Shown here: piece after piece, positions 1 to 64,000 of the stretch | Position numbering within the stretch: position 1 is the first letter of the stretch | Layout: the number at the start of each line of letters is the position of its first letter | From: Gemmatimonadota bacterium | GTDB taxonomy: Bacteria; Latescibacterota; UBA2968; UBA8231 | Length of the DNA stretch: 64,000 bases | Direction: 5' to 3' | NCBI GenBank assembly: GCA_028875345.1 | Contig: JAPPEG010000041.1 | Span: 874-64,873, forward strand | Notes under the pieces: generated by a model | Seen by the model: the letters and a program-made list of their open reading frames with translations, nothing else | What the model was told of the DNA's origin: nothing | The model's database searches: none | Translations under genes and position numbers: made by a program

Positions 1-2444
1 ACCGAGTAGGCCAAGGCCCGCGCTTCGCGAATCTCTTGGAATACAATGCCGGCCATGCCGCCGTAGAAGTAGTCGTTAAACAGCTCTACTGCTGGCTCGA
101 GCGCCGCTTGGTAGGGCACATCCACGTATTCGATCCTCACCAAGGCTTGAGCCATTTCCTTGTCAAAAAAGTAGATCTGAGTTTTTTCGGGCTGGGTAAA
201 CTCCAAAACCTGATAGGGCGGTGGTTCGACCGGCGCCTCAGGCAATGGGTAGTGCTGGGCGAGAATGGCTTGTACGTCCTCGATGGTTTGCGACCCGGTG
301 TAGCTGAGGGTCTGGCGATAAGAGAGCAAGCCGCTCAACAAGTCGAGCAACTCCTCGCGTCCTAGGGCGCGAACTTCCTCGTTGGAAAGAACCCGGCGGT
401 AATACGCCATGTCGCCCAAGCGGTGATAGCGGTAGAGAGCTTCGTGGATGGTGCGGTGATCCTTGAGCGCGTCGTCGCGCCGAGCGATGATGATGGCCTG
501 AAGCTCGGCGAGCGTGGCATCGTCCGTGGTCGGATCGTGCATTAACTCGGACAATAAGGCCAGCGACGCAGCGAAATTTTCATCGAGGCCCGAGATGGAA
601 ATCGTGGTCTCTTGGTCGCCGACGCTCATCCTAAAGTCGGTGCCCAACTTGTACCATTCCTTTTTCAGCTCTTCGGACGCAAAGCGCGGGGTGCCCGACT
701 TGTCGAGCAGTTCGCGGGCCACGGGCAGGCGCTTTTCGGTTAGGGAGCCGATATCGATCGCGATAGAAAATTCAAAGAGGTCGTTGAGTGGATTGCGGGC
801 GTAGTAGAGCTTGCTGCCGCCCGCCAACTCGCGGGTAGTGAAGTCGCGCTCGGGCACAAGGTAGGCCGGCTCGACCTCCGCAAAGGGCATGGCCATGACC
901 TCGGCGAAAAAGGCCGATTGGCGCGAGGCGTCGATGTCGATTTTGTCGATGGGCGGCTTGGCGATTTCGGGTATGTCCTGTTCGCCGTCGCGGCGGTAGC
1001 CAGCGACATGCGCTCCGTTGAAGTACTTATTGGCGACTTCGACGATGTCGTGCTTTTCGATCTCGGCCATGCGGTCGAGGGCGCGCACCGCGTGGCTCCA
1101 TTCCTCAAACCCGAGATACGCATCGCGCATGGAGCTGACCCGGGAATTGTTGTTTTCCTGCCCCTGTTTTACGCTCTTCTTGAAATCGGTGACAATGGCC
1201 GGAATGATCCAATCCTCGAATTGCCCCTCCTTAATCAGGTAGATCTGCTCCAAGAGCAGGGCCTCGACTTCCTCAAGGGTTTGGTCCTGTTTGGGGATGC
1301 CCCACAAGTACTGGGCGCCGTAGTCGTTGAGTAGATAGGGATAGGAGCCGGCTTCGCGCACCTTCTGCTGCTGGTTGAGGTTGAGGTTGATCAGCCCGGC
1401 CGTGGCGTTGTCGAGGATCATGTCGAGGATTTGCAGCGTCTCGGCGTCCTCGTGCGAGCGCTCGGCGGTGCGGAAAGCCAACAGCACGTATTCCTCGCCG
1501 GGATAATTGACCTCGATCCGTTCTGCTCCGTTGATCGCAGGTTCTTTGTAGGTGGGGAATGAGGGCAGTTCCCGGCGCTCCCAGAGAGAAAATTCGCGGT
1601 CGATGAGCTGGATGGTCTCGTCGATGTCGATGTCGCCGGAGATGAAGATCGCCATGTTGTTGGGCACGTAGTACGTGTTGTAAAACTCGTACATGCGCTC
1701 TAGCGAGGGGTTTTTTAGGTGCTCTACTGTGCCTAGTGTGGTGACGCGGTAGGGATGGACTTTGTAGAACTGCTCCTGCACGGCTTTGTGGATGACGCGG
1801 CTCTTGTTGTCGAGGGCGCGGTTTTTTTCCTCATAGACGGTTTCCAACTCGGTTTGGAAAAGGCGGAAGACGGGTTCGTGAAAGCGCTCGGCCTCGACCT
1901 TGGCCCATTGGGCTAGGCGATTGGCCGGCAACTCCACCTTATAGACGGTTTCCTCGACCCAAGTGTGGGCGTTGAGGCCGCGCTCGCCCATTGCGGTGTA
2001 GAGGCGGTCGAGTTCATTGGGAATGGCGTAGGCCGCGGCGAGTTGGTTCTCGGCGTTGATCTGGGCGTAGATTGCGGCCCTTTCTTCTGGATCGGTCTCG
2101 CCAAAGTGCTGCTCGTAGAGCGCCTCGATGCGGTCGAGGTGGACCTGCTCCTTTTCGTAGTCGAGGGTGCCGATTTTTTTGCTGCCCTTGAAGAGCATGT
2201 GCTCTAGGTAATGGGCAATGCCGGTGGCGTCTTGGGGGTCGTGCTTGGAACCGGCGCGGACGGCGATTTCGCCGTAGAAGCGCGGCTCTTCTGTGTTCTG
2301 GGTCAAATAGACTGTCAGGCCATTATCCAATTGGTAGATGTGGGCCTGCATGGGGTCTTTGGGGTCTGGGCCGTGGAGTAGTTTGTACTCCGCGGGAAGG
2401 GCCTCGGCCAAGGCGAGAAAGAAGAGTGCGTACAGTAAGGGCAT
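1..2444 (-). CDS. M16 (pitrilysin/insulinase) family zinc metallopeptidase, probably secreted; C-terminal end runs off the window
   Basis: The minus-strand frame is open from ATG (2444-2442) to the window edge; it is absent from the ORF track because there is no stop in the window. By-eye translation MPLLYALFFLALAEALPAEY...DATGIAHYLEHMLFKGS carries the inverted zinc motif HxxEH (HYLEH). More than 800 aa of plausible protein sequence follow. Confidence 0.85.
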   Translation of the reverse strand, partial: MPLLYALFFLALAEALPAEYKLLHGPDPKDPMQAHIYQLDNGLTVYLTQNTEEPRFYGEIAVRAGSKHDPQDATGIAHYLEHMLFKGSKKIGTLDYEKEQVHLDRIEALYEQHFGETDPEERAAIYAQINAENQLAAAYAIPNELDRLYTAMGERGLNAHTWVEETVYKVELPANRLAQWAKVEAERFHEPVFRLFQTELETVYEEKNRALDNKSRVIHKAVQEQFYKVHPYRVTTLGTVEHLKNPSLERMYEFYNTYYVPNNMAIFISGDIDIDETIQLIDREFSLWERRELPSFPTYKEPAINGAERIEVNYPGEEYVLLAFRTAERSHEDAETLQILDMILDNATAGLINLNLNQQQKVREAGSYPYLLNDYGAQYLWGIPKQDQTLEEVEALLLEQIYLIKEGQFEDWIIPAIVTDFKKSVKQGQENNNSRVSSMRDAYLGFEEWSHAVRALDRMAEIEKHDIVEVANKYFNGAHVAGYRRDGEQDIPEIAKPPIDKIDIDASRQSAFFAEVMAMPFAEVEPAYLVPERDFTTRELAGGSKLYYARNPLNDLFEFSIAIDIGSLTEKRLPVARELLDKSGTPRFASEELKKEWYKLGTDFRMSVGDQETTISISGLDENFAASLALLSELMHDPTTDDATLAELQAIIIARRDDALKDHRTIHEALYRYHRLGDMAYYRRVLSNEEVRALGREELLDLLSGLLSYRQTLSYTGSQTIEDVQAILAQHYPLPEAPVEPPPYQVLEFTQPEKTQIYFFDKEMAQALVRIEYVDVPYQAALEPAVELFNDYFYGGMAGIVFQEIREARALAYS

Positions 2445-2620
2445 GATTGATCCTTTGTTCGGAGTGTGAGTTGTATAACGGAATTATCGGAAATACGAGA
2501 AAGGAGTGAATTATGGCAAGTCCACAAGGGAACGAGCGACGCGTTGGGTTGGCACGTTTTTTTCTTTGTCATACGTAGCGCACTACAGTGACCCATGACG
2601 TGGTCTTTGGGTAACGGGAA

Positions 2621-3298
2621 TTGGGAAAAATAGAAACACTACAGACATGGGGTCGTGCCCTGTTGGACTTTGCCTATCCGCCGCATTGCGCGGTTTGCGA
2701 AGCGGACATTGAGGCCGCCGAGTTGCTATGCGGATCGTGTTGGGCGGAGATTGTGACGCGCCGCTCGCATCCTCAGACCGAGGATGGAAGCCGTGCGTTT
2801 GAACAGGTCGTCGCCTTGGGATCTTTCACCGGCGCACTGCAACAGGCCATTTACGCGCTTAAATTTCGCAACCAAGTGCGGCTAGGGAGGGCGTTGGGCG
2901 AGCGCATGGGGCAGTGCTTGGCCGAGCAACTCGCTCCGCTGGATTGCTTGTTGCCCGTGCCCTTGCACCCGGCCCGGCAGCGGGAGCGCGGGTTCAATCA
3001 GAGCGCGGAAATCGCCGCTGGGTTAGGGGCCGTGTTGGGCGTACCCGTGTGCCAAGGAGTTGTGCGGCGGCGGAGAAATACGCGGCAGCAAGCCTTTTTG
3101 TCGGCAGAGGAACGCCGCGCCAATCTCCGCGGTGCCTTTGCGCCCGTGGCTGCGCTGCCTGCAAGCGTTCGGATCGGGATAGTAGATGACGTGTGGACGA
3201 CCGGAGAGACCATGGCTGCCTGTGCCCAAGCCGTGGAAAGCGACCGCCTGTGGGCCGTTGTCTTGGCGCACTCGGGCGCGGGCGATCTATTGACCTAA
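2621..3298 (+). CDS. comF: ComF/ComFC family phosphoribosyltransferase-like protein
   Basis: 225-aa ORF with N-terminal Cys pairs (CAVCE...CGSCW), an RGFNQS motif and the PRTase loop VDDVWTTGETM. The start codon (TTG at 2621) is uncertain. Confidence 0.8.
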   Translation: MGKIETLQTWGRALLDFAYPPHCAVCEADIEAAELLCGSCWAEIVTRRSHPQTEDGSRAFEQVVALGSFTGALQQAIYALKFRNQVRLGRALGERMGQCLAEQLAPLDCLLPVPLHPARQRERGFNQSAEIAAGLGAVLGVPVCQGVVRRRRNTRQQAFLSAEERRANLRGAFAPVAALPASVRIGIVDDVWTTGETMAACAQAVESDRLWAVVLAHSGAGDLLT

Positions 3299-3386
3299 TT
3301 CTAACAAATTCCTACATTTAGGCGCTTTTGGAACCCCCCATAATTCAAACTGTACCAAAGTTGGTCGCGAGCCAAGGAGTCCGTAT

Positions 3387-4436
3387 ATGGCCGAAAAGAC
3401 GATCGGCATATTGACCGGAGGAGGCGACTGTCCAGGTCTCAATGCCGTCATTCGCGCTGTGGTGCGCAAGGGCATTACTGCGTACCGATATCGCTTTCGC
3501 GGCATTCTCAAGGGCTGGAAAGGAATGATGGAGTGCGACTGGGAGCCTTTGGGCCCGGAAGAAATTTCCGGCATTTTGCCCAAGGGCGGCACCATCCTCG
3601 GCACGTCGCGCACCAACCCGTTCAAAGAGGAAGATGGCGGTGAAATCGTCGTCGATAACATGCGACGGATGAAATTAGATGCCCTCGTGGCCATCGGTGG
3701 CGAGGACACACTCGGGGTTGCCAACAAACTGGCGAGTATGGGCGTGCCAGTCATAGGCGTGCCCAAGACCATCGACAACGATCTGAATGGCACGGACTAC
3801 ACGTTTGGTTTTGACACCGCAGTCAATATCGTCACCGAAGCCATCGACCGAATTCACACCACGGCTGAATCCCACAACCGAGTGATGGTCATTGAGGTCA
3901 TGGGGCGACACAGCGGTTGGATTGCCCTCTACGCTGGCTTGGCCGGTGGCGCGGATATGATCCTCATTCCCGAGCAGAAGTACACCATTCAGGAAATCGT
4001 CAGCACCATCCGCAAACGACACGAGCGCGGCAAGGACTTTTCGATCGTGGTCGTGGCCGAGGGGGCACAGGTCTCAGCGGAAGGCAAGGAGAACGAATAC
4101 GTGGTCTCCGAGGGAGGACTCGACGAATTCGGCCACGTCAAGCTGGGCGGCATCGGCCAACTCGTCGCCAACGCGGTCGAGGAGGCAACGAGCTACGAGA
4201 CGCGGGTTACGGTGCTGGGGCACTTGCAGCGCGGGGGGACGCCCACGGCCTTCGACCGCGTCTTGGGCACGCGCTTTGGCATTGCCGCCATCGACTTGGT
4301 GCACGCCGGCGATTTCGGCAAGATGGTGAGTCTGCAAGGCAATGAAATCGTGGCGATCCCACTGGCCGACGCGGTCAATCAGCTCAAGATAGTTGACCAA
4401 GAGCTATACGATTTAGCGACGGTATTCTTCGGTTGA
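3387..4436 (+). CDS. pfkA: 6-phosphofructokinase (family A; ATP- or PPi-dependent not decidable)
   Basis: 349 aa with motifs GILTGGGDCPGLNAVIR, AIGGEDTLG and GVPKTIDNDL. Confidence 0.9.
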   Translation: MAEKTIGILTGGGDCPGLNAVIRAVVRKGITAYRYRFRGILKGWKGMMECDWEPLGPEEISGILPKGGTILGTSRTNPFKEEDGGEIVVDNMRRMKLDALVAIGGEDTLGVANKLASMGVPVIGVPKTIDNDLNGTDYTFGFDTAVNIVTEAIDRIHTTAESHNRVMVIEVMGRHSGWIALYAGLAGGADMILIPEQKYTIQEIVSTIRKRHERGKDFSIVVVAEGAQVSAEGKENEYVVSEGGLDEFGHVKLGGIGQLVANAVEEATSYETRVTVLGHLQRGGTPTAFDRVLGTRFGIAAIDLVHAGDFGKMVSLQGNEIVAIPLADAVNQLKIVDQELYDLATVFFG

Positions 4437-4440
4437 TAGC

Positions 4441-5646
4441 ATGGCTAAGCGCACCATCAGAGACCTCGATGTCGCTGGCAAGCGGATCCTCGTGCGAGTG
4501 GATTTCAACGTGCCGCTCGACGACGAGGACGGCCGAATCGTCGATGACACGCGGATTCGCGCAGCCCTGCCAACGGTTGAGCACTTGTTGACGCAGGGCG
4601 CGTCTGTCATTCTGATGTCGCACTTGGGCCGCCCTCGCGGCCAGCGAGTACCCGCGCTGTCGCTGGCTCCGGTAGCCGAGCGCCTGAGCCAGTTGTTGGG
4701 ACGCGCGGTGGGCATGGCTCCAGACTGCGTCGGTGCCGAGGTCGCAGCCCAAGCCGCTGTCTTGCAGCCAGGGCAAGTCCTGCTTTTGGAGAATGTGCGC
4801 TTCCACCCGGAAGAAGAGCAAAACGAGCAGACTTTTGCCCAGCAGTTGGCCGGCCTGGGCGATGCCTACGTCAACGACGCCTTTGGAGCGGCGCACCGGG
4901 CCCACGCTTCGACCGAGGGGGTGCCGCGCTGTATGGGCGCGGGGGCCAGCGGCCTGTTGATGGAGCAAGAAATTTCCTATCTCGACGAAGCCCTGCGCCG
5001 TCCGCAGCGGCCATTTATCGCCGTTTTGGGCGGGGCTAAGATCTCGGGCAAGATTGAGCTGATTGAGCACTTGCTCGACCGGGTGGATGCCCTGCTCATC
5101 GGCGGCGGCATGGCCTATACCTTTTTCAAGGCCATGGGGCTAGAGATCGGGGATTCGCTGCTCGAAGAGGACCGCCTAAATACGGCCCAGCAGCTATTGA
5201 CCCGAGTCGAAACGGGGGGATTGGACCTCCAGCTTCCCGTGGATTGCGTGGTCGCCGACCGCTTTGCCGCCGATGCCCAAGCGCAAGTAGTCGCCCGCGA
5301 CGCCATCCCTCGCGGTTGGCAGGGCATGGATATCGGTCCCCAGACCCGGCAGTGCTACGCCGACCAGATCGCCCGCGGGGGCACCATAGTGTGGAATGGT
5401 CCCCTCGGAGTGTGCGAGATGGCACCCTTTGCCCAGGGAACTCAACAGATCGTCCAAGCCCTAGCTGCCGCCACCTGCGAGGGTGCGTTGAGCATTATTG
5501 GTGGTGGGGACACAGCCGCGGCTGTAGCCCAAGCCGGATTGGCCCAAGCGATGACTCATATTTCCACTGGGGGTGGGGCTTCGCTGGAGTGCATGAGCGG
5601 GCGGGTCTTGCCCGGGGTAACGGCCTTGGATGACGAGGAAAGCTGA
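4441..5646 (+). CDS. pgk: phosphoglycerate kinase
   Basis: 401 aa. N-terminus RILVRVDFNVPLD, with a full-length PGK-like sequence. Sits directly upstream of tpiA. Confidence 0.95.
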   Translation: MAKRTIRDLDVAGKRILVRVDFNVPLDDEDGRIVDDTRIRAALPTVEHLLTQGASVILMSHLGRPRGQRVPALSLAPVAERLSQLLGRAVGMAPDCVGAEVAAQAAVLQPGQVLLLENVRFHPEEEQNEQTFAQQLAGLGDAYVNDAFGAAHRAHASTEGVPRCMGAGASGLLMEQEISYLDEALRRPQRPFIAVLGGAKISGKIELIEHLLDRVDALLIGGGMAYTFFKAMGLEIGDSLLEEDRLNTAQQLLTRVETGGLDLQLPVDCVVADRFAADAQAQVVARDAIPRGWQGMDIGPQTRQCYADQIARGGTIVWNGPLGVCEMAPFAQGTQQIVQALAAATCEGALSIIGGGDTAAAVAQAGLAQAMTHISTGGGASLECMSGRVLPGVTALDDEES

Positions 5647-5647
5647 G

Positions 5648-6400
5648 ATGCGCCGACCCATTGTCGCTGGCAACTGGAAGATGCACAAGACCGCTGCTGA
5701 GGCCGTCGAACTAGTCGAAGAGATCAAGCCGCTCGTCGCGGGGCTCGACGTAGAAGTCGTCGTCTGTCCGCCATTCACCTGCTTGGAAACCGTGCGCGCG
5801 GCCCTTGCCGACAGCGCCATTGGGCTGGGAGCCCAGAACATGCACTGGGAGCAGCAGGGAGCTTTCACCGGAGAAATATCCTCCGACATGCTCTTGGCGG
5901 CTGGTTGCTCTTACGTGTTGTTAGGGCATTCCGAGCGAAGACAGTTTTGCGGCGAGGACGACTCGCAGGTCAACCGCAAGCTAGCCTGTGCCCTGCAAGC
6001 CGGTCTGTGCCCAATCGTCTGCGTCGGCGAGACCCTGCAAGAGCGCGAAGCTGGCCGAATTGAAGAGGTCGTCCTCGGCCAAGTCGGTGGCGCTATAGCC
6101 GGGATTGAGGCGGGTGCCGCTAGCGCGGTAGTGTGGGCGTACGAGCCGGTTTGGGCGATTGGCACTGGTGTGACGGCGACGGCTGCACAAGCCGAAGAGG
6201 TACATGCGATGATGCGCCACTTCCTTGCTGGGCACCTGGGAAAAGCTGCCGACGACGAGGTGCGCATCCAGTACGGCGGCAGCGTCAAACCCGAAAACGC
6301 AGCCGAGCTTTTTGCCCAAGACAACATCGACGGGGGCTTGATCGGCGGTGCCGCGCTGGACGCCGGGCAGTTTGCCGCTATTGTGAAGGCCGCCCTTTAA
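5648..6400 (+). CDS. tpiA: triosephosphate isomerase
   Basis: Carries [21 protein letters not shown] and a [10 protein letters not shown]-type motif. The ATG at 5648 lies 1 nt after the pgk stop; the ORF-track start at 5630 overlaps pgk and is less likely. Confidence 0.95.
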
Positions 6401-6415
6401 CCTTAAATTTATATC

Positions 6416-6455
6416 AATTAGGAATTAGGGTGGAGGTAACTCTTAATTCCTAATT
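6416..6455. repeat. AT-rich perfect 12-bp inverted repeat (AATTAGGAATTA-N16-TAATTCCTAATT) between tpiA and secG
   Basis: Read directly from the sequence. Arms are 6416-6427 and 6444-6455. The 16-nt spacer contains GGAGG. No T-run follows. Confidence 0.6.
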
Positions 6456-6490
6456 CGCAATTACCAAAACTTGGAAGCCATCACAAGATT

Positions 6491-6880
6491 ATGTTTGAGA
6501 TCCTATTTACGATTTTTCACGTGCTGATTTGCGTGCTCCTAGTCGTGACCGTGCTCTTGCAGGCGGGCAAAGGAGGCGGCTTGGCCGGATCAATCGGCGG
6601 AGGCTTGGCTTCTTCCTCGGTGTTGGGCGGCCGTACCGCAGCCACGTTTCTGACCAAGGCCACGACCGTTTTGGCCACGGCTTTTATGCTTAGCTGTTTG
6701 GTGCAGTCAGTGGCCTTTCAGACGGCCGAGACCACTCCGACGACGGCGACGCAACGGACGATGGCCGAGGAACAGGTGCCAGCGGTGCCCACCATCCCGG
6801 AAGCAGAGCACCTGCTCGGTGAGGAAGAAAAGCCGGCTGAGACCCCGACCGCTGAGGAGTCACCGGCCGAGGCTCAGTAG
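6491..6880 (+). CDS. secG: preprotein translocase subunit SecG
   Basis: 129 aa. Hydrophobic N-terminus followed by LLQAGKGGGLAGSIGGG, typical of SecG. Shows the conserved tpiA-secG-tRNA-Leu context. Confidence 0.85.
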   Translation: MFEILFTIFHVLICVLLVVTVLLQAGKGGGLAGSIGGGLASSSVLGGRTAATFLTKATTVLATAFMLSCLVQSVAFQTAETTPTTATQRTMAEEQVPAVPTIPEAEHLLGEEEKPAETPTAEESPAEAQ

Positions 6881-6898
6881 CGGGCCAAACTAATTTTT

Positions 6899-6983
6899 GC
6901 CGAAGTGGTGAAATTGGTAGACACGCTGTCTTGAGGGGGCAGTGCCTTACGGCGTCGGGGTTCGAATCCCCGCTTCGGCACCA
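6899..6983 (+). tRNA. tRNA-Leu (anticodon GAG), class II with long variable arm, CCA encoded
   Basis: Cloverleaf folded by hand: acceptor GCCGAAG/CTTCGGC, anticodon stem CTGTC/GGCAG with loop TTGAGGG, T arm CGGGG-TTCGAAT-CCCCG. Confidence 0.9.
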
Positions 6984-6999
6984 TAATGCAAGTTGACAA

Positions 7000-7031
7000 A
7001 GGGACTGTATAAGCGCACAGTCCCTTTTTTT
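7000..7031 (+). terminator. intrinsic terminator after tRNA-Leu (hairpin also usable by the convergent minus-strand gene)
   Basis: 9-bp stem AGGGACTGT/ACAGTCCCT with an 8-nt loop, followed by a T7 run. Confidence 0.7.
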
Positions 7032-7040
7032 GTGCGGACG

Positions 7041-7289
7041 CTAGCGGAGTGGAATAGCCTCGTCAAGCAGCAGGATGGGGATTTCGTCCTGAATCGGATA
7101 GAGGTACGCGCCATCCGCGCGCACTAGGCCGCCGTCGATCTTACCTTCTACGGTTTTGCCGGCCCGATTCTTGACTTCCCCGCGTGCAATGCGGCTGTTG
7201 AGCGCAGCGATGAGGTCTTCCTCGGCGAGCGCGACCGGCTCTTTAGTCTCGGGGCAGGCGAGAATTGCCAACAGCTCTTGGTCAATCAT
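7041..7289 (-). CDS. Trm112/YcaR family small protein
   Basis: 82 aa. Carries LLAILACPETKEPV and a C-terminal YPIQDEIPILLLDEAI pattern characteristic of the Trm112 (UPF0434) family. Confidence 0.8.
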   Translation of the reverse strand: MIDQELLAILACPETKEPVALAEEDLIAALNSRIARGEVKNRAGKTVEGKIDGGLVRADGAYLYPIQDEIPILLLDEAIPLR

Positions 7290-7456
7290 CTGATATATCT
7301 CCTCGGCAAAAAATTAAAGATAGACCGGTCTATTTCTAGCGACAAGTTAGCAGTGCAGGTGGGTGCGGTCTGTTTTGTCAACGGTGTATAACAAATTCTC
7401 TTTTTGTAAATAAAATAATAATAAAATGTTATAAAAATGGCCTCTTCTGTGGGACA

Positions 7457-7485
7457 TTGACATCCCCTTTTGAATTGGCTATGCT
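7457..7485 (+). promoter_or_regulatory. candidate sigma70-type promoter for dnaE (TTGACA-17-TATGCT)
   Basis: Hexamers read at 7457-7462 and 7480-7485, inside an AT-rich divergent intergenic region. Confidence 0.3.
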
Positions 7486-7587
7486 TCACCCGAGGCGATG
7501 CCCTTCCCTAGACAGTCTGGCCCGTTGTTCGGCCGCATTCTCTAAGTTCAAAGATTTTTACTAGCGCATACAGTAGCGGAGGTGATC

Positions 7588-10500
7588 ATGGCTTCGGCTG
7601 GTTTCGTCCATTTACACGGTCACAGCGAATACAGCCTGCTCGATGGAGCTTGTCGGATTGGCGAGATGGCCGAGTTGGCGGCCGAGCAGGGCATGCCCGC
7701 CTTGGCTATCACAGATCACGGCAACCTCTTCGGCGTCATCGAGCACTACAAGACCTGCCAAGACGCTGGCATTAAGCCCATCATCGGCTGCGAAGTTTAT
7801 GTGGCGATTGATAGCCGCCACTCGCGCCAAGCCGCCCGCGGCCTAACTCACGCCTCCAACCACCTGGTTTTACTGGCCAAAGACGCCACCGGCTACCGCA
7901 ATCTGACCAAGCTCGTCTCCAAGGGCTATCTCGAAGGTTATTACTACAATCCCCGCATAGACAAGGAACTTTTGCGCGAACACGCCGAGGGCCTGATTTG
8001 CATGTCGGCCTGCATCGGCGGCGAGATTCCACATCTGATCCAGCGCGAGGGGCTAGCCACAGCCGAAAAGGTCGCCCGCGAGTTTATGGACATCTTCGGC
8101 GATGACTACTATTTGGAGATCCAGCGCCACGACATCGACCCTGAAGCCAAGGTGAACGATGGCCTGCTCAAGCTGCATCGCAAGCTAGGGGTGCCGCTGG
8201 TGGCCACTAACGATTTCCACTTCCTGCGCGCCACCGACCACGACGCCCACGACGCCCTGATTTGCATTCAGACAAACAAGACGGTTGACGAGAAAAATCG
8301 CCTGTGCTATCCCGACGGACTCTACATGAAGAGTCCCGACGAGATGCGAACGCTGTTTGCGGATTTGCCCGATGCGCTGGAGCGCACTCTCGAAATTGCC
8401 GACAAGTGCAATGTCGAACTCGAGTTCGGAAAAACCTATATGCCGGATTTTCCGATCCCGACTGGCTACGCCTCCAGCGACGACTATCTGACGCAACTGG
8501 CGCAGGAGGGTTTGGAGAGGCGCTACGGCACCGTCGATCCGGCAGTGCAAGAGCGGCTTGACTACGAGCTAAGCGTCATCACCAGCCAGGATTTTTCCGG
8601 CTATTTCCTCATCGTATGGGACCTTGTCAACTACGCCCGTAATCAGGGCATTTCCGTGGGGCCGGGTCGCGGCTCGGCCGCTGGCTGCTTGGCCTCGTAT
8701 TGCCTCGGCATTACCAATGTAGATCCCATCAAGTACGACCTGATCTTCGAGCGCTTTCTCAATCCCGAACGCATTGAGCCACCTGATATCGATGTCGATT
8801 TTGACGACACCCGGCGCGACGAGGTGCTGCGCTATGTGGTGGATAAGTACGGCAAGGATAACGTCTCGCGGGTCATCACGTTTGGGACTATGGGAGCTAA
8901 AGCGGTGGTGCGCGATGTCGGACGGGTTTTGGGCATGCCCTTTGGCGAGGTGGATCGCATCGCCAAGCAGGTGCCGACCGAACTAAAAATTACTCTCGAC
9001 AAGGCCATCGAGCGGGTGCCCGAGCTACAGCAGCTAGCCCAAATGCCCGGCAACGAGGGCAAGCTGGTCGAGTACGCTCGCAAGCTGGAGGGCATGGCGC
9101 GTCACGCCTCGGTCCACGCCTGCGCGGTCATCATCGCTCCTGGCGAACTGACCAACTACGTGCCGCTCTATCGCGCTCCCAAAGACGGGACTATAACCAC
9201 CCAGTTCGTCGGCGAGACCTGCATGGACATCGGTTTGCTGAAGATGGACATCTTGGGTTTGAAGGAGTTGTCGCTGGTCGATGAGGCTGTGCGCTTGATT
9301 CAACTCAAGGAGCCGGGCTTTAATTTGGAAACCATCCCGTGGGACGATCGAGCTACTTTCGATCTTTTCGGACGTGGCGAGACGATCGGCGTTTTCCAAT
9401 TTGAATCCGCGGGAATGCGCGAATACCTGAGCAAGCTCAAGCCGGATACCATCGAAGACATTATCGCCATGAACGCCCTCTATCGCCCGGGGCCGATGGA
9501 CAATATCCCGACCTTCATCGCCCGCAAGCGCGGTGAAGAGGCCGTCTCTTACGATCACCCCAAGTTGGAGTCGATTTTGGAGCCGACCTATGGAATTATG
9601 GTCTATCAGGAGCAGGTCATGCGCATCGCCCAAGAACTGGCCGGTTTCACCCTCGGCCAAGCCGATATTTTGCGCAAGGCGATGGGCAAGAAAAAGCCCG
9701 AGGAAATGGCCAAGGTCAAAAAGGATTTTGTCGGCGGCTGCGTTGCAAACGGGGTGGAAAAATCATTGGCCAATAAGCTGTTCGGCGAAATCGAGATTTT
9801 TGCCGGCTACGCCTTCAACAAGTCGCACTCGGTTTGCTATGCCGAAGGTGCATACAAAAACGCGTATCTCAAGGCCAATTATCCTCAAGAGTACATGGCC
9901 GCTAGCCTGACCATTGAGCGCAGCAACACCGACCGGCTGACCGTCTTGCTAGACGACTGTCGCCGCATGGGCATCCCCGTCCTGCCGCCCGATGTCAACC
10001 GGAGTACGCTCAACTTCACGCCGACGGACGAGGGCATTCGCTACGGCTTGGCGGCGATCAAGAACGCCGGCGAGGGCGCAGTGCAGAGCATGGTCGATAC
10101 GCGGATTGCAGACGGGCCGTTTACCACTCTCTTTGAGTTCTGCGAGCGCATTGATTTGCGCGCGGTCAACCGGCGCGTGGTCGAGAGTCTGATTGCTGCT
10201 GGCGCATTGGACAGCCTTGAAGGCCATCGCGCACAGAAAATGGAAGCGCTAGAGCTGGCGTTAAAGGCTGCGGGTAAGGCCCAGGAAGACCGCGAAAAGG
10301 GGCAGATTAGCCTCTTCGACGGAGGCGACTCGTCCGAGTTAGTGGTGCAGGACCTACCCGAGGTCGAGGAGTGGGCCGAGCGCGAGAAGCTGGCCAAGGA
10401 ACGCGACCTGTTGGGCCTCTATATCTCCAGCCATCCACTCAAGCCCTACGCCCGAGATCTCAAAAACTTCGCGCGACCCCTAAGCGAGATAGATGGGCAA

Positions 10501-11058
10501 CTCGACGGTGCGCGGCTACGAGTCGGCGGCCTAGTCGAGGAGGTGCGCAAGCTCTTTGATCGCCGAGGCAATCCCTTTGCCTTTGTCACGCTCAAAGACC
10601 TCAATGACACGGGCGACATCGCTTTTTTCGCCGAAGTTTTCGCCCGCCACCAACAGCTACTCGTAGAAGGCGAAACCATCCTCGTAGAGGGCCGCGTTTG
10701 CGAACGCAACGGACGCCTGAGTTTACAGGCCGACAGCGCGCTGCCCCTCAAATCGGCGCGAGCGGAACTGACCGAGTCGGTCACTTTGTCGCTGCCCTAC
10801 CATAAAGTGGGCGACCCCCTGCTCAGGCGGTTGCGCCAACTGTGCGAGCGCTACACGGGCGATTGCGAGTTGTGGCTCCGGCTCCAAAACGGCGGCGAGC
10901 AGGACAAGATGGTGCGCTCAAAGACCATTCGCGTCAATCCCTGCGACGATTTGCTGATCGGTATTGAGGAACAGATCGGCCCCCATTCCATCCGGCTGCA
11001 GCCTAAAAGGCAAATAGCCGTGCCCTCCTCGGCTACTCCAATTAAGTACAGAACGTAA
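7588..11058 (+). CDS. dnaE: DNA polymerase III subunit alpha
   Basis: ~1156 aa. PHP-domain N-terminus FVHLHGHSEYSLLDG with a full-length DnaE-like sequence. GGAGG lies 5 nt upstream of the ATG at 7588. Confidence 0.95.
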   Translation: MASAGFVHLHGHSEYSLLDGACRIGEMAELAAEQGMPALAITDHGNLFGVIEHYKTCQDAGIKPIIGCEVYVAIDSRHSRQAARGLTHASNHLVLLAKDATGYRNLTKLVSKGYLEGYYYNPRIDKELLREHAEGLICMSACIGGEIPHLIQREGLATAEKVAREFMDIFGDDYYLEIQRHDIDPEAKVNDGLLKLHRKLGVPLVATNDFHFLRATDHDAHDALICIQTNKTVDEKNRLCYPDGLYMKSPDEMRTLFADLPDALERTLEIADKCNVELEFGKTYMPDFPIPTGYASSDDYLTQLAQEGLERRYGTVDPAVQERLDYELSVITSQDFSGYFLIVWDLVNYARNQGISVGPGRGSAAGCLASYCLGITNVDPIKYDLIFERFLNPERIEPPDIDVDFDDTRRDEVLRYVVDKYGKDNVSRVITFGTMGAKAVVRDVGRVLGMPFGEVDRIAKQVPTELKITLDKAIERVPELQQLAQMPGNEGKLVEYARKLEGMARHASVHACAVIIAPGELTNYVPLYRAPKDGTITTQFVGETCMDIGLLKMDILGLKELSLVDEAVRLIQLKEPGFNLETIPWDDRATFDLFGRGETIGVFQFESAGMREYLSKLKPDTIEDIIAMNALYRPGPMDNIPTFIARKRGEEAVSYDHPKLESILEPTYGIMVYQEQVMRIAQELAGFTLGQADILRKAMGKKKPEEMAKVKKDFVGGCVANGVEKSLANKLFGEIEIFAGYAFNKSHSVCYAEGAYKNAYLKANYPQEYMAASLTIERSNTDRLTVLLDDCRRMGIPVLPPDVNRSTLNFTPTDEGIRYGLAAIKNAGEGAVQSMVDTRIADGPFTTLFEFCERIDLRAVNRRVVESLIAAGALDSLEGHRAQKMEALELALKAAGKAQEDREKGQISLFDGGDSSELVVQDLPEVEEWAEREKLAKERDLLGLYISSHPLKPYARDLKNFARPLSEIDGQLDGARLRVGGLVEEVRKLFDRRGNPFAFVTLKDLNDTGDIAFFAEVFARHQQLLVEGETILVEGRVCERNGRLSLQADSALPLKSARAELTESVTLSLPYHKVGDPLLRRLRQLCERYTGDCELWLRLQNGGEQDKMVRSKTIRVNPCDDLLIGIEEQIGPHSIRLQPKRQIAVPSSATPIKYRT

Positions 11059-11060
11059 CT

Positions 11061-11618
11061 ATGCGAGCAATGGCGATCAAAGGGCTTGTGAGCGGGTTGG
11101 CACTTCTAATGTTGGGCTGCGGCTCCCCCGAGCCGCAAGGGGACAAGCTCTTTCCCCCGCAGGCTGCTAGGTGGAACGACTATCAAGGACAGAGCGTAGA
11201 TTTGCGCGATTACGAGGGCAAGGTCGTCTTGGTCAACTTCTGGGCGACGTGGTGCGGCCCGTGTCGCTACGAGATCCCAGCCTTAGTCGAGATGGGCAAT
11301 GAGTACGATCCCGAACAAGTGGCGATCATTGGCATTTCCCTAGATCAAGGTCCCCCCGAGCACGTCCTACCCCTGATAGGAGAGTTCGTCGAGCGCTTGG
11401 CCATTAATTACCCGGTGGTTCACGATGGCCAAGCCGAGTTACTCCGCGCTTTCTACAAAGAAAATTTGGCGCAAGTAGGCGTGCCGCTCACCTTTATTTT
11501 TGATCGCCAAGGCCGCGTGTACAAGAGACACCTAGGCGTGCCACGCGACAAAAGTGGTCGGCTCAATCCCCGTGGGGTATTCAGCGAGGATATCGAGACC
11601 TTGTTGGCTCGCTCGTAG
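11061..11618 (+). CDS. TlpA/ResA-like thiol-disulfide oxidoreductase lipoprotein
   Basis: 185 aa. Lipobox LMLGC and thioredoxin motif WATWCGPC. Confidence 0.85.
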   Translation: MRAMAIKGLVSGLALLMLGCGSPEPQGDKLFPPQAARWNDYQGQSVDLRDYEGKVVLVNFWATWCGPCRYEIPALVEMGNEYDPEQVAIIGISLDQGPPEHVLPLIGEFVERLAINYPVVHDGQAELLRAFYKENLAQVGVPLTFIFDRQGRVYKRHLGVPRDKSGRLNPRGVFSEDIETLLARS

Positions 11619-11637
11619 GACGTCGGCATATAGACAG

Positions 11638-11670
11638 AGAAGGGATGGTCCCATGCGGACCATCCCTTCT
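11638..11670. terminator. bidirectional hairpin terminator between convergent genes
   Basis: 14-bp perfect stem AGAAGGGATGGTCC/GGACCATCCCTTCT with a 5-nt loop. T-rich flanks are partly inside the stem. Confidence 0.6.
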
Positions 11671-11696
11671 TTGCATGTTGGTGATTGGGCGTTGTT

Positions 11697-11990
11697 TTAG
11701 TAGTTGGAGTAGTGCTCTGCTAAGACTTCCTCGCCGTGGCGCTGGACCAGCACTTCTTTGAATTTGGCGATGGAGTCGCCAGTGCGCAGGTGCGCCAGCA
11801 TCTCGCTCTTGGACATGACCATCAGCGTGCCATTTTTGTAGTCGGGGAAGCGACAAAAGCTGAACTCAACCGGCTCGCCAGTGACGCAGCAGGTGTCTTC
11901 CATTTCCAACTCGATCTGCGTGCCGGGATCAAACGGAAATTCAGCGTTGTCGTCGTCGCCGTTGGATTGGACTTTTTTCCGCCTTGCCAT
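11697..11990 (-). CDS. hypothetical small acidic protein (97 aa)
   Basis: Internal ATG at 11990 of ORF 11697..12440, preceded by AAGGAG. It fills an otherwise empty gap between the tlpA-like gene and map. The longer ORF-track version overlaps map out of frame. Confidence 0.6.
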   Translation of the reverse strand: MARRKKVQSNGDDDNAEFPFDPGTQIELEMEDTCCVTGEPVEFSFCRFPDYKNGTLMVMSKSEMLAHLRTGDSIAKFKEVLVQRHGEEVLAEHYSNY

Positions 11991-12048
11991 GCTGTTCTCC
12001 TTGTGAGATGAACTTAAAAAGATAAGAAAATGCCGCCGCTGAGCAAGT

Positions 12049-12810
12049 TCAGTACGGCAGATCGGCAAAGCGCGACAGCACGTCCGGCCCGTCGTGGGTG
12101 ACGGCCACGGTGTGTTCGTATTGGGCCGAGAGCTTGCCGTCGGCGGTGACGGCCGTCCAGTCGTCGTCGAGTACGCGCGTGTCGTGTGCGCCTTCGTTGA
12201 CCATCGGCTCAATGGTAAAGACCATGCCGTTTTGCAGGCGGCGACCCGTGCCAGCCTTGCCGTAGTGGAGCAATTGGGGTTCCTCGTGGAAGTTGCGGCC
12301 AATGCCGTGGCCGCAATATGTGCGCACAATGGAAAAGCCGCGCGCTTCGACATAGCTTTGGATGGCGTGGCCAATGTCGCCGAGGCGTCGCCCGGGCGTA
12401 CAGAAGGCCAACCCTTCCTCCAAGCTCTGGCGCGTGGCATCGAGTAGGCGCTGGGCCTTGGAGGTCACGCAGCCGACTTTCATGGTGACGTTCATGTCGC
12501 CGTGAAAGCCATCCTTTTTAACGGCAATGTCAACGGCGAGGATGTCCCCTTCTTGCAGGACGCGGTCTCCGGGAATGCCGTGGACGACTTCGTCATTGAC
12601 CGAGACGCAGATGCTGCGGGGAAAGCCGCGATAGCCCAAGGCGCTGGCGACCGCTCCTTGGCTGCGGATGTAGCGATCCGCTATTTGATCGAGGTGGAGA
12701 GTGGTGACTCCGGGTGCGAGGGCCTCTTCGACGCGGAGCATGGCTTCGGCGGCGATGCGGCAACTAGCGCGGATGCGGTCGATTTCCAAGAGAGATTTGA
12801 GATGTACCAT
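12049..12810 (-). CDS. map: type I methionine aminopeptidase
   Basis: 253 aa. Shows VVHGIPG, a DIAV..DGFHGD pattern, CGHGIG and the full-length MetAP pita-bread fold pattern. Confidence 0.95.
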   Translation of the reverse strand: MVHLKSLLEIDRIRASCRIAAEAMLRVEEALAPGVTTLHLDQIADRYIRSQGAVASALGYRGFPRSICVSVNDEVVHGIPGDRVLQEGDILAVDIAVKKDGFHGDMNVTMKVGCVTSKAQRLLDATRQSLEEGLAFCTPGRRLGDIGHAIQSYVEARGFSIVRTYCGHGIGRNFHEEPQLLHYGKAGTGRRLQNGMVFTIEPMVNEGAHDTRVLDDDWTAVTADGKLSAQYEHTVAVTHDGPDVLSRFADLPY

Positions 12811-12893
12811 ATAGGGATTAAAAATCGGGCATGGAGCGAAAGAATGTCAAGCTCTTATACCTACGACTATGAAAACGTAACCAGCTAGCGACC

Positions 12894-13916
12894 ATGAAAA
12901 CGCCCCGCGTATCTATACTACTGCCCGTGTTCAATGCCGCCGCCACGCTGGCGGAAACTTTGCAGAGCATCCAAGCGCAGAGCTGCGAAGATTTCGAGGT
13001 CGTGGCCATAGATGACGGCTCGGAGGACGACAGCGGGGACATGCTATTGGAATGGAGTCGCCGCGATCGCCGCTTTCGGGCGTTGCTATGCGACCACCAA
13101 GGCATTGTCGAGGCTCCCAACCGAGGCTTGGCCTTGTGTCGGGGCGCGTACGTGGCGCGCATGGACGCCGATGACCGAATGCACCCCGAGCGCTTGGAAA
13201 AACAACTCGCATGGTTGGAAGGGGATCCTGGCCTGAGTGTCGTGAGCTGTTTGGTGGAGATCTTTCCGCGCGAGGAGACTGGGGAGGGGATGTTGGTGTA
13301 CGAGGCTTGGTTGAACGGCTTGGTGGATAGCGCGGCGATTGAACGAGAGTTTTTCGTCGAGAGTCCCATCGCCAATCCATCGGCCATGATGCGCCGCGAG
13401 GAATTGGTGGCCTTAGGAGGCTACCAAGATCGGGGATGGCCGGAAGACTACGATTTGTGGTTGCGCTATCGGGCGGCGGGGCGGCGTTTTGTCAAGGTGC
13501 CGGAGGTCTTGCACTACTGGCGCGAACACACCGATCGAGCGACCCATACCAATAGCCGCTACTCAGTGGAGAATTTTCTCCGCGCCAAGGCGCATTATCT
13601 TTGCGCCGGTCCGCTACAAGAGCGGGATGGGCTAGCCGTCTGGGGTGCGGGCAAGACCGGCCGCCGGGTCGCCAAGCACCTGGAGCGCGAAGGCCGCGCT
13701 CCCGATGTATTTATCGATATCGCGCCCAAGAAAATCGGCGGCACCTTGCGGCGCAGGCCCGTGATCGGACCGGACGATTTGCCGACGTGGTGGACGCGCC
13801 ACGGGCGACCGATCCTCTTGGCGGCTGTGGCATCGCGGGGGGCGCGGGCACTGATTCGGGAGGCGTTGGATGAATTGGGATTGGTAGAGGGGAGAGATTT
13901 TTTATGTGTAGCTTAA
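12894..13916 (+). CDS. family 2 glycosyltransferase with C-terminal Rossmann-like extension
   Basis: 340 aa. SILLPVFNAA...VVAIDDGSEDDS and a MDADD motif. The C-terminal ~100 aa carry WGAGKTGRRV. Confidence 0.85.
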   Translation: MKTPRVSILLPVFNAAATLAETLQSIQAQSCEDFEVVAIDDGSEDDSGDMLLEWSRRDRRFRALLCDHQGIVEAPNRGLALCRGAYVARMDADDRMHPERLEKQLAWLEGDPGLSVVSCLVEIFPREETGEGMLVYEAWLNGLVDSAAIEREFFVESPIANPSAMMRREELVALGGYQDRGWPEDYDLWLRYRAAGRRFVKVPEVLHYWREHTDRATHTNSRYSVENFLRAKAHYLCAGPLQERDGLAVWGAGKTGRRVAKHLEREGRAPDVFIDIAPKKIGGTLRRRPVIGPDDLPTWWTRHGRPILLAAVASRGARALIREALDELGLVEGRDFLCVA

Positions 13917-13932
13917 CGAGAAAGGAAGTAAT

Positions 13933-14742
13933 ATGACGGTGCAATACGCGCTCAACACATCGACAATTCGCCCGGCGTCCCTGATGGAGAAAATCCGCAT
14001 TGCCGGGCAGACTGGCTATCAGGGCATTGAGCTGTGGAACGACGACTTGACCGCGCACGAGCAGCGGGGCGGTTCGCTCGCGGATGTGCGGCAGGCACTG
14101 GCCGACTACGGGTTGGCAGTGCCGACGGTCATTGCACTCCACGGCTGGTTGGGGGCTGAGGGCGCGGTGCGGGTGCAGGCCTTGGAGGAAGTGCGGCGGC
14201 GGATGGCGCAGGCGGTAGCGGTGGGAGCCGAGTTTATCGTCGCCAGCCCGCCGAGGGACCCCTGCGATCTGAGCCGGGGCGGGGCCGATTACCGAGAATT
14301 GCTGGAGATCGGCAGAGAAATTGGCGTGCGACCGGCGATGGAGTACTTAGGCTTTGTGCAAAGCGTGTACACCATTGACCAAGCTTGGCAGATTGCCATC
14401 GACGCCGACCATTTAGATGCCAGTTTGATCATGGACCCGTTCCACATTCTACGCGGCGGCGGCCCCATTGCGAGTATCGCCAAGGTACCTAGCGACAAGG
14501 TCGCGGTCTGGCACTGGAACGATGCCCCTGGCGACAAGCCCTTTGCCGAACAAAGCGACGCCGACCGGGTGATGCCGGGAGACGGGGTAGGGCCATTGCG
14601 CGAGATCGAGCGGCTGGCGCAAGCGCAGGGATACGAAGGGTCTGTGTCGTTGGAGTTGTTTAATCCGGGGCTATGGGAGCAAAATCCGGCGGAAGTCGCC
14701 CGGATTGGTCTGGAGAAGATGAAGGCGTATTTCGCTGGCTAA
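13933..14742 (+). CDS. sugar phosphate isomerase/epimerase (xylose isomerase-like TIM barrel)
   Basis: 269 aa with the family-typical pattern (GYQGIELW..., ...DPFH..., WHWND). Confidence 0.8.
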   Translation: MTVQYALNTSTIRPASLMEKIRIAGQTGYQGIELWNDDLTAHEQRGGSLADVRQALADYGLAVPTVIALHGWLGAEGAVRVQALEEVRRRMAQAVAVGAEFIVASPPRDPCDLSRGGADYRELLEIGREIGVRPAMEYLGFVQSVYTIDQAWQIAIDADHLDASLIMDPFHILRGGGPIASIAKVPSDKVAVWHWNDAPGDKPFAEQSDADRVMPGDGVGPLREIERLAQAQGYEGSVSLELFNPGLWEQNPAEVARIGLEKMKAYFAG

Positions 14743-14759
14743 ACGCAGCTCGCCCCGCG

Positions 14760-15263
14760 TTAAAGCCCTAAAATCTCGCGCGTTCTTCGCGGCAGCGCGC
14801 GCCAATTGGCGATTAGATAGCGGTTGCCATCGACATCCTCAATGACGGCCCGGCTGCCGGAGAGCATGCGCACATTGGTGCGATAGCCGCGGATTTCGAG
14901 TTGACGGGGGCCGCTGGTGGTTTCGATCTGACCGCGCAGCACCCCGAATTCCTCATCGAGGCTATTGAAAGCGAGGACCTGCGGTTGAAAGTATATCTTG
15001 TCGAGTTCGTCTCGTAGTGCTTGGCGGCTTTGGTCGTCGAGCTGCTGCGGGTCTTCGATTATGCCGAGTTCTTGATCTTCAGCGGCAAAGACGCCGATGT
15101 AGCGGTCGGATTCTTCTAGTGGGAAGGCGCGACGGACCTTAAGGTCGGTGTACTCCTCGCCATCGAGCTCGAGGAGCAAACTGCCGCGCTCGGAGCGGCT
15201 GAAGCGCACCTTTTGCGGGTCGAGCAGAACATCCTCGTACGAATAACTGGGTGTCTCGCTCAT
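14760..15263 (-). CDS. DUF1854-like protein coupled to the upstream ABC exporter
   Basis: 167 aa, with a 4-nt overlap with the ABC gene. Sequence pattern (RRAFPL..., ...VIEDVDGNRYLI...) is as remembered for DUF1854, from memory only. Confidence 0.65.
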   Translation of the reverse strand: MSETPSYSYEDVLLDPQKVRFSRSERGSLLLELDGEEYTDLKVRRAFPLEESDRYIGVFAAEDQELGIIEDPQQLDDQSRQALRDELDKIYFQPQVLAFNSLDEEFGVLRGQIETTSGPRQLEIRGYRTNVRMLSGSRAVIEDVDGNRYLIANWRALPRRTREILGL

Positions 15264-17551
15264 AGCGCCCGCACTTTCGCCATTTCGGTTTGCATATTGA
15301 CTAGTCGGCGATAGACGCCGTCCTCTTTATTGAGCAACTCTTCGTGGGTGCCGACCTCGGCGACGCGCCCTCTTTCCAACACCAGCAGGCGGTCGGCGTT
15401 TTTGAGGGTCGAGAGTCGGTGGGCGATGGCAAAGGTCGTGCGGCCAGCTACTAACCGTTCGAGCGCCTCTTGGATTTCGTATTCGGTCTGGGTATCGACC
15501 GAGGCAGTGGCTTCGTCGAGGATCAGGATGCGCGGGTTGCCGATCAGGGCACGGGCAATGGAGATGCGCTGGCGCTCGCCGCCGGAGAGCCGACCGCCGC
15601 GTTCGCCGACTTGGGTGTCGTAGCCATCGGGAAAATTCATGATAAACTTGTGGGCGTTGGCCGTACGAGCTGCCTCGATGACCTCTTGGCGCGTGGCGTT
15701 GGGGTGGCCGTAGGCGATATTGCTGGCGATAGAGCCTTGGAAGAGCAGCGGCTCTTGCAAGACCACGCCGATTTGGCTGCGCAGCGCCTGTTGTTTGAGT
15801 CGGGTAATGGGCTGGCTGTCGATGAGGACGTGACCGTCGGTGGCGTCGTAGAACCGCGAGATGAGGTTGACCAACGTTGACTTGCCAGCGCCGCTGGGAC
15901 CAACGATGCCAATCATCTCGCCGGGTTTGGCCTTAAAGTGGATGTGGTCGAGAATGCGCGCCGAGCCGTCGTAGGTGAAGCTGACGTTGCGGAATTCTAC
16001 TGAGCCTTCAAGCACGCCGGGATCTATAGCGTCGGGATCGTCTTGGACTTCGGGATCGGTGTCGATGATCTCAAAGACGCGCTCGGCCGTTGTCGCTGCG
16101 GTCTCTAGCTGCTCGGTGAGGTTGCATAGCGAGCGCACCGGCGCGTAGAACATCACCATATAGGCGATAAATGCTTGGAGATCGCCGAGGGTCAGGGTGT
16201 TGGAGAGCACTCGAGTGCCACCAAACCACCACAGGATGATCGAGCCGACCGAGGTGGTAAAGGAGATCGTCGGAATGTAATAGGACCGCATCTTGAAGGC
16301 GATCATCTGAGATTCGCGCAGATCGACGTTGCGCTCGCTGAAACGGTCGAACTCGCGGTTTTCTTGGGCAAAAGCCTTTACTACCTTGACGCCGGGTATG
16401 GTGTCGGCGAGCATGGCGTTGAGGGTGGCAATGCGGCGCCATATTCGGTGGAAAATCCAGTGGATGCGATTGCGGTAGATAATGGTGCCGATGATCATGA
16501 AGGGGATTGGGATCAGCGACAAAAGCGCCAATTTCCAATTCATTACAAATAGCATCGCACAAATGCCGATGATGGTCAGCCCGTCAATGACGATGTCTTG
16601 AAATCCCGAGGTGATAAAACTGCGCATGCGCTCGGTGTCGCTGGTGACGCGGGTCATAATTCGACCGGTGCTGAGCGTGTTGTAAAACGTCAGCGACAGC
16701 AGTTGCAAATGTTGGAAAATTTGCAACTGCAAATCGTACACAACGCGCTGGCCGAGCCACCCCAAGGCGTACATCCGCACGCCGCTGATGATGCCGCGGC
16801 CGATAAAGACGCCGAGCAGGCCGAGTACGACCGACAGCAGGAGTTGGACGCTCGCGGTGGCGGGCGTGGTCGCCTCGCCCGGGACGAGGCCCGCGGCTTC
16901 GTATTTGACGAGGTCCGGGACGATGACATCGTCAATGAGGATGCGGTTGAGTTGGGGCGGCAGCAGGCCGATGACCGTCAGCACAATCGTCAGCGTAAAC
17001 CCGATCAGTGCTTGGGTTTTATAGGGCTTGATATAGGAAAACAACCGCCAGAAGGTCTCGGTCTGGCGCAGGCAGTTGGGGCAGATTTTGGAGCCAGAGC
17101 GGAGGGCGAGTCCGCAAGTGGGGCAGTGTTCTACTACTTTGACTGGATCGATGTGCAGTGCCCCGTCCTCGTCGTCATCTTCTTCATCGACTAGGCCGGC
17201 GCCCTCAATGGCTTGGGGCACGCCAGAGAATTTGTAATACGCACTCTGCGAAAAGCGCAGCAGCTCGACGGTTTCATCCTCTAGCTCGACGACGAGGGCA
17301 CCGCTACCCACGTAGTTGCGGGTCTGGATGCCTTGCACTTCGTCCAAGCCGAGGCGCACGGTCTCGGGCTTATCTGTGCCATTGGGGTGAAAGACGAGCA
17401 TCCGCTCGTCGGTGAGGGCAAACCAAGAGTCGCCGTACTGCCCGTCGGGGCGAATGTCGGCGGCGAGGAGGACGATGAGTAACTCGCCGGGTTGCAATTC
17501 GCTACGGATGTGGGGCAATAGGCGTTCGGGTATAGGTTCGACTAGATCCAA
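15260..17551 (-). CDS. ABC exporter (fused TMD-NBD, MsbA-like) with N-terminal PH-like domain and zinc ribbon
   Basis: 763 aa. Walker A GPSGAGKST, signature LSGGERQR and Walker B ILILDEA. The ~170-aa N-terminal extension carries CPTCG...CPNC. Confidence 0.9.
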   Translation of the reverse strand: MDLVEPIPERLLPHIRSELQPGELLIVLLAADIRPDGQYGDSWFALTDERMLVFHPNGTDKPETVRLGLDEVQGIQTRNYVGSGALVVELEDETVELLRFSQSAYYKFSGVPQAIEGAGLVDEEDDDEDGALHIDPVKVVEHCPTCGLALRSGSKICPNCLRQTETFWRLFSYIKPYKTQALIGFTLTIVLTVIGLLPPQLNRILIDDVIVPDLVKYEAAGLVPGEATTPATASVQLLLSVVLGLLGVFIGRGIISGVRMYALGWLGQRVVYDLQLQIFQHLQLLSLTFYNTLSTGRIMTRVTSDTERMRSFITSGFQDIVIDGLTIIGICAMLFVMNWKLALLSLIPIPFMIIGTIIYRNRIHWIFHRIWRRIATLNAMLADTIPGVKVVKAFAQENREFDRFSERNVDLRESQMIAFKMRSYYIPTISFTTSVGSIILWWFGGTRVLSNTLTLGDLQAFIAYMVMFYAPVRSLCNLTEQLETAATTAERVFEIIDTDPEVQDDPDAIDPGVLEGSVEFRNVSFTYDGSARILDHIHFKAKPGEMIGIVGPSGAGKSTLVNLISRFYDATDGHVLIDSQPITRLKQQALRSQIGVVLQEPLLFQGSIASNIAYGHPNATRQEVIEAARTANAHKFIMNFPDGYDTQVGERGGRLSGGERQRISIARALIGNPRILILDEATASVDTQTEYEIQEALERLVAGRTTFAIAHRLSTLKNADRLLVLERGRVAEVGTHEELLNKEDGVYRRLVNMQTEMAKVRAL

Positions 17552-17755
17552 AACGGCCCTATATATTGGCTAAACAGCGATTTGTATTGGGGAGGAGTGA
17601 GGCTCCAAGGAAGGGCAGAAAGTTGTGTGGGTCTCACTATGTAAAAGTTAAGGGATTTTAGCAAAAGGGCAAACGCGGTGTGCCCGAAGTGAATGATGAG
17701 TTTGCCCGGTAGTTGTTTAATGATTGTATTGAAAGCAAACAAAAAGAGAGAGGCT

Positions 17756-18760
17756 ATGATTATTAGCCGAGAGGAACTGAAAGAGCGGTTGGCTGCCTTG
17801 CCGCGATTGCAGCTAGCGTCCTTGCCCACGCCCTTGGAGGAGCTAAAGCGCCTCAGCGCCCACCTAGCCGGCCCGCAGATTTGGGTCAAGCGCGACGATT
17901 TAACCGGCTTGGCTTTTGGCGGCAACAAGATCCGCGAATTTGAATACCAGATCGCCCAAGCCGTAGAGCAGGGCTGCGACGTGCTGGTACACTCGGCCGC
18001 TGCCCAGTCGAATCAATCGCGGCAGACGGCTGCGGTGGCTGCAAAATTGGGGCTGTCTGCAGTAGTAGTCGGTCGAGACGACGCGCACGCGCAGACGCAG
18101 GGGAACCTGCTGTTGACCCACCTCTTTGGCGCGGAGGTGGACCTGCCCGCGCCCGAGGAGCAGGCGCGGGCCGTGGCTGCGAAGATGGCCGCGCTGACCG
18201 CGGCTGGGCACCGCCCCTTCCACACCAGCTCGGATGCGCGCATCTTCCGCAGTGTAGCGTACGTCGATGGAGCGTTAGAACTTTTGGCCCAATGCGAAGA
18301 ACAGGGTGTTAAGCCAGCGGCGATTTACCTGTGCTCGGGGGCGCATACCCATGTGGGACTAGTGGTAGCGTTCAAGTCACTGGGCATCGATATGCGGGTA
18401 GTGGGCATCAGCCCCTCGCCGCGCGATGATCGCGAAGCCGCCGAGGGGCACCTTGCCTTAGCGCGTGAGTGTGCTGCGGTCTTGGGCTTGGACCTCTCGC
18501 TGAAGGCGGAGGATTTCGAGAGCTACGCCGCGTTTGTCGGCCCGGACTACGGCGTGGTCACGCCAGAAAGTTGCGAGGCCCTGCACTTGGTGGCGCAGCA
18601 GGAAGGGCTGTTGCTCGATCCGTCCTATACCAGCAAGGCCATGGCCGGGCTTTTGGCGCACGTGCGCGCCGGTTGGTGGCGTCCCGAGCAGAGCCTTATC
18701 TTTCTTCATACCGGCGGCACACCCGCGCTTTTTGCGTACGCCAAAGACTTGGGCTACTAA
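17756..18760 (+). CDS. PLP-dependent D-cysteine desulfhydrase / ACC deaminase family enzyme
   Basis: Carries TPLEEL...KRDDLTGLAFGGNKIREFEY (PLP-lysine motif). The ATG at 17756 follows a purine-rich RBS; the ORF-track start at 17693 is less likely. Confidence 0.85.
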   Translation: MIISREELKERLAALPRLQLASLPTPLEELKRLSAHLAGPQIWVKRDDLTGLAFGGNKIREFEYQIAQAVEQGCDVLVHSAAAQSNQSRQTAAVAAKLGLSAVVVGRDDAHAQTQGNLLLTHLFGAEVDLPAPEEQARAVAAKMAALTAAGHRPFHTSSDARIFRSVAYVDGALELLAQCEEQGVKPAAIYLCSGAHTHVGLVVAFKSLGIDMRVVGISPSPRDDREAAEGHLALARECAAVLGLDLSLKAEDFESYAAFVGPDYGVVTPESCEALHLVAQQEGLLLDPSYTSKAMAGLLAHVRAGWWRPEQSLIFLHTGGTPALFAYAKDLGY

Positions 18761-18763
18761 CTA

Positions 18764-20251
18764 ATGCAACTTCCCACACCCGATCCGACCCGCTTCAAGC
18801 GCCGCGGAGACCTCATCGGTCTCCTGCTTGAACACTTGCGCGCCGATCAGATCATTCACCGCCGCGAGGACGTAGTTGCCTATGAATGCGACGGCCTGTC
18901 GGCGTATCGCCAGCGGCCCATGCTGGTCGCCTTACCGGATAATACCGAACAGGTCGCGGCCGTACTCCGGTCGTGCGCCCAACTCGACATTCCCATCGTC
19001 CCTTGGGGTGCCGGTACCGGACTTTCGGGGGGTGCCCTGCCTAGGGAAGATGGAGTCGTGTTGAGCACGGCGCGGATGCGAGCGGTCCTCGACATCGATT
19101 TGGAAAACCGCGCGGTGACTGTGCAGCCGGGTGTGACCAACCGCGCGGTGACCGAGGCGGTGGAGCGGAGTGGCTTCTACTACGCACCCGATCCTTCGAG
19201 TCAAATAGCCTGCTCGATTGGCGGCAATATAGCCGAAAATTCGGGCGGGGTACACTGCCTCAAATACGGTACGACGACCAACAACTTGCTCGGCTTGGAA
19301 GTGGTGTTGGCCGACGGCGAGATCGTGCGGGTTGGCGGCAAGGGCATGGACCAAGCGGGCTATGACTTGCTCGGGCTGCTGACGGGTTCGGAAGGGTTGT
19401 TGGCCATTACCACGGAGGCCACGCTGCGGATCTTACCCAAGCCAGAAGTGGCGCAGGCTGTGATGGCCGTGTACGATTCGGTCGCCGCGGCTGGCCAAGC
19501 TGTGGCCGAGATCATCGCCGCGGGCATGGTGCCAGCCGGTATGGAAATCATGGATCAGCTATCTGTGGAAGCGGTGGAGGGTTTCGTTGGCGCGGGCTAT
19601 CCACTTGGGGTCGCGGCGCTCCTGCTGGTCGAATTGGACGGGCCGCAAAGCGAGGTCGAGTGCCAAAGCCGCGTGCTGGAATCGCTCTTGCGGCAGACTG
19701 GTGCGACCGAGCTTTCCCGCGCCACAACCGAGGCCGAGCGGCAAAAGCTGTGGGCCGGTCGCAAAGCAGCTTTCCCAGCGATGGGCCGGATTAGTCCCGA
19801 CTACTACTGCATGGACGGGACCATCCCGCGGAGTGCGCTGCCGCAGGTGCTAGAGAGAATCGGGGAGCTGTCGGCCGCGTATGGCCTGCGGGTGGCCAAC
19901 GTCTTCCACGCGGGCGATGGCAACCTGCACCCGCTCGTGCTGTACGACAGCAATGTCGAGGGCGATCTGGAGAAGGCCGAGTCGCTAGGGGCCGAGATCC
20001 TGAAGCTCTGCGTCGAGGTGGGGGGCGTGCTGAGCGGGGAGCACGGGGTTGGCATTGAGAAGCGGGATTTAATGCCGTGCATGTTCAAGGACGCGGATTT
20101 GGACGCTCAAGAGCGAGTCAAGGCCGAGTTTGACCCGCAGCAGGTATTGAATCCGGGTAAGGTATTTCCCACCTTGCGGCGGTGCGCCGAGGGCGGGGCC
20201 ATGCACGTACATCGAGGCGAGGAAAAGTTCCCAGAGTTGGAACGGTTCTGA
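18764..20251 (+). CDS. glcD: FAD-linked oxidase, GlcD / D-lactate dehydrogenase-like
   Basis: 495 aa. FAD-binding PCMH-type domain (PWGAGTGLSGGA) and a C-terminal GEHGVG motif. Confidence 0.85.
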   Translation: MQLPTPDPTRFKRRGDLIGLLLEHLRADQIIHRREDVVAYECDGLSAYRQRPMLVALPDNTEQVAAVLRSCAQLDIPIVPWGAGTGLSGGALPREDGVVLSTARMRAVLDIDLENRAVTVQPGVTNRAVTEAVERSGFYYAPDPSSQIACSIGGNIAENSGGVHCLKYGTTTNNLLGLEVVLADGEIVRVGGKGMDQAGYDLLGLLTGSEGLLAITTEATLRILPKPEVAQAVMAVYDSVAAAGQAVAEIIAAGMVPAGMEIMDQLSVEAVEGFVGAGYPLGVAALLLVELDGPQSEVECQSRVLESLLRQTGATELSRATTEAERQKLWAGRKAAFPAMGRISPDYYCMDGTIPRSALPQVLERIGELSAAYGLRVANVFHAGDGNLHPLVLYDSNVEGDLEKAESLGAEILKLCVEVGGVLSGEHGVGIEKRDLMPCMFKDADLDAQERVKAEFDPQQVLNPGKVFPTLRRCAEGGAMHVHRGEEKFPELERF

Positions 20252-20262
20252 GGAGGCGATGC

Positions 20263-20991
20263 ATGGCTACGGCTTTTGCCCTAGTAGGCGACCGCTATCA
20301 CACGTCTGATTACATCCGCACGGCTTTGGGCCGCACCTTGGTCCAAGGCATGGGATTATCCGTTGACTTTACCGACGAGCTCACCCTACTCAACGCCCAA
20401 CATTTGTCAAGTTATCGTCTGCTGATCGTCTTCCGCGACGGCATGATCTGGCCCAATGGCTACGGCATAGAGGCGGCGTCCGTCAGCGAGCCGCCCGTCC
20501 AGGCTGAGGAATCCCGTCCCGTGCAGTGGATTACCGAGGCACAGGGCCGCGCCGTGCGGAGCTTTGTGGAGGCGGGCGGGGCGGCTCTTTTCTACCACAA
20601 TTCCACGTACATCGCTCCGGGCAGCAGAGACTTCCGCCACGTGCTAGGCGCTGCCACGCAAGGCCACCCGCCGGTGCGTCCCTACCGCGTGCACATCACG
20701 CGCACAGATCATCCTATCACGCGCGGCGTGGAGGACTTTGTCGTCGAGGACGAGCAGCACTTCATGCAGTACGACAAGGACCCAGCCCATGTCTTGGCCG
20801 TCAGCATCAACGACGACGGGCACGCTTGGCAGGATTTGGGCACCACGTGCAAGGCGGCTTGGGCGTACGATTACGGCGCGGGCCGCGTGTGCTATTTATC
20901 GCCGGGGCACACCATCCCCGCTCTGTGGAATCCATCCTACGAGAAGTTACAGCGAAACGCCGTGCGCTGGCTGCTGCGCGATGACTTGTAG
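20263..20991 (+). CDS. ThuA domain-containing protein
   Basis: The ATG at 20263 follows AGGAGG. ThuA-like pattern (LIVFRDG...FYHNS...GAGRVCYLSPGH). Confidence 0.75.
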   Translation: MATAFALVGDRYHTSDYIRTALGRTLVQGMGLSVDFTDELTLLNAQHLSSYRLLIVFRDGMIWPNGYGIEAASVSEPPVQAEESRPVQWITEAQGRAVRSFVEAGGAALFYHNSTYIAPGSRDFRHVLGAATQGHPPVRPYRVHITRTDHPITRGVEDFVVEDEQHFMQYDKDPAHVLAVSINDDGHAWQDLGTTCKAAWAYDYGAGRVCYLSPGHTIPALWNPSYEKLQRNAVRWLLRDDL

Positions 20992-20994
20992 GAA

Positions 20995-23169
20995 TCAATC
21001 GCTCGGCAATGTTGATCCCAGTGGAATGGCTTGTCCCGCTTCCATCACCGCGCCGACCTCGCCGCACAGCCGCTCTTTGAGCGTAGTGTAACGCTGGGCG
21101 ACCTTGTCGTTGGCAATGGCCAGCTTGAGGGCCTTGGGGGTGCCGACGATGACAATCATTTGCTTGGCGCGGGTAATCGCCGTGTAGAGCAGGTTGCGCT
21201 GGAGCATCACGTAGTGCTGCGTCGTCAGCGGCAGCACTACCACGGGAAATTCCGAACCCTGAGAGCGGTGGATGCTGATGGCGTAGGCGAGGGTTAGCTG
21301 GTCGAGATCGACTTGATCGTACTCCAAGGTGTAGTCAAAGCGCACGTAGAGCACCTGTTTTTCCGCGTCGATCCGCTCGATCGTGCCGATGTCGCCGTTA
21401 AAAACGCCCTTGTCGTAGTTATTTTTGACCTGCATGACCTTGTCGCCCACCCGGAACTCGGCCCCGCGATGGCTGTGCGCTTGGCCGTGCGGGTTGAGGC
21501 GCTGTTGCAGCCGCTGGTTGAGATTGAGCGCGCCGGTCTCGCCGCGGTACATGGGCGAAAGCACTTGGATGTCGTTGCGCCGATCCCACCTCCGATAGCT
21601 GGGCAGCCGCGTGGCGCACAACTCCTCCACCAGCTCGACCACCCGCTCTGGGTCGCCTTCTTGGATGAAGTAGAAATCCGCAGCTGCGTCGTTCTCGACG
21701 ATGGGCATTTCGCCGCTGTTGATGCGGTGTGCATTGCGGATGATGTGGCTTTTTTGGGCTTGGCGAAAAATCTGCGTCAGGCGCACCACTGGCACTGCGG
21801 CGGAGTCGATGATGTCGCGGAGTACGTTGCCCGGCCCCACTGAGGGCAACTGGTCGATGTCGCCAACTAGCACCAGCCGAGCGTGGTCGGGCAGGGCGCG
21901 CAGGAGCGCGTTCATCAGCACCACGTCGATCATGGAAGCTTCATCGACGATCAGTGCGTCGATTTTAAGGCGGTCGTCGTAGCCCTTTTTAAACTGCCGT
22001 TCGCCCGGCTGAAATCCCAACAGCCGATGAATGGTCTTGGCCTCGCGCCCGCTGGCCTCGCTCAGCCGCTTGGCAGCGCGGCCCGTAGGCGAGCACAGCG
22101 CAACCTTGAGGCCGCCTTCCTCCAACAGGTGCAAGATGCGCCGTGTGACCGTTGTCTTACCAGTGCCAGGTCCGCCAGTCAGCACTAGCACTTTGCTGGT
22201 GGCGACCAGCTCCACGGCCTCTTTTTGTGCCGGAGCCAATTCCAGCTCGTCTTCTGCTTCTGCGGGTACGGCCAATTCTTCGGTCGGCGTGCGCAAAAGC
22301 CGCTTTAGCGACGATGCGGCACCTACTTCGGCGCGGTGGAGTGGCGGCAGATAGTAGTGTAGGTCTTCGGTGACCACGCCGTCGTTGGCGCGCAGGGCTT
22401 CTAATGCTTGCGGCAACAACTCGGCGTTGATCTCCAAAATTTCGACAGCCCGCTCCATCATTTCGACGGCTGGCAGGTACACGTGGCCTTCGTCAGCCGC
22501 TTCGGAGAGCAGGTAGCGGATGCCAGCTTGCACGCGCTCGGGTGCATCGCGGCCCAGGCCCAAGCGCTGGGCAATGCGGTCGGCGATGCGGAAGCCGATC
22601 CCATCCACGTCGCGCTCTAGGCGATAGGGATCGCTGCGCACCTTCTGAATAGCCTCTTGGCCGTAGGTCTTGAAAATTTTCACTGCGTAGCCGGTGGTAA
22701 TCCCGTGCGACTGCAAAAAGACCATCACGTCCTTGATTTGCCGCTGCTCGTCCCAAGCCGCGGCAATCAGCTCGACTCTCTTTTTGCCTAGCTTGGGCAC
22801 TTCCTCTAGCCGTTGGGGATCCGCGTCGATGATGTCGAGCGTTTCCGCGCCAAAGTGCTCGACGATGCGCTTGGCCGACCGCGGCCCGACCCCTTTGATC
22901 AAACCGGACCCGAGGTACTTTTGTATGCCTTCAAGGGTCGAGGGATAAACGGCCTTATAGTGCTCTACTTTGAATTGTTTGCCGTATTTGGGATGATTGG
23001 TCCACACGCCTGCGACTTCGACGCTTTCACCCTCTTGGATAGAGGCAAGCGTCCCCACGATTGCGATCCGCTCGCGCTGGCCCTCTACTACTAAGCGCGC
23101 AATGGTATAGCCGTTTTCCGGGTTGTGGTAGGTCAGGCGATCTATAAAGCCCTTATACGATTGGTTCAT
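20995..23169 (-). CDS. recD2: RecD2-type (RecD/TraA family) ATP-dependent DNA helicase
   Basis: 724 aa. The N-terminus is typical of RecD2. Walker A LTGGPGTGKTT, DEASM, and a C-terminal AISIHRSQGSEF motif. Confidence 0.9.
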   Translation of the reverse strand: MNQSYKGFIDRLTYHNPENGYTIARLVVEGQRERIAIVGTLASIQEGESVEVAGVWTNHPKYGKQFKVEHYKAVYPSTLEGIQKYLGSGLIKGVGPRSAKRIVEHFGAETLDIIDADPQRLEEVPKLGKKRVELIAAAWDEQRQIKDVMVFLQSHGITTGYAVKIFKTYGQEAIQKVRSDPYRLERDVDGIGFRIADRIAQRLGLGRDAPERVQAGIRYLLSEAADEGHVYLPAVEMMERAVEILEINAELLPQALEALRANDGVVTEDLHYYLPPLHRAEVGAASSLKRLLRTPTEELAVPAEAEDELELAPAQKEAVELVATSKVLVLTGGPGTGKTTVTRRILHLLEEGGLKVALCSPTGRAAKRLSEASGREAKTIHRLLGFQPGERQFKKGYDDRLKIDALIVDEASMIDVVLMNALLRALPDHARLVLVGDIDQLPSVGPGNVLRDIIDSAAVPVVRLTQIFRQAQKSHIIRNAHRINSGEMPIVENDAAADFYFIQEGDPERVVELVEELCATRLPSYRRWDRRNDIQVLSPMYRGETGALNLNQRLQQRLNPHGQAHSHRGAEFRVGDKVMQVKNNYDKGVFNGDIGTIERIDAEKQVLYVRFDYTLEYDQVDLDQLTLAYAISIHRSQGSEFPVVVLPLTTQHYVMLQRNLLYTAITRAKQMIVIVGTPKALKLAIANDKVAQRYTTLKERLCGEVGAVMEAGQAIPLGSTLPSD

Positions 23170-23178
23170 GTGCTGCGC

Positions 23179-23799
23179 TCACCATATGAAAGCACTGTAC
23201 AGCAGGGCCATACTCCCCGCGCCCAGCGCACCGCCCGCGCCGATCTGCATGGGGGTATGCGCCCCCAAATAAAGCCGCGCCCAAGCGACGGCCGGCCAAC
23301 TGAGTAAGAAGGGCCACGCCGCGCTACCGACGCTGATCAACAATACGCAGGTTGCCCCTCCGACACCAGCCGCGTGAATGCTGATCTTATAGAAGCGATT
23401 GATCGACCAGACCAAGAGCGTATTGACGACACAGGACGCGGCCGTGACCAGCATTAGGGGAGGGGCTCCGATCCCGTAGAGGGCTGCTCCTCCTAGGGTG
23501 TAGCAACAAGCGCCCAGCAAGAGCAAGGTAGCGCGTTTGTTGCGGTCGTCTGTATAGGCTTTGTCCAGATACCCCGAGCGCACAAAGTGCCAGAGAAGCA
23601 ACCCGGGGACCACAGAGAAGGCACCGACCGCCACTGAGCCGGCGAGCCAGTCGCCTAGCACGTGCGCTTGAACGCCGAAGACCAACAGCGCCAACAGCGC
23701 GGGATTGAGCAAGTGCGAAAGGAAGCATGCGGCTCGGTGCGGATGCAGACTAAAAAAGGGACGAGCTAATTGCTCGCCCCTCGTTATTTCTTTTGCCAT
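23179..23799 (-). CDS. polytopic membrane protein, PAP2-superfamily-like (motifs partly degenerate)
   Basis: 206 aa. KISIHAAG (compare PSGH) and ARLYLGAHTPMQIGAG (compare SRxxxxxHxxxD, with D replaced by Q). Confidence 0.5.
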   Translation of the reverse strand: MAKEITRGEQLARPFFSLHPHRAACFLSHLLNPALLALLVFGVQAHVLGDWLAGSVAVGAFSVVPGLLLWHFVRSGYLDKAYTDDRNKRATLLLLGACCYTLGGAALYGIGAPPLMLVTAASCVVNTLLVWSINRFYKISIHAAGVGGATCVLLISVGSAAWPFLLSWPAVAWARLYLGAHTPMQIGAGGALGAGSMALLYSAFIW

Positions 23800-24215
23800 T
23801 TTTTTCCGCTGGCCGCGCCGCGACTAGGTGGCCTCTTATCACCCTCTAGCACGAAGCCGATAAAGCGCTTTTGTCCAAGGGTCTTCAAATACTGGAGCAG
23901 GGAGACCTCGGCCTCCTTGCGATTGAGCTGGTATTTGTCGCTGAGCTCTTCGATCATATTGCCGACTGAGTTGCGGCCATTGCACATCCGCCAGACCTCG
24001 CTGCCGACCTCGTCGAGGGTGATTTTGCGCTGTTTGGGGATGTAGAAAAACTTGGACAGCAGCCGCACCCTCCAGGTCTCTTGGCGCGTTATGAAGACCT
24101 GGATCTCGCCGTTGTCGTTGTTTTCCCAGCGCAGAGACTCATTGCGCGTTGGCCGCGACGCCAGCATGGCGACCCGGCTTAGCTTGGGTCCCTTGTTTTT
24201 CGATAAAATGCCCAT
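23784..24215 (-). CDS. PqqD-family (RiPP-recognition-element-like) small protein
   Basis: 143 aa. The core LDEVGSEVWRMCNGRNSVGNMIEELSDKYQLNRKEAEVSLLQYLKTLGQKRFI matches the PqqD winged-helix pattern. An AAGG lies 6 nt upstream of the ATG at 24215. An alternative start is at 24167. Confidence 0.65.
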   Translation of the reverse strand: MGILSKNKGPKLSRVAMLASRPTRNESLRWENNDNGEIQVFITRQETWRVRLLSKFFYIPKQRKITLDEVGSEVWRMCNGRNSVGNMIEELSDKYQLNRKEAEVSLLQYLKTLGQKRFIGFVLEGDKRPPSRGAASGKKWQKK

Positions 24216-25131
24216 CTACTACCTTGGCGACTAGCTCGTCTGCTGCGTCTTTCTTGCGGTAGAGGTGCTCGATGATTGCGATTTTGTCGATGCTGGTATC
24301 GCGCCAGACGCGCCCCCGCATATATAGGCGCGGCCTCGGGTTTATAAAGGGCAGAGGACGCAGTAGCTGACGCCAGCGGCTGCGCGGTCGTCCCTCAACG
24401 CGAATGCCCTCGTGTTCCCGCACGGCTTCTGGAGTAATATCCACCACGAAGTCGCGCAATTGCTTCTTAAAAAAAACCGGATACCAGTCTTGGATGGGCG
24501 CGTCTTTGAGCATAATCCGGGCCATGCTCAACCGATGCACCTTTAAAACTTGTTTGCCGAGGGAAAACTCGAGCTCGATGTGGCCCGACTTGAGGGAATG
24601 GCTTTGTAGCTTGAGGTCGCTGGGTGCAAAAAACCGCAAGCCGTACACGCTCCACAGATGCGCGTCCTCAGCTTCTTGATCGACGAGCGAGCTGAACACG
24701 GCCTCGGCTTGCTCGGGCAAAAACTCGTCTAGCTTGGCCAGCACTCGCAGGAGCACTACCCGCCCGGATCCCAAGGCGAGCGCTAGATTGTATGCGCGGA
24801 AGTCGGCCTCCCAGATGAAGACCTCGTATTCGCGGCCTTCGAGGAACTTCTTGTTTTTGAGGAAGCGAGCGCGGCGCTGGACCTCAAAGGGAGCATCGAC
24901 CTTTTGGGCCTTCTTTTGCAGATTGGCCAAGTAGCGATCTACCAACTCGGTCAGGCGCAGGGCCTCGCCGCGGCCTTTGAGCCGCCGCCATTCGATTTCA
25001 GCACGCACGATTTCGGCGTCGTCGAGGCGGGCATAGCCCTTTTCAAAGTCCCCGTCAACTCGGCCGAGGTTCCAATCGTCGGGCACGGACATCCGCAGCC
25101 CTTGCCAAGCGAAGTCCACCCAGTCGCTCAT
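24139..25131 (-). CDS. hypothetical soluble protein, Cys-free, internally duplicated
   Basis: 330 aa, with the start 1 nt after the upstream stop. Two related modules: FAWQGLRMSVPDDWNL... and WSVYGLRFFAPSDLKL... No family recognised. Confidence 0.7.
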   Translation of the reverse strand: MSDWVDFAWQGLRMSVPDDWNLGRVDGDFEKGYARLDDAEIVRAEIEWRRLKGRGEALRLTELVDRYLANLQKKAQKVDAPFEVQRRARFLKNKKFLEGREYEVFIWEADFRAYNLALALGSGRVVLLRVLAKLDEFLPEQAEAVFSSLVDQEAEDAHLWSVYGLRFFAPSDLKLQSHSLKSGHIELEFSLGKQVLKVHRLSMARIMLKDAPIQDWYPVFFKKQLRDFVVDITPEAVREHEGIRVEGRPRSRWRQLLRPLPFINPRPRLYMRGRVWRDTSIDKIAIIEHLYRKKDAADELVAKVVDGHFIEKQGTQAKPGRHAGVAANAQ

Positions 25132-25132
25132 G

Positions 25133-27559
25133 CTAGAAGATCAACACGGAGACCGATTTCTGGATCAGGGCGATCCCCACCGACGCCATACCCATCAACG
25201 CCATACCGCAAGCGAAGCCCACCGCCAGAACCGGGGCAAACAGCCGCCATTCCTGCCGCCCGTACTTGTTCCAAAAGTAGTAGCGAGCCAAGAGCGCACC
25301 GATGATCTCGGTGACGACCAAGTGCGGCAGAATCGTCAGCGAGCGCACGAACCCAAAGATCAACAAGATCGGTAGCCCGAGTATGGATAGCAGAATGAAG
25401 CTCACCAGCCCGAAGCCGGCCCCAAAGGCGATGACTTCTAGTTTCAGCGCCCTAAAGAGCCAAGGCACGTCGGTGGAGCGCTGGATCCAAGAGCTGGTAA
25501 AGAGCGGATCGGTATCGACCTCAAAGTAGAAGGACCATCCGGCCGGTACAGCTCGCTCGGTCTGCACTTCGAGGGTTGGGCGGGGTTCGCGAATGACGGT
25601 GTCCATAGCTGGCCCCAGTGGCGCAATCGCCGGCAGGCCCTCGACCACTTCCTCTTCGGCTAGCTGCTCGTCGCGCAGGTAGCGCTCGGCGACTATGTCG
25701 GGTGCCCCTTGCTCGAAGTACGAGTAGAAAACTTGGGTCGGCATCCACGGGCCGACTTGGCCGCGCTTGCCGTTGGAGTCCAGCCACTCCTGATCCACTA
25801 GCCGCACCCGCCAGTACCACCACTCGTTTTCGATCAGGTTTGCCGGAGTCCATCCCGCTTGATCTTTGTCTATGGCCAGTTCGCTGCGCATGGTGCCGGT
25901 GATAAAGAGACATTGCTGGTAAGCGCGCAGACGCCACATGAGCTGGGCATAGGGGTAAGAGGCCGACGGGATCGGTGCTAGTTTCCAGATATAGGAGCCG
26001 TAGAGAAAACTGGTAAAGAGCACGATGGGTACCATGAAAATCTCGGCGCGGATGATGCTGGTAAACTGGGTGCCGGTCAATTCGATTTCGCGGAACTTCT
26101 GGGTCTGGGCACCGTAGTTGCCCAAGGGAAACGGAATGAACCAGATGTCAACACCGCGATACCCAGAAAGAATAATCGTGGCCTCGCGCACGAAGGGAAC
26201 GTCCACCGTCTGCCCTACCATCCCGACTAGGCGAGCGTTGACGAAGGACTGAAAGGGCGTGAATACGAAACCAAAGAAGAGGAAGAACCATATAAATTGG
26301 GCAATGCCCGGCAGCAGCCAAGCGGCGATGCCGATCAGGCCGGCCGTGGCCAAGGCGTATAGTGCCAACGCCACCCAGATGGGGAAATCGCCGCGGCCAG
26401 CGGGGGTGGCGAAGCCGCGCTTGGGACTGCCATCATTCCCGTTGCCCTTGTTAGCCCTAGCCCTGCGCACGCTCTGAACTATCTGGTAGATGCCGATGGC
26501 GGCGATGGCAAAGGTAGTGCCGAGGCCGAAGCTCATCCAGAAATCGACGTAGTTGACGAAATAGGTCTCGATCGTGCCCATGCCTTGCTGCCACAAGTTC
26601 AGGTACGGCTCCTCGCGCCACGAAGGCGTCCAGGTATAGAGCAGCGGATTGGCAACGGCGGCGGCGACTAGACCGATGAAGGTGCCAACCACGCCCCAGA
26701 ACGGCACCACTAGACCGACGAAGATCGGCCCCAAGTGCGCGGTAAATCCCAGCGGAGTGGCCGGGATAAAGTTGCCGGTAACTTGCGTGAAGTCGACAAA
26801 GGGAATGGGTATGAGTTGGATCGGCTCGGTCAGCAGCGCGCCAGTAATCGCCGGTAGGGCCACGTAGATCGTGCCAAAGACCAAGCCGATCATCGCCCCT
26901 GCCGAGAATACCCGCCAGCGCCACGTCTCAAGTCCTTGGGTAGTTTCGGCCAGTGCCGTAGCACCTTGGGCGTTTACGGGCGCGAAGGGAAAGGGCAGGC
27001 GCTCGTAGTCGGAGCTGAGCCGGAAGAGCGCGTACGACATAGTGAACCAGTTGATGCGCGAGATGATCATCCCCAAGACTAGGAGTACGATCGGCATCGC
27101 CCAATCCGAGTGCAGGAAGGTGCGCTCAATGACGGCGAGAGAGTCGGGTTGGGGTGCCACCCAAGTGGGAATCAGCTTGGTGATGCCGAACTGCTTGGCC
27201 GCTGGCGATTGCACCAAGTACTGGTTGTAGAGCAAGCCCTCAAAGGCACCGGTTTCAGCGGCAATCAGCGAGCCGGCCACGTAGAACAGCACATAGACTT
27301 CTTGGCGCCGGAGGGAGGAGAAGGAACGCTTGGTGATTTCGGCGAAGAGGATGATGGTCACCCACTCGGCCGCCGCCCCCAAAGAGCCGCCGATCATCAG
27401 GCTCAAGTACATGTTGCCCGGCACCATGATGAAGGCGACGAAGAACACGCCGAGGATGGCCTTGATCGTAAAGCCGTTCTCGAAGCGGTCCGGGACCTGC
27501 ATTAAATCCCGATATTCTTCGATCTCTCGGTTCGGGTTTCTGTTTTTGCTTCCGAGCAC
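25133..27559 (-). CDS. large polytopic membrane protein (808 aa), OPT-superfamily-like
   Basis: GTG start preceded by GGGAGG. Many hydrophobic segments. The N-terminus FTIKAILGVFFVAFIMVPGNMYLSLMIGGSLGAAAEW resembles oligopeptide-transporter (OPT) N-termini. A ~170-aa soluble insert lies near the C-terminus. Confidence 0.75.
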   Translation of the reverse strand: MLGSKNRNPNREIEEYRDLMQVPDRFENGFTIKAILGVFFVAFIMVPGNMYLSLMIGGSLGAAAEWVTIILFAEITKRSFSSLRRQEVYVLFYVAGSLIAAETGAFEGLLYNQYLVQSPAAKQFGITKLIPTWVAPQPDSLAVIERTFLHSDWAMPIVLLVLGMIISRINWFTMSYALFRLSSDYERLPFPFAPVNAQGATALAETTQGLETWRWRVFSAGAMIGLVFGTIYVALPAITGALLTEPIQLIPIPFVDFTQVTGNFIPATPLGFTAHLGPIFVGLVVPFWGVVGTFIGLVAAAVANPLLYTWTPSWREEPYLNLWQQGMGTIETYFVNYVDFWMSFGLGTTFAIAAIGIYQIVQSVRRARANKGNGNDGSPKRGFATPAGRGDFPIWVALALYALATAGLIGIAAWLLPGIAQFIWFFLFFGFVFTPFQSFVNARLVGMVGQTVDVPFVREATIILSGYRGVDIWFIPFPLGNYGAQTQKFREIELTGTQFTSIIRAEIFMVPIVLFTSFLYGSYIWKLAPIPSASYPYAQLMWRLRAYQQCLFITGTMRSELAIDKDQAGWTPANLIENEWWYWRVRLVDQEWLDSNGKRGQVGPWMPTQVFYSYFEQGAPDIVAERYLRDEQLAEEEVVEGLPAIAPLGPAMDTVIREPRPTLEVQTERAVPAGWSFYFEVDTDPLFTSSWIQRSTDVPWLFRALKLEVIAFGAGFGLVSFILLSILGLPILLIFGFVRSLTILPHLVVTEIIGALLARYYFWNKYGRQEWRLFAPVLAVGFACGMALMGMASVGIALIQKSVSVLIF

Positions 27560-27572
27560 TCGCTATCCTCCC

Positions 27573-30500
27573 TTACGCCGAAACTTCGCTGCGCAGCCCT
27601 TGCAGAATTTCCGCGCCCTGTTGGCGGTAGCCTTCTTTGGCCTCGGCATCCACCGTGCGCCAGATGAGGAACTGTTTGCGGATGACGTTCATAAAGCGCT
27701 GGTTGACCCTCCGCCACGAGGCGTCCTCGCCGCTGAGTCGCTTGATTTGTAGGCTGACTGCGTAAATGTTGTGCTCGGCCTCTGGCATGGCCCGCACGGT
27801 GACGTGTTGGCTGACGCCCAAGTCGAACGGAGCCAGCCAGATATTCATGTCGATAATGTATCCTTCGCCGTTGGGCGTTTCTTCGCGGCTTAGCTGGGCA
27901 CCGTCGGTGTAGAAGGTGCCGATGGACTCCTCGCTGTAGGAGTCGAAGTAGCCGATGAGGAATACGCTCAAGCCCAAGACCTCGTGACCGCTGACTGTAA
28001 AGGGGAACTCGAAGTCCCACTGGTCGCCGTCGGGCGGCGGCAGCTTCCACTTGCGGGTCACGTCCGGCACGGCCATTTGCGAAGCCTTGCGCGCCGGATA
28101 AATCGTCGAGAGCATGACCACGGCCATCACTAGCATACAGGAGAGCACCGCGGCCACCGAAGAGTAGTTGAGCGTGAAGCCACCCAAAAGGTCAAATTCT
28201 ATGAGTACTTTGGCGATTACTTGGCCGCTGAGATAACCGGCGACTACGCCCAGTACCGAATAGACGCAACTCTCGGCGATAAAGAGCCAAGAGATGTGGC
28301 CGGGGGCTAGGCCCACCGAAGAGTAGATGCCGATTTCGCGGAAGCGCTCGTACACACTACCCATCATGGTGTTGAGCACAATCAGCGAGGCGATCAGCAT
28401 GGGGATGAACAAATTGCTCATCCCGGAAAAGGAGGTCATGCCCAGCGATGAGTAGATCGACACCTTGATGTATTCATCGCCGACCTCCTTGACTCCGGCG
28501 AACAGCGTCACCGCGAGGCGCGAGAGGAACTCCTCGACCTCGCCGCGCACATCGCTGCCCTCGGGGAAGCGCACGGCTACCGACTGTAGTGGGTTGCCGC
28601 TGCCGACGTTGCGCAGCGTGTGGTAGGGAATAATCAGGGTGTTGGCTGGCTCTATGTGGACGAAGGGTTTGATGACGACCTTGGCATCCTCCAGTCCCTG
28701 CTTTTCGCGCTGTTCTTCCTCGGCTATTTCCTGCACCGCCTGACCGCCGGTGACGGCGAAGTCGGCTGGCGTCAGAATCTCATCGTCGAGGTCTTTGAGG
28801 TCCTTCATGCGCTTAGAGTCGATGACGCCCACCACCGTAAACAAGTCGCCGAAGACCCTGACTTGCGCTTGACCAACGTCGGCCAAATCGACATCGAGAT
28901 GGGCTTCCTTGACCATGTCGATGGGCAGGATGCAGGCCTTGTCCTCACCCGGTTCGAACCAGCGTCCGGCGACTAGGGCTTGGTTGAGTCGAGTGACTAG
29001 AGTCTCCTCGGGCGCTAAACCTAGGACGCCGAGCGCGTTATGGGCCTTTTCCCCGTGTTTTATTTTAATGTGCGCTTTGGCCTTGTTGCTGTACCAACTG
29101 CGCGGCGCGACCGCAGCCCGATCGCCGAAATTGCTGCGGGCGTATTCGAGGACTGAATCCTCCATTGGATTCCACGCCTTGCTGCGGATGAGGATGCCCT
29201 CGTAGAGACCCTCGTTGTCGCGGCTGATTTGATTGAACCGCAAGCCCGTGCGGATGGAGGTAAAAGAGAGCACTGTGAACGTCAGCAGCAAGAGCGTGGT
29301 AAAGGTGAGGACCGTGCGCGTCTTGCGCCGTTTCATGTTGGAAATCCCGAGCTGGAAGGCCGTCAGCGAGGCCGAAGAGCGGCTGACATCCGTGTCGTGG
29401 ATCACGGCTACCTCGGTGCGCAGCTTCTTCATCTGCTCGTTAAAGCGGCCGGAGATGATCGACATCACTAGCACTGCCAAGGCGATGATGATAAAGGCCA
29501 GCAGGATGACGAAGGGATTGGATAGCTGAAAGGCCGGATGCACCAGCCACAACACGATCCAGATCGCCAGAAAAACCCCGGCAAAGCCGATTATCTGATT
29601 GCGGATCGTGGCGGCCGTAAAAATGAGCCGCTCAGTGAAAAAGGCGCAGGGGATGACGAGGGCCATGAAGAAGATAATGCCCTGAATGACGTCGTTTTGA
29701 GTGGATTTGACGTCTGGATAGGCGCGCGATTCCAGCCCGAAGGCCGCACGCGTGTGGCGCACGAAATCGCCCCAGCGCTGATCGGTCTCAGCCGCGGCGG
29801 CTTGGGCCAGCTCGGTTTCGGCGCGATAGTGGAGGTCGTTGAGGCGCTGGTTTTCAATGGCAAAGCTCCGCAACTCGCGCATTCGCGACTCGTCGAGATT
29901 CCACATGTCTTGGGCGGCTTGGAAGGTCGTGCGGGCAAAGGAAGTACCGGGGCGAATCTCAAAGCCCTCGCCCTCGGCTTTTTCCTTGTCGGTTACGCTG
30001 GTGGCGTTGAGCAGGAGCGAGCGGAATCCCAGCAGGCCAGCACCGAACCCCATCTTGATGTGCGAACCGGGCCGTGCGAAGAGCACCCCGACCGGCTCGT
30101 TTTGGGCCGAGGGGCCTTCGCCGATGGTATAACCGTACTCCACAGGTGGGCCGTTCGTTTCGTCGAAGACCTGCACGTTGGACAGCTTGGTCAAATAGCG
30201 CGGATCGACGATGTCGAAGAAGTTGTAGGGCACACAGGGAAAGAGGATGACCATCCACTGCTTGTCGCGCCAATCCATGGAGACCCGCATGGGGTAGCTT
30301 TCGTCGCCTTGCACGCCGCGGTCGGGGGCGTAGGTGATGCGGCCGGTGATCGGGTCCATGTAGTAGCCCTCGATCTGCACGTTGTTGACCCGCACCCGAT
30401 TTACGTAAAAGGCCCCCTTATCATCGACGACTTCGTAGTACTCGCCGCGCACGCCTTTATACGACTTTTTCTTACCGTTGCGCACCACGGCTACGGCGTC

Positions 30501-32324
30501 TGCACGCGGCAAGTCGGGGATGATGCTGCGGCGCGGAAAGACCATGGTCCGACCACGCAGCGAGCGCAGCGTGTCGCGCAAGCGCATCTTGAAGTCCGGG
30601 AACAGCTCTGGGTCTTCAAAGGCCATCTCGAACATGCCGGCGAGCACCCGGATCTGTTTGGCGAGATTGGCGTAGTTGACGTGCTCAGCCCGGTCTAAGG
30701 GCGTATCGACGAGGAATCGCGCGTCGTTGACAGTGACAAAGGCCAATGCCGGCGTACCAGTCGCCAATACCAATTCGCTGTTGACCGATATTTCGCCTGG
30801 TACAAAAGTCTGCCAACTCATCCCGCCTTCGGGGCTGATACCATTGACTAGCACGTCGCGCTGCTGATAATCCAACTCGCGGCTGATCTTGCGCGCATAC
30901 CCCATGAAGTTCTTGCCGAAGGGCGCGAAGTAGCGCTTGTAGTAAAAGCTGGTATTGCTATTCCACACTCCGAGTTCGTCGGTTTGCGACGAAAGGTCGA
31001 GGCTGATAAAGAGCTTGACCGCGAGCGAATCGACTTTGGGATCGACCCAAGTTTTGTAGAGCGCGTGGCGCAAGTCGTCGTCCGAGCGCAAGTCGTCAAC
31101 CAGTTCGCGGCGATCTTTGAATTGCTCGTCGGCGAGGTGTAATGCGCCTCCTTCTTGGCTCAGCAGCCCTTCGGCAAGGGCAGCGTCGGCAACGCGCGAG
31201 ACCAAGTCGGTGTGCCCTTCGGCAACGCCCCGCACGAGGGCTTCCTTACTGGTGAACTCCTCCTCGCCGATGGCGTAGTGGATGCCGTCTTGGGCGATCA
31301 TGTTCCGCGCGAGTGCAGCATCGACGACCCGCCTCACCAGCATGTGCTCGATAAAGGGATCCTCTTTGCGCAAATAGCGTTGGATGAAATCATCAATCCC
31401 GCGCAAGCCCAAGTGGTGGGCCGAAGTGGCGAGAAATACGACCGTGCGCGCCGGTGGATTTTCGCGGAAGTAGCGCGCCAGTTCCAACAGCGCAGTAATG
31501 CCGGAGGCTTGCTCGGCACCTGGGGCGAGGGCCGGCACGACTGACATGGCGTCGTAGTACGCTTCCAGCACGATCACGTCCTCTTTTAGCAAGGGATCGT
31601 ATCCGGGGATCGTGCCGAGGATATTCCAGGCGGGACGCCGCTCCCAATCCATGCGGTACTGTAGGTGGAGCGTCTGCTCGCCCTCGGTCGCCAATTGGCG
31701 GCGCAAGCGCTGACCGACTTGGCGATTGACCCAAAACCTCGGCAGGTCGAGCGGCATGGTGAGGAACTTCTTTTCGCCCTCCAAGTACACGGTGGAGTCC
31801 GGCTCGATAAAGATGATAGCTTGCGCCCCGAGGTAGGCGGCATTGAGCCAGGCGTCGCCCGAATTGAAGTCCATCAGGGCCACAGCCCCTTCGACTTGCT
31901 TGCCGTCCATGTCTGCGTACTCACCCGCGCCAGCGTCGATCAAGCGCTTGGTCACCCCGTCTTCGGGCAGCGTCGAGGTTTTGACGAGGTTGGGCCACAG
32001 GCCGTGGATTGGCACTTGCTCGTCGCTGCCAACGACTTGCAGAAATCCGCCCTTATCGACCGGAATAGAGACATCGTATTCGTGTACTGTGACGTCGTCG
32101 AGGCCGATGGCACGGAAGCGCTCCTGCACGATCTGGGCCGCTTGGTCGGCACCTCGATAGCCGGCGACTCTAGACCCCAAGCCGGCAAAGGTGTCCATCG
32201 TTTGCTGCACGCGCTCGACCGGGGCCGTGCGCGCCAACTCGGCAAAATCGACTTCGGTCCAAGCCGGTGCTACGCCGACCAGAATCCAGCCGAAGGCTAT
32301 CCATCGCATCGCGAACTTAGGCAT
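27573..32324 (-). CDS. 1583-aa fusion protein: signal/anchor + PA/M28-like pseudo-peptidase ectodomain + 3 TM + FtsX/MacB-type permease + C-terminal domain
   Basis: ORF 27573..32504 is trimmed to the ATG at 32324 (MPKFAMRWIAFGWILVGVAPAW); the longer form overlaps the upstream gene. M28-like motifs have substituted ligands: EAYYDAMS, PGAEQASGITALLELAR, FLATSAHHLGLRG. FtsX hallmarks are ISNMKRRKTRTVLTF (TM1) and FREIGIYSSVGLAPGHISWLFIAES. Confidence 0.8.
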   Translation of the reverse strand: MPKFAMRWIAFGWILVGVAPAWTEVDFAELARTAPVERVQQTMDTFAGLGSRVAGYRGADQAAQIVQERFRAIGLDDVTVHEYDVSIPVDKGGFLQVVGSDEQVPIHGLWPNLVKTSTLPEDGVTKRLIDAGAGEYADMDGKQVEGAVALMDFNSGDAWLNAAYLGAQAIIFIEPDSTVYLEGEKKFLTMPLDLPRFWVNRQVGQRLRRQLATEGEQTLHLQYRMDWERRPAWNILGTIPGYDPLLKEDVIVLEAYYDAMSVVPALAPGAEQASGITALLELARYFRENPPARTVVFLATSAHHLGLRGIDDFIQRYLRKEDPFIEHMLVRRVVDAALARNMIAQDGIHYAIGEEEFTSKEALVRGVAEGHTDLVSRVADAALAEGLLSQEGGALHLADEQFKDRRELVDDLRSDDDLRHALYKTWVDPKVDSLAVKLFISLDLSSQTDELGVWNSNTSFYYKRYFAPFGKNFMGYARKISRELDYQQRDVLVNGISPEGGMSWQTFVPGEISVNSELVLATGTPALAFVTVNDARFLVDTPLDRAEHVNYANLAKQIRVLAGMFEMAFEDPELFPDFKMRLRDTLRSLRGRTMVFPRRSIIPDLPRADAVAVVRNGKKKSYKGVRGEYYEVVDDKGAFYVNRVRVNNVQIEGYYMDPITGRITYAPDRGVQGDESYPMRVSMDWRDKQWMVILFPCVPYNFFDIVDPRYLTKLSNVQVFDETNGPPVEYGYTIGEGPSAQNEPVGVLFARPGSHIKMGFGAGLLGFRSLLLNATSVTDKEKAEGEGFEIRPGTSFARTTFQAAQDMWNLDESRMRELRSFAIENQRLNDLHYRAETELAQAAAAETDQRWGDFVRHTRAAFGLESRAYPDVKSTQNDVIQGIIFFMALVIPCAFFTERLIFTAATIRNQIIGFAGVFLAIWIVLWLVHPAFQLSNPFVILLAFIIIALAVLVMSIISGRFNEQMKKLRTEVAVIHDTDVSRSSASLTAFQLGISNMKRRKTRTVLTFTTLLLLTFTVLSFTSIRTGLRFNQISRDNEGLYEGILIRSKAWNPMEDSVLEYARSNFGDRAAVAPRSWYSNKAKAHIKIKHGEKAHNALGVLGLAPEETLVTRLNQALVAGRWFEPGEDKACILPIDMVKEAHLDVDLADVGQAQVRVFGDLFTVVGVIDSKRMKDLKDLDDEILTPADFAVTGGQAVQEIAEEEQREKQGLEDAKVVIKPFVHIEPANTLIIPYHTLRNVGSGNPLQSVAVRFPEGSDVRGEVEEFLSRLAVTLFAGVKEVGDEYIKVSIYSSLGMTSFSGMSNLFIPMLIASLIVLNTMMGSVYERFREIGIYSSVGLAPGHISWLFIAESCVYSVLGVVAGYLSGQVIAKVLIEFDLLGGFTLNYSSVAAVLSCMLVMAVVMLSTIYPARKASQMAVPDVTRKWKLPPPDGDQWDFEFPFTVSGHEVLGLSVFLIGYFDSYSEESIGTFYTDGAQLSREETPNGEGYIIDMNIWLAPFDLGVSQHVTVRAMPEAEHNIYAVSLQIKRLSGEDASWRRVNQRFMNVIRKQFLIWRTVDAEAKEGYRQQGAEILQGLRSEVSA

Positions 32325-32338
32325 AGTTAGTGCCTTTC

Positions 32339-34294
32339 TCAGATCCAGAAGACCACATTGTCGGTCATGCCCGTAAAAAAGTCGATAATCAACCAGAGCC
32401 CCGCGATGAAAAACTGGCCTATGATTAAGCCTAAAAAGAAAGGACGCGCCCGGCGAAAAAGACCAGGACCGCCGTATTTCATCGCCAACAACTTTAAGAG
32501 CCAAGCGATGGCAATGCTAAACCATAACTGGTCCATCAGCCATACGGCACCAATCGGGTAGCCGATGGGATGCAGAGGCCACCACAAGAGCCGCTGGCGT
32601 GCCCACATGAGCAGGGCCATGATGCCCCCGCCGACAAAAGTGTGAATCCAGCCATCGATATTCGGCTCGGTGGGTGCGCTTAACTTGGTGGTAATATAAT
32701 CAAAAGGGGCACGAGTTCCACCTCCAAAAAACCACGGGTTGAGGTTGATGCCGCCGTATTCGTAGGCGAGGTACAAAATCGTCGCGACCGAGCCGACGAT
32801 GCTAACAACAATCGCCAGCAGTATGTACCAAAAAAGCGGGCGCAGCCGCGGCCCTAGTCCCTCACCCAACTTGAGACCGTGTGCGCAGGAGGCCATGACA
32901 AAGGTGCGGATATCCGCCGCCCACACGAATGTGTATGCGAGGCCGACTATGCCGGCCGGGCCGATCGCCGAAGAGCCTACGGCCGAAACCAGGACCGTTG
33001 GAGAAATCATCGGCCCGACCGCCGCGGCCACGCCTCCTTCTACTACCACTCGAGTTAGGCCGACGAAGATAAGGATGGCCAGCATCAGGGTCAAAAAGGC
33101 CGCCCACAGCGGCAAGCCAGACTGCCACAGCCAGATGGTCATTACTGCGATGCCGGAGAGCCAAGTTAAGACCGCTACCCGATAGGAGAGCATCTCGCCG
33201 CTGTCGTCGATGCGGTTGTCGCCCCGGAATGCCTTGCGCAGCACGTCGCGCAGGTGCTCGCGGCCGACCCACAGGCCGAAGGCCACTAGGACGATCATCG
33301 CGCCCTGTCCCTGATGGGCGAGGATCGGCTCGCTAGCAGCGCCGTAAACGAGCTTTTCAGTGCTGCCAACCCCTAAAACTCCCAGCCCTCCTCGGATCAA
33401 CTTGGCGATGGTGTTGAAAAACCACAGGCTGAAGGCGATGTCGAGGTTGATCAGATACGCGAACCCGATCATGGGAAAGCTCAGGCGGAAAATCAGGCTG
33501 ACGGTGTTGCGCAGGATCGGAATCGAAGAGACGAGCTGGATGGCGGGGATGAAGTTGAAGTACGCGTGTAGGGCGTTGAAACTACTGACGAGTACGGGCA
33601 GGGCAAAGCCGACCCACATGATTGGATTTTTGAAGAAAGGGCCTAGGGCTTCTCCGCGGCCTCCGCTCTGCACCATGGCCAGGGGCACTTGCACCAGCGG
33701 ATAAACTAGCCGCTCTCGCTCTACCCACTGGCGGCGCATAATGACCATAGACGAGATCATCACCAAGTACAGGGCTACAATCAGAATGGCCCAATAGCAC
33801 AGCGGGCCGCTCCAGGCGGCCCAGGGCACCCCAGTGGTGCGCGGCGCTCCTTCGTAAAACCACTTGATCGCTTCGGGATCCTGCGGGGCGATCCACTCGG
33901 GAAGGTGCGGCAGGATGAGCAAGGCCCACTCGTTTTCCGGGGTGGCGTAGTACTGGGCACCGGTGATGATCGTCAGCCAGTACTCACTGAGGCCCATCGT
34001 GGGGATGGCCGAGGCCGTGAGCATCATAATGTACGCGACGATAAGCTCGCAACGCCCGAGGGCCACAGGAGCGGCGAAGCGCGTCAGCAAGGCATTGAAC
34101 AAGCCCGTTAGCAAGAAGAAGAGAAACAGGGCACCCGCTGCGCTGAAATCAATCGACATGTAGGAGCCGCGGATGACCATGTTGCCGTACGGTGCTCCCA
34201 CGGCGATGCACAGCGACCCTAGGGTGCCCGCCACCAGCGCTTTGGCGCTGAAGACCGGCTTGGTTTGCAAAGTAGGCTTTTGGGGCAAGTCCAT
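32339..34294 (-). CDS. large polytopic membrane protein (651 aa), OPT-superfamily-like; distant paralogue of the 808-aa protein
   Basis: Strongly hydrophobic throughout. N-terminus FSAKALVAGTLGSLCIAVGAPYGNMVIRGS. The C-terminus LLKLLAMKYGGPGLFRRARPFFLGLIIG resembles the C-terminus of the 808-aa protein. Confidence 0.75.
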   Translation of the reverse strand: MDLPQKPTLQTKPVFSAKALVAGTLGSLCIAVGAPYGNMVIRGSYMSIDFSAAGALFLFFLLTGLFNALLTRFAAPVALGRCELIVAYIMMLTASAIPTMGLSEYWLTIITGAQYYATPENEWALLILPHLPEWIAPQDPEAIKWFYEGAPRTTGVPWAAWSGPLCYWAILIVALYLVMISSMVIMRRQWVERERLVYPLVQVPLAMVQSGGRGEALGPFFKNPIMWVGFALPVLVSSFNALHAYFNFIPAIQLVSSIPILRNTVSLIFRLSFPMIGFAYLINLDIAFSLWFFNTIAKLIRGGLGVLGVGSTEKLVYGAASEPILAHQGQGAMIVLVAFGLWVGREHLRDVLRKAFRGDNRIDDSGEMLSYRVAVLTWLSGIAVMTIWLWQSGLPLWAAFLTLMLAILIFVGLTRVVVEGGVAAAVGPMISPTVLVSAVGSSAIGPAGIVGLAYTFVWAADIRTFVMASCAHGLKLGEGLGPRLRPLFWYILLAIVVSIVGSVATILYLAYEYGGINLNPWFFGGGTRAPFDYITTKLSAPTEPNIDGWIHTFVGGGIMALLMWARQRLLWWPLHPIGYPIGAVWLMDQLWFSIAIAWLLKLLAMKYGGPGLFRRARPFFLGLIIGQFFIAGLWLIIDFFTGMTDNVVFWI

Positions 34295-34318
34295 TGAAAC
34301 GATCTAAAGTTCATGCAT

Positions 34319-34843
34319 TTATAACTGACCTTGGTCCAACCAGCCTATTTTCGCCAATTGTTCCAAGGTCCACCAAGCCAACAGGCCGATCGCCCCTCCG
34401 CTCACCAAAGCGCTGAACAAGGCCAGCGGCAAAAGCGCGAATAGACCGCTGTGGCCGATGTAGCCAGCGGCGAGAACGAGCTGGCTGAGTTGGTGCGTCA
34501 ACGCACCCCAGATGCTCAGACCCACAACGCTGAAAAGTCGCGCTCCCATGCGGCGCACCGCAACCATGACCAACCAACTCGCCAAGCCAGCCCCGCCGCC
34601 AATGACAAAGGCCGGACCGGCAAATCCCCCGCTGAGCAAGCCGCCGACTACCAGCTTGATGGCACTAACGGCCAATGCCGGGCCGCCGCCAAAGCTCACT
34701 AGCGCGACTAAAACCGGTAAATTGCCGAGTCCCAACTTCATCCAAGGCAAGGGTTTGGGTACCAGCGATTCAAAGGTGAAGAGTACAATTGCCGCACTGG
34801 CCATAAGCCCCAAACGGGCCACGTCTCTAGGGCGCGCAAACAT
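34319..34843 (-). CDS. Gx transporter family protein (Hpre_diP_synt_I-like small membrane protein)
   Basis: The start at 34843 (MFARPRDVARLGL...) overlaps the upstream stop by 1 nt. Carries LGLGNLPVLVAL...GGLLSGGF...G motifs typical of the family. Confidence 0.75.
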   Translation of the reverse strand: MFARPRDVARLGLMASAAIVLFTFESLVPKPLPWMKLGLGNLPVLVALVSFGGGPALAVSAIKLVVGGLLSGGFAGPAFVIGGGAGLASWLVMVAVRRMGARLFSVVGLSIWGALTHQLSQLVLAAGYIGHSGLFALLPLALFSALVSGGAIGLLAWWTLEQLAKIGWLDQGQL

Positions 34844-35232
34844 CAGTGAATCATCGCGTCTATGGGCGCGGCCCCAGCGATCCTCAGCACTAGGCCATTG
34901 GGCACGCACGCGGCCACGTCGCCTGCCCGCTGCATCCAGCCCCGCCGCATGCAAATTTTGTGGATGCAGGGTGCGGAAAGCACCCGCACCCCCTTGGGGC
35001 CGATCTCGATCTGGCTCGCGCCCAAAGGTCCTACAACCGGCAAGACTCCGTAGTTGGAGAGGGCATGCATGGCAGGCGTGTCTCCGGCCAACTCGACGAT
35101 GAGTACGCCGCCAGCTTCGGCTGTATAGCGGCCGTAGAGTATCAGCCCGATCGCACTCAAGCCCACGACGAGTGCGAGGATTTTATCTGCTCGCGTCAGC
35201 GCCGGTGCGTTTTCGGTATTTAGCCACCACAT
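34843..35232 (-). CDS. NusG domain II-containing (DUF1312-like) membrane-anchored protein
   Basis: 129 aa with an N-terminal TM helix and a small beta-domain containing PCIHKICMRRGW. It is the usual partner of Gx transporter genes. Confidence 0.7.
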   Translation of the reverse strand: MWWLNTENAPALTRADKILALVVGLSAIGLILYGRYTAEAGGVLIVELAGDTPAMHALSNYGVLPVVGPLGASQIEIGPKGVRVLSAPCIHKICMRRGWMQRAGDVAACVPNGLVLRIAGAAPIDAMIH

Positions 35233-35321
35233 CCTGAGTCCTTTTCTCTTCCCATTTAATTTAACTTCTACTACGCGTGCAAACGAGCGAGAAACTTCTG
35301 CTTGTATGTACTTGTTTTTTT

Positions 35322-35350
35322 TTTATATGCTTGTTTATATTGACGGGCAA
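35322..35350 (-). promoter_or_regulatory. candidate sigma70-type promoter of the nine-gene operon (TTGCCC-17-TATAAA on minus strand)
   Basis: Read on the reverse complement of the AT-rich 125-nt divergent region between relA and the NusG-II gene. Confidence 0.3.
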
Positions 35351-35357
35351 CTAGAAA

Positions 35358-37547
35358 ATGCAGGATCCCATGGCCGAAACCACTCCCACACATCCTCCGG
35401 CTCCTACTTACTTGGACGAGCTCGTCAAGCAGGCAGGCGACGAAGAGCGGCTGGAAGCGCTGCTGATCGAGGTCGCCTCCTGCAACGACCAAGCCGATTT
35501 CGCGCTGATCAATCGCGCCTACCACTTTGCCAAGGAGCATCACAAGGACCAGGTTCGCAAGTCCGGCGAGCCATTCATAGCCCATTGTGTCGAAGTGGCC
35601 CGAATTTTAGCGCAACTCCGCATGGACCACACTACGGTCGCCGCCGGGCTCTTGCACGACGTCATCGAGGATACGCCGGCCACGTATGCGGAGGTCGCCG
35701 AACAATTCGGCGAAGAGATCGCCGAACTGATTAACGGGGTTACCAAAATCGATCAGATAACCTGCGAAAGCCGCGAGGAACGCCAAGCCGAGACCTATCG
35801 CAAATTGCTGATCTCCATGTTCAAAGACATTCGCGTCATATTCATTAAGCTGGCCGATCGCTTGCACAACATGCGCACGCTCCAATACCTAAGCCCCCAA
35901 TCCCGCGAGCGTACCGCGAGCGAAACGCTCGAAGTGTACGCACCGCTGGCTCACCGCTTTGGGATGGCGCGGATCCGCTGGCAACTGGAGGACCAAAGCC
36001 TCAAGTTTCTCGAACCCGAAATGTACCGAGAGTTGCGCAACAAGGTGGCCATGACGCGCCAAGAGCGCGAAGACGATATAAAGGAATTTCACATCCCTCT
36101 CGAGGAACGCCTGCACGCCGATGGCATTAAGGCCGAGTTTACGAGCCGCGCCAAGAACTTCTACAGTATCTACAATAAGATGAAGGTACGCGGCAAGTCC
36201 TTTGAGGAAATCTACGACCTGCTGGCCGTGCGCATCATCACCGACACCGTGGGCGAATGCTATCAAATCCTCGGTTTGGTCCACAACATTTACACCCCCA
36301 ACAACAGGCGCTTCAAAGACTATATATCGACACCCAAGAGCAACATGTACCAGTCGTTGCACACGTCGGTGCTCGGCCCCAAAGGTCAATACGTCGAAGT
36401 GCAAATCCGCACCGCGCAGATGCACGACACGGCTGAAATCGGCATCGCCGCCCACTGGCGCTACAAATCCAACAACAAGGTGCCCGGTGCCTTCAATCTG
36501 AGTTGGCTGAAACAATTTGGTGACTGGGAACAGGAGGCCCCCAACCCGCTCGAATTTATGGAAAACCTGAAGGCCGAGTTGGCGTCTCAGGACGAGATTT
36601 TCGTCTTTACCCCCAAAGGCGACCTACATCAGCTACCCAAGGGGGCCACGCCGGTCGACTTCGCCTTTGCCATCCACACCGACATTGGGCTGCACTGCGA
36701 GAGGGCCAAGGTAAACGACCAAGTCGTGCCACTAAGTACGACGTTGAGCAGCGGTGAAATCGTGGAGATTGTCACGAAGCCGCAGCAAAAACCCACACTC
36801 GCTTGGCTAGATCAGGTCAAGACCGCCAAGGCTCGTCAAGCCATCCGCCACTGGCTGAGGAAGGAGCAATACGACCACAACGTACGTCTTGGCAAGGATG
36901 AGCTCGACAGAGGGTTGAAGTCCTATCGGCCCGCCGGCCCACCTGATCTCGATGCCGTGGCTAAGGAGTTCGGGTTCAGCGACGCCGAGCACCTCTGTGC
37001 GGCCCTCGGCAACGGGGATCTGTCAGTTGGCAAGGTCATCAGCAGAATAGCCCCGCTCAAGCCCATGCGGCGCGTAATACGGCCCCAAGACCGCAGAGAC
37101 ATCCGCATCCAAGGCATGAAAAACCTGATGATCCAATTCGGCAAGTGCTGTGATCCCATCCCGGGCGACGAGATTGTTGGCCTAGTCACCCGAGGCCGCG
37201 GCGTCACGGTCCACCGCACCGACTGTTACAACATCGGTCGGATTTCCGCTGAGCCAGACCGCCTGCTCAAGGTGGATTGGGAATTGGATGGCGAACCGGC
37301 TTTCACCGTTTATCTTCGCACTCGTAGTCGGGACCGCAAGTCCTTACTCGCGGACATCTCGGGAGCGATCAGCACCGTCGGCTGCAACATCCGCGAATCC
37401 AACACCCACACCGATGGCCACATCGCCGAACAGGACTTCTGGATCGACGTCGCCGACAACGAGCAACTGCGCCAAGCCATAGACCAAATCGAGCACATCG
37501 AGGGCGTTTTGGAAGTGCTGCGCGTAGATGAGCCGACAAACAGTTAG
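35358..37547 (+). CDS. relA: bifunctional (p)ppGpp synthetase/hydrolase RelA/SpoT homologue
   Basis: 729 aa. HD domain (LLHDVIEDT), synthetase domain, and TGS and ACT regions in the canonical order. An alternative start is at 35370. Confidence 0.9.
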   Translation: MQDPMAETTPTHPPAPTYLDELVKQAGDEERLEALLIEVASCNDQADFALINRAYHFAKEHHKDQVRKSGEPFIAHCVEVARILAQLRMDHTTVAAGLLHDVIEDTPATYAEVAEQFGEEIAELINGVTKIDQITCESREERQAETYRKLLISMFKDIRVIFIKLADRLHNMRTLQYLSPQSRERTASETLEVYAPLAHRFGMARIRWQLEDQSLKFLEPEMYRELRNKVAMTRQEREDDIKEFHIPLEERLHADGIKAEFTSRAKNFYSIYNKMKVRGKSFEEIYDLLAVRIITDTVGECYQILGLVHNIYTPNNRRFKDYISTPKSNMYQSLHTSVLGPKGQYVEVQIRTAQMHDTAEIGIAAHWRYKSNNKVPGAFNLSWLKQFGDWEQEAPNPLEFMENLKAELASQDEIFVFTPKGDLHQLPKGATPVDFAFAIHTDIGLHCERAKVNDQVVPLSTTLSSGEIVEIVTKPQQKPTLAWLDQVKTAKARQAIRHWLRKEQYDHNVRLGKDELDRGLKSYRPAGPPDLDAVAKEFGFSDAEHLCAALGNGDLSVGKVISRIAPLKPMRRVIRPQDRRDIRIQGMKNLMIQFGKCCDPIPGDEIVGLVTRGRGVTVHRTDCYNIGRISAEPDRLLKVDWELDGEPAFTVYLRTRSRDRKSLLADISGAISTVGCNIRESNTHTDGHIAEQDFWIDVADNEQLRQAIDQIEHIEGVLEVLRVDEPTNS

Positions 37548-37549
37548 TC

Positions 37550-38614
37550 GTGTCGGACCTGTTCCGCCCCAATATCGCTCGCCTGCGCGGGTACGTCCCT
37601 GGGGAACAGCCCCGCGAAAAGGGCTATATCAAGCTCAATACTAACGAAAACCCCTACCCACCCTCCCCCTTAGTGCTCGCGCGGCTGCGCGATGCCTGCT
37701 CAGCTAATCTGCGCCTCTATCCCGACCCAGACGCTTGGGCCCTGCGCCGCAAGTTGGGCGAGGTGTTCGCCATTGCCCCCCAACAGATCATGGCCGGCAA
37801 CGGCTCGGACGAACTGCTCAACGTCATTATCCGCAGCTTTGCCAGCGAGGGAGACAAAATCGCCTATCCCCATCCCACGTACGGCTACTACAAGCCGCTG
37901 ATCGATATCCAAGGAGCGGAGGCGGTTCCGGTCGAGTTCGGCGAGGATTTCTCCCTGCCCGAGGGCCTAGCTGTGTCCGGGGCTCGCATCACCTTTCTCG
38001 CCAATCCCAATGCGCCCTCGGGCACCCTTGTGTCCTACGACGAGGTCGCCGCGCTCTGTGCACGGGTTGACGGCGTCTTGGTCGTAGATGAGGCGTATGT
38101 CGATTTTTCGCAGGGCGGCTGCATTCAGCTCATCGCAGAACACCCCAACGCCATCGTCGTGCGCACCATGTCCAAGTCCTTTTCCCTCGCCGGTATGCGC
38201 ATTGGATTTACCTTTGCCCCAGCCGCACTGATCGAGGGGATGTGGAAGGTCAAGGACCACTACAATCTCAATCGGCTGAGCTTGGTGGCCGCCGAGGCTG
38301 CCCTAGAAGATATCGACGCAATGCGCGCAAACGCCGCCCGCGTCTGCGCGACGCGCGCGCGCCTGTGTGCTGAGCTGCGGACGTTGGGTTTTTACGTGTG
38401 GGATTCGCAGGCGAACTTCGTGCTCGCTAGGCTCGGCGAATGCTGGGTTAGCTGCGCCGCTGCCAGACTCTACGCGGAACTCAAAGAGCGCCGGATCTTG
38501 GTGCGCTACTTTGCCACACCGCCGCGCTTAGCGGACTGCCTGCGAATCTCGGTGGGTACGGATGCAGAGATAGACGCGCTGTTGGCGGCCCTAAAAGAGC
38601 TATCACCCATTTAA
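37550..38614 (+). CDS. hisC: histidinol-phosphate aminotransferase
   Basis: 354 aa with a GTG start 2 nt after the relA stop. Carries LNTNENPYPPS and the PLP-lysine motif MSKSFSLAGMRIG. Confidence 0.9.
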   Translation: MSDLFRPNIARLRGYVPGEQPREKGYIKLNTNENPYPPSPLVLARLRDACSANLRLYPDPDAWALRRKLGEVFAIAPQQIMAGNGSDELLNVIIRSFASEGDKIAYPHPTYGYYKPLIDIQGAEAVPVEFGEDFSLPEGLAVSGARITFLANPNAPSGTLVSYDEVAALCARVDGVLVVDEAYVDFSQGGCIQLIAEHPNAIVVRTMSKSFSLAGMRIGFTFAPAALIEGMWKVKDHYNLNRLSLVAAEAALEDIDAMRANAARVCATRARLCAELRTLGFYVWDSQANFVLARLGECWVSCAAARLYAELKERRILVRYFATPPRLADCLRISVGTDAEIDALLAALKELSPI

Positions 38615-39571
38615 GCGCTCGGCAATGCGCGGGGTGCGCCCGCCGCGCTGGTGCATGCTGGCGATCATGTCTCCCAAAAAGCCGATGGAGAAGCACTGAA
38701 TGCCGACGATGATCAGCAGAATGCCCAGCATGAGCAGGGGATGGCGGTTTTGGATGTTGCCGTGCTCGTAGCGCAGCAAGGCCACATAGGCGCAGATGAC
38801 CGATCCGCAAAGCGTGGAGATGAGCCCCAAGCTGCCGAAGACGTGCATGGGCATGGTCATAAAGCGCACGACGAAGGTCACGGTCAGCAGATCTAAAAAC
38901 CCGTTTAGCAACCGCTTGGCTCCGAATTTGGAATGGCCGAAGCGGCGGGGATGGTGCTGCACCGGGATCTCGCCGACTCGATAGCCCATCCAGTGGGCCA
39001 CGGCGGGCAAGAACCGATACAATTCTCCGTAGAGATAAGGCAACACATCTTCGGCCACCTCGCGCCGATACGCCTTGAGGCCGCAGTTGAAATCGCGCAG
39101 GCGCACCCCGGAGACCAGCGAGGTAATCCAGTTGAACAAGCGGGAGGGGAGGGTCTTGCTCAGAGGGTCGCGGCGCTTGGCCTTCCAGCCCGAGACCAAG
39201 TCGCAATCGCGGTTGAGCTCGTCCAGCAGCCGAGGGATTTCGCGGGGGTCGTCTTGCAGGTCGGCGTCCATGGTGACGATGACTCGGCCGCGCGCCTGCT
39301 TAAAACCAGCGGCGAGGGCTGCGGCCTTGCGGTAGTTGCGGCGGAAGCGCAAGGCGCACACCTGCGGATGCTGCTTGGCCAACTCGCCCAAGACGGCAAA
39401 CGAGCCGTCCGTACTCCCGTCATCCACGAAAATGGCTTCCCAGGCCCATTCCGCAGGCGCCAGAGCGCTAGCGATCTGGACCCACAGGTGGGGTAGGCTT
39501 TCCTCTTCGTTGAAAACGGGAATGACGAGGGACAGAAAAACATCCCCTGCCGCTTCTTTCTCTTGGCCCAT
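38603..39571 (-). CDS. polyprenyl-phosphate glycosyltransferase (GT2, ArnC/GtrB-like) with C-terminal TM helices
   Basis: The ATG at 39571 follows AGGAG. Carries LSLVIPVFNEEESL and DADLQDDP, plus two C-terminal hydrophobic helices. Confidence 0.85.
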   Translation of the reverse strand: MGQEKEAAGDVFLSLVIPVFNEEESLPHLWVQIASALAPAEWAWEAIFVDDGSTDGSFAVLGELAKQHPQVCALRFRRNYRKAAALAAGFKQARGRVIVTMDADLQDDPREIPRLLDELNRDCDLVSGWKAKRRDPLSKTLPSRLFNWITSLVSGVRLRDFNCGLKAYRREVAEDVLPYLYGELYRFLPAVAHWMGYRVGEIPVQHHPRRFGHSKFGAKRLLNGFLDLLTVTFVVRFMTMPMHVFGSLGLISTLCGSVICAYVALLRYEHGNIQNRHPLLMLGILLIIVGIQCFSIGFLGDMIASMHQRGGRTPRIAERLNG

Positions 39572-39646
39572 AGTCTCCTCTCTTGCAAGCAAGTGCCTCC
39601 ACAATAAAACAATCGCCGATTGCTGAACACAAACCGGCCGATTCCC

Positions 39647-39676
39647 TTGACACTTGCGTTCCTCCAACGGTATATA
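39647..39676 (+). promoter_or_regulatory. candidate promoter TTGACA-18-TATATA ending 5 nt before the mpl ATG (leaderless configuration)
   Basis: Hexamers at 39647-39652 and 39671-39676. No Shine-Dalgarno lies between the promoter and the ATG at 39682. Confidence 0.35.
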
Positions 39677-39681
39677 CGGTC

Positions 39682-41109
39682 ATGCAGCTTCCATTGGGTT
39701 CCCACATTCACTTGATCGCTGCTTGCGGTACGGCTATGGGATCTTTGGCCGGCATGCTGCGCGAGCAGGGGTATCGCGTCACCGGGTCGGACAGCCACGT
39801 CTATCCTCCGATGAGCACCATGCTCGAGGATTTGGGGATCGACGTACGGGCTGGCTTCGCGGCGGATCACCTAGTGCCGACGCCAGATTTGGTCGTCATT
39901 GGCAACGCAATCTCGCGTGGCAACCCAGAAGCCGAGGCCGTACTCTCGCGCCGGATCCCGTACTTGTCGCTGCCGGAAGTGCTGCGCGATTTCTTCATCC
40001 GAGGCAAGCGCTCGGTGGTGGTAACTGGAACCCACGGCAAGACCACCACTACCGCGCTCATCGCCCACCTCTTCACCGCTTGCGGCCTAGATCCTTCCTT
40101 TCTCGTCGCCGGGGTGCCGCAAAACTTCGACCGCTCCTACCGGCTCGGTCAAGGCGAGCACTTCATCGTCGAAGGCGATGAATACGACAGCGCCTTCTTT
40201 GCCAAGTGGGCGAAGTTTTTCTACTACCTCCCCGAGGTGCTAATCGTCAACAACATTGAATTCGACCACGCCGACATCTACCAGGACCTTGCCGAAATCG
40301 TCAAGGCCTTCCGTCAGCTCGTCAACATGGTGCCGCAAAACGGTTTGATTCTAGCCAACGGCACCGACCCCAATATCGCTGAACTCCTCCCCGCCGCGCT
40401 GGCACCGGTGGAGACCTTTGGCCTCGAAGAAGGCGCATTTTGGCGCGCCACCAACCTTCAGGCCAGTGCCGAGGGGACGCGCTTCACCTTGTGCCGGTCG
40501 GGGCGGGAGGTGGGAGTTTTCGACTTGCCGCTGAGCGGCGATTACAATGTCTGCAATGCGCTCGCTAGCTTGGCCACTGGTTTCCACGCTGGCTTGACTG
40601 CCGGCGATCTGCGCGCGGCCCTAGCCAACTTTGCTGGCGTCAAACGCCGACAAGAGCAGATTGGCCTGATTGACGACGTTCTCCTCATCGACGATTTCGC
40701 CCACCATCCCACTGCGGTCGGCCATACTCTAGAGGGACTGCGTCGGTCCCATCCCCACCGCAGGCTCGTCGTGGTTTTCGAACCGGCCAGCGCGACCAAC
40801 GCCCGTGCAATCTTTGAGGATCGCTATGTCGAGGCGTTCGCCTTGGCCGACGTTTTTGTCGCAACTGCGGTCCCCCGTCCCGAACGCGCCCGGGACGACG
40901 AGCCGTTCTCGCCCGAGCGTTTAGTAGAGCGTCTCCGTGCCACCGGCAAGCCAGCGCATTACCTACCCGATGTCGAATCAATGGCCGCTTTTTTAGCTGC
41001 GGAAGCCCGTCTAGGCGATTTGGTGGTTTTTATGAGCAATGGCGGTTTCGGCGGTTTGCAGCAGAAGCTGTGTGCGGCACTCATAGCCCGTGCGCCCTGT
41101 ATCGACTAG
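39682..41109 (+). CDS. mpl: UDP-N-acetylmuramate:L-alanyl-gamma-D-glutamyl-meso-diaminopimelate ligase
   Basis: Carries HIHLIAACGTAMGSLAGMLREQGYRVTGSD and VTGTHGKTTT, a Mur-ligase architecture typical of Mpl. Confidence 0.9.
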   Translation: MQLPLGSHIHLIAACGTAMGSLAGMLREQGYRVTGSDSHVYPPMSTMLEDLGIDVRAGFAADHLVPTPDLVVIGNAISRGNPEAEAVLSRRIPYLSLPEVLRDFFIRGKRSVVVTGTHGKTTTTALIAHLFTACGLDPSFLVAGVPQNFDRSYRLGQGEHFIVEGDEYDSAFFAKWAKFFYYLPEVLIVNNIEFDHADIYQDLAEIVKAFRQLVNMVPQNGLILANGTDPNIAELLPAALAPVETFGLEEGAFWRATNLQASAEGTRFTLCRSGREVGVFDLPLSGDYNVCNALASLATGFHAGLTAGDLRAALANFAGVKRRQEQIGLIDDVLLIDDFAHHPTAVGHTLEGLRRSHPHRRLVVVFEPASATNARAIFEDRYVEAFALADVFVATAVPRPERARDDEPFSPERLVERLRATGKPAHYLPDVESMAAFLAAEARLGDLVVFMSNGGFGGLQQKLCAALIARAPCID

Positions 41110-41237
41110 GTGTCAGAACTGTTGCCGAATAGACGCACTGAGTACGGGTAATACGCGCAATGTAAATTTTGTATTTGTATATTTTACAATATGTTATAAA
41201 AAGTAAAAAATATAGGCACGCATATTGCATTAAGCGC

Positions 41238-41251
41238 ATGGCAATTGCCAT
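41238..41251. promoter_or_regulatory. perfect 14-nt palindrome ATGGCAATTGCCAT upstream of the LTD gene (possible operator)
   Basis: Read directly from the sequence, 24 nt upstream of the ATG at 41275. Confidence 0.25.
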
Positions 41252-41274
41252 CTCACCCCAACCTGGAGGCTGCC

Positions 41275-41949
41275 ATGCGTCCTTTTATTGCCTTTATCTT
41301 TTTTGCTCTCGCCGCACCTGTCGCGGCCCAACCCGGCCCAGTCGTCATATCCGAGTTGATGTGGTCGGGTAGTACGGCATCTACTGCCGACGAGTGGATC
41401 GAACTCTACAACGCCAGCAATGCGGCGATTGATCTGGTCGGCTGGACTTTGATCTACCGCAGCGGCGACGAGGACAAGGTTATGTTCGTGCTTGACGCTG
41501 CGGTGATCCCCGCCGGACAGACCTTTCTCATCGCTAACTACGCTGCCAATCACAAAAACTCCCTCCTCGCCGTCGAGCCTCAGCGCGTTGATGCCGCCGT
41601 TTCGCTGCCCAATACCAAGCTGCTCTTACAGCTATACGATGGCGACCCGCAAGCTGGGGGCCAGCTCATCGACGTAGCCGACGATGGCCGCGGGGCCCCT
41701 TTCGCCGGTGACTCAGCCAGCAAAAGCTCCATGGTGCGCATCGCCTTTGACCAGCCCGGCGACCAGCCCGAAAGCTGGGCGACTGCGACCGAACAAAGCG
41801 GCTGGGATGCGGGTGCCAGCGAGTTGGGTACGCCGGGATCCATTCCTGCGTACCTGCTCCCGGAAGGGGGTGAAGCGCCCGAGCCCGTCGTGGGAACGAA
41901 CATTTTACCGATGTCTTGGGCTTCAGTAAAAGGGCATCTATATCCGTAG
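41275..41949 (+). CDS. secreted lamin-tail-domain (LTD) protein
   Basis: Signal peptide MRPFIAFIFFALAAPVAAQ, then ISELMWSGS...DEWIELYNASNAAIDLVGWTL, typical of LTD. Confidence 0.75.
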   Translation: MRPFIAFIFFALAAPVAAQPGPVVISELMWSGSTASTADEWIELYNASNAAIDLVGWTLIYRSGDEDKVMFVLDAAVIPAGQTFLIANYAANHKNSLLAVEPQRVDAAVSLPNTKLLLQLYDGDPQAGGQLIDVADDGRGAPFAGDSASKSSMVRIAFDQPGDQPESWATATEQSGWDAGASELGTPGSIPAYLLPEGGEAPEPVVGTNILPMSWASVKGHLYP

Positions 41950-41965
41950 TGCGGATTGCAGAACA

Positions 41966-41996
41966 AAGGGCACCTACTTGCGGTAGGTGCCCTTTT
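41966..41996 (+). terminator. intrinsic terminator of the LTD gene
   Basis: 12-bp stem AAGGGCACCTAC/GTAGGTGCCCTT with a 5-nt loop and a T-run. Confidence 0.75.
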
Positions 41997-42002
41997 ATCG
42001 CT

Positions 42003-42045
42003 AAAAAAAGGCCGTGGAAGCTGAGATGCGCTTCGCACGGCCTTT
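42003..42045 (-). terminator. intrinsic terminator downstream of tRNA-Val (minus strand)
   Basis: Stem AAAGGCCGTG/CACGGCCTTT with inner GAAGC/GCTTC pairing. A T7 run follows on the minus strand. Confidence 0.6.
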
Positions 42046-42050
42046 AACGA

Positions 42051-42127
42051 TGGTGGGCAATCGCAGATTTGAACTGCGGACCTCCGGTATGTGAGACCGG
42101 CGCTCTAACCAACTGAGCTAATCGCCC
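42051..42127 (-). tRNA. tRNA-Val (anticodon CAC), CCA encoded
   Basis: 77 nt. The hand-folded cloverleaf has acceptor GGGCGAT/ATTGCCC, anticodon arm CCGGT-CTCACAT-ACCGG and T arm CGCAG-TTCAAAT-CTGCG. Confidence 0.9.
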
Positions 42128-42164
42128 AAGAGCGTCTTTAAATTAGTCTCCAACGGCTACTGAG

Positions 42165-44360
42165 TCAATGTCCCTTGTGCCCGGCGGCAAAGTGGAATTT
42201 CGGCAGGACTACTTCAGTTGCCAACGGGTGACCCTCGCGCAGGCGGTACGCTCTGTCGAGATTCAGTCCCTGCCAGCGCTGCGCCTGATGGGTCGTCGGC
42301 CAGATGATTTCCACGAAGACCAATCCCGTGGCGTTCCCCAGACCGAGGTGCGGAGCGAGCGGGTTGGCCCCAAAGCTGCCGCCCGAACCGATGAGGTGGT
42401 GGATGTCGCGGGTACTGCCGTCTGGTCGCCGCACGCGCACGCGCACGCGGCCGCCAATAGCACCTCGGTTCGACTGCACGCCCTGGGGAAACAGCCGCAG
42501 CCAGCGATTGCCATGTCCGGGATTTTCGTAGAGCACATTCTGGTAGAGGTCGCCTTCAAAGGCTCCGCCCATGACCTCGAAGACGTCTTGGTCCCCATCG
42601 TTGTCAAAGTCGGCAAAGGATACGCCGTGCCCTTTCTGCACGTTGCCGAAGCCGCCTGTTGTGGTGACGTCCAAAAACCGCGCGCCACCGTCGTTGCGCA
42701 ACATGCGGTTGGGCGTGAGGGAGCGCAGATCGGGAATCCCAGTGCCGACGTAGCAGTCGGGGAACCCATCATTGTCCAAGTCGCCGTAGTTGGCACCCAT
42801 AGCTAGTATGACTTGGCCAAAGCTCCCCAGCGCTTCGGTGACCTCGTTGAAGGTACCGTCGCCGAGGTTGCGATACACGTGGGCGCGATCGGCGGCAAAT
42901 TCCTCGCCGAGGTAGGCACGCGCCATGTCGCCGAGGTCGTCCATGTTGTAGCCGCCGGCAAACAAGTCGAGCCAGCCGTCGTTGTCGTAGTCCCAAAACC
43001 AAGTGGGAAAACTCTCGTTCGGCCCCGGTGCGACGACCTCCGCCCCAAAGCGCCAGCCCGCTGGTGTGTCGCCGAGGTTGCAGTAGAGGACGTTTTCTTG
43101 GTAGAACTGAGATACGTATAGGTCGATCAAGCCGTCGTTGTCTATATCGCCCCAGGCAACGCCCTTCACAAAGCCCACGTGATCGACGCCAACTGCGGGA
43201 GCTACATCGACAAACGTGCCATCTCCTTGATTGCGAAACAACTGGCATGGATGGGGCTGCTTGCCGGACTCATTGCCGACGAACAGATCCAACCAGCCAT
43301 CGTTGTCGAAGTCGGCAAAGGCCGCTGCGTGGGTTGGGTGCAAGGAGAACAAGCCGGTGCGCCGCGTCACATCCACAAAGGTGCCGTCGCCGTTGTTGCG
43401 CAACAGAGAGTTTGGCATGCGACCCTCTTCCCCCATCCAAGCACCGCGCAAAACGAGCAGATCGACATCGCCGTCATTGTCGTAGTCGGCCTGTTCGAGG
43501 TTGATCCCCCCGATTTGCCCGGTCAGCCCGGCCCCTGTCGTGGCCTCGGTAAACGTGCCGTCGCCCTCGTTGTGGAAGTAGCGCAGTGGATCGCGCAGTC
43601 CCCACGAGGAGACTGCAATATCGAGCAGACCGTCGCCGTCGAAGTCCTCGACCGCGCTGCCGCCCGCTAGGCCCACAGCCGCGACTCCGGTCGCCGGTGC
43701 CACGTCGCGGAAGCGCTGGATTCCGTCGCTGTGGCTGTCGAATACGCGCGGGGGAATGCGCCAAGGTTCTGGCACCCCTTCCGGGTATTCGCCCAAGGTC
43801 ATGTACGCCAAGTTCAACAACCAGCGCGTTCCCAGATCGCTTGGGCGCTTGTTCAAGTTTATGGTGTAGTGCTCGATGGCGCGGCGGGAGCCTTCCTGCA
43901 AGCGGTGGATGCCGTCGCCGCGGATCGGCAGCAAGCAGGAATCTGTGGTGTGGTTGTGCAGGCAGTTCTCCAACTCACCAAGGCGCAGATAGGCGATGGC
44001 GAGTTGGTCGTGCAGCATGTAGATGAAACCCTCGGTCGCCGGCACCTGCCCTTCCTCTACGGCCGCCAGAACACTTTGCATCTCTTCGATGCCCGCGCGC
44101 AAATCCCCGGCCCGCACCCGCTCTTGGGCAATCCGCAGGCGCATGTTCAGCCGCTTGCCCGCGCTCATCGGTTGTCCCAGCAGGGAACTGAGGCCTTCGA
44201 CGCGAGCTTTGTTCAGATAGATGTTGGCAATGGGATCGGCCCGCTGGGCGAGGCGCGCCAACACCGTCGCCATAAAACGCGAATCCCCGCGATCGACGCC
44301 GGCGTCCGTTTGCCCCCAGACGGCTGTGGCCCATAGCAGGATGGCTATAACGCTCTGCAT
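42165..44360 (-). CDS. CRTAC1-family protein (TPR-like N-terminus, FG-GAP/VCBS repeats, ASPIC/UnbV C-terminal domain)
   Basis: 731 aa. Repeated DFDGDG/DYDNDGDVDL/DFDNDGWLDL/DIDNDG calcium-loop repeats. The C-terminus NRWLRL...GGRVRV...GSGGSF is typical of ASPIC/UnbV. Confidence 0.85.
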   Translation of the reverse strand: MQSVIAILLWATAVWGQTDAGVDRGDSRFMATVLARLAQRADPIANIYLNKARVEGLSSLLGQPMSAGKRLNMRLRIAQERVRAGDLRAGIEEMQSVLAAVEEGQVPATEGFIYMLHDQLAIAYLRLGELENCLHNHTTDSCLLPIRGDGIHRLQEGSRRAIEHYTINLNKRPSDLGTRWLLNLAYMTLGEYPEGVPEPWRIPPRVFDSHSDGIQRFRDVAPATGVAAVGLAGGSAVEDFDGDGLLDIAVSSWGLRDPLRYFHNEGDGTFTEATTGAGLTGQIGGINLEQADYDNDGDVDLLVLRGAWMGEEGRMPNSLLRNNGDGTFVDVTRRTGLFSLHPTHAAAFADFDNDGWLDLFVGNESGKQPHPCQLFRNQGDGTFVDVAPAVGVDHVGFVKGVAWGDIDNDGLIDLYVSQFYQENVLYCNLGDTPAGWRFGAEVVAPGPNESFPTWFWDYDNDGWLDLFAGGYNMDDLGDMARAYLGEEFAADRAHVYRNLGDGTFNEVTEALGSFGQVILAMGANYGDLDNDGFPDCYVGTGIPDLRSLTPNRMLRNDGGARFLDVTTTGGFGNVQKGHGVSFADFDNDGDQDVFEVMGGAFEGDLYQNVLYENPGHGNRWLRLFPQGVQSNRGAIGGRVRVRVRRPDGSTRDIHHLIGSGGSFGANPLAPHLGLGNATGLVFVEIIWPTTHQAQRWQGLNLDRAYRLREGHPLATEVVLPKFHFAAGHKGH

Positions 44361-44423
44361 AAGAAAAAACGGCTACAAAAATTGGCTGCCCAATCCTCGT
44401 AACCGCGCATGTGAGAAAAGTAA

Positions 44424-44500
<77 letters not shown>

Positions 44501-44539
44501 CGTAAAGTAGTTAAAAACCTAGGATTTTTCCCAAGCAGG

Positions 44540-46324
44540 TCAAGAGCTTTGTTGGGCCGCGACCGCTTGGCGCTCTTGATTGAGCGCGACGAGTTCGGCG
44601 CTGAGGCGTGCAATTTCGCCGTCGTCGGATGCCGTTGCGAGAGCCTGACGTGCGTTGTCGATGCGCTTTTGCAGCGCATTTTTCTGAAAGTAAAGCAAAT
44701 AGTCGCGCCATTGCCGCTCGACTTGTTCCTCGTCAAAACCTTGGGCCGCGCATTGGGCGGCTAGGCGTGCGAGTGCGTCGTCCTCTAACTCGCTGATGAT
44801 CATGCCAAGGTCGATGGCTTTGCCGTGGGCATGGTGGTCGAAGAGGGTACGACACAGGGCTTGAGTGCGGGAGTCGCTTAGGGAGTCGGGGGCGAATCCC
44901 TGGATAGTTTGGGGGATGAATTGCGGGAAGTTGAGCAACAGCCCGATGAACTCGAGCTCGTGGCGCGGTGGCGCGGGCGTGGCTATCGGGGATGGCTCGG
45001 CAACTGCCTTGCGCGGTTGTTGGGGACGGCGGATGGAGGCTTGCAGATCGTGGCGCAGGGATTGCTCATCAACCGAGAGGCGCTCGGCGACTTCCCGCAG
45101 CAGTAGGTCGCGGCGGACCGCATCGCGGGGCTTGGCTAGGAGAGGTTTGAGCCTTTCGACAGCACGCGCTTTGCCTTCGACGCTGGAGAGATCGTGCTGC
45201 TTCGCGAGTTGTTTGAGGTAGAAATCGAGAACCGATTGGGCATTTTCGGCTCGTTTGAGCAGCGCGTCCGAACCGTGCGTTTGGACGAAGGTATCGGGAT
45301 CGTGCTCGGAGGGCAGCGAGACGACGCGAGCGTCTAGGCCAGTACCTAGGAGAGCTTCGCAGGCTCGCATGGCGGCTGTGGAGCCGGCCGCGTCGCCGTC
45401 GAATAGCAGCACGACTTGGCGGGCGTAACGAGCCAACAGGCGGCAGTGGTCCTCGGTCAGGGCCGTGCCGGAGGTGGCGACTACGTGCTGGATGTCAGCT
45501 TGCGCTAGGCTGATGAGGTCCATGTAGCCTTCGACGATTAGTGCAGCATCTTGGCGGCGAATGGCGTTGCGGGTGTCGGCTAGGCCGTAGAGCACCCGAC
45601 CCTTGTGGTAGATGGGTGTCTCGGGCGAGTTGAGGTACTTGGGCTCTTGGTCGGGCTGGAGGGCGCGGGCACCAAAGGCGATAGTCCGATCAGAGAGATT
45701 GGCAATGGGAAAGGCGATCCGGTCGCGAAAGCGATCGTAGTGGCCGCTGCCTGTGGAACGCGGCAGAGCCAACCCGGCCCGCTCCAAGATTTGGGGACTC
45801 AAGCCTCGGCGACCGGCTACTTTGAGCAAGGCGTCCCACTCCGGCGGCGCATAGCCCAAGCCGAAGCGCTCGATGGTTTCGCCTGAGAGGCGGCGGGTCT
45901 GTAGATACGTGCGGGCACTAGCGCCAACATCGTCGTTGAGCAACAGATGGCGAAAGTATTTTTGCGCTAGGTCGTTGGCCCGGTAGAGGTTATCGGCGGC
46001 CTCGGTCTCTTCACGCGATGGACCCGAACGCTCGGGTAAGGCGACGCCAGCGCGATCGGCGAGGAATTTGACCGCTTCGACAAAAGTAACGCGGTCAATC
46101 TCTTGGATGAACTTGAATACATTACCCCCGACGCCACAGCCGAAGCAGTGGTAGAATTGGCGGTCGGGGTCAACGCTAAAAGAGGGAGTTTTTTCGTCGT
46201 GAAAAGGGCAGAGGCCGGAGTAGTTGCGGCCCTTCTTGACGAGCTGGACGTGTTCGGAGATCAAGTCGACGATGTCGGTGGCGTCGCGGATGCGTTGGAG
46301 GATGTCTTCGGGGATGCGTGGCAT
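44540..46324 (-). CDS. dnaG: DNA primase
   Basis: 594 aa. Zinc finger CPFHDEKTPSFSV...CFGCG and a TOPRIM region (EGYMD). Confidence 0.95.
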   Translation of the reverse strand: MPRIPEDILQRIRDATDIVDLISEHVQLVKKGRNYSGLCPFHDEKTPSFSVDPDRQFYHCFGCGVGGNVFKFIQEIDRVTFVEAVKFLADRAGVALPERSGPSREETEAADNLYRANDLAQKYFRHLLLNDDVGASARTYLQTRRLSGETIERFGLGYAPPEWDALLKVAGRRGLSPQILERAGLALPRSTGSGHYDRFRDRIAFPIANLSDRTIAFGARALQPDQEPKYLNSPETPIYHKGRVLYGLADTRNAIRRQDAALIVEGYMDLISLAQADIQHVVATSGTALTEDHCRLLARYARQVVLLFDGDAAGSTAAMRACEALLGTGLDARVVSLPSEHDPDTFVQTHGSDALLKRAENAQSVLDFYLKQLAKQHDLSSVEGKARAVERLKPLLAKPRDAVRRDLLLREVAERLSVDEQSLRHDLQASIRRPQQPRKAVAEPSPIATPAPPRHELEFIGLLLNFPQFIPQTIQGFAPDSLSDSRTQALCRTLFDHHAHGKAIDLGMIISELEDDALARLAAQCAAQGFDEEQVERQWRDYLLYFQKNALQKRIDNARQALATASDDGEIARLSAELVALNQERQAVAAQQSS

Positions 46325-46433
46325 TGCTAGCAGGGGGCTTTTTCTCTATATTAACAGCGCTATTGAGCAAGATATGGCGGCCCATTAACCGGGTCAAGAA
46401 AGTCCATTAGCGACGCTAATTTGCGTTAATTCC

Positions 46434-46462
46434 TTGAGTTTACAGCGAACTGTTGGTATTAT
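46434..46462 (+). promoter_or_regulatory. candidate sigma70-type promoter TTGAGT-17-TATTAT for the Fn3-dockerin gene pair
   Basis: Hexamers at 46434-46439 and 46457-46462. An AGGAGGAG RBS precedes the ATG at 46546. Confidence 0.3.
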
Positions 46463-46545
46463 TGGTAAGTTAAACGCTTATTTATGGCCTATACTGGGGC
46501 CAAATCAAAATTTTGACCCATTGAGGTAAGAGGAGGAGATCAGAT

Positions 46546-47211
46546 ATGTCGAAAGGCATAAAGGGAGCTATCGCGAGTTTGGCCTTGTTGGGACTCGGCG
46601 TTTTTCTGTGCGCGAGTCCGGCTGCAGCGCAGTTGGCGGTCTCTGGGTCTACGGCGGATACAGACGATCTTGCACCTAGTCCTGTCGGCGCAGTACAGGC
46701 TGAGTTCAACGAAGGTGGAAGGAGCATCACCGTCACTTGGCCCTTGTCCGACGACGATGGCGTGCGCCAGGTCCCGACGAGTAGCGACTTTACGACGGGC
46801 GGCACCTTTAGAGAAGTCAACGATGTGGCTGGTTACAATATATGGCGTCGTCTCGCCGATGGCTCCGGCAGCTTGGCAATAGTCGGCACCGTTGGTGCCG
46901 GCGTGACATCCTTGGTTGATGCCTCGATCAACGTGAGCCAAGGGAGTAGGCGGTACTTCTACATGGTCTCGGTCGTCGATGAAACTGGCAACGAGAGCGC
47001 TCCTATCGAGTCTGCCGAAGTCAGGAACATGTTGCTCCTCGGCGACTTCGACTATAATGGCAAGGTGAACCTTTTAGACTACGGCATTTTTCAAAGGAAC
47101 TTCGGCCAAGCCGAATTCGATCCAGTCACAGATCTCGACGGCAATGGCATGGTTGATCTCGATGACTTTTTCCTTTGGGCCGATAACCTCGGTGCTAATT
47201 TGTACGAGTAG
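46546..47211 (+). CDS. secreted Fn3-like protein with C-terminal dockerin-type (EF-hand pair) module
   Basis: Signal peptide ...CASPAAAQ. Fn3-like core (SITVTWPLSDDDG...GYNIWRR...YFYMVSVVDETGNES). Dockerin segments GDFDYNGKVNLLDY and DLDGNGMVDLDDF. Confidence 0.7.
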   Translation: MSKGIKGAIASLALLGLGVFLCASPAAAQLAVSGSTADTDDLAPSPVGAVQAEFNEGGRSITVTWPLSDDDGVRQVPTSSDFTTGGTFREVNDVAGYNIWRRLADGSGSLAIVGTVGAGVTSLVDASINVSQGSRRYFYMVSVVDETGNESAPIESAEVRNMLLLGDFDYNGKVNLLDYGIFQRNFGQAEFDPVTDLDGNGMVDLDDFFLWADNLGANLYE

Positions 47212-47265
47212 GTACCGGCCGCAATATGGCTTTGTATTTCATCTTTTTACAAGGAGTATAGTTCG

Positions 47266-47949
47266 ATGAAAGGGTATATTCGCATCGTCGCACTAGCTGC
47301 TTTTTGCGCAGTTCCCGCGGCCGCTCAGTTGACCACCTCTGAGCCCGTAGCTTCCGTCGATAATATTCCTCCTGCACCTGTGACTAACCTACAAGCCACA
47401 GCCAGTGATGCTTCATCCGTGTCGCTCTCTTGGACGCTATCAGCAGATGACGCTCGTTCGTTTACGACCTTTGGTAGTCAGGTGGTGCCCAGGGGTGACA
47501 TACACGGCTATCGCGTGTATCGCACGGATTACTTCCCACCCGTGGACGATAGCGGCGAGATAGTACTTGGCTGGTTTACGCGCGAGGGGAATAAGGTTGA
47601 CTTTGACGACTTCTTCCTCTTGGCTGATCGCTTCGGCTCTTCTGACGCTGGTGGGGATTTTGAGTTGTTCTTCGACATAGTGCCCAATGGCCAAATTGAT
47701 GTCGATGATTTTCTGCGCTTCGCCGATGATTTCGGCAAGGCCGTAACTCAGGAACAGGGCAGCGAAAGGTTGGTTGCCACGCTGGGGGCAGGTGTCTCCG
47801 AATTCGTCGATAATGACGTCGTCAGTGGGGCCTCCTATATCTATGACGTGCGAGCCTTTGACAGCGACAACGAAACGGGCGTTGTCGCACCTTTTGCTTC
47901 CAATGAAGATGTAGCTCGGATGGCGATGTCCGTTGGTGTCGATCAATAA
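47266..47949 (+). CDS. secreted Fn3-like paralogue with a dockerin-like module inserted inside the Fn3 domain
   Basis: Signal peptide ...AVPAAAQ. The Fn3 halves (SVSLSWTLSADD...GYRVYRT and RLVATLGAGVSEFVDNDV...YIYDVRAFDSDNETG) are separated by GNKVDFDDFFLLADRFG...DIVPNGQIDVDDFLRFADDFG. Confidence 0.7.
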   Translation: MKGYIRIVALAAFCAVPAAAQLTTSEPVASVDNIPPAPVTNLQATASDASSVSLSWTLSADDARSFTTFGSQVVPRGDIHGYRVYRTDYFPPVDDSGEIVLGWFTREGNKVDFDDFFLLADRFGSSDAGGDFELFFDIVPNGQIDVDDFLRFADDFGKAVTQEQGSERLVATLGAGVSEFVDNDVVSGASYIYDVRAFDSDNETGVVAPFASNEDVARMAMSVGVDQ

Positions 47950-47978
47950 GGGCACGAGAAGTTACAAGTTGCAGAGAC

Positions 47979-48015
47979 AGGACGCCTGCTCAACTAGCGG
48001 GCGTCTTATTTTTTT
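47979..48015 (+). terminator. intrinsic terminator after the Fn3-dockerin pair
   Basis: 12-bp stem (47979-47990 / 47996-48007, with two G-U pairs), a 5-nt loop, then ATTTTTTTATT. Confidence 0.8.
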
Positions 48016-48028
48016 ATTCTAGTACGCC

Positions 48029-48057
48029 TTGACAAACAAAGATATTATCTGTATCCT
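48029..48057 (+). promoter_or_regulatory. candidate sigma70-type promoter of rho (TTGACA-17-TATCCT)
   Basis: Hexamers at 48029-48034 and 48052-48057. Confidence 0.4.
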
Positions 48058-48370
48058 TTAATCTCTTTCGCATCTCTCCTTTTCCAATTAAATACCTCAG
48101 CGGTTTTATTCCGCTTGAAATTCCACTCTCCTTTTAGATATTCTTCGCGATAGACTTTCTGTAGCTATTAAAGAATTTTGCCAAGGTACGGCATACCTTA
48201 GGTAGGTTTTTAGTGTTTTTAGCAGTACTACCGCATGTACTCCAATCCTCGTAATAGCTCTAGGTGCTTACCGTGCCGTAGCGCACTCGAATATTCCCTT
48301 TGTATTCCTGTACTCTAACCGCAAGAAAGGTTGCAAGGAAGAGATGCCGCCTCTCAATAGAACGCAGAAA
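48058..48370 (+). promoter_or_regulatory. ~300-nt untranslated, C-rich/G-poor leader of rho (candidate rut/autoattenuation region)
   Basis: No credible ORF. Hand count of the first ~100 nt gives about 26 C versus 9 G, in a genome where G and C are otherwise balanced. Confidence 0.35.
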
Positions 48371-49618
48371 ATGAATATTGTCGAACTCCAGCGCATGAAC
48401 ATCTTGGATCTCCAAGAGCTAGCCAAGAAGTTGGAGGTTGTAGATTGCACCTCTTTGCGCAAGCAGGAGTTGATCTTCTCCATCCTCAAGCACCAGACCG
48501 AGCGCAGTGGGCTGATCTTTGCTCAAGGTACTTTGGAGGTGCTGGACGAGGGGTTCGGCTTTCTCCGCTCGCCGAGCTATAACTACTTACCTGGTCCTGA
48601 CGACATTTACGTTTCTCATTCGCAGATTAAGCGGTTTAGCCTGCGCACGGGCGATACGATCTCCGGTCAGATCCGCCCACCGAAAAACGACGAGAAGTAC
48701 TTTGCGCTGCTGCGAGTCGAGGCAATTAACTTCGACGACCCAGAAGTCACCAAGAACAAGACGATCTTTGAAAATCTGACGGCCTTGCATCCCACGGATC
48801 GCTTCAAGTTAGAGCACAATCCCAAGGACATGACGACGCGGATTCTCGACTTGCTCTCGCCCATCGGCAAAGGGCAGCGCGGCCTAATCGTCGCGCCGCC
48901 CTTCACTGGTAAAACCATGCTGCTGCAAAAGGTCGCCAACGCCATTACCACCAATCATCCCGAAGCGATTCTCATCGTCTTGCTCATTGATGAGCGCCCC
49001 GAGGAAGTCACCGATATGCTGCGTTCGGTGCAGGGCGAAGTCGTCAGTTCGACCTTTGACGAGTCGGCTACGCGGCACGTGCAGGTGGCGGATATGGTGA
49101 TCGAGAAGGCTCGGCGTCTAGTCGAGCACAAGCGGGATGTGATCATCCTGCTCGATAGCATCACGCGCTTGGCACGGGCCTACAATACAGTGACGCCGCA
49201 CTCGGGGCGGATCCTTACCGGCGGTGTTGACTCGACGGCTTTGCAGTGGCCGCGCCGCTTTTTCGCCGCCGCCCGCAATCTCGAAGAAGGCGGCAGCCTG
49301 ACGATTATCGCTACGGCCCTAGTAGAGACCGGAAGCCGCATGGACGAAGTGATCTTTGAAGAGTTCAAAGGCACGGGCAATATGCAGGTGCAGCTAGACC
49401 GCCGGCTGAGCAACCGCCGCGTCTATCCGGCCGTTGACGTGACGGCGACGAGCACCCGCAAAGAAGAGTTGCTACTCACGGAGTTTGAATTGAATCGCTC
49501 GTGGGTACTGCGCCGCATACTCAATCAGATGGGCGTCATTGAGGGCATGGAGTTCCTCCAAGAACGCATGCAGGGCACGGAATCCAACGAGGAATTTCTC
49601 AAGGCTATGAACGACTAG
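48371..49618 (+). CDS. rho: transcription termination factor Rho
   Basis: [22 protein letters not shown]-terminus, an RNA-binding domain, Walker A PPFTGKT, and a full-length Rho pattern. Confidence 0.95.
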
Positions 49619-49702
49619 TCGCCTTGTTTTTTGAGCTTCAAGCCTCTATTTTTATTGACTCAGTAGCGGATTTCACCGCCAAGAAAACAGAGGAGTGCAA
49701 AG

Positions 49703-49963
49703 GTGCAAAAAGACATGCATCCCCCGTACCAAACGGTTATCTTTCTCGACACTAGCTGTGACTACAAGATACTGTCGCGCTCGACGATGAAGTCCGAAGA
49801 GACGATGGAGTGGGAAGACGGGAATTCCTATCCGGTGATCCGACTCGAAATCAGCTCGGCTTCGCATCCTTTCTACACAGGCAAGCGCCAACAGATCATG
49901 GATCGAGGCGGCCGCATCGACCAGTTCAACCGCCGCTACGGCAAAAGCGAACAGCAAGCCTAG
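49703..49963 (+). CDS. rpmE2: 50S ribosomal protein L31, type B (zinc-independent form)
   Basis: 86 aa with a GTG start. Carries MQKDMHPPY...[15 protein letters not shown], and the CxxC pairs of type A are absent (only one Cys). Confidence 0.9.
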
Positions 49964-50040
49964 CGATCCATTCCGCGCAAAGAGGTGATAGGACGCCCTC
50001 TCGAGGGTGATCGTATCGCCTTTTTCGTGTACGCGAGTCC

Positions 50041-50988
50041 ATGGACAGAGAACAGCTCACGCAAGATCTGCCAGTCGGCGGCCAAGCCGTCATCGAAGGG
50101 GTGATGATGCGCGTGCCCGGCAAAATCGTCACCGCGGTGCGGGCGGCTGACCACCAGATCGTGGTGCGCGAGGAAGCGTACGATCCTCTGGCGCAACGCT
50201 ATCGCCTGTTGGGTCTGCCCATATTACGCGGTGCCCTCTCTTTTTTTGAAATGATGCTCATTGGGCTGAAGGCCCTCAATTTCTCAGCCGACGTCGCCAG
50301 CCAGGAAGAGGGGCTGGTCGAGCAGCGGGAGGAGAGTTGGCGGGAGCAATTGGCCTTGTGGGCGACGATGATTTTTTCCGTGGGGCTGGGCGTGGGCCTG
50401 TTCTTCTTTTTGCCGCTGCTAGCTGCCCAGTTCTTGGGCTTGCAGGAGAACGCCTTCGAATTCAACCTAGTGGCTGGTGCGGTGCGGGCGACGCTTTTGA
50501 TCGTCTATCTTTGGGCGATAAGCCAGTGGCGCGAAATCCAGCGAGTTTTTCAATACCACGGTGCCGAGCACAAAAGCATCTTCACCTTAGAGGCCGGTGC
50601 CGAACTAACGGTGGCCGCGGCGCGGGGCTTTGGTCGGCTGCATCCGCGCTGCGGAACTAGCTTCATGCTGATCGTAGTGCTCTTTGCGATTTTGATCTTC
50701 GCCTGCGTAGATTCGCTATTCCCGCTCGTTTTTGGGCACACGCAGAGCCTTTTTGAGCGCTTTGCCACTCATTTTGCAGTCCTGCCCTTTATCGCGGGGA
50801 CGAGCTTTGAGTTGCTCAAATTCTCGGGTAAGAAGCGCAATGCCCCGCTGGTCCGGTTGCTGAGTACCCCAGGGCTGTGGTTGCAGCGCATTACGACCCG
50901 CGAGCCGGACGACGACCAGTTAGAGGTCGCCTTGTTCGCGTTGCGCCGCGCCCTAAATGAAGAAGTCGAGGCCAATCCATCGTGTTAG
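50041..50988 (+). CDS. DUF1385 domain-containing membrane protein
   Basis: 315 aa. [12 protein letters not shown] motif and a YHGAEHK motif. Conserved position between rpmE and prfA. Confidence 0.8.
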
Positions 50989-52049
50989 ATAAATTGAACG
51001 AATACGAGCAGCGCTACGAGGAGCTAAGTGAGCTTATGGCCGATCAGGCCACCAGCCAAAACCCGGCTCAGTATCAGAAGCTGGCGCGGGAAATGGGCGA
51101 CTTGCAGGAGGTGGTGGCTTTGGCAGGCCAGTACCGCGCCGCGCTGGAACAGCTTGCAGAGGCTGAGGAAATCATCGCCGATGGCAGCGATGCAGAGCTA
51201 GTCGAATTGGCCGCGGCCGAGCGAGACCAACTAAAAGGAAAAGTAGCGCAACTAGAGGAAACACTTAAAGTGCTGCTGATTCCCAAAGACCCCAACGACA
51301 GCCGCAATGCCATCGTCGAGATCCGCGCCGGCACCGGCGGCGATGAGGCTGGGCTTTTTGCCAGCGACCTGTACCGCATGTACCACCGCTTCGCCGAGCG
51401 CAAGGGTTTGAAAACCGAGGAGCTTTCGGCCAGTCAAAATCCGGCTGGCGGCTTTAAGGAGGTGGTGTTCGTGGTCTCGGGTACGGATGCCTTCGGCCAG
51501 CTCAAGTTCGAGAGCGGGGTACACCGCGTGCAACGGGTTCCCAAGACCGAGGCCTCGGGCCGGATTCACACATCGGCGGCCTCGGTGGCGGTTTTGCCCG
51601 AAGCCGAGGAAGTGGAGGTGGAGATCGCTCCCGACGATTTGAAAATCGAAGTGTACCGCTCCAGCGGGCCTGGCGGCCAGAGCGTCAACACCACGGATTC
51701 GGCCGTGAAAATCACCCATATCCCAACGGGTATTGTCGTCTCCTGCCAAGACGAGAAGTCGCAGCTAAAAAACAAGAACAAGGCATTAAAGGTTCTCCGC
51801 GCCCGGCTCTACGATAAACTGCAGGCCGAGCAAAAGGCCGAGCGCGACGCCGCCCGCGCCGGTCAGATCGGCTCCGGCGACCGCAGCGCGAAAATTCGCA
51901 CCTACAACTTCCCGCAGGGCCGAGTTACCGATCACCGCATTGGCTTGTCCCTCTACCGCCTAGAGGAAATCCTCGATGGTGATTTTGAAAAATTCGTCGA
52001 GCAGTTGGCCCTCGCATCGCAGCAGGACGCGCTAGCGGCAGACCAATGA
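50982..52049 (+). CDS. prfA: peptide chain release factor 1
   Basis: 355 aa with a GTG start. Carries the GGQ motif [16 protein letters not shown]; RF1-type overall by full-length similarity. Confidence 0.95.
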
Positions 52050-52918
52050 GCGGACGCTCTTGGCGGCTGCTCGATATCCTCGAAAACACGAGCCGTTTTT
52101 TCGCGTCAAAGGGGTTGGAAAACGCCCGCCTACAAGCCGAGTTGCTGCTCGCTGCGGTGCTAGGTGTTAACCGCCTCGATCTCTACCTGCAATTTGAACG
52201 CCCCTTGCACCGCAGTGAAGTGGATCGCTACCGGGAATACGTGCGACAGCGGTTGCAGCGCGTGCCCGTGCAGTACATCACGGGCGTGGCCGCCTTTCGC
52301 CATCTAGAGTTGACCGTGACGCCCGCGGTGTTGATCCCGCGCCCTGAGACCGAAGTGCTCGTCGATGTGGCCTTGGATCTTTTGCCCGAGGGCGGTCGGG
52401 TCCTCGACCTGTGTTGCGGCTCTGGCGCGGTCGCCCTGTCGCTGGCCCAAGAGGCGGCAGCGGCCGAGGTGGTCGCGGCTGACGTATCGGCTGCTGCTTT
52501 AGAAGTGGCGAAGGCCAACGGCCAGCGCTGCGGGCTAGCCGAGCGCGTCGAGTGGCACTGCGGCGATTTGTTCGCACCTTTCCGCGGTACCGAGCCTTTT
52601 GACCTCGTCGCGGCTAACCCACCGTATGTGCGCCGCAGCGACTTGGCGCAACTCGCGCCGGAAGTGCGCGACTACGAGCCGCATCTCGCGTTGGATGGAG
52701 GCGAGGACGGCTTGGCGTACTATCGGCGCATCGCGCAGGAGGCTGCGGACTTTATTCGCCCCGGAGGTCATCTGCTGCTAGAGGTAGGAGACGGCCAAAG
52801 CGCGGTCGTGGAGGGCCTACTTGCGCGGTCTGCACGCTTGACTGAGGTTCAGATAAGACCGGACTTAAACCAGATTCTCCGAGTCGTTGTCGCACGTGCG
52901 GCTACTCAGACGAGTTGA
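52046..52918 (+). CDS. prmC: release factor glutamine N5-methyltransferase
   Basis: 290 aa with an ATGA overlap with prfA. SAM motif [10 protein letters not shown] and the NPPY motif (VAANPPYV). Confidence 0.9.
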
Positions 52919-52921
52919 GGC

Positions 52922-54295
52922 ATGGCCAAGAAGAACCGTTCCGCTTACGTCTGCCAGTCCTGCGGCCACAGTGCTGCGCGCTGGTTTGGGCGCTGTGTGG
53001 CTTGCGGCGAGTGGAACACCTGCGTCGAAGAGCGGCCCCAAGCACCCGACAGTCGGCGCGAACATCTAACGGTATCGCCCCGCTCCCAATTGCTGCCGAT
53101 TACCCAAGTCGATGACCAAGACCACGAGCGGCTGCAAATCGGCATTTCCGAATTCGACCGGGTCTTGGGCGGCGGCATCATGCCCGGTTCGGTCGTCCTA
53201 GTCGGCGGCGATCCCGGCATTGGCAAATCGACGCTCCTGTTGCAGATGGCCGGACAGCTAGCGGCCTCTGATTTTCGCATCGCGTACATTTCCGCCGAGG
53301 AGTCGGCCGCGCAGATTCGCCTGCGCGCCGGCCGCTTAGGCGCGTTGTGCGAAAGCCTGCACGTGATGGCCGAGACCAGCCTCACGGCCATTCTCGACCA
53401 GTTGCAATCCGCCAGTCCACTGGCCATCATCATCGACTCGATCCAGACCATTTACATGCCCGAGCTGGAGAGCGCGCCCGGCAGCGTGACCCAAGTGCGC
53501 GAATGCGCTGCGCGGCTCGTCTATTTGGCCAAAGAGAGCGGCATTCCCACGTTTTTAGTGGGGCACGTGACCAAAGAGGGCACGGTCGCCGGGCCGCGAG
53601 TACTGGAGCACTTAGTCGATACCGTGCTCTATTTAGAGGGTGAGCGGCACCACCACTTCCGCATCCTGCGCGCCGCCAAAAATCGCTTTGGTTCGACCAA
53701 CGAGATCGGGATTTTTGAGATGCGAGACCAAGGGCTAATCGAGGTCACCAATCCCTCCAAAATTCTGCTGGCCGAGCGCGCTGAGGGCGTGTCGGGTTCG
53801 GCCATCGTCTGTAGTATGGAGGGCACGCGACCGCTCTTGATCGAAATTCAGGCCCTCGTCTCGCGCTCTAGTTTTGGTTATCCGCAACGGGTTGCCACCG
53901 GCATCGACGCCAAGCGGCTCTCGATTATTATCGCAGTACTCGAAAAGCGTTGTGGTCACGACCTGTCGAGCGAGGATATTTTCGTCAATGTCGTAGGGGG
54001 CATTCGCCTCGACGAGCCGGCAGTGGATATGGGGGTGGGGCTGGCGATTGTGTCGAGCTTTCGCAACAAGCCAATTGACGCGCAGACCGTGGCCATTGGC
54101 GAGATTGGGTTAGGGGGAGAGATCCGGCCGGTGAACCAGATTGACCGGCGGGTGGCCGAGGCGCGGAGTTTGGGGTTTGAGCAGTGTTTGGTGGCGCGGA
54201 GCAACCTGCAGGGGTGGAAGCGACCGGAGGGGATGGAGGTGGTAGGGGTAGGGGGTATGGAGGCAGTCGAAGCGCTCGCTTTTGGCTTAAGCTAG
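52922..54295 (+). CDS. radA: DNA repair protein RadA (Sms)
   Basis: 457 aa. Zinc ribbon CQSCGH...CVACGEWNT, Walker A GGDPGIGKST, a KNRFG motif and a Lon-like C-terminal domain. Confidence 0.95.
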   Translation: MAKKNRSAYVCQSCGHSAARWFGRCVACGEWNTCVEERPQAPDSRREHLTVSPRSQLLPITQVDDQDHERLQIGISEFDRVLGGGIMPGSVVLVGGDPGIGKSTLLLQMAGQLAASDFRIAYISAEESAAQIRLRAGRLGALCESLHVMAETSLTAILDQLQSASPLAIIIDSIQTIYMPELESAPGSVTQVRECAARLVYLAKESGIPTFLVGHVTKEGTVAGPRVLEHLVDTVLYLEGERHHHFRILRAAKNRFGSTNEIGIFEMRDQGLIEVTNPSKILLAERAEGVSGSAIVCSMEGTRPLLIEIQALVSRSSFGYPQRVATGIDAKRLSIIIAVLEKRCGHDLSSEDIFVNVVGGIRLDEPAVDMGVGLAIVSSFRNKPIDAQTVAIGEIGLGGEIRPVNQIDRRVAEARSLGFEQCLVARSNLQGWKRPEGMEVVGVGGMEAVEALAFGLS

Positions 54296-54467
54296 CCCCT
54301 TTTCTTCACAGCGCTGTTTCGCGCAGTTGCCAATTTTTGCTTTTCGCATCTTTCTTCTCCTTTTTCTAACATATTATTAAACAATAAATTGCGCATTTTT
54401 CTGCCGCTTGGCACAGTATTTGTTATAAGTAGGTAGAGCAGTTTAATCTGCTTCAATGAAAAAATGC

Positions 54468-54496
54468 TTGACACCTGAACATTGATTCACTATTTT
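54468..54496 (+). promoter_or_regulatory. candidate sigma70-type promoter of recA (TTGACA-17-TATTTT)
   Basis: Hexamers at 54468-54473 and 54491-54496. Confidence 0.4.
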
Positions 54497-54508
54497 TTTG
54501 TTCAGGTG
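54472..54508. promoter_or_regulatory. 10-bp perfect inverted repeat CACCTGAACA-N17-TGTTCAGGTG overlapping the recA promoter (candidate operator)
   Basis: Arms are 54472-54481 and 54499-54508, read directly from the sequence. They carry GAAC and GTTC cores. Confidence 0.35.
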
Positions 54509-54551
54509 GCGGTGTTAATGAACGTCTCATAGAACGCGCGAGGAGGAAATC

Positions 54552-55634
54552 ATGGTAGCGGGCAAAGGCAGGATCAGTGCCAACGGCAAACCCTTAGGCG
54601 AGGACAAGAACAAGGCCATCGACTTGGCGCTCTCCCAGATTGAACGTCAGTTTGGCAAAGGGGCCATCATGCGGTTGGGCGAGTCGGCGGCAATGGACGT
54701 CGATGTCATTTCCACGGGGGCCATTTCGCTAGATGCAGCCCTCGGGGTCGGCGGGGTGCCCAGAGGTCGGGTCATCGAGCTTTTCGGGCCTGAAGCCGCA
54801 GGTAAAACTATGCTGGCTTTGCACATCGTCTCTCAGGCGCAAAAGACCGGCACGGCGGCTTTCATCGACGCCGAGCACGCACTCGACGTAAATTTTGCCC
54901 GTCGGCTAGGCGTCGATATCGACAATTTGCTCGTCTCGCAGCCGGATTCAGGCGAAGAGGCCCTAGAGATCACGGATACGCTGGTGCGCAGCGGTGCCCT
55001 CGATCTCGTCGTTATTGATTCGGTGGCAGCGCTGGTGCCCAAGGCCGAGCTCGAAGGCGATATGGGCGACTCCCACGTAGGGTTGCAAGCGCGGCTGATG
55101 TCCCAAGCCCTGCGCAAGCTCACCGGGTCGTCGCAGAAGTCCGGGACCACGGTGATTTTTATCAACCAGTTGCGGATGAAGATTGGCGTGATGTTTGGCA
55201 GCCCCGAGACCACCACCGGCGGTCGTGCCCTAAACTTCTATTCCTCGGTTCGCCTCGACATCCGCGGCATTGGCGCGATCAAGGACGGCGACGAGATCAT
55301 CGGTCGCCGCACCCGCGTCAAGGTCGTCAAGAACAAGGTCGCCCCGCCCTTCCGCGAGGCCGAGTTCGACATCATGTTCCGCGGCGACGACGTAGGCATA
55401 TCGCGCGAGACTGATCTGCTCGACTTGGGCGTCAACAGCGGTTTCGTCGCCAAAAGCGGCACTTGGTTTTCCTACGGTGACGAGCGGCTGGGCCAAGGGC
55501 GCGAGAACGCGCGCATCTTCCTCCGCGACAACCACGAGATTCGCACGCGCCTAGAGACCGAAGTGCGCCAAGCCCTCAACATGAAGGTCGCAGAAGTGCC
55601 CGAACTAAAAGAAGCAGAGGCCGAACTAGCCTAG
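54552..55634 (+). CDS. recA: recombinase RecA
   Basis: 360 aa. Carries [19 protein letters not shown], Walker A GPEAAGKT and a full-length RecA pattern. AGGAGGA RBS. Confidence 0.97.
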
Positions 55635-55747
55635 CTTCTGCGCTCTCGCGGGTCGAGGTGCCAAGGCGGCTTTGGTGACCCCACGCCAAGGCGGCCACAG
55701 CGCCTCGTACCCGCGCGTACTCCTTAACTCCCCCAAGGAGGTGAATT

Positions 55748-55999
55748 ATGCAGACTCTAAGCCCCGCAGCCATCCCCTTGCAGGCCCGCATTGGGCAAGC
55801 CCGCTCTTGGGCCGACTTGGAGTTGTTGTGCGAGCACATCGACGCTGCCTATCAGCGCGGCGAGCTCGATCCGTCCAGTGCCGACGAACTGAGTGCCTTG
55901 GTTGCAGCTACCGCCCTGAAGGTGCCCAAGCAACCAAGCATCCCCGCTGAGGCGCTCTTAGGTCGGGAGCCGGAAATCAACACCCGTCAAGCCGCCTGA
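55748..55999 (+). CDS. hypothetical small protein (83 aa) downstream of recA
   Basis: Strong AAGGAGG RBS 6 nt upstream of the ATG. A GC-rich hairpin (CCCGCC/GGCGGG) lies downstream at 56016-56032. No family recognised, and it is not RecX-like in length. Confidence 0.55.
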   Translation: MQTLSPAAIPLQARIGQARSWADLELLCEHIDAAYQRGELDPSSADELSALVAATALKVPKQPSIPAEALLGREPEINTRQAA

Positions 56000-56107
56000 C
56001 CAAGCCGCGACACAACCCGCCTTTAGGGCGGGCCAACATGGGCATCGGAGTTTTTGCTCCGGTGCCTTTTGTTTGCAAAAAACAGTCCATGCCGTATAAT
56101 CAAAGGC

Positions 56108-56695
56108 ATGCCTCGCAGTCCGTTGGAAACCCCTGCCTTAAAAGTGCTGATCGAGCGCCAGCAAATAGAACGGCGCATCGGCGAGTTGGCCCAGGAACTG
56201 GCCGCCGACTACGCTGGGTCGTCTCCCTTATTTATCGGCCTCCTCAACGGAGCAGTGCAGTTTATGATGGCCCTGATAGACCGCTTGCCCGAGGAGTTGT
56301 TGGCGCGGTTGGACTACGACTTCATTGATATTTCGAGCTATCAGGGCACGGAGAGTACCGGGCAGATAAAGTTGACCAAAGAATTCGTTGTCGCAGCGAT
56401 CGGACGGGACGTCCTAATCGTCGATGGCATCGTCGATAGGGGCCGATCCCTAGATTTTGTGCTGGCCAAGATAAAGTCGCAACAACCCCTTTCACTCAGA
56501 GTATGTACGCTGCTGAACAAACCTGCCCACAGGGAATTTCCAGTGCCGATAAATTACTGTGGTTTTGAAATTGAAGACGAGTTCGTCGTTGGCTACGGTA
56601 TGGATTGCGACCAGCGCTACCGAGCCCTGCGCCACATTGCTGTAATCGAACACGCCAGAGGAGAACTAGAGCAATGGCCCCTAAGAAAGTCTTAA
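56108..56695 (+). CDS. hpt: hypoxanthine phosphoribosyltransferase
   Basis: Internal ATG at 56108. PRPP-binding loop VLIVDGIVDRGRSL and C-terminal YGMDCDQRYRALRHI. Confidence 0.9.
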   Translation: MPRSPLETPALKVLIERQQIERRIGELAQELAADYAGSSPLFIGLLNGAVQFMMALIDRLPEELLARLDYDFIDISSYQGTESTGQIKLTKEFVVAAIGRDVLIVDGIVDRGRSLDFVLAKIKSQQPLSLRVCTLLNKPAHREFPVPINYCGFEIEDEFVVGYGMDCDQRYRALRHIAVIEHARGELEQWPLRKS

Positions 56696-57492
56696 TTACC
56701 GGCGTCTGTGGATTGATCGCCGGAGCCGTGTATCGGCATTTGCGCACCCAACCCGACCGCTATGACCTCTATGGTCTAGCGCGGCGGTCCCAACTTTCGG
56801 AGCGGACGTCTAAAGACGCAGAGTTGGGAATTCCCGAGGAGAAATTCATCCTCGCAGACCTGACCGACTACAACGCGATTGCCGAGGCCGTCGCGGGCAT
56901 GGACGTGGTCGTGCAACTGGCAGCCGACCCGCGGCCAGACGCTAGTTGGGAGAGTCTGCTCGGCAGCAATATCGTTGGGCCGCGCAATGTGCTGGAGGCC
57001 GCGCGCCGTGCTGGCGTCGGGCGCGTGGTCTTCGCCAGTTCGATCATGGTGTCTTGGGGTTACCAGCAGGAGGACCCGTACAAGGCCATCTCCGAAGGGC
57101 GCTTCGACGCGGTCCATGCCGGTCAGGTACAGGTCGTGACGCACGAGTGGCCGCATCGGCCCACTGGCCTCTATCCAGCGACTAAGATCTGGGGCGAAGC
57201 CCTAGCGCGTTACTACGCCGACGTACACAATATGTCGGTGCCCTGTCTGCGCATCGGCTGGGTCAATGCCGAGGACCATCCGCGCGACGAGCGAGGCGGA
57301 GCCATCTGGTGCAGCCAGCGCGATGTCGTTCAGCTCGTGCAGCGCGCCATCGAAGCGCCTGCGGACTTGCGCTTTGATATTTTTTACGGAGTGTCCAACA
57401 ACCGCTGGCGCTGGGTCGATATCGACCATCCGCGCCAAGTCTTGGGCTATATCCCCGCAGACAGCGCCGAAGAGAAGTTAGGGCTGGCCTGA
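56674..57492 (+). CDS. NAD-dependent epimerase/dehydratase family protein
   Basis: The ATG at 56674 gives MAPKKVLITGVCGLIAGAVY (GxxGxxG Rossmann) and a YPATK active-site motif. It overlaps the hpt end by 22 nt. Confidence 0.8.
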   Translation: MAPKKVLITGVCGLIAGAVYRHLRTQPDRYDLYGLARRSQLSERTSKDAELGIPEEKFILADLTDYNAIAEAVAGMDVVVQLAADPRPDASWESLLGSNIVGPRNVLEAARRAGVGRVVFASSIMVSWGYQQEDPYKAISEGRFDAVHAGQVQVVTHEWPHRPTGLYPATKIWGEALARYYADVHNMSVPCLRIGWVNAEDHPRDERGGAIWCSQRDVVQLVQRAIEAPADLRFDIFYGVSNNRWRWVDIDHPRQVLGYIPADSAEEKLGLA

Positions 57493-57498
57493 GCCAAA

Positions 57499-58053
57499 AT
57501 GGGCCGAGAGCCTAAGACCAAAACGGACCTATTGTCCGTCAAGCTGTTCTTCGTCGTCCTAGGGGCTATTGTCGCCTACAATGTCGTCAATTGGATGCGC
57601 GGCGAGCCAGAATGGGAAGAGCGAACCTATGAGCCGGGGGCCTTCACAGTGCAGACGGCCGGCCGACCCAATCTGCGCAAGCTGCGCGAGCCGTTGTCCT
57701 TTGGCGAGGTAGAGTTCCAATACCTGATGTTCGAGCGCGCCGACGTGCAATACGCCATTGCCTACGGGGATATGCCCGAAGCCGTCCAAGCTGATAGTGC
57801 GATTGCTGCGCGTCGAGATGCTATCTTGCAGAAGGTGGAGGGAACGATCCTGTCGGAGGCCGCCGTTGAGATGGACGGGCATCCCGCTTGGCAGACGCAG
57901 ATACAAGCTGCCGACGAAAGCCTCCTGCGAATGCAGAGCCTACAGGTGGGCCAGCGGCTCTACAGCTTGATGGCGGTCGGAGCACCCTCTGCGTTTGACG
58001 ACCCCTCGGATATCGAGCGATTTTTCTCGTCCTTCAGGCTCGCCAAGCCCTGA
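57499..58053 (+). CDS. hypothetical membrane-anchored protein
   Basis: 184 aa with a single N-terminal TM helix (LFFVVLGAIVAYNVVNW). No family recognised. Confidence 0.6.
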   Translation: MGREPKTKTDLLSVKLFFVVLGAIVAYNVVNWMRGEPEWEERTYEPGAFTVQTAGRPNLRKLREPLSFGEVEFQYLMFERADVQYAIAYGDMPEAVQADSAIAARRDAILQKVEGTILSEAAVEMDGHPAWQTQIQAADESLLRMQSLQVGQRLYSLMAVGAPSAFDDPSDIERFFSSFRLAKP

Positions 58054-58069
58054 TGATAAGGAGTATTAA

Positions 58070-59119
58070 GTGAAGCTGCTCAAAGAGCTATGCGAAAGCG
58101 CGGGGGTTCCCGGCCGGGAGGATCGGCTGCGCGAGATCGTGCGGCGGGAGCTTGCGCCCCTGACCGACGAGATGCGGGTGGATGCCTTGGGCAACCTGAT
58201 CGCCGTGAAGAAGGCGAGCAAGGGCAAAAAGGCCAAGAAGCTGATGATCGCCGCGCACATGGACGAGATCGGTTTCGTGGTTTCGCACATGGACGAGCGG
58301 GGCCTTTTGCGACTGGTGCCCCTAGGCGGACACGACCCGCGCAATATGGTGGCCCAAAGGGTCGTCGTCAGGGGCAAGAAGCGCGATCTGCCGGGCCTGC
58401 TCTACCCAGGTATCAAACCGCCGCACATCCAGACGGAGGCCGACCGCAACGCCAAGCTGGCCATCAGTGACTTTATCGTCGATCTCTACCTGTCGCCAGC
58501 CAAAGTCAGGCGCGAGGTCGAGCTTGGCGCGATGGTGACGTTGCAGCGGGATTTCGCTGAGATCGGCGACGGGGTTTCTTGCAAGGCCATGGATGACCGC
58601 GTCGCACTCTACGTGATGATCCGCGCCATGCAGCAGGCCAAGACCTTTGGTTGCGAGACCTATGCGGTGGCCACTGTGCAGGAGGAGGTCGGCTTGCGGG
58701 GCGCGCAAGTAAGCGCGTTTGGAGTCGAGCCAGACCTAGGGGTGGCTCTCGACGTGACGCTGGCGGCCGATATTCCGGGGATACCTGAGCACGAGCAGGT
58801 AACGCGCCTAGGACAGGGTGCGGCGATTAAACTGCTGGACTCGTCGGCGATCTCGCATCCAGGCTTGGTGGCCCAACTCAGAGGGCTGGCAAAAAAAAGA
58901 AAAATCAAGTGCCAATTGGAAATCCTCCCCCTCGGCGGCACGGACGCCGGGGCCATGCAAGGGGTGCGGTCCGGTGTGCCGGTGGCGACGATTTCAGTGC
59001 CGACGCGCTACATTCACACTTCGGTCGAGCTGGTTGACAAAGGCGACTTGCAAGCCGCCGTGGATTTGCTGACCGCCTTTCTCGAAGAGGGCCATCGAGC
59101 CGACTTGACGCTCGTCTGA
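58070..59119 (+). CDS. M42 family metallopeptidase (glutamyl aminopeptidase / FrvX-like)
   Basis: 349 aa with a GTG start. Carries LCESAGVPGRE, AAHMDEIGF, a QEEVGLRGA motif and a conserved C-terminal VPTRYIHT motif. Confidence 0.85.
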   Translation: MKLLKELCESAGVPGREDRLREIVRRELAPLTDEMRVDALGNLIAVKKASKGKKAKKLMIAAHMDEIGFVVSHMDERGLLRLVPLGGHDPRNMVAQRVVVRGKKRDLPGLLYPGIKPPHIQTEADRNAKLAISDFIVDLYLSPAKVRREVELGAMVTLQRDFAEIGDGVSCKAMDDRVALYVMIRAMQQAKTFGCETYAVATVQEEVGLRGAQVSAFGVEPDLGVALDVTLAADIPGIPEHEQVTRLGQGAAIKLLDSSAISHPGLVAQLRGLAKKRKIKCQLEILPLGGTDAGAMQGVRSGVPVATISVPTRYIHTSVELVDKGDLQAAVDLLTAFLEEGHRADLTLV

Positions 59120-59240
59120 ATTAATGTCTCGCGGCTTTGTAACCTTGTCTGGGGATGTAGGGTCTCTTTAAACCGTCCAAAACCAGAAATCGGCCGCAAC
59201 GCAGCCCTCTTACCTTAACGCGATCTTTGGGCTGTTTTAT

Positions 59241-60215
59241 TCATTTTGCGCTCTCCGACAGAGGTACGGCAACCGACCTGCCGGTCCTTCCTGCCTCGTG
59301 AATCGCCTCGACCACTCTTAGAGCCTGTAGTCCGTCGCGGCTGTGCGGGTCCACACCGGGTGCGCTCTCGATGACCTTCTTTCCCTGGATCACATCGACG
59401 AAGTAACCCGTCAACGATCCTTGGTGAGAGGGGTTTTCGACAGGTTCCCATCCAGAGGGCCGCGCCATTGTGAAAAGCAGGTCGCGTTCAAGGCGGAAGC
59501 TCTTTTGTGCGCTGTAAACCGTGACCTCATCCTCGTATTCGTCACAGTTTTTGATACACAGCAGGTGCGCGCACAATCCGCCAGAAAAATCCAGCCGCAC
59601 GTCGACAAAATCCTCAACTCCACCTGCCTCTTCATAGGCGACGGTCCCAGCGACGGCCACGATACGCTGTCCGACGAGCCAAGGCAGTACATCAAGGATA
59701 TGTACCGTCCGCGTATGCAACATACCGCCGTCTGCCAGGTTACCGCCGGCTCTGCGCTGAATCGCCGTCATGTACTGAATATCATCGGAACTAGAGGCTA
59801 ACTGACTGCGTACATACTCTGTGCTCGCCATGAAACGCCGCGTGAAAGCTGTCATTAACAGACATTCTTGTGACTGGCTGATAGCGGTCAATTCTTTGGC
59901 GTGTGCTACTGTGACTGTCGTCGGCTTGTCGACGAGAACGGGTATGCGCCGTTCTAGCGCGAGCTTGCATTGTTCATAGTGATATTGATTTGGGGTGCTG
60001 ACGACGACACCGTCCACGAGATCGGGGTCAAGCAGGTCGCGGTAATCCCGACTGGTCTGGCTGGCGCACAGACTCTCCGGCAGGTTGTCCAGACGATCCT
60101 GCGAGATGTCACAGACTGCTGTGATCTCCACGTCCCTCCGCTGGATGAGATTCGGAATGTGATAATTAGGACAGAAACGTCCCACTCCGATCAGGCCAAT
60201 TCTAGTCTGTTCCAT
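59241..60215 (-). CDS. Gfo/Idh/MocA family oxidoreductase
   Basis: 324 aa. N-terminal Rossmann IGLIGVGRF and a DKP motif (VLVDKP). Confidence 0.85.
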   Translation of the reverse strand: MEQTRIGLIGVGRFCPNYHIPNLIQRRDVEITAVCDISQDRLDNLPESLCASQTSRDYRDLLDPDLVDGVVVSTPNQYHYEQCKLALERRIPVLVDKPTTVTVAHAKELTAISQSQECLLMTAFTRRFMASTEYVRSQLASSSDDIQYMTAIQRRAGGNLADGGMLHTRTVHILDVLPWLVGQRIVAVAGTVAYEEAGGVEDFVDVRLDFSGGLCAHLLCIKNCDEYEDEVTVYSAQKSFRLERDLLFTMARPSGWEPVENPSHQGSLTGYFVDVIQGKKVIESAPGVDPHSRDGLQALRVVEAIHEAGRTGRSVAVPLSESAK

Positions 60216-60273
60216 GGCGTGTCAGTTCCAATCTTGGCACCAATTAGAGACATACTCTCGACTGTGCAATCAC

Positions 60274-61794
60274 CTATTCCCGATAGCCGTGCAGTGCAAT
60301 TCGATCCAGCAGGATAACCTGGTCTCTGTCGCCAAACAAAAACGCCACCCGGACATCTCTTACATCTCTGCCAGTATGCGTGTACTCAATCGTATAGTCC
60401 CTTTTTGCGTTCGAGATTGTCACCGGCGTGGAGGTCCAAAACCCATCGCTCGAACCGGAGACGTCGGCCAATCGCACCTTGAGAGTTCCCATCCCACCCA
60501 CGGATTTGGCTAGGAAGGATATCTTATAGAGCCTTCCTTGTCTCAGGGAGATCAGATACCTACCCGGAGGACTCCACTTTCTCTTGGGGGTTTCCTGATA
60601 GATTGCGGCCCGGTCTGATTTTTTGCTTTCTACTTTGAGTGCAGCCAAGCCGCTCAGGCCTGCGTTCCTCGCCACGGACGTCTGCACGGGCCCTTCGCTG
60701 GTCCAGTGAGCGGTTCCGCTGCTGAACTCCGAATTGATAAGTGGCGACATAGGGGAGGGCGGGGGAGCCGTGACTTCCGTAAGAATATTAAGTGCGTCCT
60801 GGTTCCAACCGTCCTCGGTATTGAGAATGTTGAAGGCCCATTGGTTGTTGAAACCTGCACAATAATACATCCAGCCGATGTTGTGTTTCTTGCATTCGTC
60901 GGCCACAAACCCAATATAGGCCTTGAAGTCTTCAACCGTATGGCAGGGCGGCACCCAAGCACCCCATTCGCTCAGAAGCAGGGGCTTTCTCCATTTTTTC
61001 GACCATGCCACCGGGTGTGACATCTGCTCTCTCACTTCATCCTTCCACTTAGGAACTTCGTCTAGCCCAGAGGTTCCATGCGTGAACTTGTGCGGTTGAT
61101 ACATGTGAAAGATGCCGATGATATTGGCGTCGTCCGCAAACCCTGAGCCGTCTTCCAGCCTGTACGTCAGATATTCCGGTGTGACGAATTCCTCGAGTTC
61201 ACGACCCCCGTTAAAGCCGGGGCCGCCGATTCCGAGGATGCGGTTTGGGTTGGTCTTCCTGATGATGGGGATCGCCGCGTTGAGGTATTCCATAACGGTT
61301 TTGCCGTCCTTTATTCCCTGAATCCCTCCCGGTTTCACTATCAGCCCCGCCGGTTCGTTCCAAAGTTCAAAGACAAGGCTGCCGGGGTAGTCCTTGTAGT
61401 ACTTGGCAATTCTATCCCAAATTGCGACAAACTCCTGTAGCCCCTCTTTCGGCTTCGATGCCCATTGACCGCTCCCCCACAAGCAGATCACGACAGCAAG
61501 GTCCCGGTCAAACGCGTCCTGTATCCTGGTTTTGTAGATAGCCGGATCTTCCCCAGCAACAACGAAGAAGCGGATGCTTTGGAATCCCGCGGCCTTGACG
61601 GCATCATACTGGGCAGGATCGTACAACACTTTTTCGGGTGGACCTCCTTCAAGATGGGAGACATCCACGTTGATGCCTTTGCCGATCCGCTCGAACACGA
61701 TCTCCCCTTTGCTCAGCTTCGTCGTCGACTCCCCCAGTAGGGGAAAGCCCAGAATGAGCGCTATTGCGATTTTACGGAAGTGGATCTCTTTCAA
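60274..61794 (-). CDS. secreted glycoside hydrolase family 5 enzyme with C-terminal carbohydrate-binding-like beta domain
   Basis: 506 aa with a signal peptide. GH5 acid/base motif FELWNEP and later LLSEWG (nucleophile Glu context). The C-terminal ~150 aa are CBM4/9-like. Confidence 0.85.
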   Translation of the reverse strand: MKEIHFRKIAIALILGFPLLGESTTKLSKGEIVFERIGKGINVDVSHLEGGPPEKVLYDPAQYDAVKAAGFQSIRFFVVAGEDPAIYKTRIQDAFDRDLAVVICLWGSGQWASKPKEGLQEFVAIWDRIAKYYKDYPGSLVFELWNEPAGLIVKPGGIQGIKDGKTVMEYLNAAIPIIRKTNPNRILGIGGPGFNGGRELEEFVTPEYLTYRLEDGSGFADDANIIGIFHMYQPHKFTHGTSGLDEVPKWKDEVREQMSHPVAWSKKWRKPLLLSEWGAWVPPCHTVEDFKAYIGFVADECKKHNIGWMYYCAGFNNQWAFNILNTEDGWNQDALNILTEVTAPPPSPMSPLINSEFSSGTAHWTSEGPVQTSVARNAGLSGLAALKVESKKSDRAAIYQETPKRKWSPPGRYLISLRQGRLYKISFLAKSVGGMGTLKVRLADVSGSSDGFWTSTPVTISNAKRDYTIEYTHTGRDVRDVRVAFLFGDRDQVILLDRIALHGYRE

Positions 61795-61972
61795 TTTTTC
61801 TCCTGAAGTTTGCTCAATAGGAGCCGTAGTTGTAAGATACGCGAACTTTGTTTAGTTTGCCGCCGTAGCGGTGTTTTCGGCAGATAGCATAGCCGCGAAT
61901 GTTGTGGGTTGAGTGGGACAGAGAGATGCCAGAAAACACCGTCCACCCTCCAGAATCCATCGAGGTCTAACT

Positions 61973-63610
61973 ATGGGCATTGACACCTACACCGTGAACC
62001 ACTGGAACGAGGCGGCGCACGCACACGAGCCTTCGATCCTTACCATAGAGCAGAACTTCACCTTCGACGCGCTCGGGTTCGTCGTGCTGCCGCAACTCCT
62101 CAGCCAAGCCGAGCTGTCCGCGTGCCGCGACAGCGGCGATGGGCTGGGCGATCTCTGCAGCGAGGCCGGTGCCGTCGGACGCTACGTGCGCGAGCTATGC
62201 GGCGATGGCTTTCGCCAAGACGGCCCTGCGAGGCATGTCCCTGCTGCCGCCGCAGGAGGGTACGACGAAGCCTCGCTGCCACTGGAAGGCGGGGCGCACA
62301 CGCTGGACCGGGCGTACATCAACCTAGCGGGGTGGAATGGTTGCAACGCCGACGGAACTCCGCTCACGCGGGCCGGCGGTGCCTGGGAAGAGGTCCGCAT
62401 CCGGCAGTGCCAAGGGCTGATGGTGGCCATCGCCCTCACGGACTCCGCAGAAGGCAAGTGCCCGCTGGTGGTCGTGCCCTCCTCGCACAAGAGCGGGCTG
62501 CCGGCCCCACCGCTTCCATCCTCCAGCCGCTTCGCCGAGCGCCCGGCGCTGGCAGCGGGCGATGTGCTGCTGTGCGCCGCCAGCACGCTGCACGGGGTTT
62601 GCCCGCAGGGTGATGCGGGAGAGCTACTCGTGGTAAATTTCATCTCGCGCACGGCTCGGCCACAGGGGCCACCTGACCAGCAGGACAAGCAACCCCTGCC
62701 CGCATGGGCGGAAGGGCTGGGCGAGGCCGAGCAAACCGTGCTAGCGGGCGGCGACTCGCGTCGTCTGCTCCTATCGGACGGCACTACCACCTGGCTCACC
62801 TCCGCCGCCGATGCCGACGCGGCTCAGAGGGCCTCCTCTCCCCTCGAGTTCGAACGCCGCGATGATCACGCCGAGCGCTGGGCGTTTGATACCCAGGGCT
62901 TCCTGTTGGTCGAGGGCGTCATGGACGATGATTGGATCAATGCGGCCGTGGCCGGCATCGACGCCAACCTCGACCGCTTGGTGTACCGGGGCGTAGGCGA
63001 CAACAAGCTTGACGGGGACGTGACGCTTGCCGACATCCCTGGGGCACCGACAATCTCGGGCACAGGCCGGCCGGACCTGAAGGACTTGTTTCAGCTACCG
63101 GTGCCGCACAATGCGCCTTTCCTCAAAATGTTGGCGCATCCGGCCGTCATCCAGCGCCTGAACTGGATGATTGGACCAGGGTACAGGGTAACCCAGAACA
63201 CGGCCCTGTGCCACGTCAAAGGCTCGAGCGGGCAGATGCTGCACTCGGGGAACGCCAACCCGACCTGCATCGGCAAGCACTACGAGATAGTAAACGGGCG
63301 CGTGCACACGAGGTCGGGCATCAACGTCGCCTGGCAGCTCAACGACGTCGGGCCCGACGATGGCGGATTTGTCGTAGTGCCGGGCAGTCACAAATCGTGC
63401 TACCCCTTGCCGCATTCGGTGCGGACCTGCAACGAGCGCGCGCCGATCCGCCACATTCCAATGCGTCGCGGGTCTGTTCTCTTCTTTTTGGGCGGGACGG
63501 TCTGTCACGGGGCGTACCGCTGGGAGGCTGAGTCACCGAGGCGGACAGCGCTCTTCACGTACGGGCACGACGGCCGGCACCCTTTTGCATGGCCCTCGAG
63601 CAAACTGTGA
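61973..63610 (+). CDS. tandem phytanoyl-CoA dioxygenase (PhyH)-like Fe(II)/2-oxoglutarate oxygenase-fold protein
   Basis: Two PhyH-like halves, each with the V-V-V-P-x-S-H-K-S motif (VVVPSSHKS, VVVPGSHKS). The C-terminal half has LHSG...CHGAYRW...R. The start is taken at the ATG at 61973. Confidence 0.7.
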   Translation: MGIDTYTVNHWNEAAHAHEPSILTIEQNFTFDALGFVVLPQLLSQAELSACRDSGDGLGDLCSEAGAVGRYVRELCGDGFRQDGPARHVPAAAAGGYDEASLPLEGGAHTLDRAYINLAGWNGCNADGTPLTRAGGAWEEVRIRQCQGLMVAIALTDSAEGKCPLVVVPSSHKSGLPAPPLPSSSRFAERPALAAGDVLLCAASTLHGVCPQGDAGELLVVNFISRTARPQGPPDQQDKQPLPAWAEGLGEAEQTVLAGGDSRRLLLSDGTTTWLTSAADADAAQRASSPLEFERRDDHAERWAFDTQGFLLVEGVMDDDWINAAVAGIDANLDRLVYRGVGDNKLDGDVTLADIPGAPTISGTGRPDLKDLFQLPVPHNAPFLKMLAHPAVIQRLNWMIGPGYRVTQNTALCHVKGSSGQMLHSGNANPTCIGKHYEIVNGRVHTRSGINVAWQLNDVGPDDGGFVVVPGSHKSCYPLPHSVRTCNERAPIRHIPMRRGSVLFFLGGTVCHGAYRWEAESPRRTALFTYGHDGRHPFAWPSSKL

Positions 63611-63700
63611 GCTCCTAGCGCCCAATGCCCGCGCCCGAAGCCAGACCGCGCCCGGGCCGCCGTCCTACACAGCAGTTACCGCGCCTAACGCTGCTCCCTG

Positions 63701-64000
63701 TTATGCAATGGTCTTGCCGACAATGCGTTCCTTCGCACCTTTCATCGCCGTATCCGACTGCCACCGGTCGAGTCGAGCTCGAAGCGCTGTGACGCGGTCC
63801 GCGCTCCCGCCATCGCCAATCAGGTTCTGGAACTCCCGCGGGTCCGCGCTCAAGTTATAGTACTCTCCTGACTCGTCTCCATAGACATTCAGCTTCTCGC
63901 TCTCGGTCCGGATCATCTTGATATCCCCGATCTGACTGAACACGGCGTCCCGCCAGCCTGGTCCAGGGGTGCCTTTGCGGATACTCGGAAGAAGGGAACG
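63701..64000 (-). CDS. sulfatase family protein, C-terminal fragment (gene start lies beyond the window end)
   Basis: The tail ...EKLNVYGDESGEYYNLSADPREFQNLIGD... is the typical sulfatase C-terminal pattern. The frame stays open to the window edge. Confidence 0.7.
   Translation of the reverse strand, partial: RSLLPSIRKGTPGPGWRDAVFSQIGDIKMIRTESEKLNVYGDESGEYYNLSADPREFQNLIGDGGSADRVTALRARLDRWQSDTAMKGAKERIVGKTIA

Follow-up and report, generated by a model that had tools for sequence, protein, structure and literature searches.

A giant MacB/FtsX-type permease and OPT-like membrane proteins as tentative parts of one machine in several uncultured bacterial phyla

Five consecutive genes (g3 to g7) of the window, by which the complete 64-kb stretch of DNA analysed here is meant, possibly encode a membrane machine that has not been described before and is found again in several phyla of uncultured bacteria, a joint reading to which only tentative confidence is attached. 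The genes lie within a run of nine minus-strand open reading frames (g1 to g9), which the original prediction had regarded as one operon. All nine reading frames were found where they had been placed, and almost all of the earlier domain calls, including those for g1, g2, g4, g7 and g9, were borne out by Pfam and NCBIfam searches. The region contains the following features:

35322 to 35350, minus strand: promoter-like site TTGCCC-N17-TATAAA upstream of g1, read from the sequence, a weak candidate only
34843 to 35232, minus strand: g1, membrane-anchored NusG_II-domain protein, 129 aa (PF07009, 56.8 bits; one N-terminal TM)
34319 to 34843, minus strand: g2, Gx transporter / Hpre_diP_synt_I membrane protein, 174 aa (PF07456, 110.7 bits)
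32339 to 34294, minus strand: g3, DUF6785+DUF6784 polytopic membrane protein, 651 aa (PF20581, 412.7 bits; PF20580, 107.5 bits)
27573 to 32324, minus strand: g4, giant permease, 1583 aa (Pfam FtsX 56.8, M28 38.0 and MacB_PCD 29.1 bits; TM map)
30555 to 32237, minus strand: g4, predicted PA + M28 aminopeptidase fold, residues ~30-590 (AF2 pLDDT 78.5, pTM 0.78)
28074 to 29315, minus strand: g4, MacB/LolC/FtsX-type four-TM module with periplasmic core domain, residues ~1004-1417 (Pfam, PDB, PADLOC)
27576 to 28067, minus strand: g4, cytoplasmic C-terminal domain, residues 1420-1583 (conserved to homologues of 27-29% whole-protein identity)
25133 to 27559, minus strand: g5, divergent OPT-superfamily polytopic membrane protein, 808 aa (family-level OPT matches)
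24139 to 25131, minus strand: g6, cytoplasmic protein of two predicted tandem Mog1/PsbP-like domains, 330 aa (AF2 pLDDT 86, pTM 0.81; no TM)
23784 to 24215, minus strand: g7, PqqD-like (RRE-type) cytoplasmic protein, 143 aa (PF05402, 41.9 bits)
23750 to 23782, minus strand: intrinsic-terminator-like hairpin, 11-bp stem, 5-nt loop, U6 (dG -24.4 kcal/mol, z -4.2)
20995 to 23799, minus strand: g8, membrane protein of 206 aa with a weak PAP2 match, and g9, RecD2 helicase (Pfam/NCBIfam)

On re-reading the sequence, each of the junctions given previously matched exactly. The genes g1 and g2 overlap by 1 nt (TGATG), gaps of 24, 14, 13 and 1 nt follow at g2-g3, g3-g4, g4-g5 and g5-g6, g6 and g7 overlap by 77 nt (29 nt with an internal ATG as g7 start), g7 and g8 overlap by 16 nt, and 9 nt separate g8 from g9. 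The long start of g7 is supported because the identity to the Poribacteria orthologue (40%) begins at residue 4; identity to the counterpart at locus L090, a 'Lentisphaerae'-labelled MAG, is 31%. The share of sequence encoding membrane or periplasmic protein, estimated at about 11 kb, was recounted as about 10.7 kb of the region. A sigma70-like promoter had been proposed upstream of g1. While the motif is present, it was not listed by a consensus scan, which returned six promoter-like sites compared to 4.9 in shuffled sequence and thus no excess, though the consensus used may not be that of the phylum. For g8, a PAP2 match exists, but its score of 19.6 bits is below the cut-off of 27.2, while g9 was identified as RecD2 by TIGR01448 (904 bits).

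The nine-gene operon, by contrast, could not be upheld. Internal hairpin terminators had been reported as missing, yet a hairpin with a GC-rich stem (23782 to 23756, minus strand) begins 2 nt past the g7 stop, and hairpins occupy the same position at L092, L002 and L003, i.e. at four Latescibacterota loci including the window; between the window and L092, one paired G:C to A:U change was detected. This hairpin is the probable 3' end of the unit. At L002-L004 and L092, g7 is separated from the PAP2-like and RecD2 genes by an oppositely oriented flagellin gene. Due to the conserved terminator and the intervening flagellin gene, g8 and g9 are, as judged from these comparisons, an adjacent separate unit outside the system. 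The predicted g8 start precedes the hairpin and is therefore uncertain. Upstream of g4 or g3, g1 and g2 occur in the window, L002-L004 and L092, and they are absent from Poribacteria, L087, L090 and L091. The pair thus appears to be a lineage-specific neighbour module outside the conserved core, accompanying it in part of Latescibacterota only. Moreover, g3 is absent from the Latescibacterota loci L002-L004.

Synteny of the remaining genes had been proposed as a test, with the 1583-aa and 330-aa proteins as queries, and the core was indeed found to co-occur in Latescibacterota, Poribacteria and the Lentisphaerae-labelled MAG. A g5-like gene directly follows a g4-like gene in every informative locus sampled, which amounts to seven lineages or contigs, each independent of the others (window, L002-4, L005/Poribacteria, L087, L088, L089, L090, L091). 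At the five loci of distinct lineages with checked gene calls (window, L003, L087, L090, L091), the two are separated by 3-13 nt or overlap slightly, and the adjacency is kept down to 27-29% protein identity. Among 80 Poribacteria loci, 74 contain g4 and g5, 69 contain g4 to g7 and 63 contain g4 to g7 together with a LolD/MacB-like ATPase. In the three lineages named above, g6 and g7 accompany g4 and g5, with the g4-g5-g6-g7 set of L090 in a different gene order. They were found neither beside the g4-g5 pairs of L087, L088 and L091 nor at loci of a g4 paralogue with g3 (L001, L050 and others), and are therefore not obligatory. Within the phylum, the identities of g4 (57-98%) and g5 (66-98%) suggest strong purifying selection. 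From this pattern we infer a physical association of g4, g5, g3, g6 and g7. It is decidedly unlikely that the genes are merely neighbours co-inherited within related phyla whose products each act alone, g4 as an orphan FtsX-like protein, g3 and g5 as OPT-type peptide importers and g6 and g7 as small cytoplasmic proteins. Such independence would agree with the dispensability of g3, g6 and g7 each at some loci and with the lack of an ATPase in the window, and the arrangement common to Latescibacterota and Poribacteria might be shared by descent. However, the g4-g5 adjacency extends to strongly diverged proteins with short or overlapping junctions wherever checked, the surrounding genes differ completely from lineage to lineage, and L090 possesses the same five families plus ATPases reordered, an indication that selection, and not inertia, maintains the membership.

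The N-terminal part of g4 comprises a signal/anchor, a periplasmic PA-M28 fold, a beta-rich domain, a helical bundle and about three TM segments. It is followed by a MacB-type module (TM1, periplasmic core domain, FtsX TM2-4) and the cytoplasmic domain. Sequence matches in the PDB were MacB (5lil, E 6e-10), YtrF and LolC, and the Poribacteria homologues are 41% identical. According to the AF2 model, the PA-M28 fold is complete with an inserted repeat at residues ~320-430, and Foldseek related this head to BSAP/YwaD (6hc6, 2ek8), PaAP, transferrin receptor and GCPII (E 1e-14 to 4e-20). In the M28 motifs, HHD is changed to YYD, GA(N)D to GAE and EE to HH. The canonical zinc and catalytic residues are thus replaced by others, and these are invariant from phylum to phylum. 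Since the substituted site could yet bind metal, the designation 'pseudo-peptidase' stays putative.

The combination of an FtsX/MacB-type module with a peptidase fold whose catalytic residues are replaced recalls EnvC, whose LytM domain is catalytically dead (PMC7668044). In analogy to FtsEX-EnvC, an ATP-driven FtsX-type permease could move the dead peptidase-fold head, which would bind peptidoglycan stem peptides or activate their hydrolysis, and OPT-like channels would take up the freed peptides for recycling. This is doubtful, even though the Poribacteria head contains LysM (38 bits, Pfam cut-off 20.9) and the near-universal, apparently single-copy occurrence in the retrieved Poribacteria loci together with high conservation suggests a housekeeping envelope role. 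LysM was detected by Pfam in Poribacteria only and not in the window protein, and the FtsX equivalog model gave 24.8 bits on g4 compared to a cut-off of 250. At no locus was an amidase, EnvC-like, Mur or division gene linked; the window has MurC-like and GT2 genes 4-6 kb upstream, without synteny elsewhere. Furthermore, we know of no M28 enzyme acting as a cell-wall hydrolase, and cell-wall remodelling would leave the cytoplasmic g6 and g7 without a role.

PADLOC model PDLC01991 ('CARF_m8--CARF_LolE_TM') matched g4 (192 bits) and its homologues in Poribacteria and L091. That g4 is a signal-regulated or defence-associated effector with a CARF-like sensor ('CARF_m8') switched by a nucleotide second messenger is nevertheless highly improbable. 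The profile aligns to g4 over its TM, periplasmic and FtsX parts, while the cytoplasmic C-terminal domain alone gave no Pfam, PADLOC or PDB sequence match. Neither a CRISPR array nor a defence gene (cas, cyclase or other) occurs in the window or related loci, and conservation and genomic context resemble those of a housekeeping system.

FtsX-type permeases require an ABC ATPase, which was overlooked in the earlier reading. No partner ATPase is encoded in the window, where the sole match (29% identity) lies inside an unrelated ABC exporter (15260 to 17551), nor within 10 kb of the L002-L004 and L092 loci. In other lineages, a LolD/MacB-like ATPase is encoded inside the cluster. These ATPases scored best against LolD, MacB, DevA and FtsE models and also matched darobactin and bacteriocin exporter models. 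A MacAB-TolC-type efflux pump was rejected because membrane-fusion and outer-membrane-factor genes are absent from all loci examined. The view that no characterised system corresponds to these genes was confirmed for the set and for its conserved core (Pfam, NCBIfam, PADLOC, PDB, literature), the literature search yielding no publication on a g3-g7 system; named families exist for the flanking g1, g2 and g9.

Both large membrane proteins had been called OPT-like, which agrees with the DUF6785/DUF6784 assignment of g3 and with family-level evidence for g5. While g5 itself had no direct Pfam match reaching threshold, 12 of 39 aligned members of its family (951 representatives) matched PF03169 OPT (best E 1e-17), and hhalign related the g3 and g5 families with 98.8% probability (E 5e-17, 580 columns). 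By sequence, g3 is a g5 paralogue within the OPT superfamily, and as a channel-like protein it would be a second, optional partner of g4; it is paired with g4-like genes at L001, L050/54/59/60/76, L087, L091 and L092. In g5, a loop insert of ~140 aa was located at residues ~560-700, and the g5 loop of homologue P0362 contains a PDZ domain. It is conceivable that the OPT-like proteins are scaffolds instead of channels.

The description of g6 as a duplicated soluble protein was substantiated by the AF2 model with its tandem halves. Foldseek matches comprised TplEi/Tli4 (E 5e-6), PsbP, Mog1, Eag/SciW and Tsi3 and no enzyme fold; g6 is probably adaptor- or chaperone-like. Homologues occur in Poribacteria (27% identity, E 1e-36) and L090 (hhalign 83%). 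PqqD/RRE domains of known systems bind precursor peptides. One might thus envisage a machine exporting and processing a peptide or protein (RiPP/bacteriocin-like, or a secreted or membrane protein), whose precursor would be captured by g7 and g6, moved outward through the OPT-like channel, the MacB-type permease or both, and trimmed or released by the M28-like head. The predicted resemblance of g6 to Eag/SciW chaperones, which hold hydrophobic effector segments, the RRE type of g7, the exporter-model matches of the ATPases and a J-domain protein with a CesT-like chaperone behind g5 at L091 point in this direction. Export is still unlikely: the NCBIfam lasso and PQQ chaperone models matched g7 weakly, far under the RiPP-chaperone cut-offs, none of more than 90 loci encodes a precursor peptide or a modifying enzyme such as a radical SAM protein, a cyclodehydratase or a B2 protease, and conservation level and breadth are atypical of natural-product clusters. 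In addition, every characterised OPT transporter is, to our knowledge, an importer. A Poribacteria ORF of 58 aa was considered as precursor peptide and rejected, being a conserved two-TM membrane protein.

Our preferred, though still tentative, reading is that g3 to g7 and an ABC ATPase encoded elsewhere in the genome form one MacB/LolCE/FtsX ('type VII', mechanotransmission) machine that handles peptides via OPT-like channels. A g4 dimer and the ATPase would convert ATP hydrolysis into motion of the periplasmic head. This head, a receptor or re-tooled peptidase, would bind ends of periplasmic peptides or polypeptides and pass them to the adjoining OPT-like channel(s), while g6 and g7 may bind a peptide or the g4 C-terminal domain on the cytoplasmic side. 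The original suggestion of peptide handling is compatible with the folds found, and the peptide-binding themes, i.e. the PqqD domain, the Mog1/PsbP/Eag-like fold, the PDZ domain of P0362 and the Poribacteria LysM, count in its favour. Among the genes at the loci examined, none for a substrate, a partner peptidase or a regulator was detected that would indicate the direction; direction and substrate are inferred. Since the characterised OPT transporters, as far as known, all act as importers, import is favoured, so that the machine would serve the capture and uptake of peptides, which may derive from the cell wall or from proteins in the environment.

Nine open reading frames on the minus strand of the window extend from 35232 down to 20995, at coordinates identical to those of the original prediction. 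Its junctions were likewise reproduced from the sequence: a 1-nt overlap (TGATG at g1/g2), gaps of 24, 14, 13 and 1 nt, overlaps of 77 and 16 nt, and a gap of 9 nt. The 77-nt overlap of g6 and g7 is reduced to 29 nt if an internal ATG is used. GC content is even over the region (0.58-0.61), and the best protein matches all belong to MAGs of Candidatus Latescibacteria/Latescibacterota, some of which are labelled Gemmatimonadetes or Handelsmanbacteria; the window is thus assigned to this phylum.

Genes at 35232 down to 20995, minus strand, with length and family matches
g1, minus strand, 129 aa: NusG_II domain, one N-terminal TM segment
g2, minus strand, 174 aa: Hpre_diP_synt_I / Gx transporter
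g3, minus strand, 651 aa: OPT-like; DUF6785 (413 bits) and DUF6784 (108 bits)
g4, minus strand, 1583 aa: giant M28/PA-FtsX permease; Peptidase_M28 (partial), MacB_PCD (marginal), FtsX
g5, minus strand, 808 aa: OPT-like; without a Pfam or NCBIfam family
g6, minus strand, 330 aa: Mog1/PsbP fold; without a Pfam or NCBIfam family
g7, minus strand, 143 aa: PqqD
g8, minus strand, 206 aa: PAP2-like; PAP2 below threshold only
g9, minus strand, 724 aa: RecD2 (TIGR01448, 904 bits)

The nine genes had been regarded as one operon lacking internal terminators. They are indeed co-directional and separated by short or overlapping junctions, but a GC-rich hairpin with an 11-bp stem and a U6 tract (23782-23756; dG -24.4 kcal/mol, z -4.2) starts only 2 nt past the g7 stop codon, and the whole set is not syntenic in relatives. 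Three other Latescibacterota loci (L002, L003 and L004) contain NusG_II, Gx, g4, g5, g6, g7, an opposite-strand flagellin gene, g8 and RecD2, with g3 absent; the closer relative L092 shows this order plus g3, again with flagellin between g7 and g8. GC-rich hairpins followed by a U-tract, differing in sequence, lie 3' of g7 in the window, L092, L002 and L003, and the stems of the window and L092 differ by one paired G:C to A:U change. Due to the hairpin and the intervening flagellin gene of the relatives, g8-g9 form a separate unit, which adjoins g7 in the window only through the absence of the flagellin gene. This gene occupies 11462-12625 in L002, 11513-12676 in L003 and 11401-12561 in L092, and is lost in the window (23750-23799). 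The annotated start of g8 (ATG 23799) is situated upstream of the terminator hairpin and the L092 g8 is 19 aa shorter; the g8 start and the transcription of g8-g9 are uncertain. At the other end, g1-g2 accompany the core (g3-g7) only in part of the Latescibacterota, where 24-156 nt separate them from the gene that follows. The transcription unit in the window most likely comprises g1 (or g3) to g7.

As to the predicted promoter at 35322-35350, the elements TTGCCC-N17-TATAAA are present in the sequence, but the site was not listed by a consensus scan and the number of sites in the region does not exceed that in shuffled sequences. An Rfam scan of the window found three tRNAs only, and no riboswitch or leader RNA. 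Downstream, the cluster is bordered by a convergent ThuA-like gene. A RelA/SpoT gene (HD, synthetase, TGS and ACT domains; 35358-37547, plus strand) diverges from the upstream intergenic region; this neighbour also exists in L002 and is absent in L003 and L004.

Comparison of more distant loci narrowed the conserved part further. A deep Latescibacterota lineage (L091) possesses a g3-like gene, a giant FtsX and a g5-like gene; after this trio, genes for a J-domain protein, a CesT/YbjN-like chaperone-fold protein and PspA (12627-14090) replace g6/g7. For Candidatus Poribacteria (the metagenome contig L005 and 80 GTDB loci), the order is g4, a 58-aa protein with two TM segments, g5, g6, g7 and an ABC ATPase. 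Among the best 80 of at least 571 loci confirmed in a scan of a genome collection, all 80 of them from Poribacteria, g4 and g5 occurred together in 74, g4-g7 in 69 and g4-g7 with the ATPase in 63, and the loci without the full set were mostly cut by contig ends. In five of the same 80 loci, the permease gene is a paralogue, g4', and its partner is g3-like. Identity between the window and Poribacteria amounts to 41% for g4, 42% for g5, 27% for g6 and 40% for g7. An 8-Mb genome (L001) harbors two tandem pairs of a g3-like and a g4-like gene. Three other loci show an ATPase, a small FtsX, a giant FtsX, a g5-like and a g3-like gene (L087), a giant FtsX, a g5-like gene, a small FtsX and two ATPases (L088), and a giant FtsX followed by an OPT gene (L089). 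In a MAG labelled 'Lentisphaerae bacterium RIFOXYB12_FULL_65_16' (L090), a g6-like and a PqqD-like gene, FtsX, an ATPase, M28-FtsX, an OPT-like gene and a second ATPase were detected, i.e. the membership of the other clusters in a different gene order. Thus, the invariant element is g4 directly followed by g5. Frequent members beside this pair are g3, g6 together with g7, a second FtsX and one or more ATPases, while the flanking genes are wholly different between lineages.

Several peculiarities of single lineages were also noted. The protein encoded between g4 and g5 of Poribacteria is a conserved two-TM hairpin of 55-65 aa with a GRWQWQ loop and an AHFWEE tail (L005 9809-9985 and 68 other loci); the window, whose g4-g5 gap is 13 nt, has no counterpart. 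On L005, g6 and g7 are separated by an inserted HEPN/nucleotidyltransferase toxin-antitoxin pair (13000-13703). Apart from unrelated metabolic genes, the only other recurrent neighbour in the best 80 of at least 571 Poribacteria loci is an XRE-type HTH gene, located divergently upstream of g4 in 52 of them (e.g. L012 9271-9639, minus strand) and accompanied in 21 of the 52 by an ImmA/IrrE-like M78 gene. This HTH protein is a possible regulator of the Poribacteria cluster. Lamin-tail-domain proteins are encoded in the window (41245-41949), some 6 kb upstream of the cluster, and on L005 after the ATPase (15014-15904); since the latter is not conserved in other Poribacteria loci, their proximity is probably a coincidence.

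To understand the architecture of g4, a hydropathy map was combined with an AF2 model of residues 1-880 (pLDDT 78.5, pTM 0.78). A signal/anchor is followed by a complete PA+M28 aminopeptidase fold (residues ~30-590), a beta-rich domain (~590-780), a three-helix bundle (~796-866), approximately three TM segments, a short basic cytoplasmic linker, a MacB-type module composed of TM1, a periplasmic core domain and FtsX TM2-4, and a cytoplasmic C-terminal domain of 165 aa. Residues ~1004-1417 comprise the FtsX four-TM domain (PF02687, 56.8 bits, cut-off 25.5) with the periplasmic core domain between TM1 and TM2, whose match to MacB_PCD is marginal (PF12704, residues 1004-1190, 29.1 bits vs cut-off 27). 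Compared with PDB chains, the C-terminal half of g4 matched MacB (5lil, E 6e-10), Spr0694-type proteins, YtrF, LolC and LolF; a profile of the C-terminal domain had no match among PDB sequences even at E <= 10. The engine of the cluster is of a known class, the MacB/LolCE/FtsX permeases, and some orthologous clusters resemble LolC/LolE also in adding a second, small FtsX protein. From the type VII ABC proteins MacB, LolCDE and FtsEX, g4 differs by an N-terminal extension of about 1000 residues, which comprises the PA-M28 head, the beta-rich domain, the helical bundle and ~3 TM segments, and by the additional C-terminal domain. Moreover, the locus encodes neither MacA/TolC-type partners nor an ATPase, and its permease is obligatorily paired with OPT-superfamily proteins, an arrangement for which no description was found in the literature searched. 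Membrane-fusion (HlyD/MacA) and outer-membrane-factor Pfam families were absent from the neighbour list of every locus, so that none is a tripartite MacAB-TolC system.

A PADLOC model, PDLC01991 ('CARF_m8--CARF_LolE_TM'), scored 192 bits for g4 and 182-183 bits for the homologues in L005 and L091. The match covers the TM, periplasmic and FtsX parts (window 27573-29450), and the cytoplasmic C-terminal domain alone gave no match to this model. It can be concluded that the family was previously catalogued as bearing a minor CARF-like domain. The related model PDLC01990, whose head is beta-galactosidase-like, matched only the FtsX TM segments. These matches point to a broader family of giant LolE/FtsX proteins whose periplasmic heads are interchangeable and which may include a domain for ligand sensing. 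A CRISPR or defence context was not detected: repeat arrays are absent, and PADLOC recognized only g9, by generic RecD-like models, besides the LolE_TM match of g4.

The head of g4 yielded Foldseek matches (E 1e-14 to 4e-20) to BSAP/YwaD, the Aneurinibacillus aminopeptidase (2ek8), PaAP, the transferrin receptor and GCPII, spanning ~580-690 columns for BSAP, 2ek8, PaAP and GCPII. Against Pfam M28, g4 aligns only in part (38 bits). Compared with YwaD and 2ek8, the motif (A/S)H(Y/H)DS reads AYYDA in g4, GAND reads GA-E and AEE reads AHH; the ligands in the second half were not alignable by sequence. Hence, the first zinc histidine is replaced by tyrosine (AYYD), the bridging aspartate by glutamate (GAEQASG) and the Glu-Glu pair by His-His (SAHHLG), and the canonical M28 zinc ligands and catalytic glutamate are missing at the aligned positions. 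The substituted residues are invariant across Latescibacterota, Poribacteria and the L001 lineage, indicating that the site is re-tooled or non-catalytic, yet under selection. The replacement residues (Y, E, H, H) could still bind metal. The M28 fold itself is split by two repeats of ~45 residues (helix/three strands/helix) at residues ~320-430 (window 31035-31365), where Poribacteria g4 bears an insert of ~700 residues. The transferrin receptor (Foldseek E ~1e-15 to the g4 head), nicastrin and nicalin (weak sequence match) likewise expose a PA+M28 fold with replaced catalytic residues on the outside of a membrane complex; g4 differs from these proteins in being bacterial and fused to an ABC-type permease.

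FtsEX-EnvC and FtsEX-PcsB provide another analogy, an FtsX-type permease tied to a peptidase-fold domain without canonical catalytic residues. By comparison with the inactive peptidase of EnvC, g4 might take part in cell-wall remodelling or recycling, and the LysM domain of the ~2300-aa Poribacteria g4, which scores above the Pfam cut-off, points in the same direction. However, the degenerate fold of g4 is M28/PA instead of LytM/CHAP and is fused to the permease instead of being recruited. Adjacency to ftsE and a division-gene context are missing, there is no ftsE beside g4 in the window, and the FtsX equivalog model NF038346 scored g4 at 24.8 bits with a cut-off of 250. A machine for cell-wall remodelling or recycling is a less probable alternative to one for peptide uptake.

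The constant partner g5 belongs to a large family for which Pfam has no separate entry; an exhaustive HMMER search revealed 951 cluster representatives at 50% identity. Neither g5 nor g3 matches Pfam OPT (PF03169) directly, whereas 12 of 39 aligned members of the g5 family reached its threshold (best E 1e-17). BLASTP detected no similarity between g3 and g5, but profile-profile comparison of the g3 and g5 families by hhalign gave a probability of 98.8% (E 5e-17, 580 columns). The homology of g3 to this family and its OPT-matching members thus justify the label 'OPT-like' given to both genes in the original prediction, by transitivity and at the superfamily level. A search of PDB sequences with the g5-family profile gave no match even at E <= 1. 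Unlike OPT (TC 2.A.67), to which it shows no direct match, g5 contains a loop insert of ~140 aa (residues ~560-700). A 1083-aa homologue encoded at a contig start (P0362; L006 184-3435) bears a PDZ domain in this loop. To our knowledge, known OPT proteins are stand-alone proton symporters that do not occur beside an ABC permease, and those characterised are importers.

Having no TM segments and no obvious signal peptide, g6 and g7 are taken as cytoplasmic. The g6 model (pLDDT 86, pTM 0.81) consists of two Mog1/PsbP-like domains in tandem and does not show an enzyme fold. Over its full length it aligns to the tandem-domain T6SS immunity proteins TplEi/Tli4, and its halves align to PsbP, Mog1, the Eag/SciW chaperones (EagT6, SciW) and Tsi3. 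Sequence identities to TplEi/Tli4, Eag/DUF1795 and PsbP of only 7-15%, with TM-scores of 0.3-0.6, limit this resemblance to the fold level, and the T6SS or photosystem context of such adaptors is missing. For g7, the PqqD score exceeds the Pfam threshold (PF05402, 41.9 bits vs 23.4), whereas NCBIfam models of RiPP chaperones reached 18-31 bits with cut-offs of 46-110. It thus shares the domain of PqqD/RRE proteins, but its conserved partner is a Mog1/PsbP-fold protein instead. The 58-aa Poribacteria ORF between g4 and g5 was considered as a RiPP precursor and rejected, being a two-TM hairpin protein.

An FtsX-type permease needs an ABC ATPase. One or two such genes lie inside the clusters of Poribacteria (63 of the best 80 of at least 571 loci), L087, L088 and L090; the products are 44-64% identical to one another, and their top NCBIfam models are LolD, MacB, DevA and FtsE, with the LolD, MacB and DevA scores all below the cut-offs. 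By contrast, no ATPase of this type was found in the window or in the 10-kb surroundings of the clusters in L002-L004 and L092. In the window, tblastn with the Poribacteria ATPase retrieved only an unrelated ABC exporter (29% identity), and Pfam scans of most other large ORFs (at least 200 aa) revealed no stand-alone ABC_tran domain. The exporter (763 aa; 15260-17551, minus strand) combines ABC_membrane and ABC_tran with a ~180-aa N-terminal extension unassigned by Pfam; it is the sole gene found in the window to contain an ABC ATPase domain and is not a MacB-type partner. Consequently, the ATPase of the Latescibacterota system would have to be encoded elsewhere in the genome.

The original prediction had found no recognisable pathway for these genes. 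The cluster would form a type VII ABC mechanotransmission complex that binds peptides or polypeptides by their ends through its periplasmic head and works together with the OPT-like channels, g6 and g7 presumably serving as cytoplasmic binding or adaptor proteins. As for the direction of peptide transport, uptake is favoured because characterised OPT proteins import; that Poribacteria and Latescibacterota are predicted polymer-degrading heterotrophs may also be cited toward uptake. A role in export or processing, which would suit the PqqD-like protein, is less likely, since the window and the related loci, more than 90 in number, yielded neither a RiPP precursor gene nor a maturation enzyme, and since the pattern of conservation resembles that of a housekeeping system. 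We tentatively propose, at clearly less than even confidence, a new class of envelope machine for ATP-assisted capture of peptides or polypeptides and their translocation across the inner membrane, in which OPT-superfamily channels and cytoplasmic peptide-binding adaptors would be physically coupled to a MacB-type, ATP-driven mechanotransmitter whose M28/PA head resembles a receptor. Such a machine would belong to the core systems of Poribacteria and Latescibacterota and would also occur in further uncultured lineages. There is a real, though less than even, chance that it embodies a distinct transport principle.

Type VII ABC systems (MacB, LolCDE, FtsEX, BceAB) partner periplasmic adaptors, hydrolase activators or kinases. 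In the family libraries and literature searched, no description was found of a fused re-tooled M28/PA head, of constant OPT-superfamily partner(s) of an FtsX-type permease, of a Mog1/PsbP-fold and PqqD-like pair, or of such a permease lacking MacA/TolC-type partners. The literature retrieved does not mention DUF6785/DUF6784, and contains nothing on Poribacteria and FtsX in the relevant sense nor on an FtsX-like permease with M28. With g4, there is a bacterial case of an M28/PA fold re-purposed with different, invariant site residues. If the coupling is physical, an ATP-driven extracytoplasmic 'bellows' would be paired in a new way with a secondary-transporter fold, and DUF6785/DUF6784 and the g5 family with its 951 representatives would obtain their first functional context. 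Poribacteria are sponge-symbiotic and Latescibacterota live in sediment or marine habitats, both being abundant and uncultured; physical coupling would indicate a conserved envelope function in these two groups.

Follow-up and report, generated by a model that had tools for sequence, protein, structure and literature searches.

The window, by which we mean the whole 64,000-nucleotide stretch of DNA analysed here, contains on its (-) strand an operon with gene junctions of 1-24 nt. At the upstream end lie the genes for a DUF6785 + DUF6784 membrane protein (32339..34294; Pfam E 2.5e-123 and 4.5e-31) and for a giant permease of 1583 aa (27573..32324) that combines a Peptidase_M28-like ectodomain with MacB_PCD and FtsX domains (Pfam; PF02687 E 3e-15, PF12704 29 bits against a cut-off of 27). 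These are followed by M808, an 808-aa polytopic membrane protein (25133..27559) with about 10 TM-like segments and no match in a Pfam scan; the OPT HMM PF03169 aligns to its C-terminal ~80 residues only (E 0.018, 15.3 bits against a cut-off of 25.8), an M808 paralogue on contig C199 reaches 24.9 bits against the same cut-off, and neither a BLASTP comparison of M808 with DUF6785 nor a search of the PDB gave significant similarity. Downstream of M808 begins the gene for P330, a soluble 330-aa protein (24139..25131), which in turn overlaps the gene for a 143-aa PqqD/RRE-family protein (23784..24215), hereafter the PqqD-like protein. The last gene (23179..23799) encodes a weak PAP2-like membrane protein (Pfam PAP2 E 8e-4, below the cut-off) and overlaps the end of the PqqD gene by 16 nt. 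A PAP2-like gene follows PqqD only in the same-family loci L029-L031, and the protein is a lineage-specific addition.

The 3' end of P330 runs out of frame into the first 77 nt of the PqqD-like gene (24139..24215, (-) strand), an arrangement of translational coupling in which AAGG stands 6 nt before the ATG at 24215. Both this overlap and the gap of 1 nt between the 808-aa gene and P330 had been described in an earlier note on this DNA, and both are confirmed. A programmed frameshift yielding a P330-PqqD fusion was considered and rejected, as no canonical slippery site was found in the overlap. The N-terminal 'K.ISREAML.SRP.RN' of the PqqD-like protein is kept even in relatives in which the genes do not overlap, so the upstream ATG, giving 143 aa, is the right start. 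The conserved, disordered C-terminal tail of P330 (residues 312-330) was rejected as a candidate RRE ligand, since distant homologues end after 'CH' and have no tail; in its own lineage the tail is conserved because it is encoded in the stretch overlapping the conserved PqqD N-terminus.

Judged from sequence profiles, the 143-aa ORF genuinely belongs to the PqqD/RRE family, as its winged-helix signature had led the earlier note to propose. PF05402 matches residues 65-119 (Pfam; E 1.2e-10, 41.9 bits against a cut-off of 23.4), this being the sole PF05402 match in the 5.03-Mb genome, and the domain is present in all 120 PqqD homologues among the matches listed. When compared with the PDB, the subfamily profile matched TbiB1 (5v1u) at an E of about 1e-5 (1.1e-5), a lasso chaperone (9x90, E 1.2e-5) and PqqD (5sxy, E 3.5e-5; 3g2b, E 1.5e-4), with an alignment to the solved RREs that spans beta3 plus three helices. 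The 143-aa ORF scored well below all of the NCBIfam equivalog cut-offs, with 29.5 against 46 bits for the PQQ PqqD (TIGR03859), 30.7 against 80 for the lasso model (NF033536), 29.7 against 100 for GeoRSP (TIGR04302) and 13.9 against 100 for ScmD (TIGR04248). The protein has no TM segment by hydropathy and is strongly basic (29 K+R, 15 D+E, net charge about +14), with basic N- and C-terminal tails; this basicity, unlike that of a classical PqqD, would also fit nucleic-acid or membrane binding. Conservation is highest at L67, D68, G71 and W75 and at K100, E103, L106 and L110, and these best-conserved residues fall in the segment aligned to beta3-alpha3 of solved RREs. In an AF2 model of a natural fusion protein the PqqD part contains a pair of strands and a short helix besides three further helices, at a confidence (pLDDT 38-82) too low for its interface with P330 to be read.

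P330 had been described as a soluble protein without cysteine, and it indeed contains 0 Cys, no TM-like segment and no N-terminal hydrophobic segment. The Cys-free state is, however, derived: most P330 relatives (1380 cluster representatives were found at E<=1e-3) bear CxxC..DH and WHC..CH clusters, which in most of them occupy pseudo-equivalent positions of the two halves of the protein, and the genus of the window has lost them in a lineage-specific manner. Since P330 itself stays conserved after this loss, the Cys/His clusters are dispensable. No Pfam or NCBIfam family matched P330 at E<=0.1, including the curated PsbP, DUF1795 and DcrB models, and a PDB sequence search gave nothing better than E 1.1. 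The AF2 model (pLDDT 87, pTM 0.82) contains a beta5-alpha-beta3/4-alpha topology twice. Although BLASTP between the halves was not significant (E 0.32), hhalign aligned the N half to the C half over 143 columns (97% probability, E 4.5e-11); given this and the agreeing AF2 topology, the two similar halves recorded previously reflect an internal duplication of two PsbP/Mog1/DUF1795-like domains that is real at the profile level. The top Foldseek matches of the model were the two-domain immunity proteins Tli4/TplEi (best E 2e-6) and PA3488, though TM-scores to Tli4 were low (0.33-0.41). Probabilities of 1.00 were obtained to PsbP (1v2b), CyanoP, Mog1 and EagT6, with a TMt (TM-score normalised by target length) of 0.64 to PsbP 1v2b, while the matches to the Eag proteins EagT6 and SciW were weak (TMt 0.43-0.50, E 0.015-0.085). 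The modelled fold is of the non-enzymatic PsbP/Mog1 type. Of the fold checks proposed in the earlier note, that on the smaller protein upheld the RRE family and that on P330 revealed a tandem PsbP/Mog1-like scaffold that had been missed.

The association of the two proteins extends well beyond this locus. Three natural P330-PqqD fusion proteins of metagenomic origin are 450-452 aa long and 48-51% identical to each other. Both proteins are single-copy in the Latescibacterota, P330 in 132 and the PqqD-like protein in 130 of 151 phylum genomes, and M808 and a small FtsX protein (sFtsX) occur in 137/151 and 130/151; the system is also present in 96 Poribacteria genomes. Co-occurrence, for which a check had been suggested, holds, in that family f10 (13 genomes) lacks all four proteins throughout, with only a weak PqqD match (26% identical) in a single member. 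Within the phylum this pattern amounts to one clade-level absence and as independent evidence it is weak.

Gene order was compared at 20 loci across the Latescibacterota, at the loci L034, L035 (Poribacteria) and L037, and at 80 Poribacteria loci. PqqD directly follows P330 at 14/20 of the phylum loci and at 79/80 of the Poribacteria loci, and M808 adjoins P330 at 9/20 of the former. A full operon, DUF6785-TPR-M28FtsX-M808-P330-PqqD-sFtsX-ABC, is found at L014, L022, L023 and L032, the L014 stretch being without a DUF6785 match, and a DUF6785/DUF6784 gene lies in the same operon at L022, L023, L030, L032 and L037. The order in Poribacteria is M28FtsX-63aa-662aa-P330-PqqD-ABC, at L037 it is FtsX giant-662aa-DUF6785-ABC-FtsX-ABC-P330-PqqD, and at L034 it is fusion-sFtsX-ABC. 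In M808's position L035 and L037 have an unannotated 662-aa membrane protein, and the partial 715-aa gene upstream of the P330 part at L034 is taken as M808-like by position only. The giant permease is kept beside M808/P330 in the sampled phylum, Poribacteria (L035) and L037 loci. Other families have dispersed the genes: in f8 and f14 P330 and PqqD are split, with PqqD about 70-140 nt upstream of sFtsX and P330 alone, away from the machine genes, whilst the f2 and f3 pair is isolated, with housekeeping genes around it, and lies next to lexA at L026 and L027. The f2/f3 pair and the f8/f14 P330 would appear to be tied to the machine by co-occurrence only. An ABC ATPase is encoded in the operon at L014, L022, L023, L034, L035 and L037, and at L032 is assigned by position and size only. 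The absence of an ABC ATPase noted earlier is correct for the window but not for the genome, in which orthologues of sFtsX (57% identity) and of the ATPase (C346:45777-46550, 75-78% identity) lie on contig C346. The small FtsX matches PF02687 at E 1.5e-20, and the ATPase is LolD/MacB-like, with the usual motifs and a conserved C-terminal extension, REDLEISVGTIEGE. The operons of the deep families additionally encode a conserved 62-76-aa protein with 2 TM segments, a homologue of which lies on contig C203 of the genome studied here.

We consider it probable, if well short of certain, that P330 joins with the PqqD-like protein in a two-protein module on the cytoplasmic side of an undescribed type-VII-like (FtsX/MacB-type) ABC envelope machine. 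Gene order, mutual fusion and co-occurrence support their assignment as predicted subunits of this machine, whose other parts would be the giant pseudo-M28::MacB_PCD::FtsX permease, the small four-helix FtsX, the ABC ATPase, M808 and the DUF6785/6784 protein. Most likely the pair serves as a cytoplasmic peptide-binding adaptor or chaperone subunit, its function and its ligand both being inferred. The conserved beta3/alpha3 face of the RRE domain would hold an extended peptide segment, either of a client peptide or protein or of the tail of a partner subunit, and P330, a pseudo-dimer of PsbP/Mog1/DUF1795-like domains, would act as scaffold or chaperone. Together the two may couple the ligand to the ATPase/FtsX motor at its cytoplasmic face, as a substrate receptor or regulator.

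A competing explanation is a cryptic peptide-modification pathway, namely that the PqqD-like protein presents a precursor encoded elsewhere to a new enzyme, P330 or an unlinked one, with the ABC transporter exporting the product. The PF05402 match and the weak matches to lasso, PQQ and GeoRSP PqqD chaperones would suit this, as would the Cys/His clusters of most P330 relatives, which could bind metal, and the combination of an RRE with an ABC exporter is a common layout of RiPP clusters (PMC7470986). Yet Pfam and NCBIfam scans of the window operon found no RiPP enzyme, and its 1-24-nt junctions are too tight to accommodate a precursor ORF, as the earlier note had held; nor was a maturase or precursor found among the Pfam-scanned neighbours of the pair at 12/20 phylum loci or among the Pfam domains already annotated at L034, L035 and L037, so that the conserved modifying enzyme and precursor by which the note's proposal might have failed did not emerge at these loci. 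The remaining 8/20 phylum loci and the 80 Poribacteria loci were mapped for the system's own proteins only, in Poribacteria with four query proteins within 3 kb of P330 and without a Pfam scan. The 87%-complete genome has no match to the lasso B2 protease (PF13471), and its single SPASM-domain protein, which could be counted in favour of such a pathway, is encoded on contig C249, another contig than the pair. The scores far below the NCBIfam RiPP chaperone cut-offs, the non-enzymatic fold of the P330 model and the dispensability of its Cys/His clusters also speak against modification. Furthermore the pair, being part of a single-copy, near-universal core gene set, is unlike a patchy biosynthetic gene cluster. 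The pair is not the leftover of a peptide-antibiotic pathway and the locus is not a RiPP locus; a cryptic pathway with unlinked parts we regard as very unlikely. The suggestion of transport instead of modification as the task of the RRE-like module is partly supported by comparative genomics: in every lineage examined the pair lies within an FtsX/ABC membrane system or co-occurs with one, and at the scanned loci no maturase or precursor adjoins it. Its transport role, like its binding of a peptide, stays predicted.

Three further readings concern what the pair does for its neighbours. It might act in biogenesis only, as an assembly or quality-control chaperone in which P330 shields hydrophobic helices of the machine's own membrane subunits (the 2-TM protein or sFtsX, for example) before insertion while the RRE grips an adjacent tail. 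EagT6 and SciW, which P330 matches in Foldseek, bind effector TM helices, the tandem duplication mimics the Eag homodimer, a small 2-TM protein is available in the operons of deep families, and in many genomes the pair is dispersed from the membrane genes; but the Eag matches are weak, with immunity proteins and PsbP scoring best, and the fixed place between M808 and sFtsX/ABC, together with translational coupling, suggests a stable subunit, which leaves this reading rather doubtful. That the PqqD-like protein is instead a DNA- or RNA-binding winged-helix regulator with P330 as its sensor, the pair controlling expression of the machine, we hold to have only a slim chance of being right. RRE domains do look like DNA-binding wHTH domains and a regulatory role is possible for some 'orphan' PqqD-like proteins (PMC7470986), the basic charge and tails would fit, and the f2/f3 pair forms an isolated two-gene unit, by lexA at two loci; however, in many phyla the gene is part of the transporter operon itself, flanked by structural genes to which it is translationally coupled, it keeps with sFtsX when parted from P330, its conservation peaks in the segment aligned to the peptide-binding beta3/alpha3 of RREs, and its Pfam match is to PqqD and to no HTH family. 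Finally, the top Foldseek matches to the T6SS immunity proteins TplEi/Tli4 and PA3488 could mean that P330 confers immunity to a lipase-type effector in the manner of Tli4/Tli5, the presence of the PqqD-like gene being incidental. Both Tli4 and Tli5 reside in the periplasm, and P330 is unlike them because it lacks both an export signal and an adjacent Tle effector: it has no signal peptide or TM segment, and there are no T6SS or effector genes near it in the window operon or the Pfam-scanned loci. Its single-copy core distribution, fixed PqqD partner and fusions, and TM-scores to Tli4 that indicate only a common domain fold, make such a role extremely improbable.

As predicted subunits of an envelope machine, the two proteins and their partners can be set against known systems. 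The PqqD-like protein shares family PF05402 with discrete RREs (PqqD, TbiB1) and is likewise small, stand-alone and cytoplasmic, but in the scanned lineages it has no nearby precursor, radical-SAM enzyme, B2 protease or cyclase; it is also strongly basic, carries at its N-terminus a motif of its own ('SRPxRN...W') and between beta2 and beta3 an additional segment, and has a fixed PsbP-like partner and an FtsX/ABC operon. Each half of P330 has the alpha/beta sandwich of PsbP, Mog1p and DUF1795 proteins, its two-domain layout resembles that of Tli4/TplEi and its pseudo-dimer the Eag homodimers; it differs from these proteins in having no sequence-level family match, in being cytoplasmic and unlinked to T6SS or photosystem genes, in its constant pairing with an RRE, and in the Cys/His clusters of most family members. 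With the type VII ABC systems (MacAB, LolCDE, FtsEX) the machine shares FtsX-fold permeases, of which one contains a periplasmic core domain of the MacB type, as well as a LolD/MacB-like ATPase and a heteromeric permease pair as in LolC/LolE. It differs in the huge M28-like ectodomain on one permease, the almost complete lack of a periplasmic domain on the other and the extra polytopic partners M808 and DUF6785/6784. We know of no described type VII system with two dedicated cytoplasmic accessory proteins such as P330 and PqqD, and a literature search returned no paper linking PqqD with FtsX or DUF1795 with PqqD, or on DUF6785/DUF6784.

To our knowledge the only established role of the RRE fold is to read leader peptides for RiPP enzymes, and RRE/PqqD domains serve as a beacon in genome mining for peptide natural products. 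The present family, with 1380 cluster representatives for the partner protein alone, reveals a large and conserved group of RREs that do not mark RiPP pathways and would be picked up as systematic false positives in such mining. In a bolder and still unlikely version of our proposal, the RRE fold would provide a new class of envelope machine with its cytoplasmic receptor for clients, reading a leader-like segment while P330 holds an adjacent hydrophobic segment in the manner of Eag proteins, and the FtsX/ABC motor with M808 and DUF6785 would translocate, insert or extract the client. If true, this way of handling peptides or proteins would differ from Sec, Tat, Lol and PCAT-type exporters and would count among the core functions of Latescibacterota, Poribacteria and several further phyla. 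On the reading that we favour, the pair represents two dedicated cytoplasmic subunits, as predicted, of an undescribed multi-phylum ABC/FtsX machine. Identifying the RRE ligand would lead most directly to what the machine as a whole does. Near-universal and single-copy in the Latescibacterota and recurring in Poribacteria, this machine appears to belong to the core equipment of entire uncultured phyla.

The operon under study is a tightly packed minus-strand row that encodes a DUF6785/DUF6784 protein (32339-34294), a 1583-aa permease with Peptidase_M28-like, MacB_PCD and FtsX regions (M28::FtsX; 27573-32324), the polytopic 808-aa membrane protein M808 (25133-27559), the 330-aa protein P330 (24139-25131), a 143-aa PqqD-like protein (23784-24215), a PAP2-like membrane protein (23179-23799; a weak assignment, Pfam E 8e-4, below the cut-off) and, last in the row, RecD2. 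M808 and P330 are spaced by 1 nt, and the PqqD stop lies in a 16-nt overlap with the PAP2-like gene. Any resemblance of M808 to OPT is confined to a sub-threshold match at its C-terminus. Because the PAP2-like gene and recD2 follow PqqD only in genomes of the same family (L029-L031), they are a lineage-specific addition outside the conserved system.

The PqqD signature that the earlier note had read by eye in the 143-aa ORF was borne out by Pfam (PF05402; E 1.2e-10, 41.9 bits, cut-off 23.4), with no second PF05402 match in the genome (5.03 Mb, 87% complete), and by a subfamily profile that matched solved RiPP recognition elements (RREs; PqqD-type peptide-binding winged-helix domains), namely TbiB1, a lasso PqqD chaperone, and PqqD (E 1e-5 to 1.5e-4). 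All named NCBIfam RiPP-chaperone models fell far under their cut-offs against it. The invariant residues L67, D68, G71, W75, K100, E103, L106 and L110 lie within the segment aligning to beta3/alpha3. Many databases call a 127-aa protein from an internal Met, a start disfavoured by the conserved N-terminal 'K.ISREAML.SRP.RN'; since this motif is also kept in lineages whose P330 and PqqD genes do not overlap, the 143-aa start, and hence a 77-nt overlap with P330, is the better reading.

Pfam and NCBIfam scans of the window operon revealed neither precursor nor maturase, in agreement with the earlier note; the operon's junctions leave no intergenic room for a precursor ORF, and the neighbours scanned in other lineages included no RiPP enzymes. 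The lasso B2 protease domain was not found in the genome, and the SPASM domain, a radical-SAM maturase type, matched only once (C249:47155-47355, within a 375-aa ORF with no linkage to the PqqD gene). Profile searches thus support a PqqD/RRE fold, and no conserved maturase and precursor were found beside its orthologues in the neighbours scanned. The locus is not a RiPP locus, and a cryptic RiPP pathway making use of the RRE-like domain is quite improbable. That the PqqD-like protein, which is very basic, is instead a winged-helix regulator we consider highly improbable.

No Pfam or NCBIfam model and no PDB sequence matched P330, which contains neither cysteine nor a TM-like segment. Its AlphaFold2 model (47 homologues; pLDDT 87, pTM 0.82) displays a beta5-alpha-beta3/4-alpha topology twice. 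Foldseek against the PDB (TMt, TM-score normalised by target length) placed T6SS immunity proteins with two domains first, TplEi/Tli4 (E 2e-6) and PA3488, followed by PsbP (TMt up to 0.64), CyanoP and Mog1, then the DUF1795 chaperones EagT6/SciW, and lastly Tsi3, Apa and MTC28; by these matches P330 consists of PsbP/Mog1-like domains in tandem. A BLASTP comparison of one half with the other was not significant, whilst hhalign between N-half and C-half profiles from 60 family members gave 97% probability (E 4.5e-11, 143 columns), and so the protein is indeed internally duplicated, as had been proposed. The description 'Cys-free' is likewise correct for the window protein, yet this is a derived state: the wider family mostly carries Cys/His motifs, as a rule CxxC...DH in the N-terminal half and WHC...CH in the C-terminal one (P330-family alignments A3/A4), with all four present in 62 of 118 Latescibacterota matches and 82 of 135 cluster representatives. 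Loss tends toward half-specific pairs, and the motifs of the two halves occupy equivalent positions by hhalign. As judged from the alignments, they probably form two structural metal sites, both lost in the window's genus.

Within a sample of 151 genomes of the phylum, Latescibacterota by source names, P330 occurs in 132 and the PqqD-like protein in 130, one copy each, the small FtsX (a short permease adjoining an ABC ATPase) in 130 as a single copy, and M808 in 137, with paralogues. Genome G076 has tandem M808 copies (C76:481-2871 and 3111-5504; 66% and 69% identity to the window M808) directly upstream of P330. All four proteins are missing from family f10, P330 and PqqD from 13/13 genomes save for one weak PqqD match (G032; 26% identity, E 3.4e-5); other P330/PqqD absences are confined to a few incomplete assemblies. 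This co-occurrence fits one functional unit, though within the phylum it counts as a single clade-level event. Searched by HMM at E<=1e-3, 1.84 billion cluster representatives yielded 1380 relatives of P330, with lengths of 290-345 aa in nearly all cases; those outside the phylum include one labelled Planctomycetes and a Candidatus Poribacteria clade of 96 genomes.

Mapping the operon proteins onto 20 loci fetched across the phylum placed P330 and PqqD as neighbours, in that order, in 14. Four deep families (L014, L022, L023, L032) share the order DUF6785, 62-76-aa 2-TM protein, TPR, M28::FtsX, M808, P330, PqqD, FtsX and ABC, seen in L014 only from the TPR protein onwards; their small FtsX has 228 aa and almost no periplasmic domain, and their ATPase 245-255 aa. 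Families f2 and f3 have the pair on its own, surrounded by fumarase, lexA, nuo and TPR genes, whilst in f8 and f14 P330 is alone amid unrelated genes and the PqqD gene precedes that of the small FtsX by ~70-140 nt. In another lineage, locus L037 reads FtsX giant, 662-aa protein, DUF6785, ABC, FtsX, ABC, P330, PqqD. The Poribacteria order is M28::FtsX (2430 aa), 63-aa protein, 662-aa protein, P330, PqqD, ABC ATPase, kept from the 662-aa protein to the ATPase in 66/80 loci and from P330 to PqqD in 79/80. Three metagenomic proteins (450-452 aa, 48-51% mutual identity) are natural P330-PqqD fusions, one of which is followed by small FtsX and then ABC ATPase. Separately, in five f2 genomes of genus g19 (G033, G049, G053, G065, G074) the P330 frame runs through a single in-frame TGA and stays open for 345-490 aa; in some of these P330 and PqqD could share one frame with one stop between them, chance being equally possible, and readthrough would recreate the natural fusion.

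The window contains no ABC ATPase for its FtsX permease; in other lineages small FtsX and ATPase sit right after PqqD. Their orthologues lie side by side in the same genome at the very end of a contig (C346:45054-46550), the FtsX of 233 aa (57% identity) and the ATPase of 257 aa (45777-46550; 75-78%, next paralogue 54%), which resolves the puzzle of an FtsX permease without an ATPase. By eye, the ORFs preceding this pair are glycosyltransferase-like. Elsewhere in this genome (C203:8437-8715, minus strand), a protein of 92 aa that has two hydrophobic helices is homologous (45-49% identity, E 1e-10 to 1e-13) to the small 2-TM protein encoded ahead of TPR in the complete operons L022, L023 and L032. 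It is probably one more component of the system encoded at a distance; its gene comes after a 714-aa ORF at 8705-10849. The ATPase orthologues (A7) are unusually conserved (65-75% identity, Latescibacterota vs Poribacteria) and carry a conserved ~20-residue C-terminal extension past the usual NBD, 'R.EDLEISVGTIEGE', a candidate docking peptide.

P330 and PqqD both have binding folds that are not enzymatic; some organisms fuse the two, and their genes lie within a type-VII-like ABC system or co-occur with one. An immunity protein, the class of the top Foldseek matches, is hardly credible, and a chaperone for biogenesis only, recalling the EagT6/SciW matches, is unlikely. AlphaFold2 of a natural fusion returned no usable PqqD domain and no interface. 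Our literature search found no paper combining PqqD with FtsX or DUF1795 with PqqD, and none on DUF6785/6784; the domain families are known, their combination is not, and PqqD-like proteins outside lasso clusters appear in the RRE-Finder paper as unexplained false positives (PMC7470986). We favour a cytoplasmic P330-PqqD heterodimer that would bind the machine from its ATPase/FtsX side, its RRE beta3/alpha3 face holding an extended peptide and the P330 pseudo-dimer acting as scaffold or chaperone; the ligand may be a client, either peptide or protein, or else the tail of a subunit, the C-terminal extension of the ATPase being a candidate.

What the first reader, a model, noticed from the sequence alone, without database searches (positions are those of the whole stretch)
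27573..32324. 1583-aa fusion of a ligand-substituted PA/M28 'pseudo-peptidase' ectodomain to an FtsX/MacB-type permease
The N-terminal ~900 aa start with a signal/anchor and contain a PA-domain-like insert (GKQVEGAVALMDF...GAQAIIFIEPD) in an M28 aminopeptidase fold. The three M28 motifs I can align by eye all have changed metal or catalytic residues. H-x-D is read as EAYYDAMS (His to Tyr). GAxDNxSG is read as PGAEQASG (bridging Asp to Glu). AEExGLxGS is read as TSAHHLGLRG (Glu-Glu to His-His). Nucleotide positions are about 31380-31560. In characterised M28 enzymes (Vibrio proteolyticus and Streptomyces griseus aminopeptidases) these residues ligate the two zinc ions and supply the general base. 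The ectodomain is followed by three extra TM helices and then a canonical MacB/FtsX unit: coupling-helix/TM1 ISNMKRRKTRTVLTF at about 29281-29340, a ~300-aa periplasmic domain, FtsX TM2-4 at about 28060-28450, and a ~180-aa cytoplasmic tail. The seven-TM topology is self-consistent, with both large soluble domains periplasmic, which argues against an assembly or frameshift artefact. There is a known analogue: E. coli FtsEX controls amidases through EnvC, whose M23/LytM domain is itself catalytically degenerate. Here a degenerate peptidase fold is covalently fused to the FtsX-type module.
Basis: partly seen in the sequence, partly recalled or inferred. Interest (0 to 1): 0.75.

Follow-up and report, generated by a model that had tools for sequence, protein, structure and literature searches.

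The report
Dead-peptidase domain fused to FtsX permease
This is a real, widely conserved but unstudied 1583-residue membrane protein of uncultured bacteria in which an aminopeptidase-like outer domain that has lost its zinc site is fused to a MacB/FtsX-type ABC permease, and it almost always sits beside one or two large uncharacterised transporter-like membrane proteins.

Summary
Window 27573..32324 (-) is one intact ORF of 1583 aa from a Candidatus Latescibacterota genome. It reads: signal peptide, PA/M28 aminopeptidase-fold ectodomain, beta domain and helical stalk, three extra TM helices, a MacB/FtsX unit (TM1, periplasmic core domain, FtsX TM2-4), and a conserved 165-aa cytoplasmic tail.

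Alignment confirms His->Tyr256, Asp->Glu271 and Glu-Glu->His303-His304. By motif and strand order, the fourth ligand Asp is kept (D443) and the fifth His is lost (A535).

It is not an artefact. There are more than 1000 clusters at 50% identity, nearly all about 1500 aa, in at least 586 species genomes of several mostly uncultured phyla. None of 101 representatives keeps more than 2 of the 6 canonical site residues. D258, H303, D443, D534 and R536 are nevertheless near-invariant, so the pocket looks repurposed rather than decayed.

The FtsEX-EnvC analogy is weak: there is no ftsE, LytM or amidase nearby. The conserved partners are DUF6785/DUF6784 upstream and an 808-aa distant paralogue downstream, with sub-threshold OPT-transporter similarity. 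A LolD/FtsE-type ATPase, sometimes with a mini-FtsX, is adjacent in 11 of 83 related loci but not here. This clade also adds a 330-aa protein and a PqqD-like peptide chaperone.

Function is inferred only: an ATP-driven type VII ABC module with a ligand-binding pseudo-peptidase that works with OPT-like permeases, probably on peptides.

The parts
27573..32324 (-). Whole fusion gene, 1583 aa (signal peptide, PA/M28-like ectodomain, 3 TM, MacB/FtsX unit, cytoplasmic tail)
   Evidence: Full-length homologues at 56-98% identity. At least 586 loci in species genomes.
32259..32324 (-). Residues 1-22: Sec-type signal peptide (MPKFAMRWIAFGWILVGVAPA|WT). Cleavage is inferred.
   Evidence: Sequence. AF2 shows a low-confidence N-terminal helix.
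31350..32258 (-). Residues 23-325: first half of the M28 fold with the PA-like insert (about residues 119-215). Carries the substituted motifs AYY256-D258, PGAE271Q and SAH303H304LGLRG.
   Evidence: Pfam M28 at 234-318. Alignments to 6hc6, 2ek8 and 1amp. Column conservation.
31029..31349 (-). Residues 326-432: variable insert splitting the M28 fold, made of two repeats of about 45 aa (beta-beta-beta-alpha-alpha)
   Evidence: AF2 secondary structure. Low conservation in A1.
30600..31028 (-). Residues 433-575: second half of the M28 fold. SLD443LSS is the retained fourth ligand Asp. TVND534-A535-R536F replaces the SDH motif (fifth ligand His lost). D540-T-P-L-D544 replaces HTxxD.
   Evidence: Motif and strand order. 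Family profile aligns nicalin across profile positions 251-551. Foldseek alignments of 560-690 columns. The residue-level equivalence is inferred.
29691..30599 (-). Residues 576-878: conserved beta-rich domain (about 587-771) and three-helix stalk (796-878) leading into the membrane
   Evidence: AF2 model. Invariant residues listed.
29454..29690 (-). Residues 879-957: three extra TM helices with family-invariant P892, E898, R899 and H929-P930-A931-F932
   Evidence: Hydropathy. Conservation.
29253..29453 (-). Residues 958-1024: cytoplasmic linker, amphipathic N-terminal helix (GISNMKRRKTRT) and MacB-type TM1
28431..29252 (-). Residues 1025-1298: MacB-like periplasmic core domain
   Evidence: Pfam MacB_PCD, 29.1 bits against a cut-off of 27
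28074..28430 (-). Residues 1299-1417: FtsX domain (TM2-4), including the coupling-helix motif VYERFREIGIYSSVGL
   Evidence: Pfam FtsX E 3e-15. PDB profile hits to MacB, YtrF, LolC and LolF.
27573..28073 (-). Residues 1418-1583: conserved cytoplasmic C-terminal domain of unknown fold, with no Walker motifs
   Evidence: No Pfam hit. Conserved P1441, F1442, D1501, G1503, G1532 and W1537.
32339..34294 (-). Upstream partner gene: DUF6785+DUF6784 polytopic membrane protein (651 aa), 14 bp from the fusion gene
   Evidence: Pfam E 2.5e-123 and 4.5e-31. Immediately upstream of 39 of 85 fusion genes.
25133..27559 (-). Downstream partner gene: 808-aa polytopic membrane protein ('P808'), a distant paralogue of DUF6785, possibly in the OPT superfamily
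   Evidence: Adjacent downstream of 64 of 85 fusion genes. hhalign against DUF6785: probability 89.9%, E 1.7e-6. Sub-threshold Pfam OPT hits in 4 members.
24139..25131 (-). 330-aa soluble protein of unknown function ('P330'), overlapping the P808 stop. Present only in the close clade (21 loci).
   Evidence: No Pfam, NCBIfam or PDB match.
23784..24167 (-). PqqD-family (RRE-type peptide chaperone) gene, 127 aa, last gene of the operon
   Evidence: Pfam PqqD E 9.6e-11. NCBIfam lasso/PQQ/GeoRSP PqqD models, all below cut-off. The cluster occurs in 21 loci.
23756..23782 (-). Terminator-like hairpin (11 bp stem, T-run) directly after the PqqD gene

Best explanation
Shown: the gene encodes a type VII (MacB/LolC/FtsX-class) ABC permease subunit that has been extended at its N-terminus. 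The extension consists of three extra TM helices and a periplasmic ectodomain of about 850 aa derived from a PA-domain M28 aminopeptidase. That ectodomain has lost the co-catalytic zinc site across the whole family, so it is a non-peptidase homologue like transferrin receptor, nicastrin and nicalin. It nevertheless keeps a strongly conserved polar pocket (D258, E271, H303, D443, D534, R536, D544).

Shown: it is the core of a conserved membrane gene module with one or two DUF6785-superfamily polytopic proteins.

Inferred mechanism:
- The permease dimerises, either with itself or with a 'mini-FtsX' where one is encoded.
- It is driven by a LolD/FtsE/MacB-class ATPase. That ATPase is encoded next to the module in some lineages and elsewhere in this genome.
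- ATP-driven movements of the TM and coupling helices are transmitted to the periplasmic core domain and the attached pseudo-peptidase (mechanotransmission).
- The pseudo-peptidase binds, but does not cleave, a peptide-like ligand.
- The ligand is passed to or from the OPT-like partner permeases, or the pseudo-peptidase gates them.

The PqqD-type peptide chaperone in this clade's operon fits a peptide substrate. The direction of transport (uptake or export) is not determined.
For: Architecture.

Not an artefact and widely conserved: 472 hits, full-length; 1030 clusters at E<=1e-30, mostly 1450-1700 aa; at least 586 loci in several phyla.

Loss of the canonical site across the family, with conserved replacements: (no representative keeps more than 2 of 6 residues; H303 in 99 of 101).

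Conserved synteny with DUF6785 and P808: (78 of 85 fusion genes have at least one partner adjacent, 25 have both).

P808 and DUF6785 are homologous.

OPT-like signal: (25.1, 24.0 and 22.6 bits against a cut-off of 25.8, colinear over about 250 residues).

Type VII energising components in cis in 11 of 83 loci: (best NCBIfam matches LolD, DarD, MacB and FtsE; mini-FtsX matches Pfam FtsX at 1.4e-19).

Coupling-helix motif ERxREIG is conserved.

PqqD gene in the operon.

Precedent for a type VII ABC system working with a bound periplasmic hydrolase-fold protein: FtsEX-EnvC (PMC7668044) and YbbAP-TesA (PMC12646458).
Against: - No ABC ATPase of the right class lies in the 64-kb window or in most related loci, so ATP coupling at this locus is inferred.
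- The OPT relationship is sub-threshold, and the AF2 model of P808 was unusable (pLDDT 50.5).
- No physical interaction, ligand or metal content has been tested.
- Near-invariance of H303, D258 and D443 could mean residual or altered catalysis rather than binding alone.
- PqqD and P330 occur only in the close clade (21 of 83 loci), so they may not belong to the core function.
Confidence: 0.5

Rival explanations
1. FtsEX-EnvC-like regulator. The FtsX-type module would use ATP hydrolysis to switch the covalently attached dead peptidase domain, which would in turn activate separate cell-wall hydrolases during division or remodelling.
For: An FtsX/MacB unit is joined to a catalytically disabled peptidase fold. 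FtsEX systems are known to act through degenerate or autoinhibited hydrolase-fold partners (PMC7668044, PMC10694151).
Against: - No ftsE, amidase, LytM/M23, NlpC/P60 or other murein hydrolase gene lies in the operon or recurs in 83 related loci.
- Several paralogues occur per genome, including tandem duplicates, which is unlike a single division machine.
- The periplasmic domain matches MacB_PCD rather than the FtsX models (FtsX NCBIfam scores 9-25 bits against cut-offs of 225-255).
- The conserved partners are transporter-like membrane proteins.
Confidence: 0.08
2. Still an enzyme. The M28-derived pocket would use a non-canonical site to trim or process peptides that the module transports. 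That site would be a single metal held by Tyr256/Glu271/Asp443, with His303 as general base.
For: D258, H303, D443, D534 and R536 are 92-99% conserved across 101 representatives at less than 50% identity. The residues at the Zn2 positions (H97, D117, D179 in AAP) are replaced by potential ligands Y, E and D. The AAP E151H variant (2anp) is the best AAP match. From memory, it was reported to retain some activity.
Against: - The Glu152 position is Phe in 52 of 101 representatives.
- The His256 position is unconstrained.
- Tyr256 is Phe, Asn, Pro or Ser in about 17 representatives.
- Glu271 is Gln, Gly, Ser or Thr in about 12 representatives.
No complete ligand set is therefore conserved.
Confidence: 0.15
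3. Dedicated exporter or maturation platform for a ribosomally made peptide (RiPP-like). PqqD would bind the precursor in the cytoplasm, the MacB-type module and OPT-like proteins would export it, and the M28-like domain would hold or chaperone it outside.
For: A PqqD-family gene ends the operon. The associated ATPases score best against LolD, the darobactin exporter DarD, MacB and the bacteriocin-exporter models. MacB-type pumps are known to export peptides (PMC5985334).
Against: No precursor-peptide gene, radical-SAM enzyme, cyclase or other modifying enzyme lies in the operon. PqqD and P330 are restricted to 21 of 83 loci, whereas the fusion-plus-DUF6785/P808 core is universal. OPT-family proteins are importers where characterised (general knowledge).
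Confidence: 0.12
4. Artefact: two genes (a peptidase and an ABC permease) joined by a sequencing or assembly error.
For: Nothing beyond the unusual length. A few database proteins of about 880-900 aa stop after the third extra TM helix.
Against: The same uninterrupted architecture occurs in hundreds of independent assemblies, including closed chromosomes. The short forms end 13-21 nt from contig ends with divergent terminal residues, or span a whole contig.
Confidence: 0.01

Closest known systems
Type VII ABC transporter permeases (MacB, LolC/LolE/LolF, FtsX, YtrF, YbbP)
   Same: The FtsX TM2-4 domain, the MacB-type periplasmic core domain between TM1 and TM2, the N-terminal amphipathic helix and the ERxREIG coupling helix are all present. 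PDB profile hits are MacB 3e-15, YtrF 1e-10, LolC 4.5e-8 and LolF 1.7e-7. LolD/FtsE-class ATPases lie next to related genes.
   Different: - It has seven TM helices rather than four, because three extra helices with invariant E898, R899 and H929 precede the unit.
- It carries an additional ectodomain of about 850 aa and a 165-aa cytoplasmic tail.
- No adjacent ATPase, MacA-type adaptor or TolC is present here.
- It has obligate-looking DUF6785-family neighbours.
PA-domain M28 aminopeptidases (B. subtilis BSAP/YwaD 6hc6, Aneurinibacillus AP 2ek8, P. aeruginosa PaAP 8ac7; core enzyme AAP 1amp)
   Same: Same fold and domain order, with the PA domain inserted in M28. Profile E-values are 1.8e-23 and 3e-22, and these are the top Foldseek hits.
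   Different: - At most 1 of the 5 metal ligands is kept (D443), and the general base Glu is His.
- The fold is split by an insert of about 107 aa.
- It is followed by extra beta and helical domains and is membrane-anchored at its C-terminus.
M28 non-peptidase homologues in membrane complexes: transferrin receptor 1, nicastrin (gamma-secretase), nicalin
   Same: These are PA/M28-type ectodomains with lost zinc ligands that serve as ligand or substrate receptors attached to a membrane machine. The family profile hits nicalin at 3.6e-9 over both halves of the fold, TfR1 at about 4e-6 and nicastrin at 4e-3. TfR1 and GCPII appear among the Foldseek hits.
   Different: Those proteins are eukaryotic single-pass proteins. 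Here the domain is bacterial, fused in one chain to an ABC-type permease, and closer in sequence to the active bacterial enzymes.
FtsEX-EnvC and YbbAP-TesA (type VII ABC systems that control or carry a periplasmic hydrolase-fold partner)
   Same: The concept is shared: an FtsX-class module is mechanically coupled to a hydrolase-fold domain outside the membrane (PMC7668044, PMC12646458).
   Different: The partner is covalently fused and of the M28 type, not LytM or an SGNH hydrolase. No cell-wall or lipid-hydrolase context is present. The gene neighbours are different.
OPT/YSL oligopeptide and metal-chelate transporters (PF03169), for the partner proteins
   Same: Four members of the P808 family match the OPT profile colinearly (protein residues about 190-442 to profile positions 133-415) at 22.6-25.1 bits. 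The N-terminal 'T-x-(R/K)-A...G' and 'ERLPFP..A..A' motifs resemble OPT motifs (this comparison is from memory).
   Different: All scores are below Pfam's cut-off of 25.8. The window's own P808 and DUF6785 proteins do not hit OPT. No structural confirmation was obtained.

Membership tests
Peptidase family M28 (MEROPS M28 / Pfam PF04389), as an active peptidase | M28 alpha/beta fold | tested here: met
   Pfam 38 bits against a cut-off of 21.3. Profile against 2ek8 gives 1.8e-23. Foldseek probability 1.00 to PA-M28 enzymes.
Peptidase family M28 (MEROPS M28 / Pfam PF04389), as an active peptidase | Five co-catalytic zinc ligands (His, Asp, Glu, Asp, His) | tested here: not met
   The positions read Y256, E271, H304, D443 and A535. 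The first three come from residue-level alignment. The last two come from motif and strand order. No family member keeps more than 2 of 6 site residues.
Peptidase family M28 (MEROPS M28 / Pfam PF04389), as an active peptidase | General-base Glu preceding the ligand Glu (AAP Glu151) | tested here: not met
   It is His303 here, and His in 99 of 101 representatives.
PA (protease-associated) domain | PA fold inserted in the peptidase domain | tested here: inconclusive
   Residues 119-215 align to the PA regions of YwaD and 2ek8, and the best fold matches are PA-containing M28 proteins. Pfam PF02225 did not hit at E<=1.
Type VII ABC transporter (MacB/FtsX-class) permease | FtsX domain (TM2-TM4) with a cytoplasmic coupling helix | tested here: met
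   Pfam FtsX E 3e-15, covering 5-118 of 120 profile positions. The ERFREIG motif is conserved.
Type VII ABC transporter (MacB/FtsX-class) permease | Large periplasmic core domain between TM1 and TM2 | tested here: met
   MacB_PCD 29.1 bits against a cut-off of 27. Topology.
Type VII ABC transporter (MacB/FtsX-class) permease | Cognate FtsE/LolD/MacB-class ATPase | tested here: inconclusive
   None in the window. Present on the same strand in 11 of 83 related loci, with best matches to LolD, DarD, MacB and FtsE. The rest of this genome could not be searched.
Type VII ABC transporter (MacB/FtsX-class) permease | Four-TM core topology | tested here: not met
   Seven TM helices are predicted. The canonical four are preceded by three extra, highly conserved helices.
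FtsEX-EnvC type cell-division hydrolase regulator | ftsE-ftsX gene pair, FtsX-type periplasmic domain, and a LytM/coiled-coil or hydrolase partner | tested here: not met
   No ftsE, LytM or amidase in the operon or in related loci. FtsX NCBIfam models score far below their cut-offs.
MacAB-TolC type tripartite efflux pump | Fused or adjacent NBD, a MacA-type adaptor and an outer-membrane duct | tested here: not met
   None of these is encoded in the operon. The MacB NCBIfam model scores 38.6 bits against a cut-off of 966.
OPT oligopeptide transporter superfamily (partner proteins P808 and DUF6785) | Significant match to PF03169 or an OPT fold | tested here: inconclusive
   Four of 23 P808-family members score 11-25.1 bits against a cut-off of 25.8, colinearly. 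The window's own protein does not hit. The AF2 model was too poor to use. No PDB sequence hit.

The most novel reading that the evidence does not exclude
A previously unrecognised class of bacterial inner-membrane machine. A MacB-type mechanotransducer would carry a built-in nicastrin/transferrin-receptor-like 'substrate receptor' (a repurposed M28 pocket) and physically load or gate OPT-like secondary permeases. This would be a hybrid in which ATP-driven periplasmic capture is coupled to a separate channel protein. It would be a bacterial counterpart of the M28 pseudo-peptidase receptors so far known only from eukaryotic membrane complexes.
Probability: 0.15. Interest if true: 0.8.

Novelty: new variant of a known kind. 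Interest (0 to 1): 0.55.

Why it matters
Type VII ABC systems (MacB, LolCDE, FtsEX, YbbAP) are a small set of well-studied envelope machines that transmit force rather than carry substrates across the membrane. This family adds a new output device, a covalently attached zinc-less M28/PA domain. It also adds a new set of partners, the DUF6785/DUF6784 proteins and their 800-aa paralogues.

The family is large: more than 1000 clusters at 50% identity and at least 586 species genomes across Latescibacterota, Gemmatimonadota, Armatimonadota, Omnitrophota and others. Yet it is annotated only as 'M28 family peptidase' or 'FtsX-like permease', and I found no literature on it.

Working it out would do three things. 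It would assign a role to two Pfam DUFs. It would correct a systematic 'peptidase' mis-annotation in genomes of uncultured phyla, which matters for metabolic inferences about protein degradation. It would also test whether M28 pseudo-peptidases serve as substrate receptors in bacteria as they do in gamma-secretase and TfR.

Tried and rejected
- Pairwise BLASTP of P808 against DUF6785 found nothing, and a 3-sequence hhalign gave 2.5% probability. Only deeper profiles showed the homology.
- Profile searches of P808 and DUF6785 against PDB sequences found no meaningful hit.
- The AF2 model of P808, built from a shallow alignment at 66% identity or more, failed (pLDDT 50.5). No fold search was therefore run on it, and the OPT question stays open.
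- A spliced M28 construct (insert removed) against the PDB extended the AAP alignment only to residue 176, just short of Asp179. The D443 and A535 equivalences therefore rest on motif and strand order.
- Suspected naturally split forms (ectodomain plus 3 TM only: P0123, P0214, P0250) turned out to be contig-end truncations or artefacts.
- The promoter and terminator scan gave nothing beyond the hairpin after the PqqD gene.
- Literature searches for DUF6785/DUF6784, for FtsX with M28, and for the Pfam identifiers found nothing relevant.
- P330 and the C-terminal tail have no Pfam, NCBIfam or PDB match.
- The ABC protein at 15260..17551 is a type I exporter (ABC_membrane), not a plausible partner ATPase.
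Full report
**1. Is it there?**

Window 27573..32324 (- strand) is a single open reading frame. The mechanical ORF extends back to a TTG at 32504, but the upstream gene stops at 32339. An ATG at 32324 then opens with a typical signal peptide (MPKFAMRWIAFGWILVGVAPA|WT), giving 1583 aa.

Pfam finds three domains:
- Peptidase_M28 at residues 234-318 (38 bits, cut-off 21.3, only the first 79 of 193 profile positions).
- MacB_PCD at 1004-1190 (29.1 bits, cut-off 27).
- FtsX at 1306-1417 (56.8 bits).

Hydropathy places TM helices at 879-899, 911-931, 939-957, 1006-1024, 1299-1317, 1344-1365 and 1390-1408, with K/R-rich loops on the predicted cytoplasmic side.

**2. The M28 site.**

phmmer against PDB sequences aligns residues 18-321 to B. 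subtilis YwaD/BSAP (6hc6), including its PA domain. It aligns residues 264-319 to the Vibrio/Aeromonas aminopeptidase (1amp). The alignments show:
- AYYDA opposite AHYDS (ligand His -> Tyr256).
- PGAEQASG opposite PGANDNGSG / GADDDASG (bridging Asp -> Glu271, with a one-residue gap ambiguity).
- SAHHLGLRG opposite AEELGLLG / AEEVGLRG (general-base Glu -> His303, ligand Glu -> His304).

The M28 fold is interrupted by a poorly conserved insert at residues 326-432, which the AF2 model draws as two repeats of about 45 aa. The fold then resumes.
- A beta strand ending in SLD443LSS corresponds by motif and strand order to the 'xLDM' strand that carries the fourth ligand Asp. That ligand is retained.
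- TVND534-A535-R536-F corresponds to 'SDHxxF', so the fifth ligand His is lost.
- D540-TPL-D544 corresponds to 'HTxxD'.

These last equivalences are inferred. A spliced construct extended the AAP alignment only to residue 176, and I had no access to model coordinates.

The AF2 model of residues 1-880 is usable (pLDDT 79.5, pTM 0.80). Its best Foldseek matches are PA+M28 aminopeptidases (2ek8, 6hc6/6hc7, PaAP 8ac7, 3iib), followed by transferrin receptor 1 and GCPII, all at probability 1.00. A family profile also hits nicalin (3.6e-9, across both halves of the fold), TfR1 and weakly nicastrin. These are the known M28 pseudo-peptidases of membrane complexes.

**3. Not decay but replacement.**

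Among 116 close full-length homologues the site signature Y-E-H-H-D-A is almost invariant. Among 101 representatives at less than 50% mutual identity:
- Position 256 is Tyr in 74, Phe in 8 and His in 7.
- Position 271 is Glu in 73 and Asp in 14.
- Position 303 is His in 99.
- Position 304 is Phe in 52, with Gly, His, Tyr or Cys in the rest.
- Position 443 is Asp in 93.
- Position 535 is unconstrained.
- No sequence keeps more than 2 of the 6 canonical residues.

The canonical two-zinc site was therefore lost at the root of the family. D258, H303, D443, D534, R536 and D544 are nevertheless 81-99% conserved. 'Repurposed pocket' is a better description than 'degenerate'. A non-canonical catalytic site cannot be excluded, but no complete ligand set is conserved.

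**4. Real and widespread.**

The word-indexed search returned 472 relatives. The top 120 are nearly all full-length at 56-98% identity and carry the same three Pfam domains. They are named only 'M28 family peptidase' or 'FtsX-like permease family protein'.

The exhaustive search with the ectodomain found 1030 clusters at 50% identity with E<=1e-30, typically 1450-1700 aa long.

The window is 99% identical to a closed Candidatus Latescibacterota chromosome (OZ220721.1). Other carriers are Gemmatimonadota, Armatimonadota, Omnitrophota, Nitrospirota, Ratteibacteria, Handelsmanbacteria and Zipacnadia MAGs. Several genomes hold more than one copy.

A few database entries of about 880-900 aa that stop after the third extra TM helix are contig-end truncations or artefacts. 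An assembly or frameshift artefact is excluded.

**5. Context.**

In the window the genes are packed on the - strand in this order:
- A PF07456 membrane protein (34319..34954).
- DUF6785+DUF6784 (32339..34294), 14 bp upstream of the fusion gene.
- The fusion gene.
- An 808-aa polytopic protein ('P808', 25133..27559), 13 bp downstream.
- A 330-aa soluble protein ('P330', 24139..25131), overlapping P808.
- A 127-aa PqqD-family protein (23784..24167), overlapping P330.
- A strong hairpin with a T-run (23782-23756).

Counts over the 85 fusion genes in the 83 related loci:

| Neighbours of the fusion gene | Fusion genes |
|---|---|
| DUF6785 immediately upstream and P808-family gene immediately downstream | 25 |
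| P808 downstream only | 25 |
| P808 downstream, upstream flank missing | 14 |
| DUF6785 upstream only | 13 (+1 with the downstream flank missing) |
| Neither adjacent | 5 |
| Flanks too short to judge | 2 |

One Latescibacterota genome carries two tandem DUF6785+fusion pairs.

With 22-23-sequence profiles, P808 and DUF6785 are homologous (hhalign probability 89.9%, E 1.7e-6, 354 columns). Four P808-family members match Pfam OPT colinearly, just under the curated cut-off (25.1, 24.0, 22.6 and 11.3 bits against 25.8). That suggests a distant OPT-superfamily relationship but does not prove it. The AF2 model of P808 was too poor to test this.

All-against-all clustering of flanking ORFs found no other family that recurs across the diverse loci.

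**6. Energy source.**

The window holds no FtsE/LolD/MacB-class ATPase. The only ABC protein (15260..17551) is a type I exporter half-transporter.

In 11 of 83 related loci a 243-300-aa ATPase lies on the same strand next to the module. Its best NCBIfam matches are LolD, DarD, MacB, YbbA and FtsE. In eight of those loci it is paired with a 214-273-aa 'mini-FtsX', which has four TM helices and almost no periplasmic loop (Pfam FtsX 1.4e-19).

The ERxREIG coupling helix is also conserved in the fusion protein. Together these points support an ATP-driven type VII ABC mechanism, with the ATPase encoded elsewhere in this genome. That last point is inference.

**7. Most likely mechanism.**

Shown:
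- The domain anatomy.
- Loss of the canonical metal site.
- The conserved pocket.
- The conserved module with DUF6785-superfamily proteins.
- Occasional linkage in cis to LolD-class ATPases.

Inferred:
- The protein dimerises as MacB, LolCE and FtsX do.
- ATP binding and hydrolysis move the TM and coupling helices. That motion is passed to the periplasmic core domain and the stalk-mounted pseudo-peptidase (mechanotransmission, as reviewed in PMC5985334).
- The M28/PA pocket binds a peptide-like ligand without cleaving it, as TfR, nicastrin and nicalin use the same fold as receptors.
- The ligand is handed to or from the OPT-like partner permeases, or the domain gates them.

The PqqD-type peptide chaperone in this clade fits a peptide substrate. 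Whether the system imports or exports is open.

I put about 0.9 on the anatomical statements and about 0.3 on the functional model. The reported figure of 0.5 covers the statement as a whole.

**8. Rivals.**
- FtsEX-EnvC-like control of cell-wall hydrolases: no supporting genes, multiple paralogues per genome, and a MacB-type rather than FtsX-type periplasmic domain.
- A non-canonical active peptidase: favoured by the invariant H303, D258 and D443. Disfavoured by Phe at the Glu152 position and a free His256 position.
- A RiPP-type export platform: PqqD is present, but there is no precursor or modifying enzyme, and PqqD and P330 are confined to 21 loci.
- Artefact: refuted.

**9. Comparison with the known, and novelty.**

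By membership, the protein is a homologue of M28 that fails the catalytic definition. It is a member of the type VII ABC permease superfamily with a non-canonical 3+4 TM layout and no demonstrated ATPase at this locus. It is not an FtsEX-EnvC or MacAB-TolC system.

I found no paper on DUF6785, DUF6784 or this fusion. I rate it a new variant of a known kind: known parts in a new, conserved and uncharacterised combination with new partners.

I score interest at 0.55. A type VII ABC or pseudo-enzyme specialist would want to follow it up. The 'M28 peptidase' annotation is misleading for metabolic reconstructions of these phyla. The function, however, remains inferred.

Noticed in passing
window 23784..24167 (-) and 23756..23782 (-): A 127-aa PqqD-family (RRE-type peptide chaperone) gene overlaps the end of the 330-aa gene and is followed by a strong terminator-like hairpin. 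This probably marks the end of the operon. The same PqqD cluster occurs in 21 related loci.
   Followed up: partly
window 23179..23799 (-): The mechanical ORF (weak PAP2 hit, E 8e-4, below cut-off) would start inside the terminator hairpin, so its true start is probably further downstream.
   Followed up: no
window 25133..27559 (-) and 32339..34294 (-): The two large membrane proteins flanking the fusion gene are distant paralogues (hhalign probability 89.9%). The 808-aa family has no Pfam model and shows sub-threshold OPT-transporter similarity. It also carries a beta-rich insert of about 130 aa (residues about 560-690).
   Followed up: partly
L043:16774-18165, L045:5142-6905, L050, L052, L055, L061, L066, L072: Related loci encode a 'mini-FtsX' (214-273 aa, four TM helices, almost no periplasmic loop) next to a LolD/FtsE-class ATPase beside the fusion gene. 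This suggests a heteromeric permease (large plus mini subunit) in those lineages.
   Followed up: partly
L001:1241-14545: Two tandem DUF6785+fusion gene pairs lie in one 8-Mb Latescibacterota chromosome. Other genomes also carry several paralogues (for example L006 and L068, L038 and L053).
   Followed up: no
window 31029..31349 (-) (residues 326-432): The insert that splits the M28 fold consists of two tandem units of about 45 aa (three short strands plus two helices). It is the least conserved part of the ectodomain.
   Followed up: no
window 29454..29690 (-) (residues 879-957): The three extra TM helices carry family-invariant polar residues (E898-R899 at the cytoplasmic end of the first helix, H929-P930-A931-F932 at the periplasmic end of the second). 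Their role is unexplained. They could form an interaction surface or a proton-coupling site.
   Followed up: no
window 15260..17551 (-): A 763-aa type I ABC exporter half-transporter (ABC_membrane + ABC_tran) has an N-terminal extension with weak bacterial-PH and zinc-ribbon hits. It is unrelated to the FtsX-type system.
   Followed up: no
window 34319..34954 (-); L002:8956-9866: A PF07456 ('heptaprenyl diphosphate synthase component I') membrane protein lies upstream of the module in the close clade (19 loci). In L002 it is preceded by a NusG_II-domain gene. It is unclear whether it belongs to the module or is merely syntenic.
   Followed up: no
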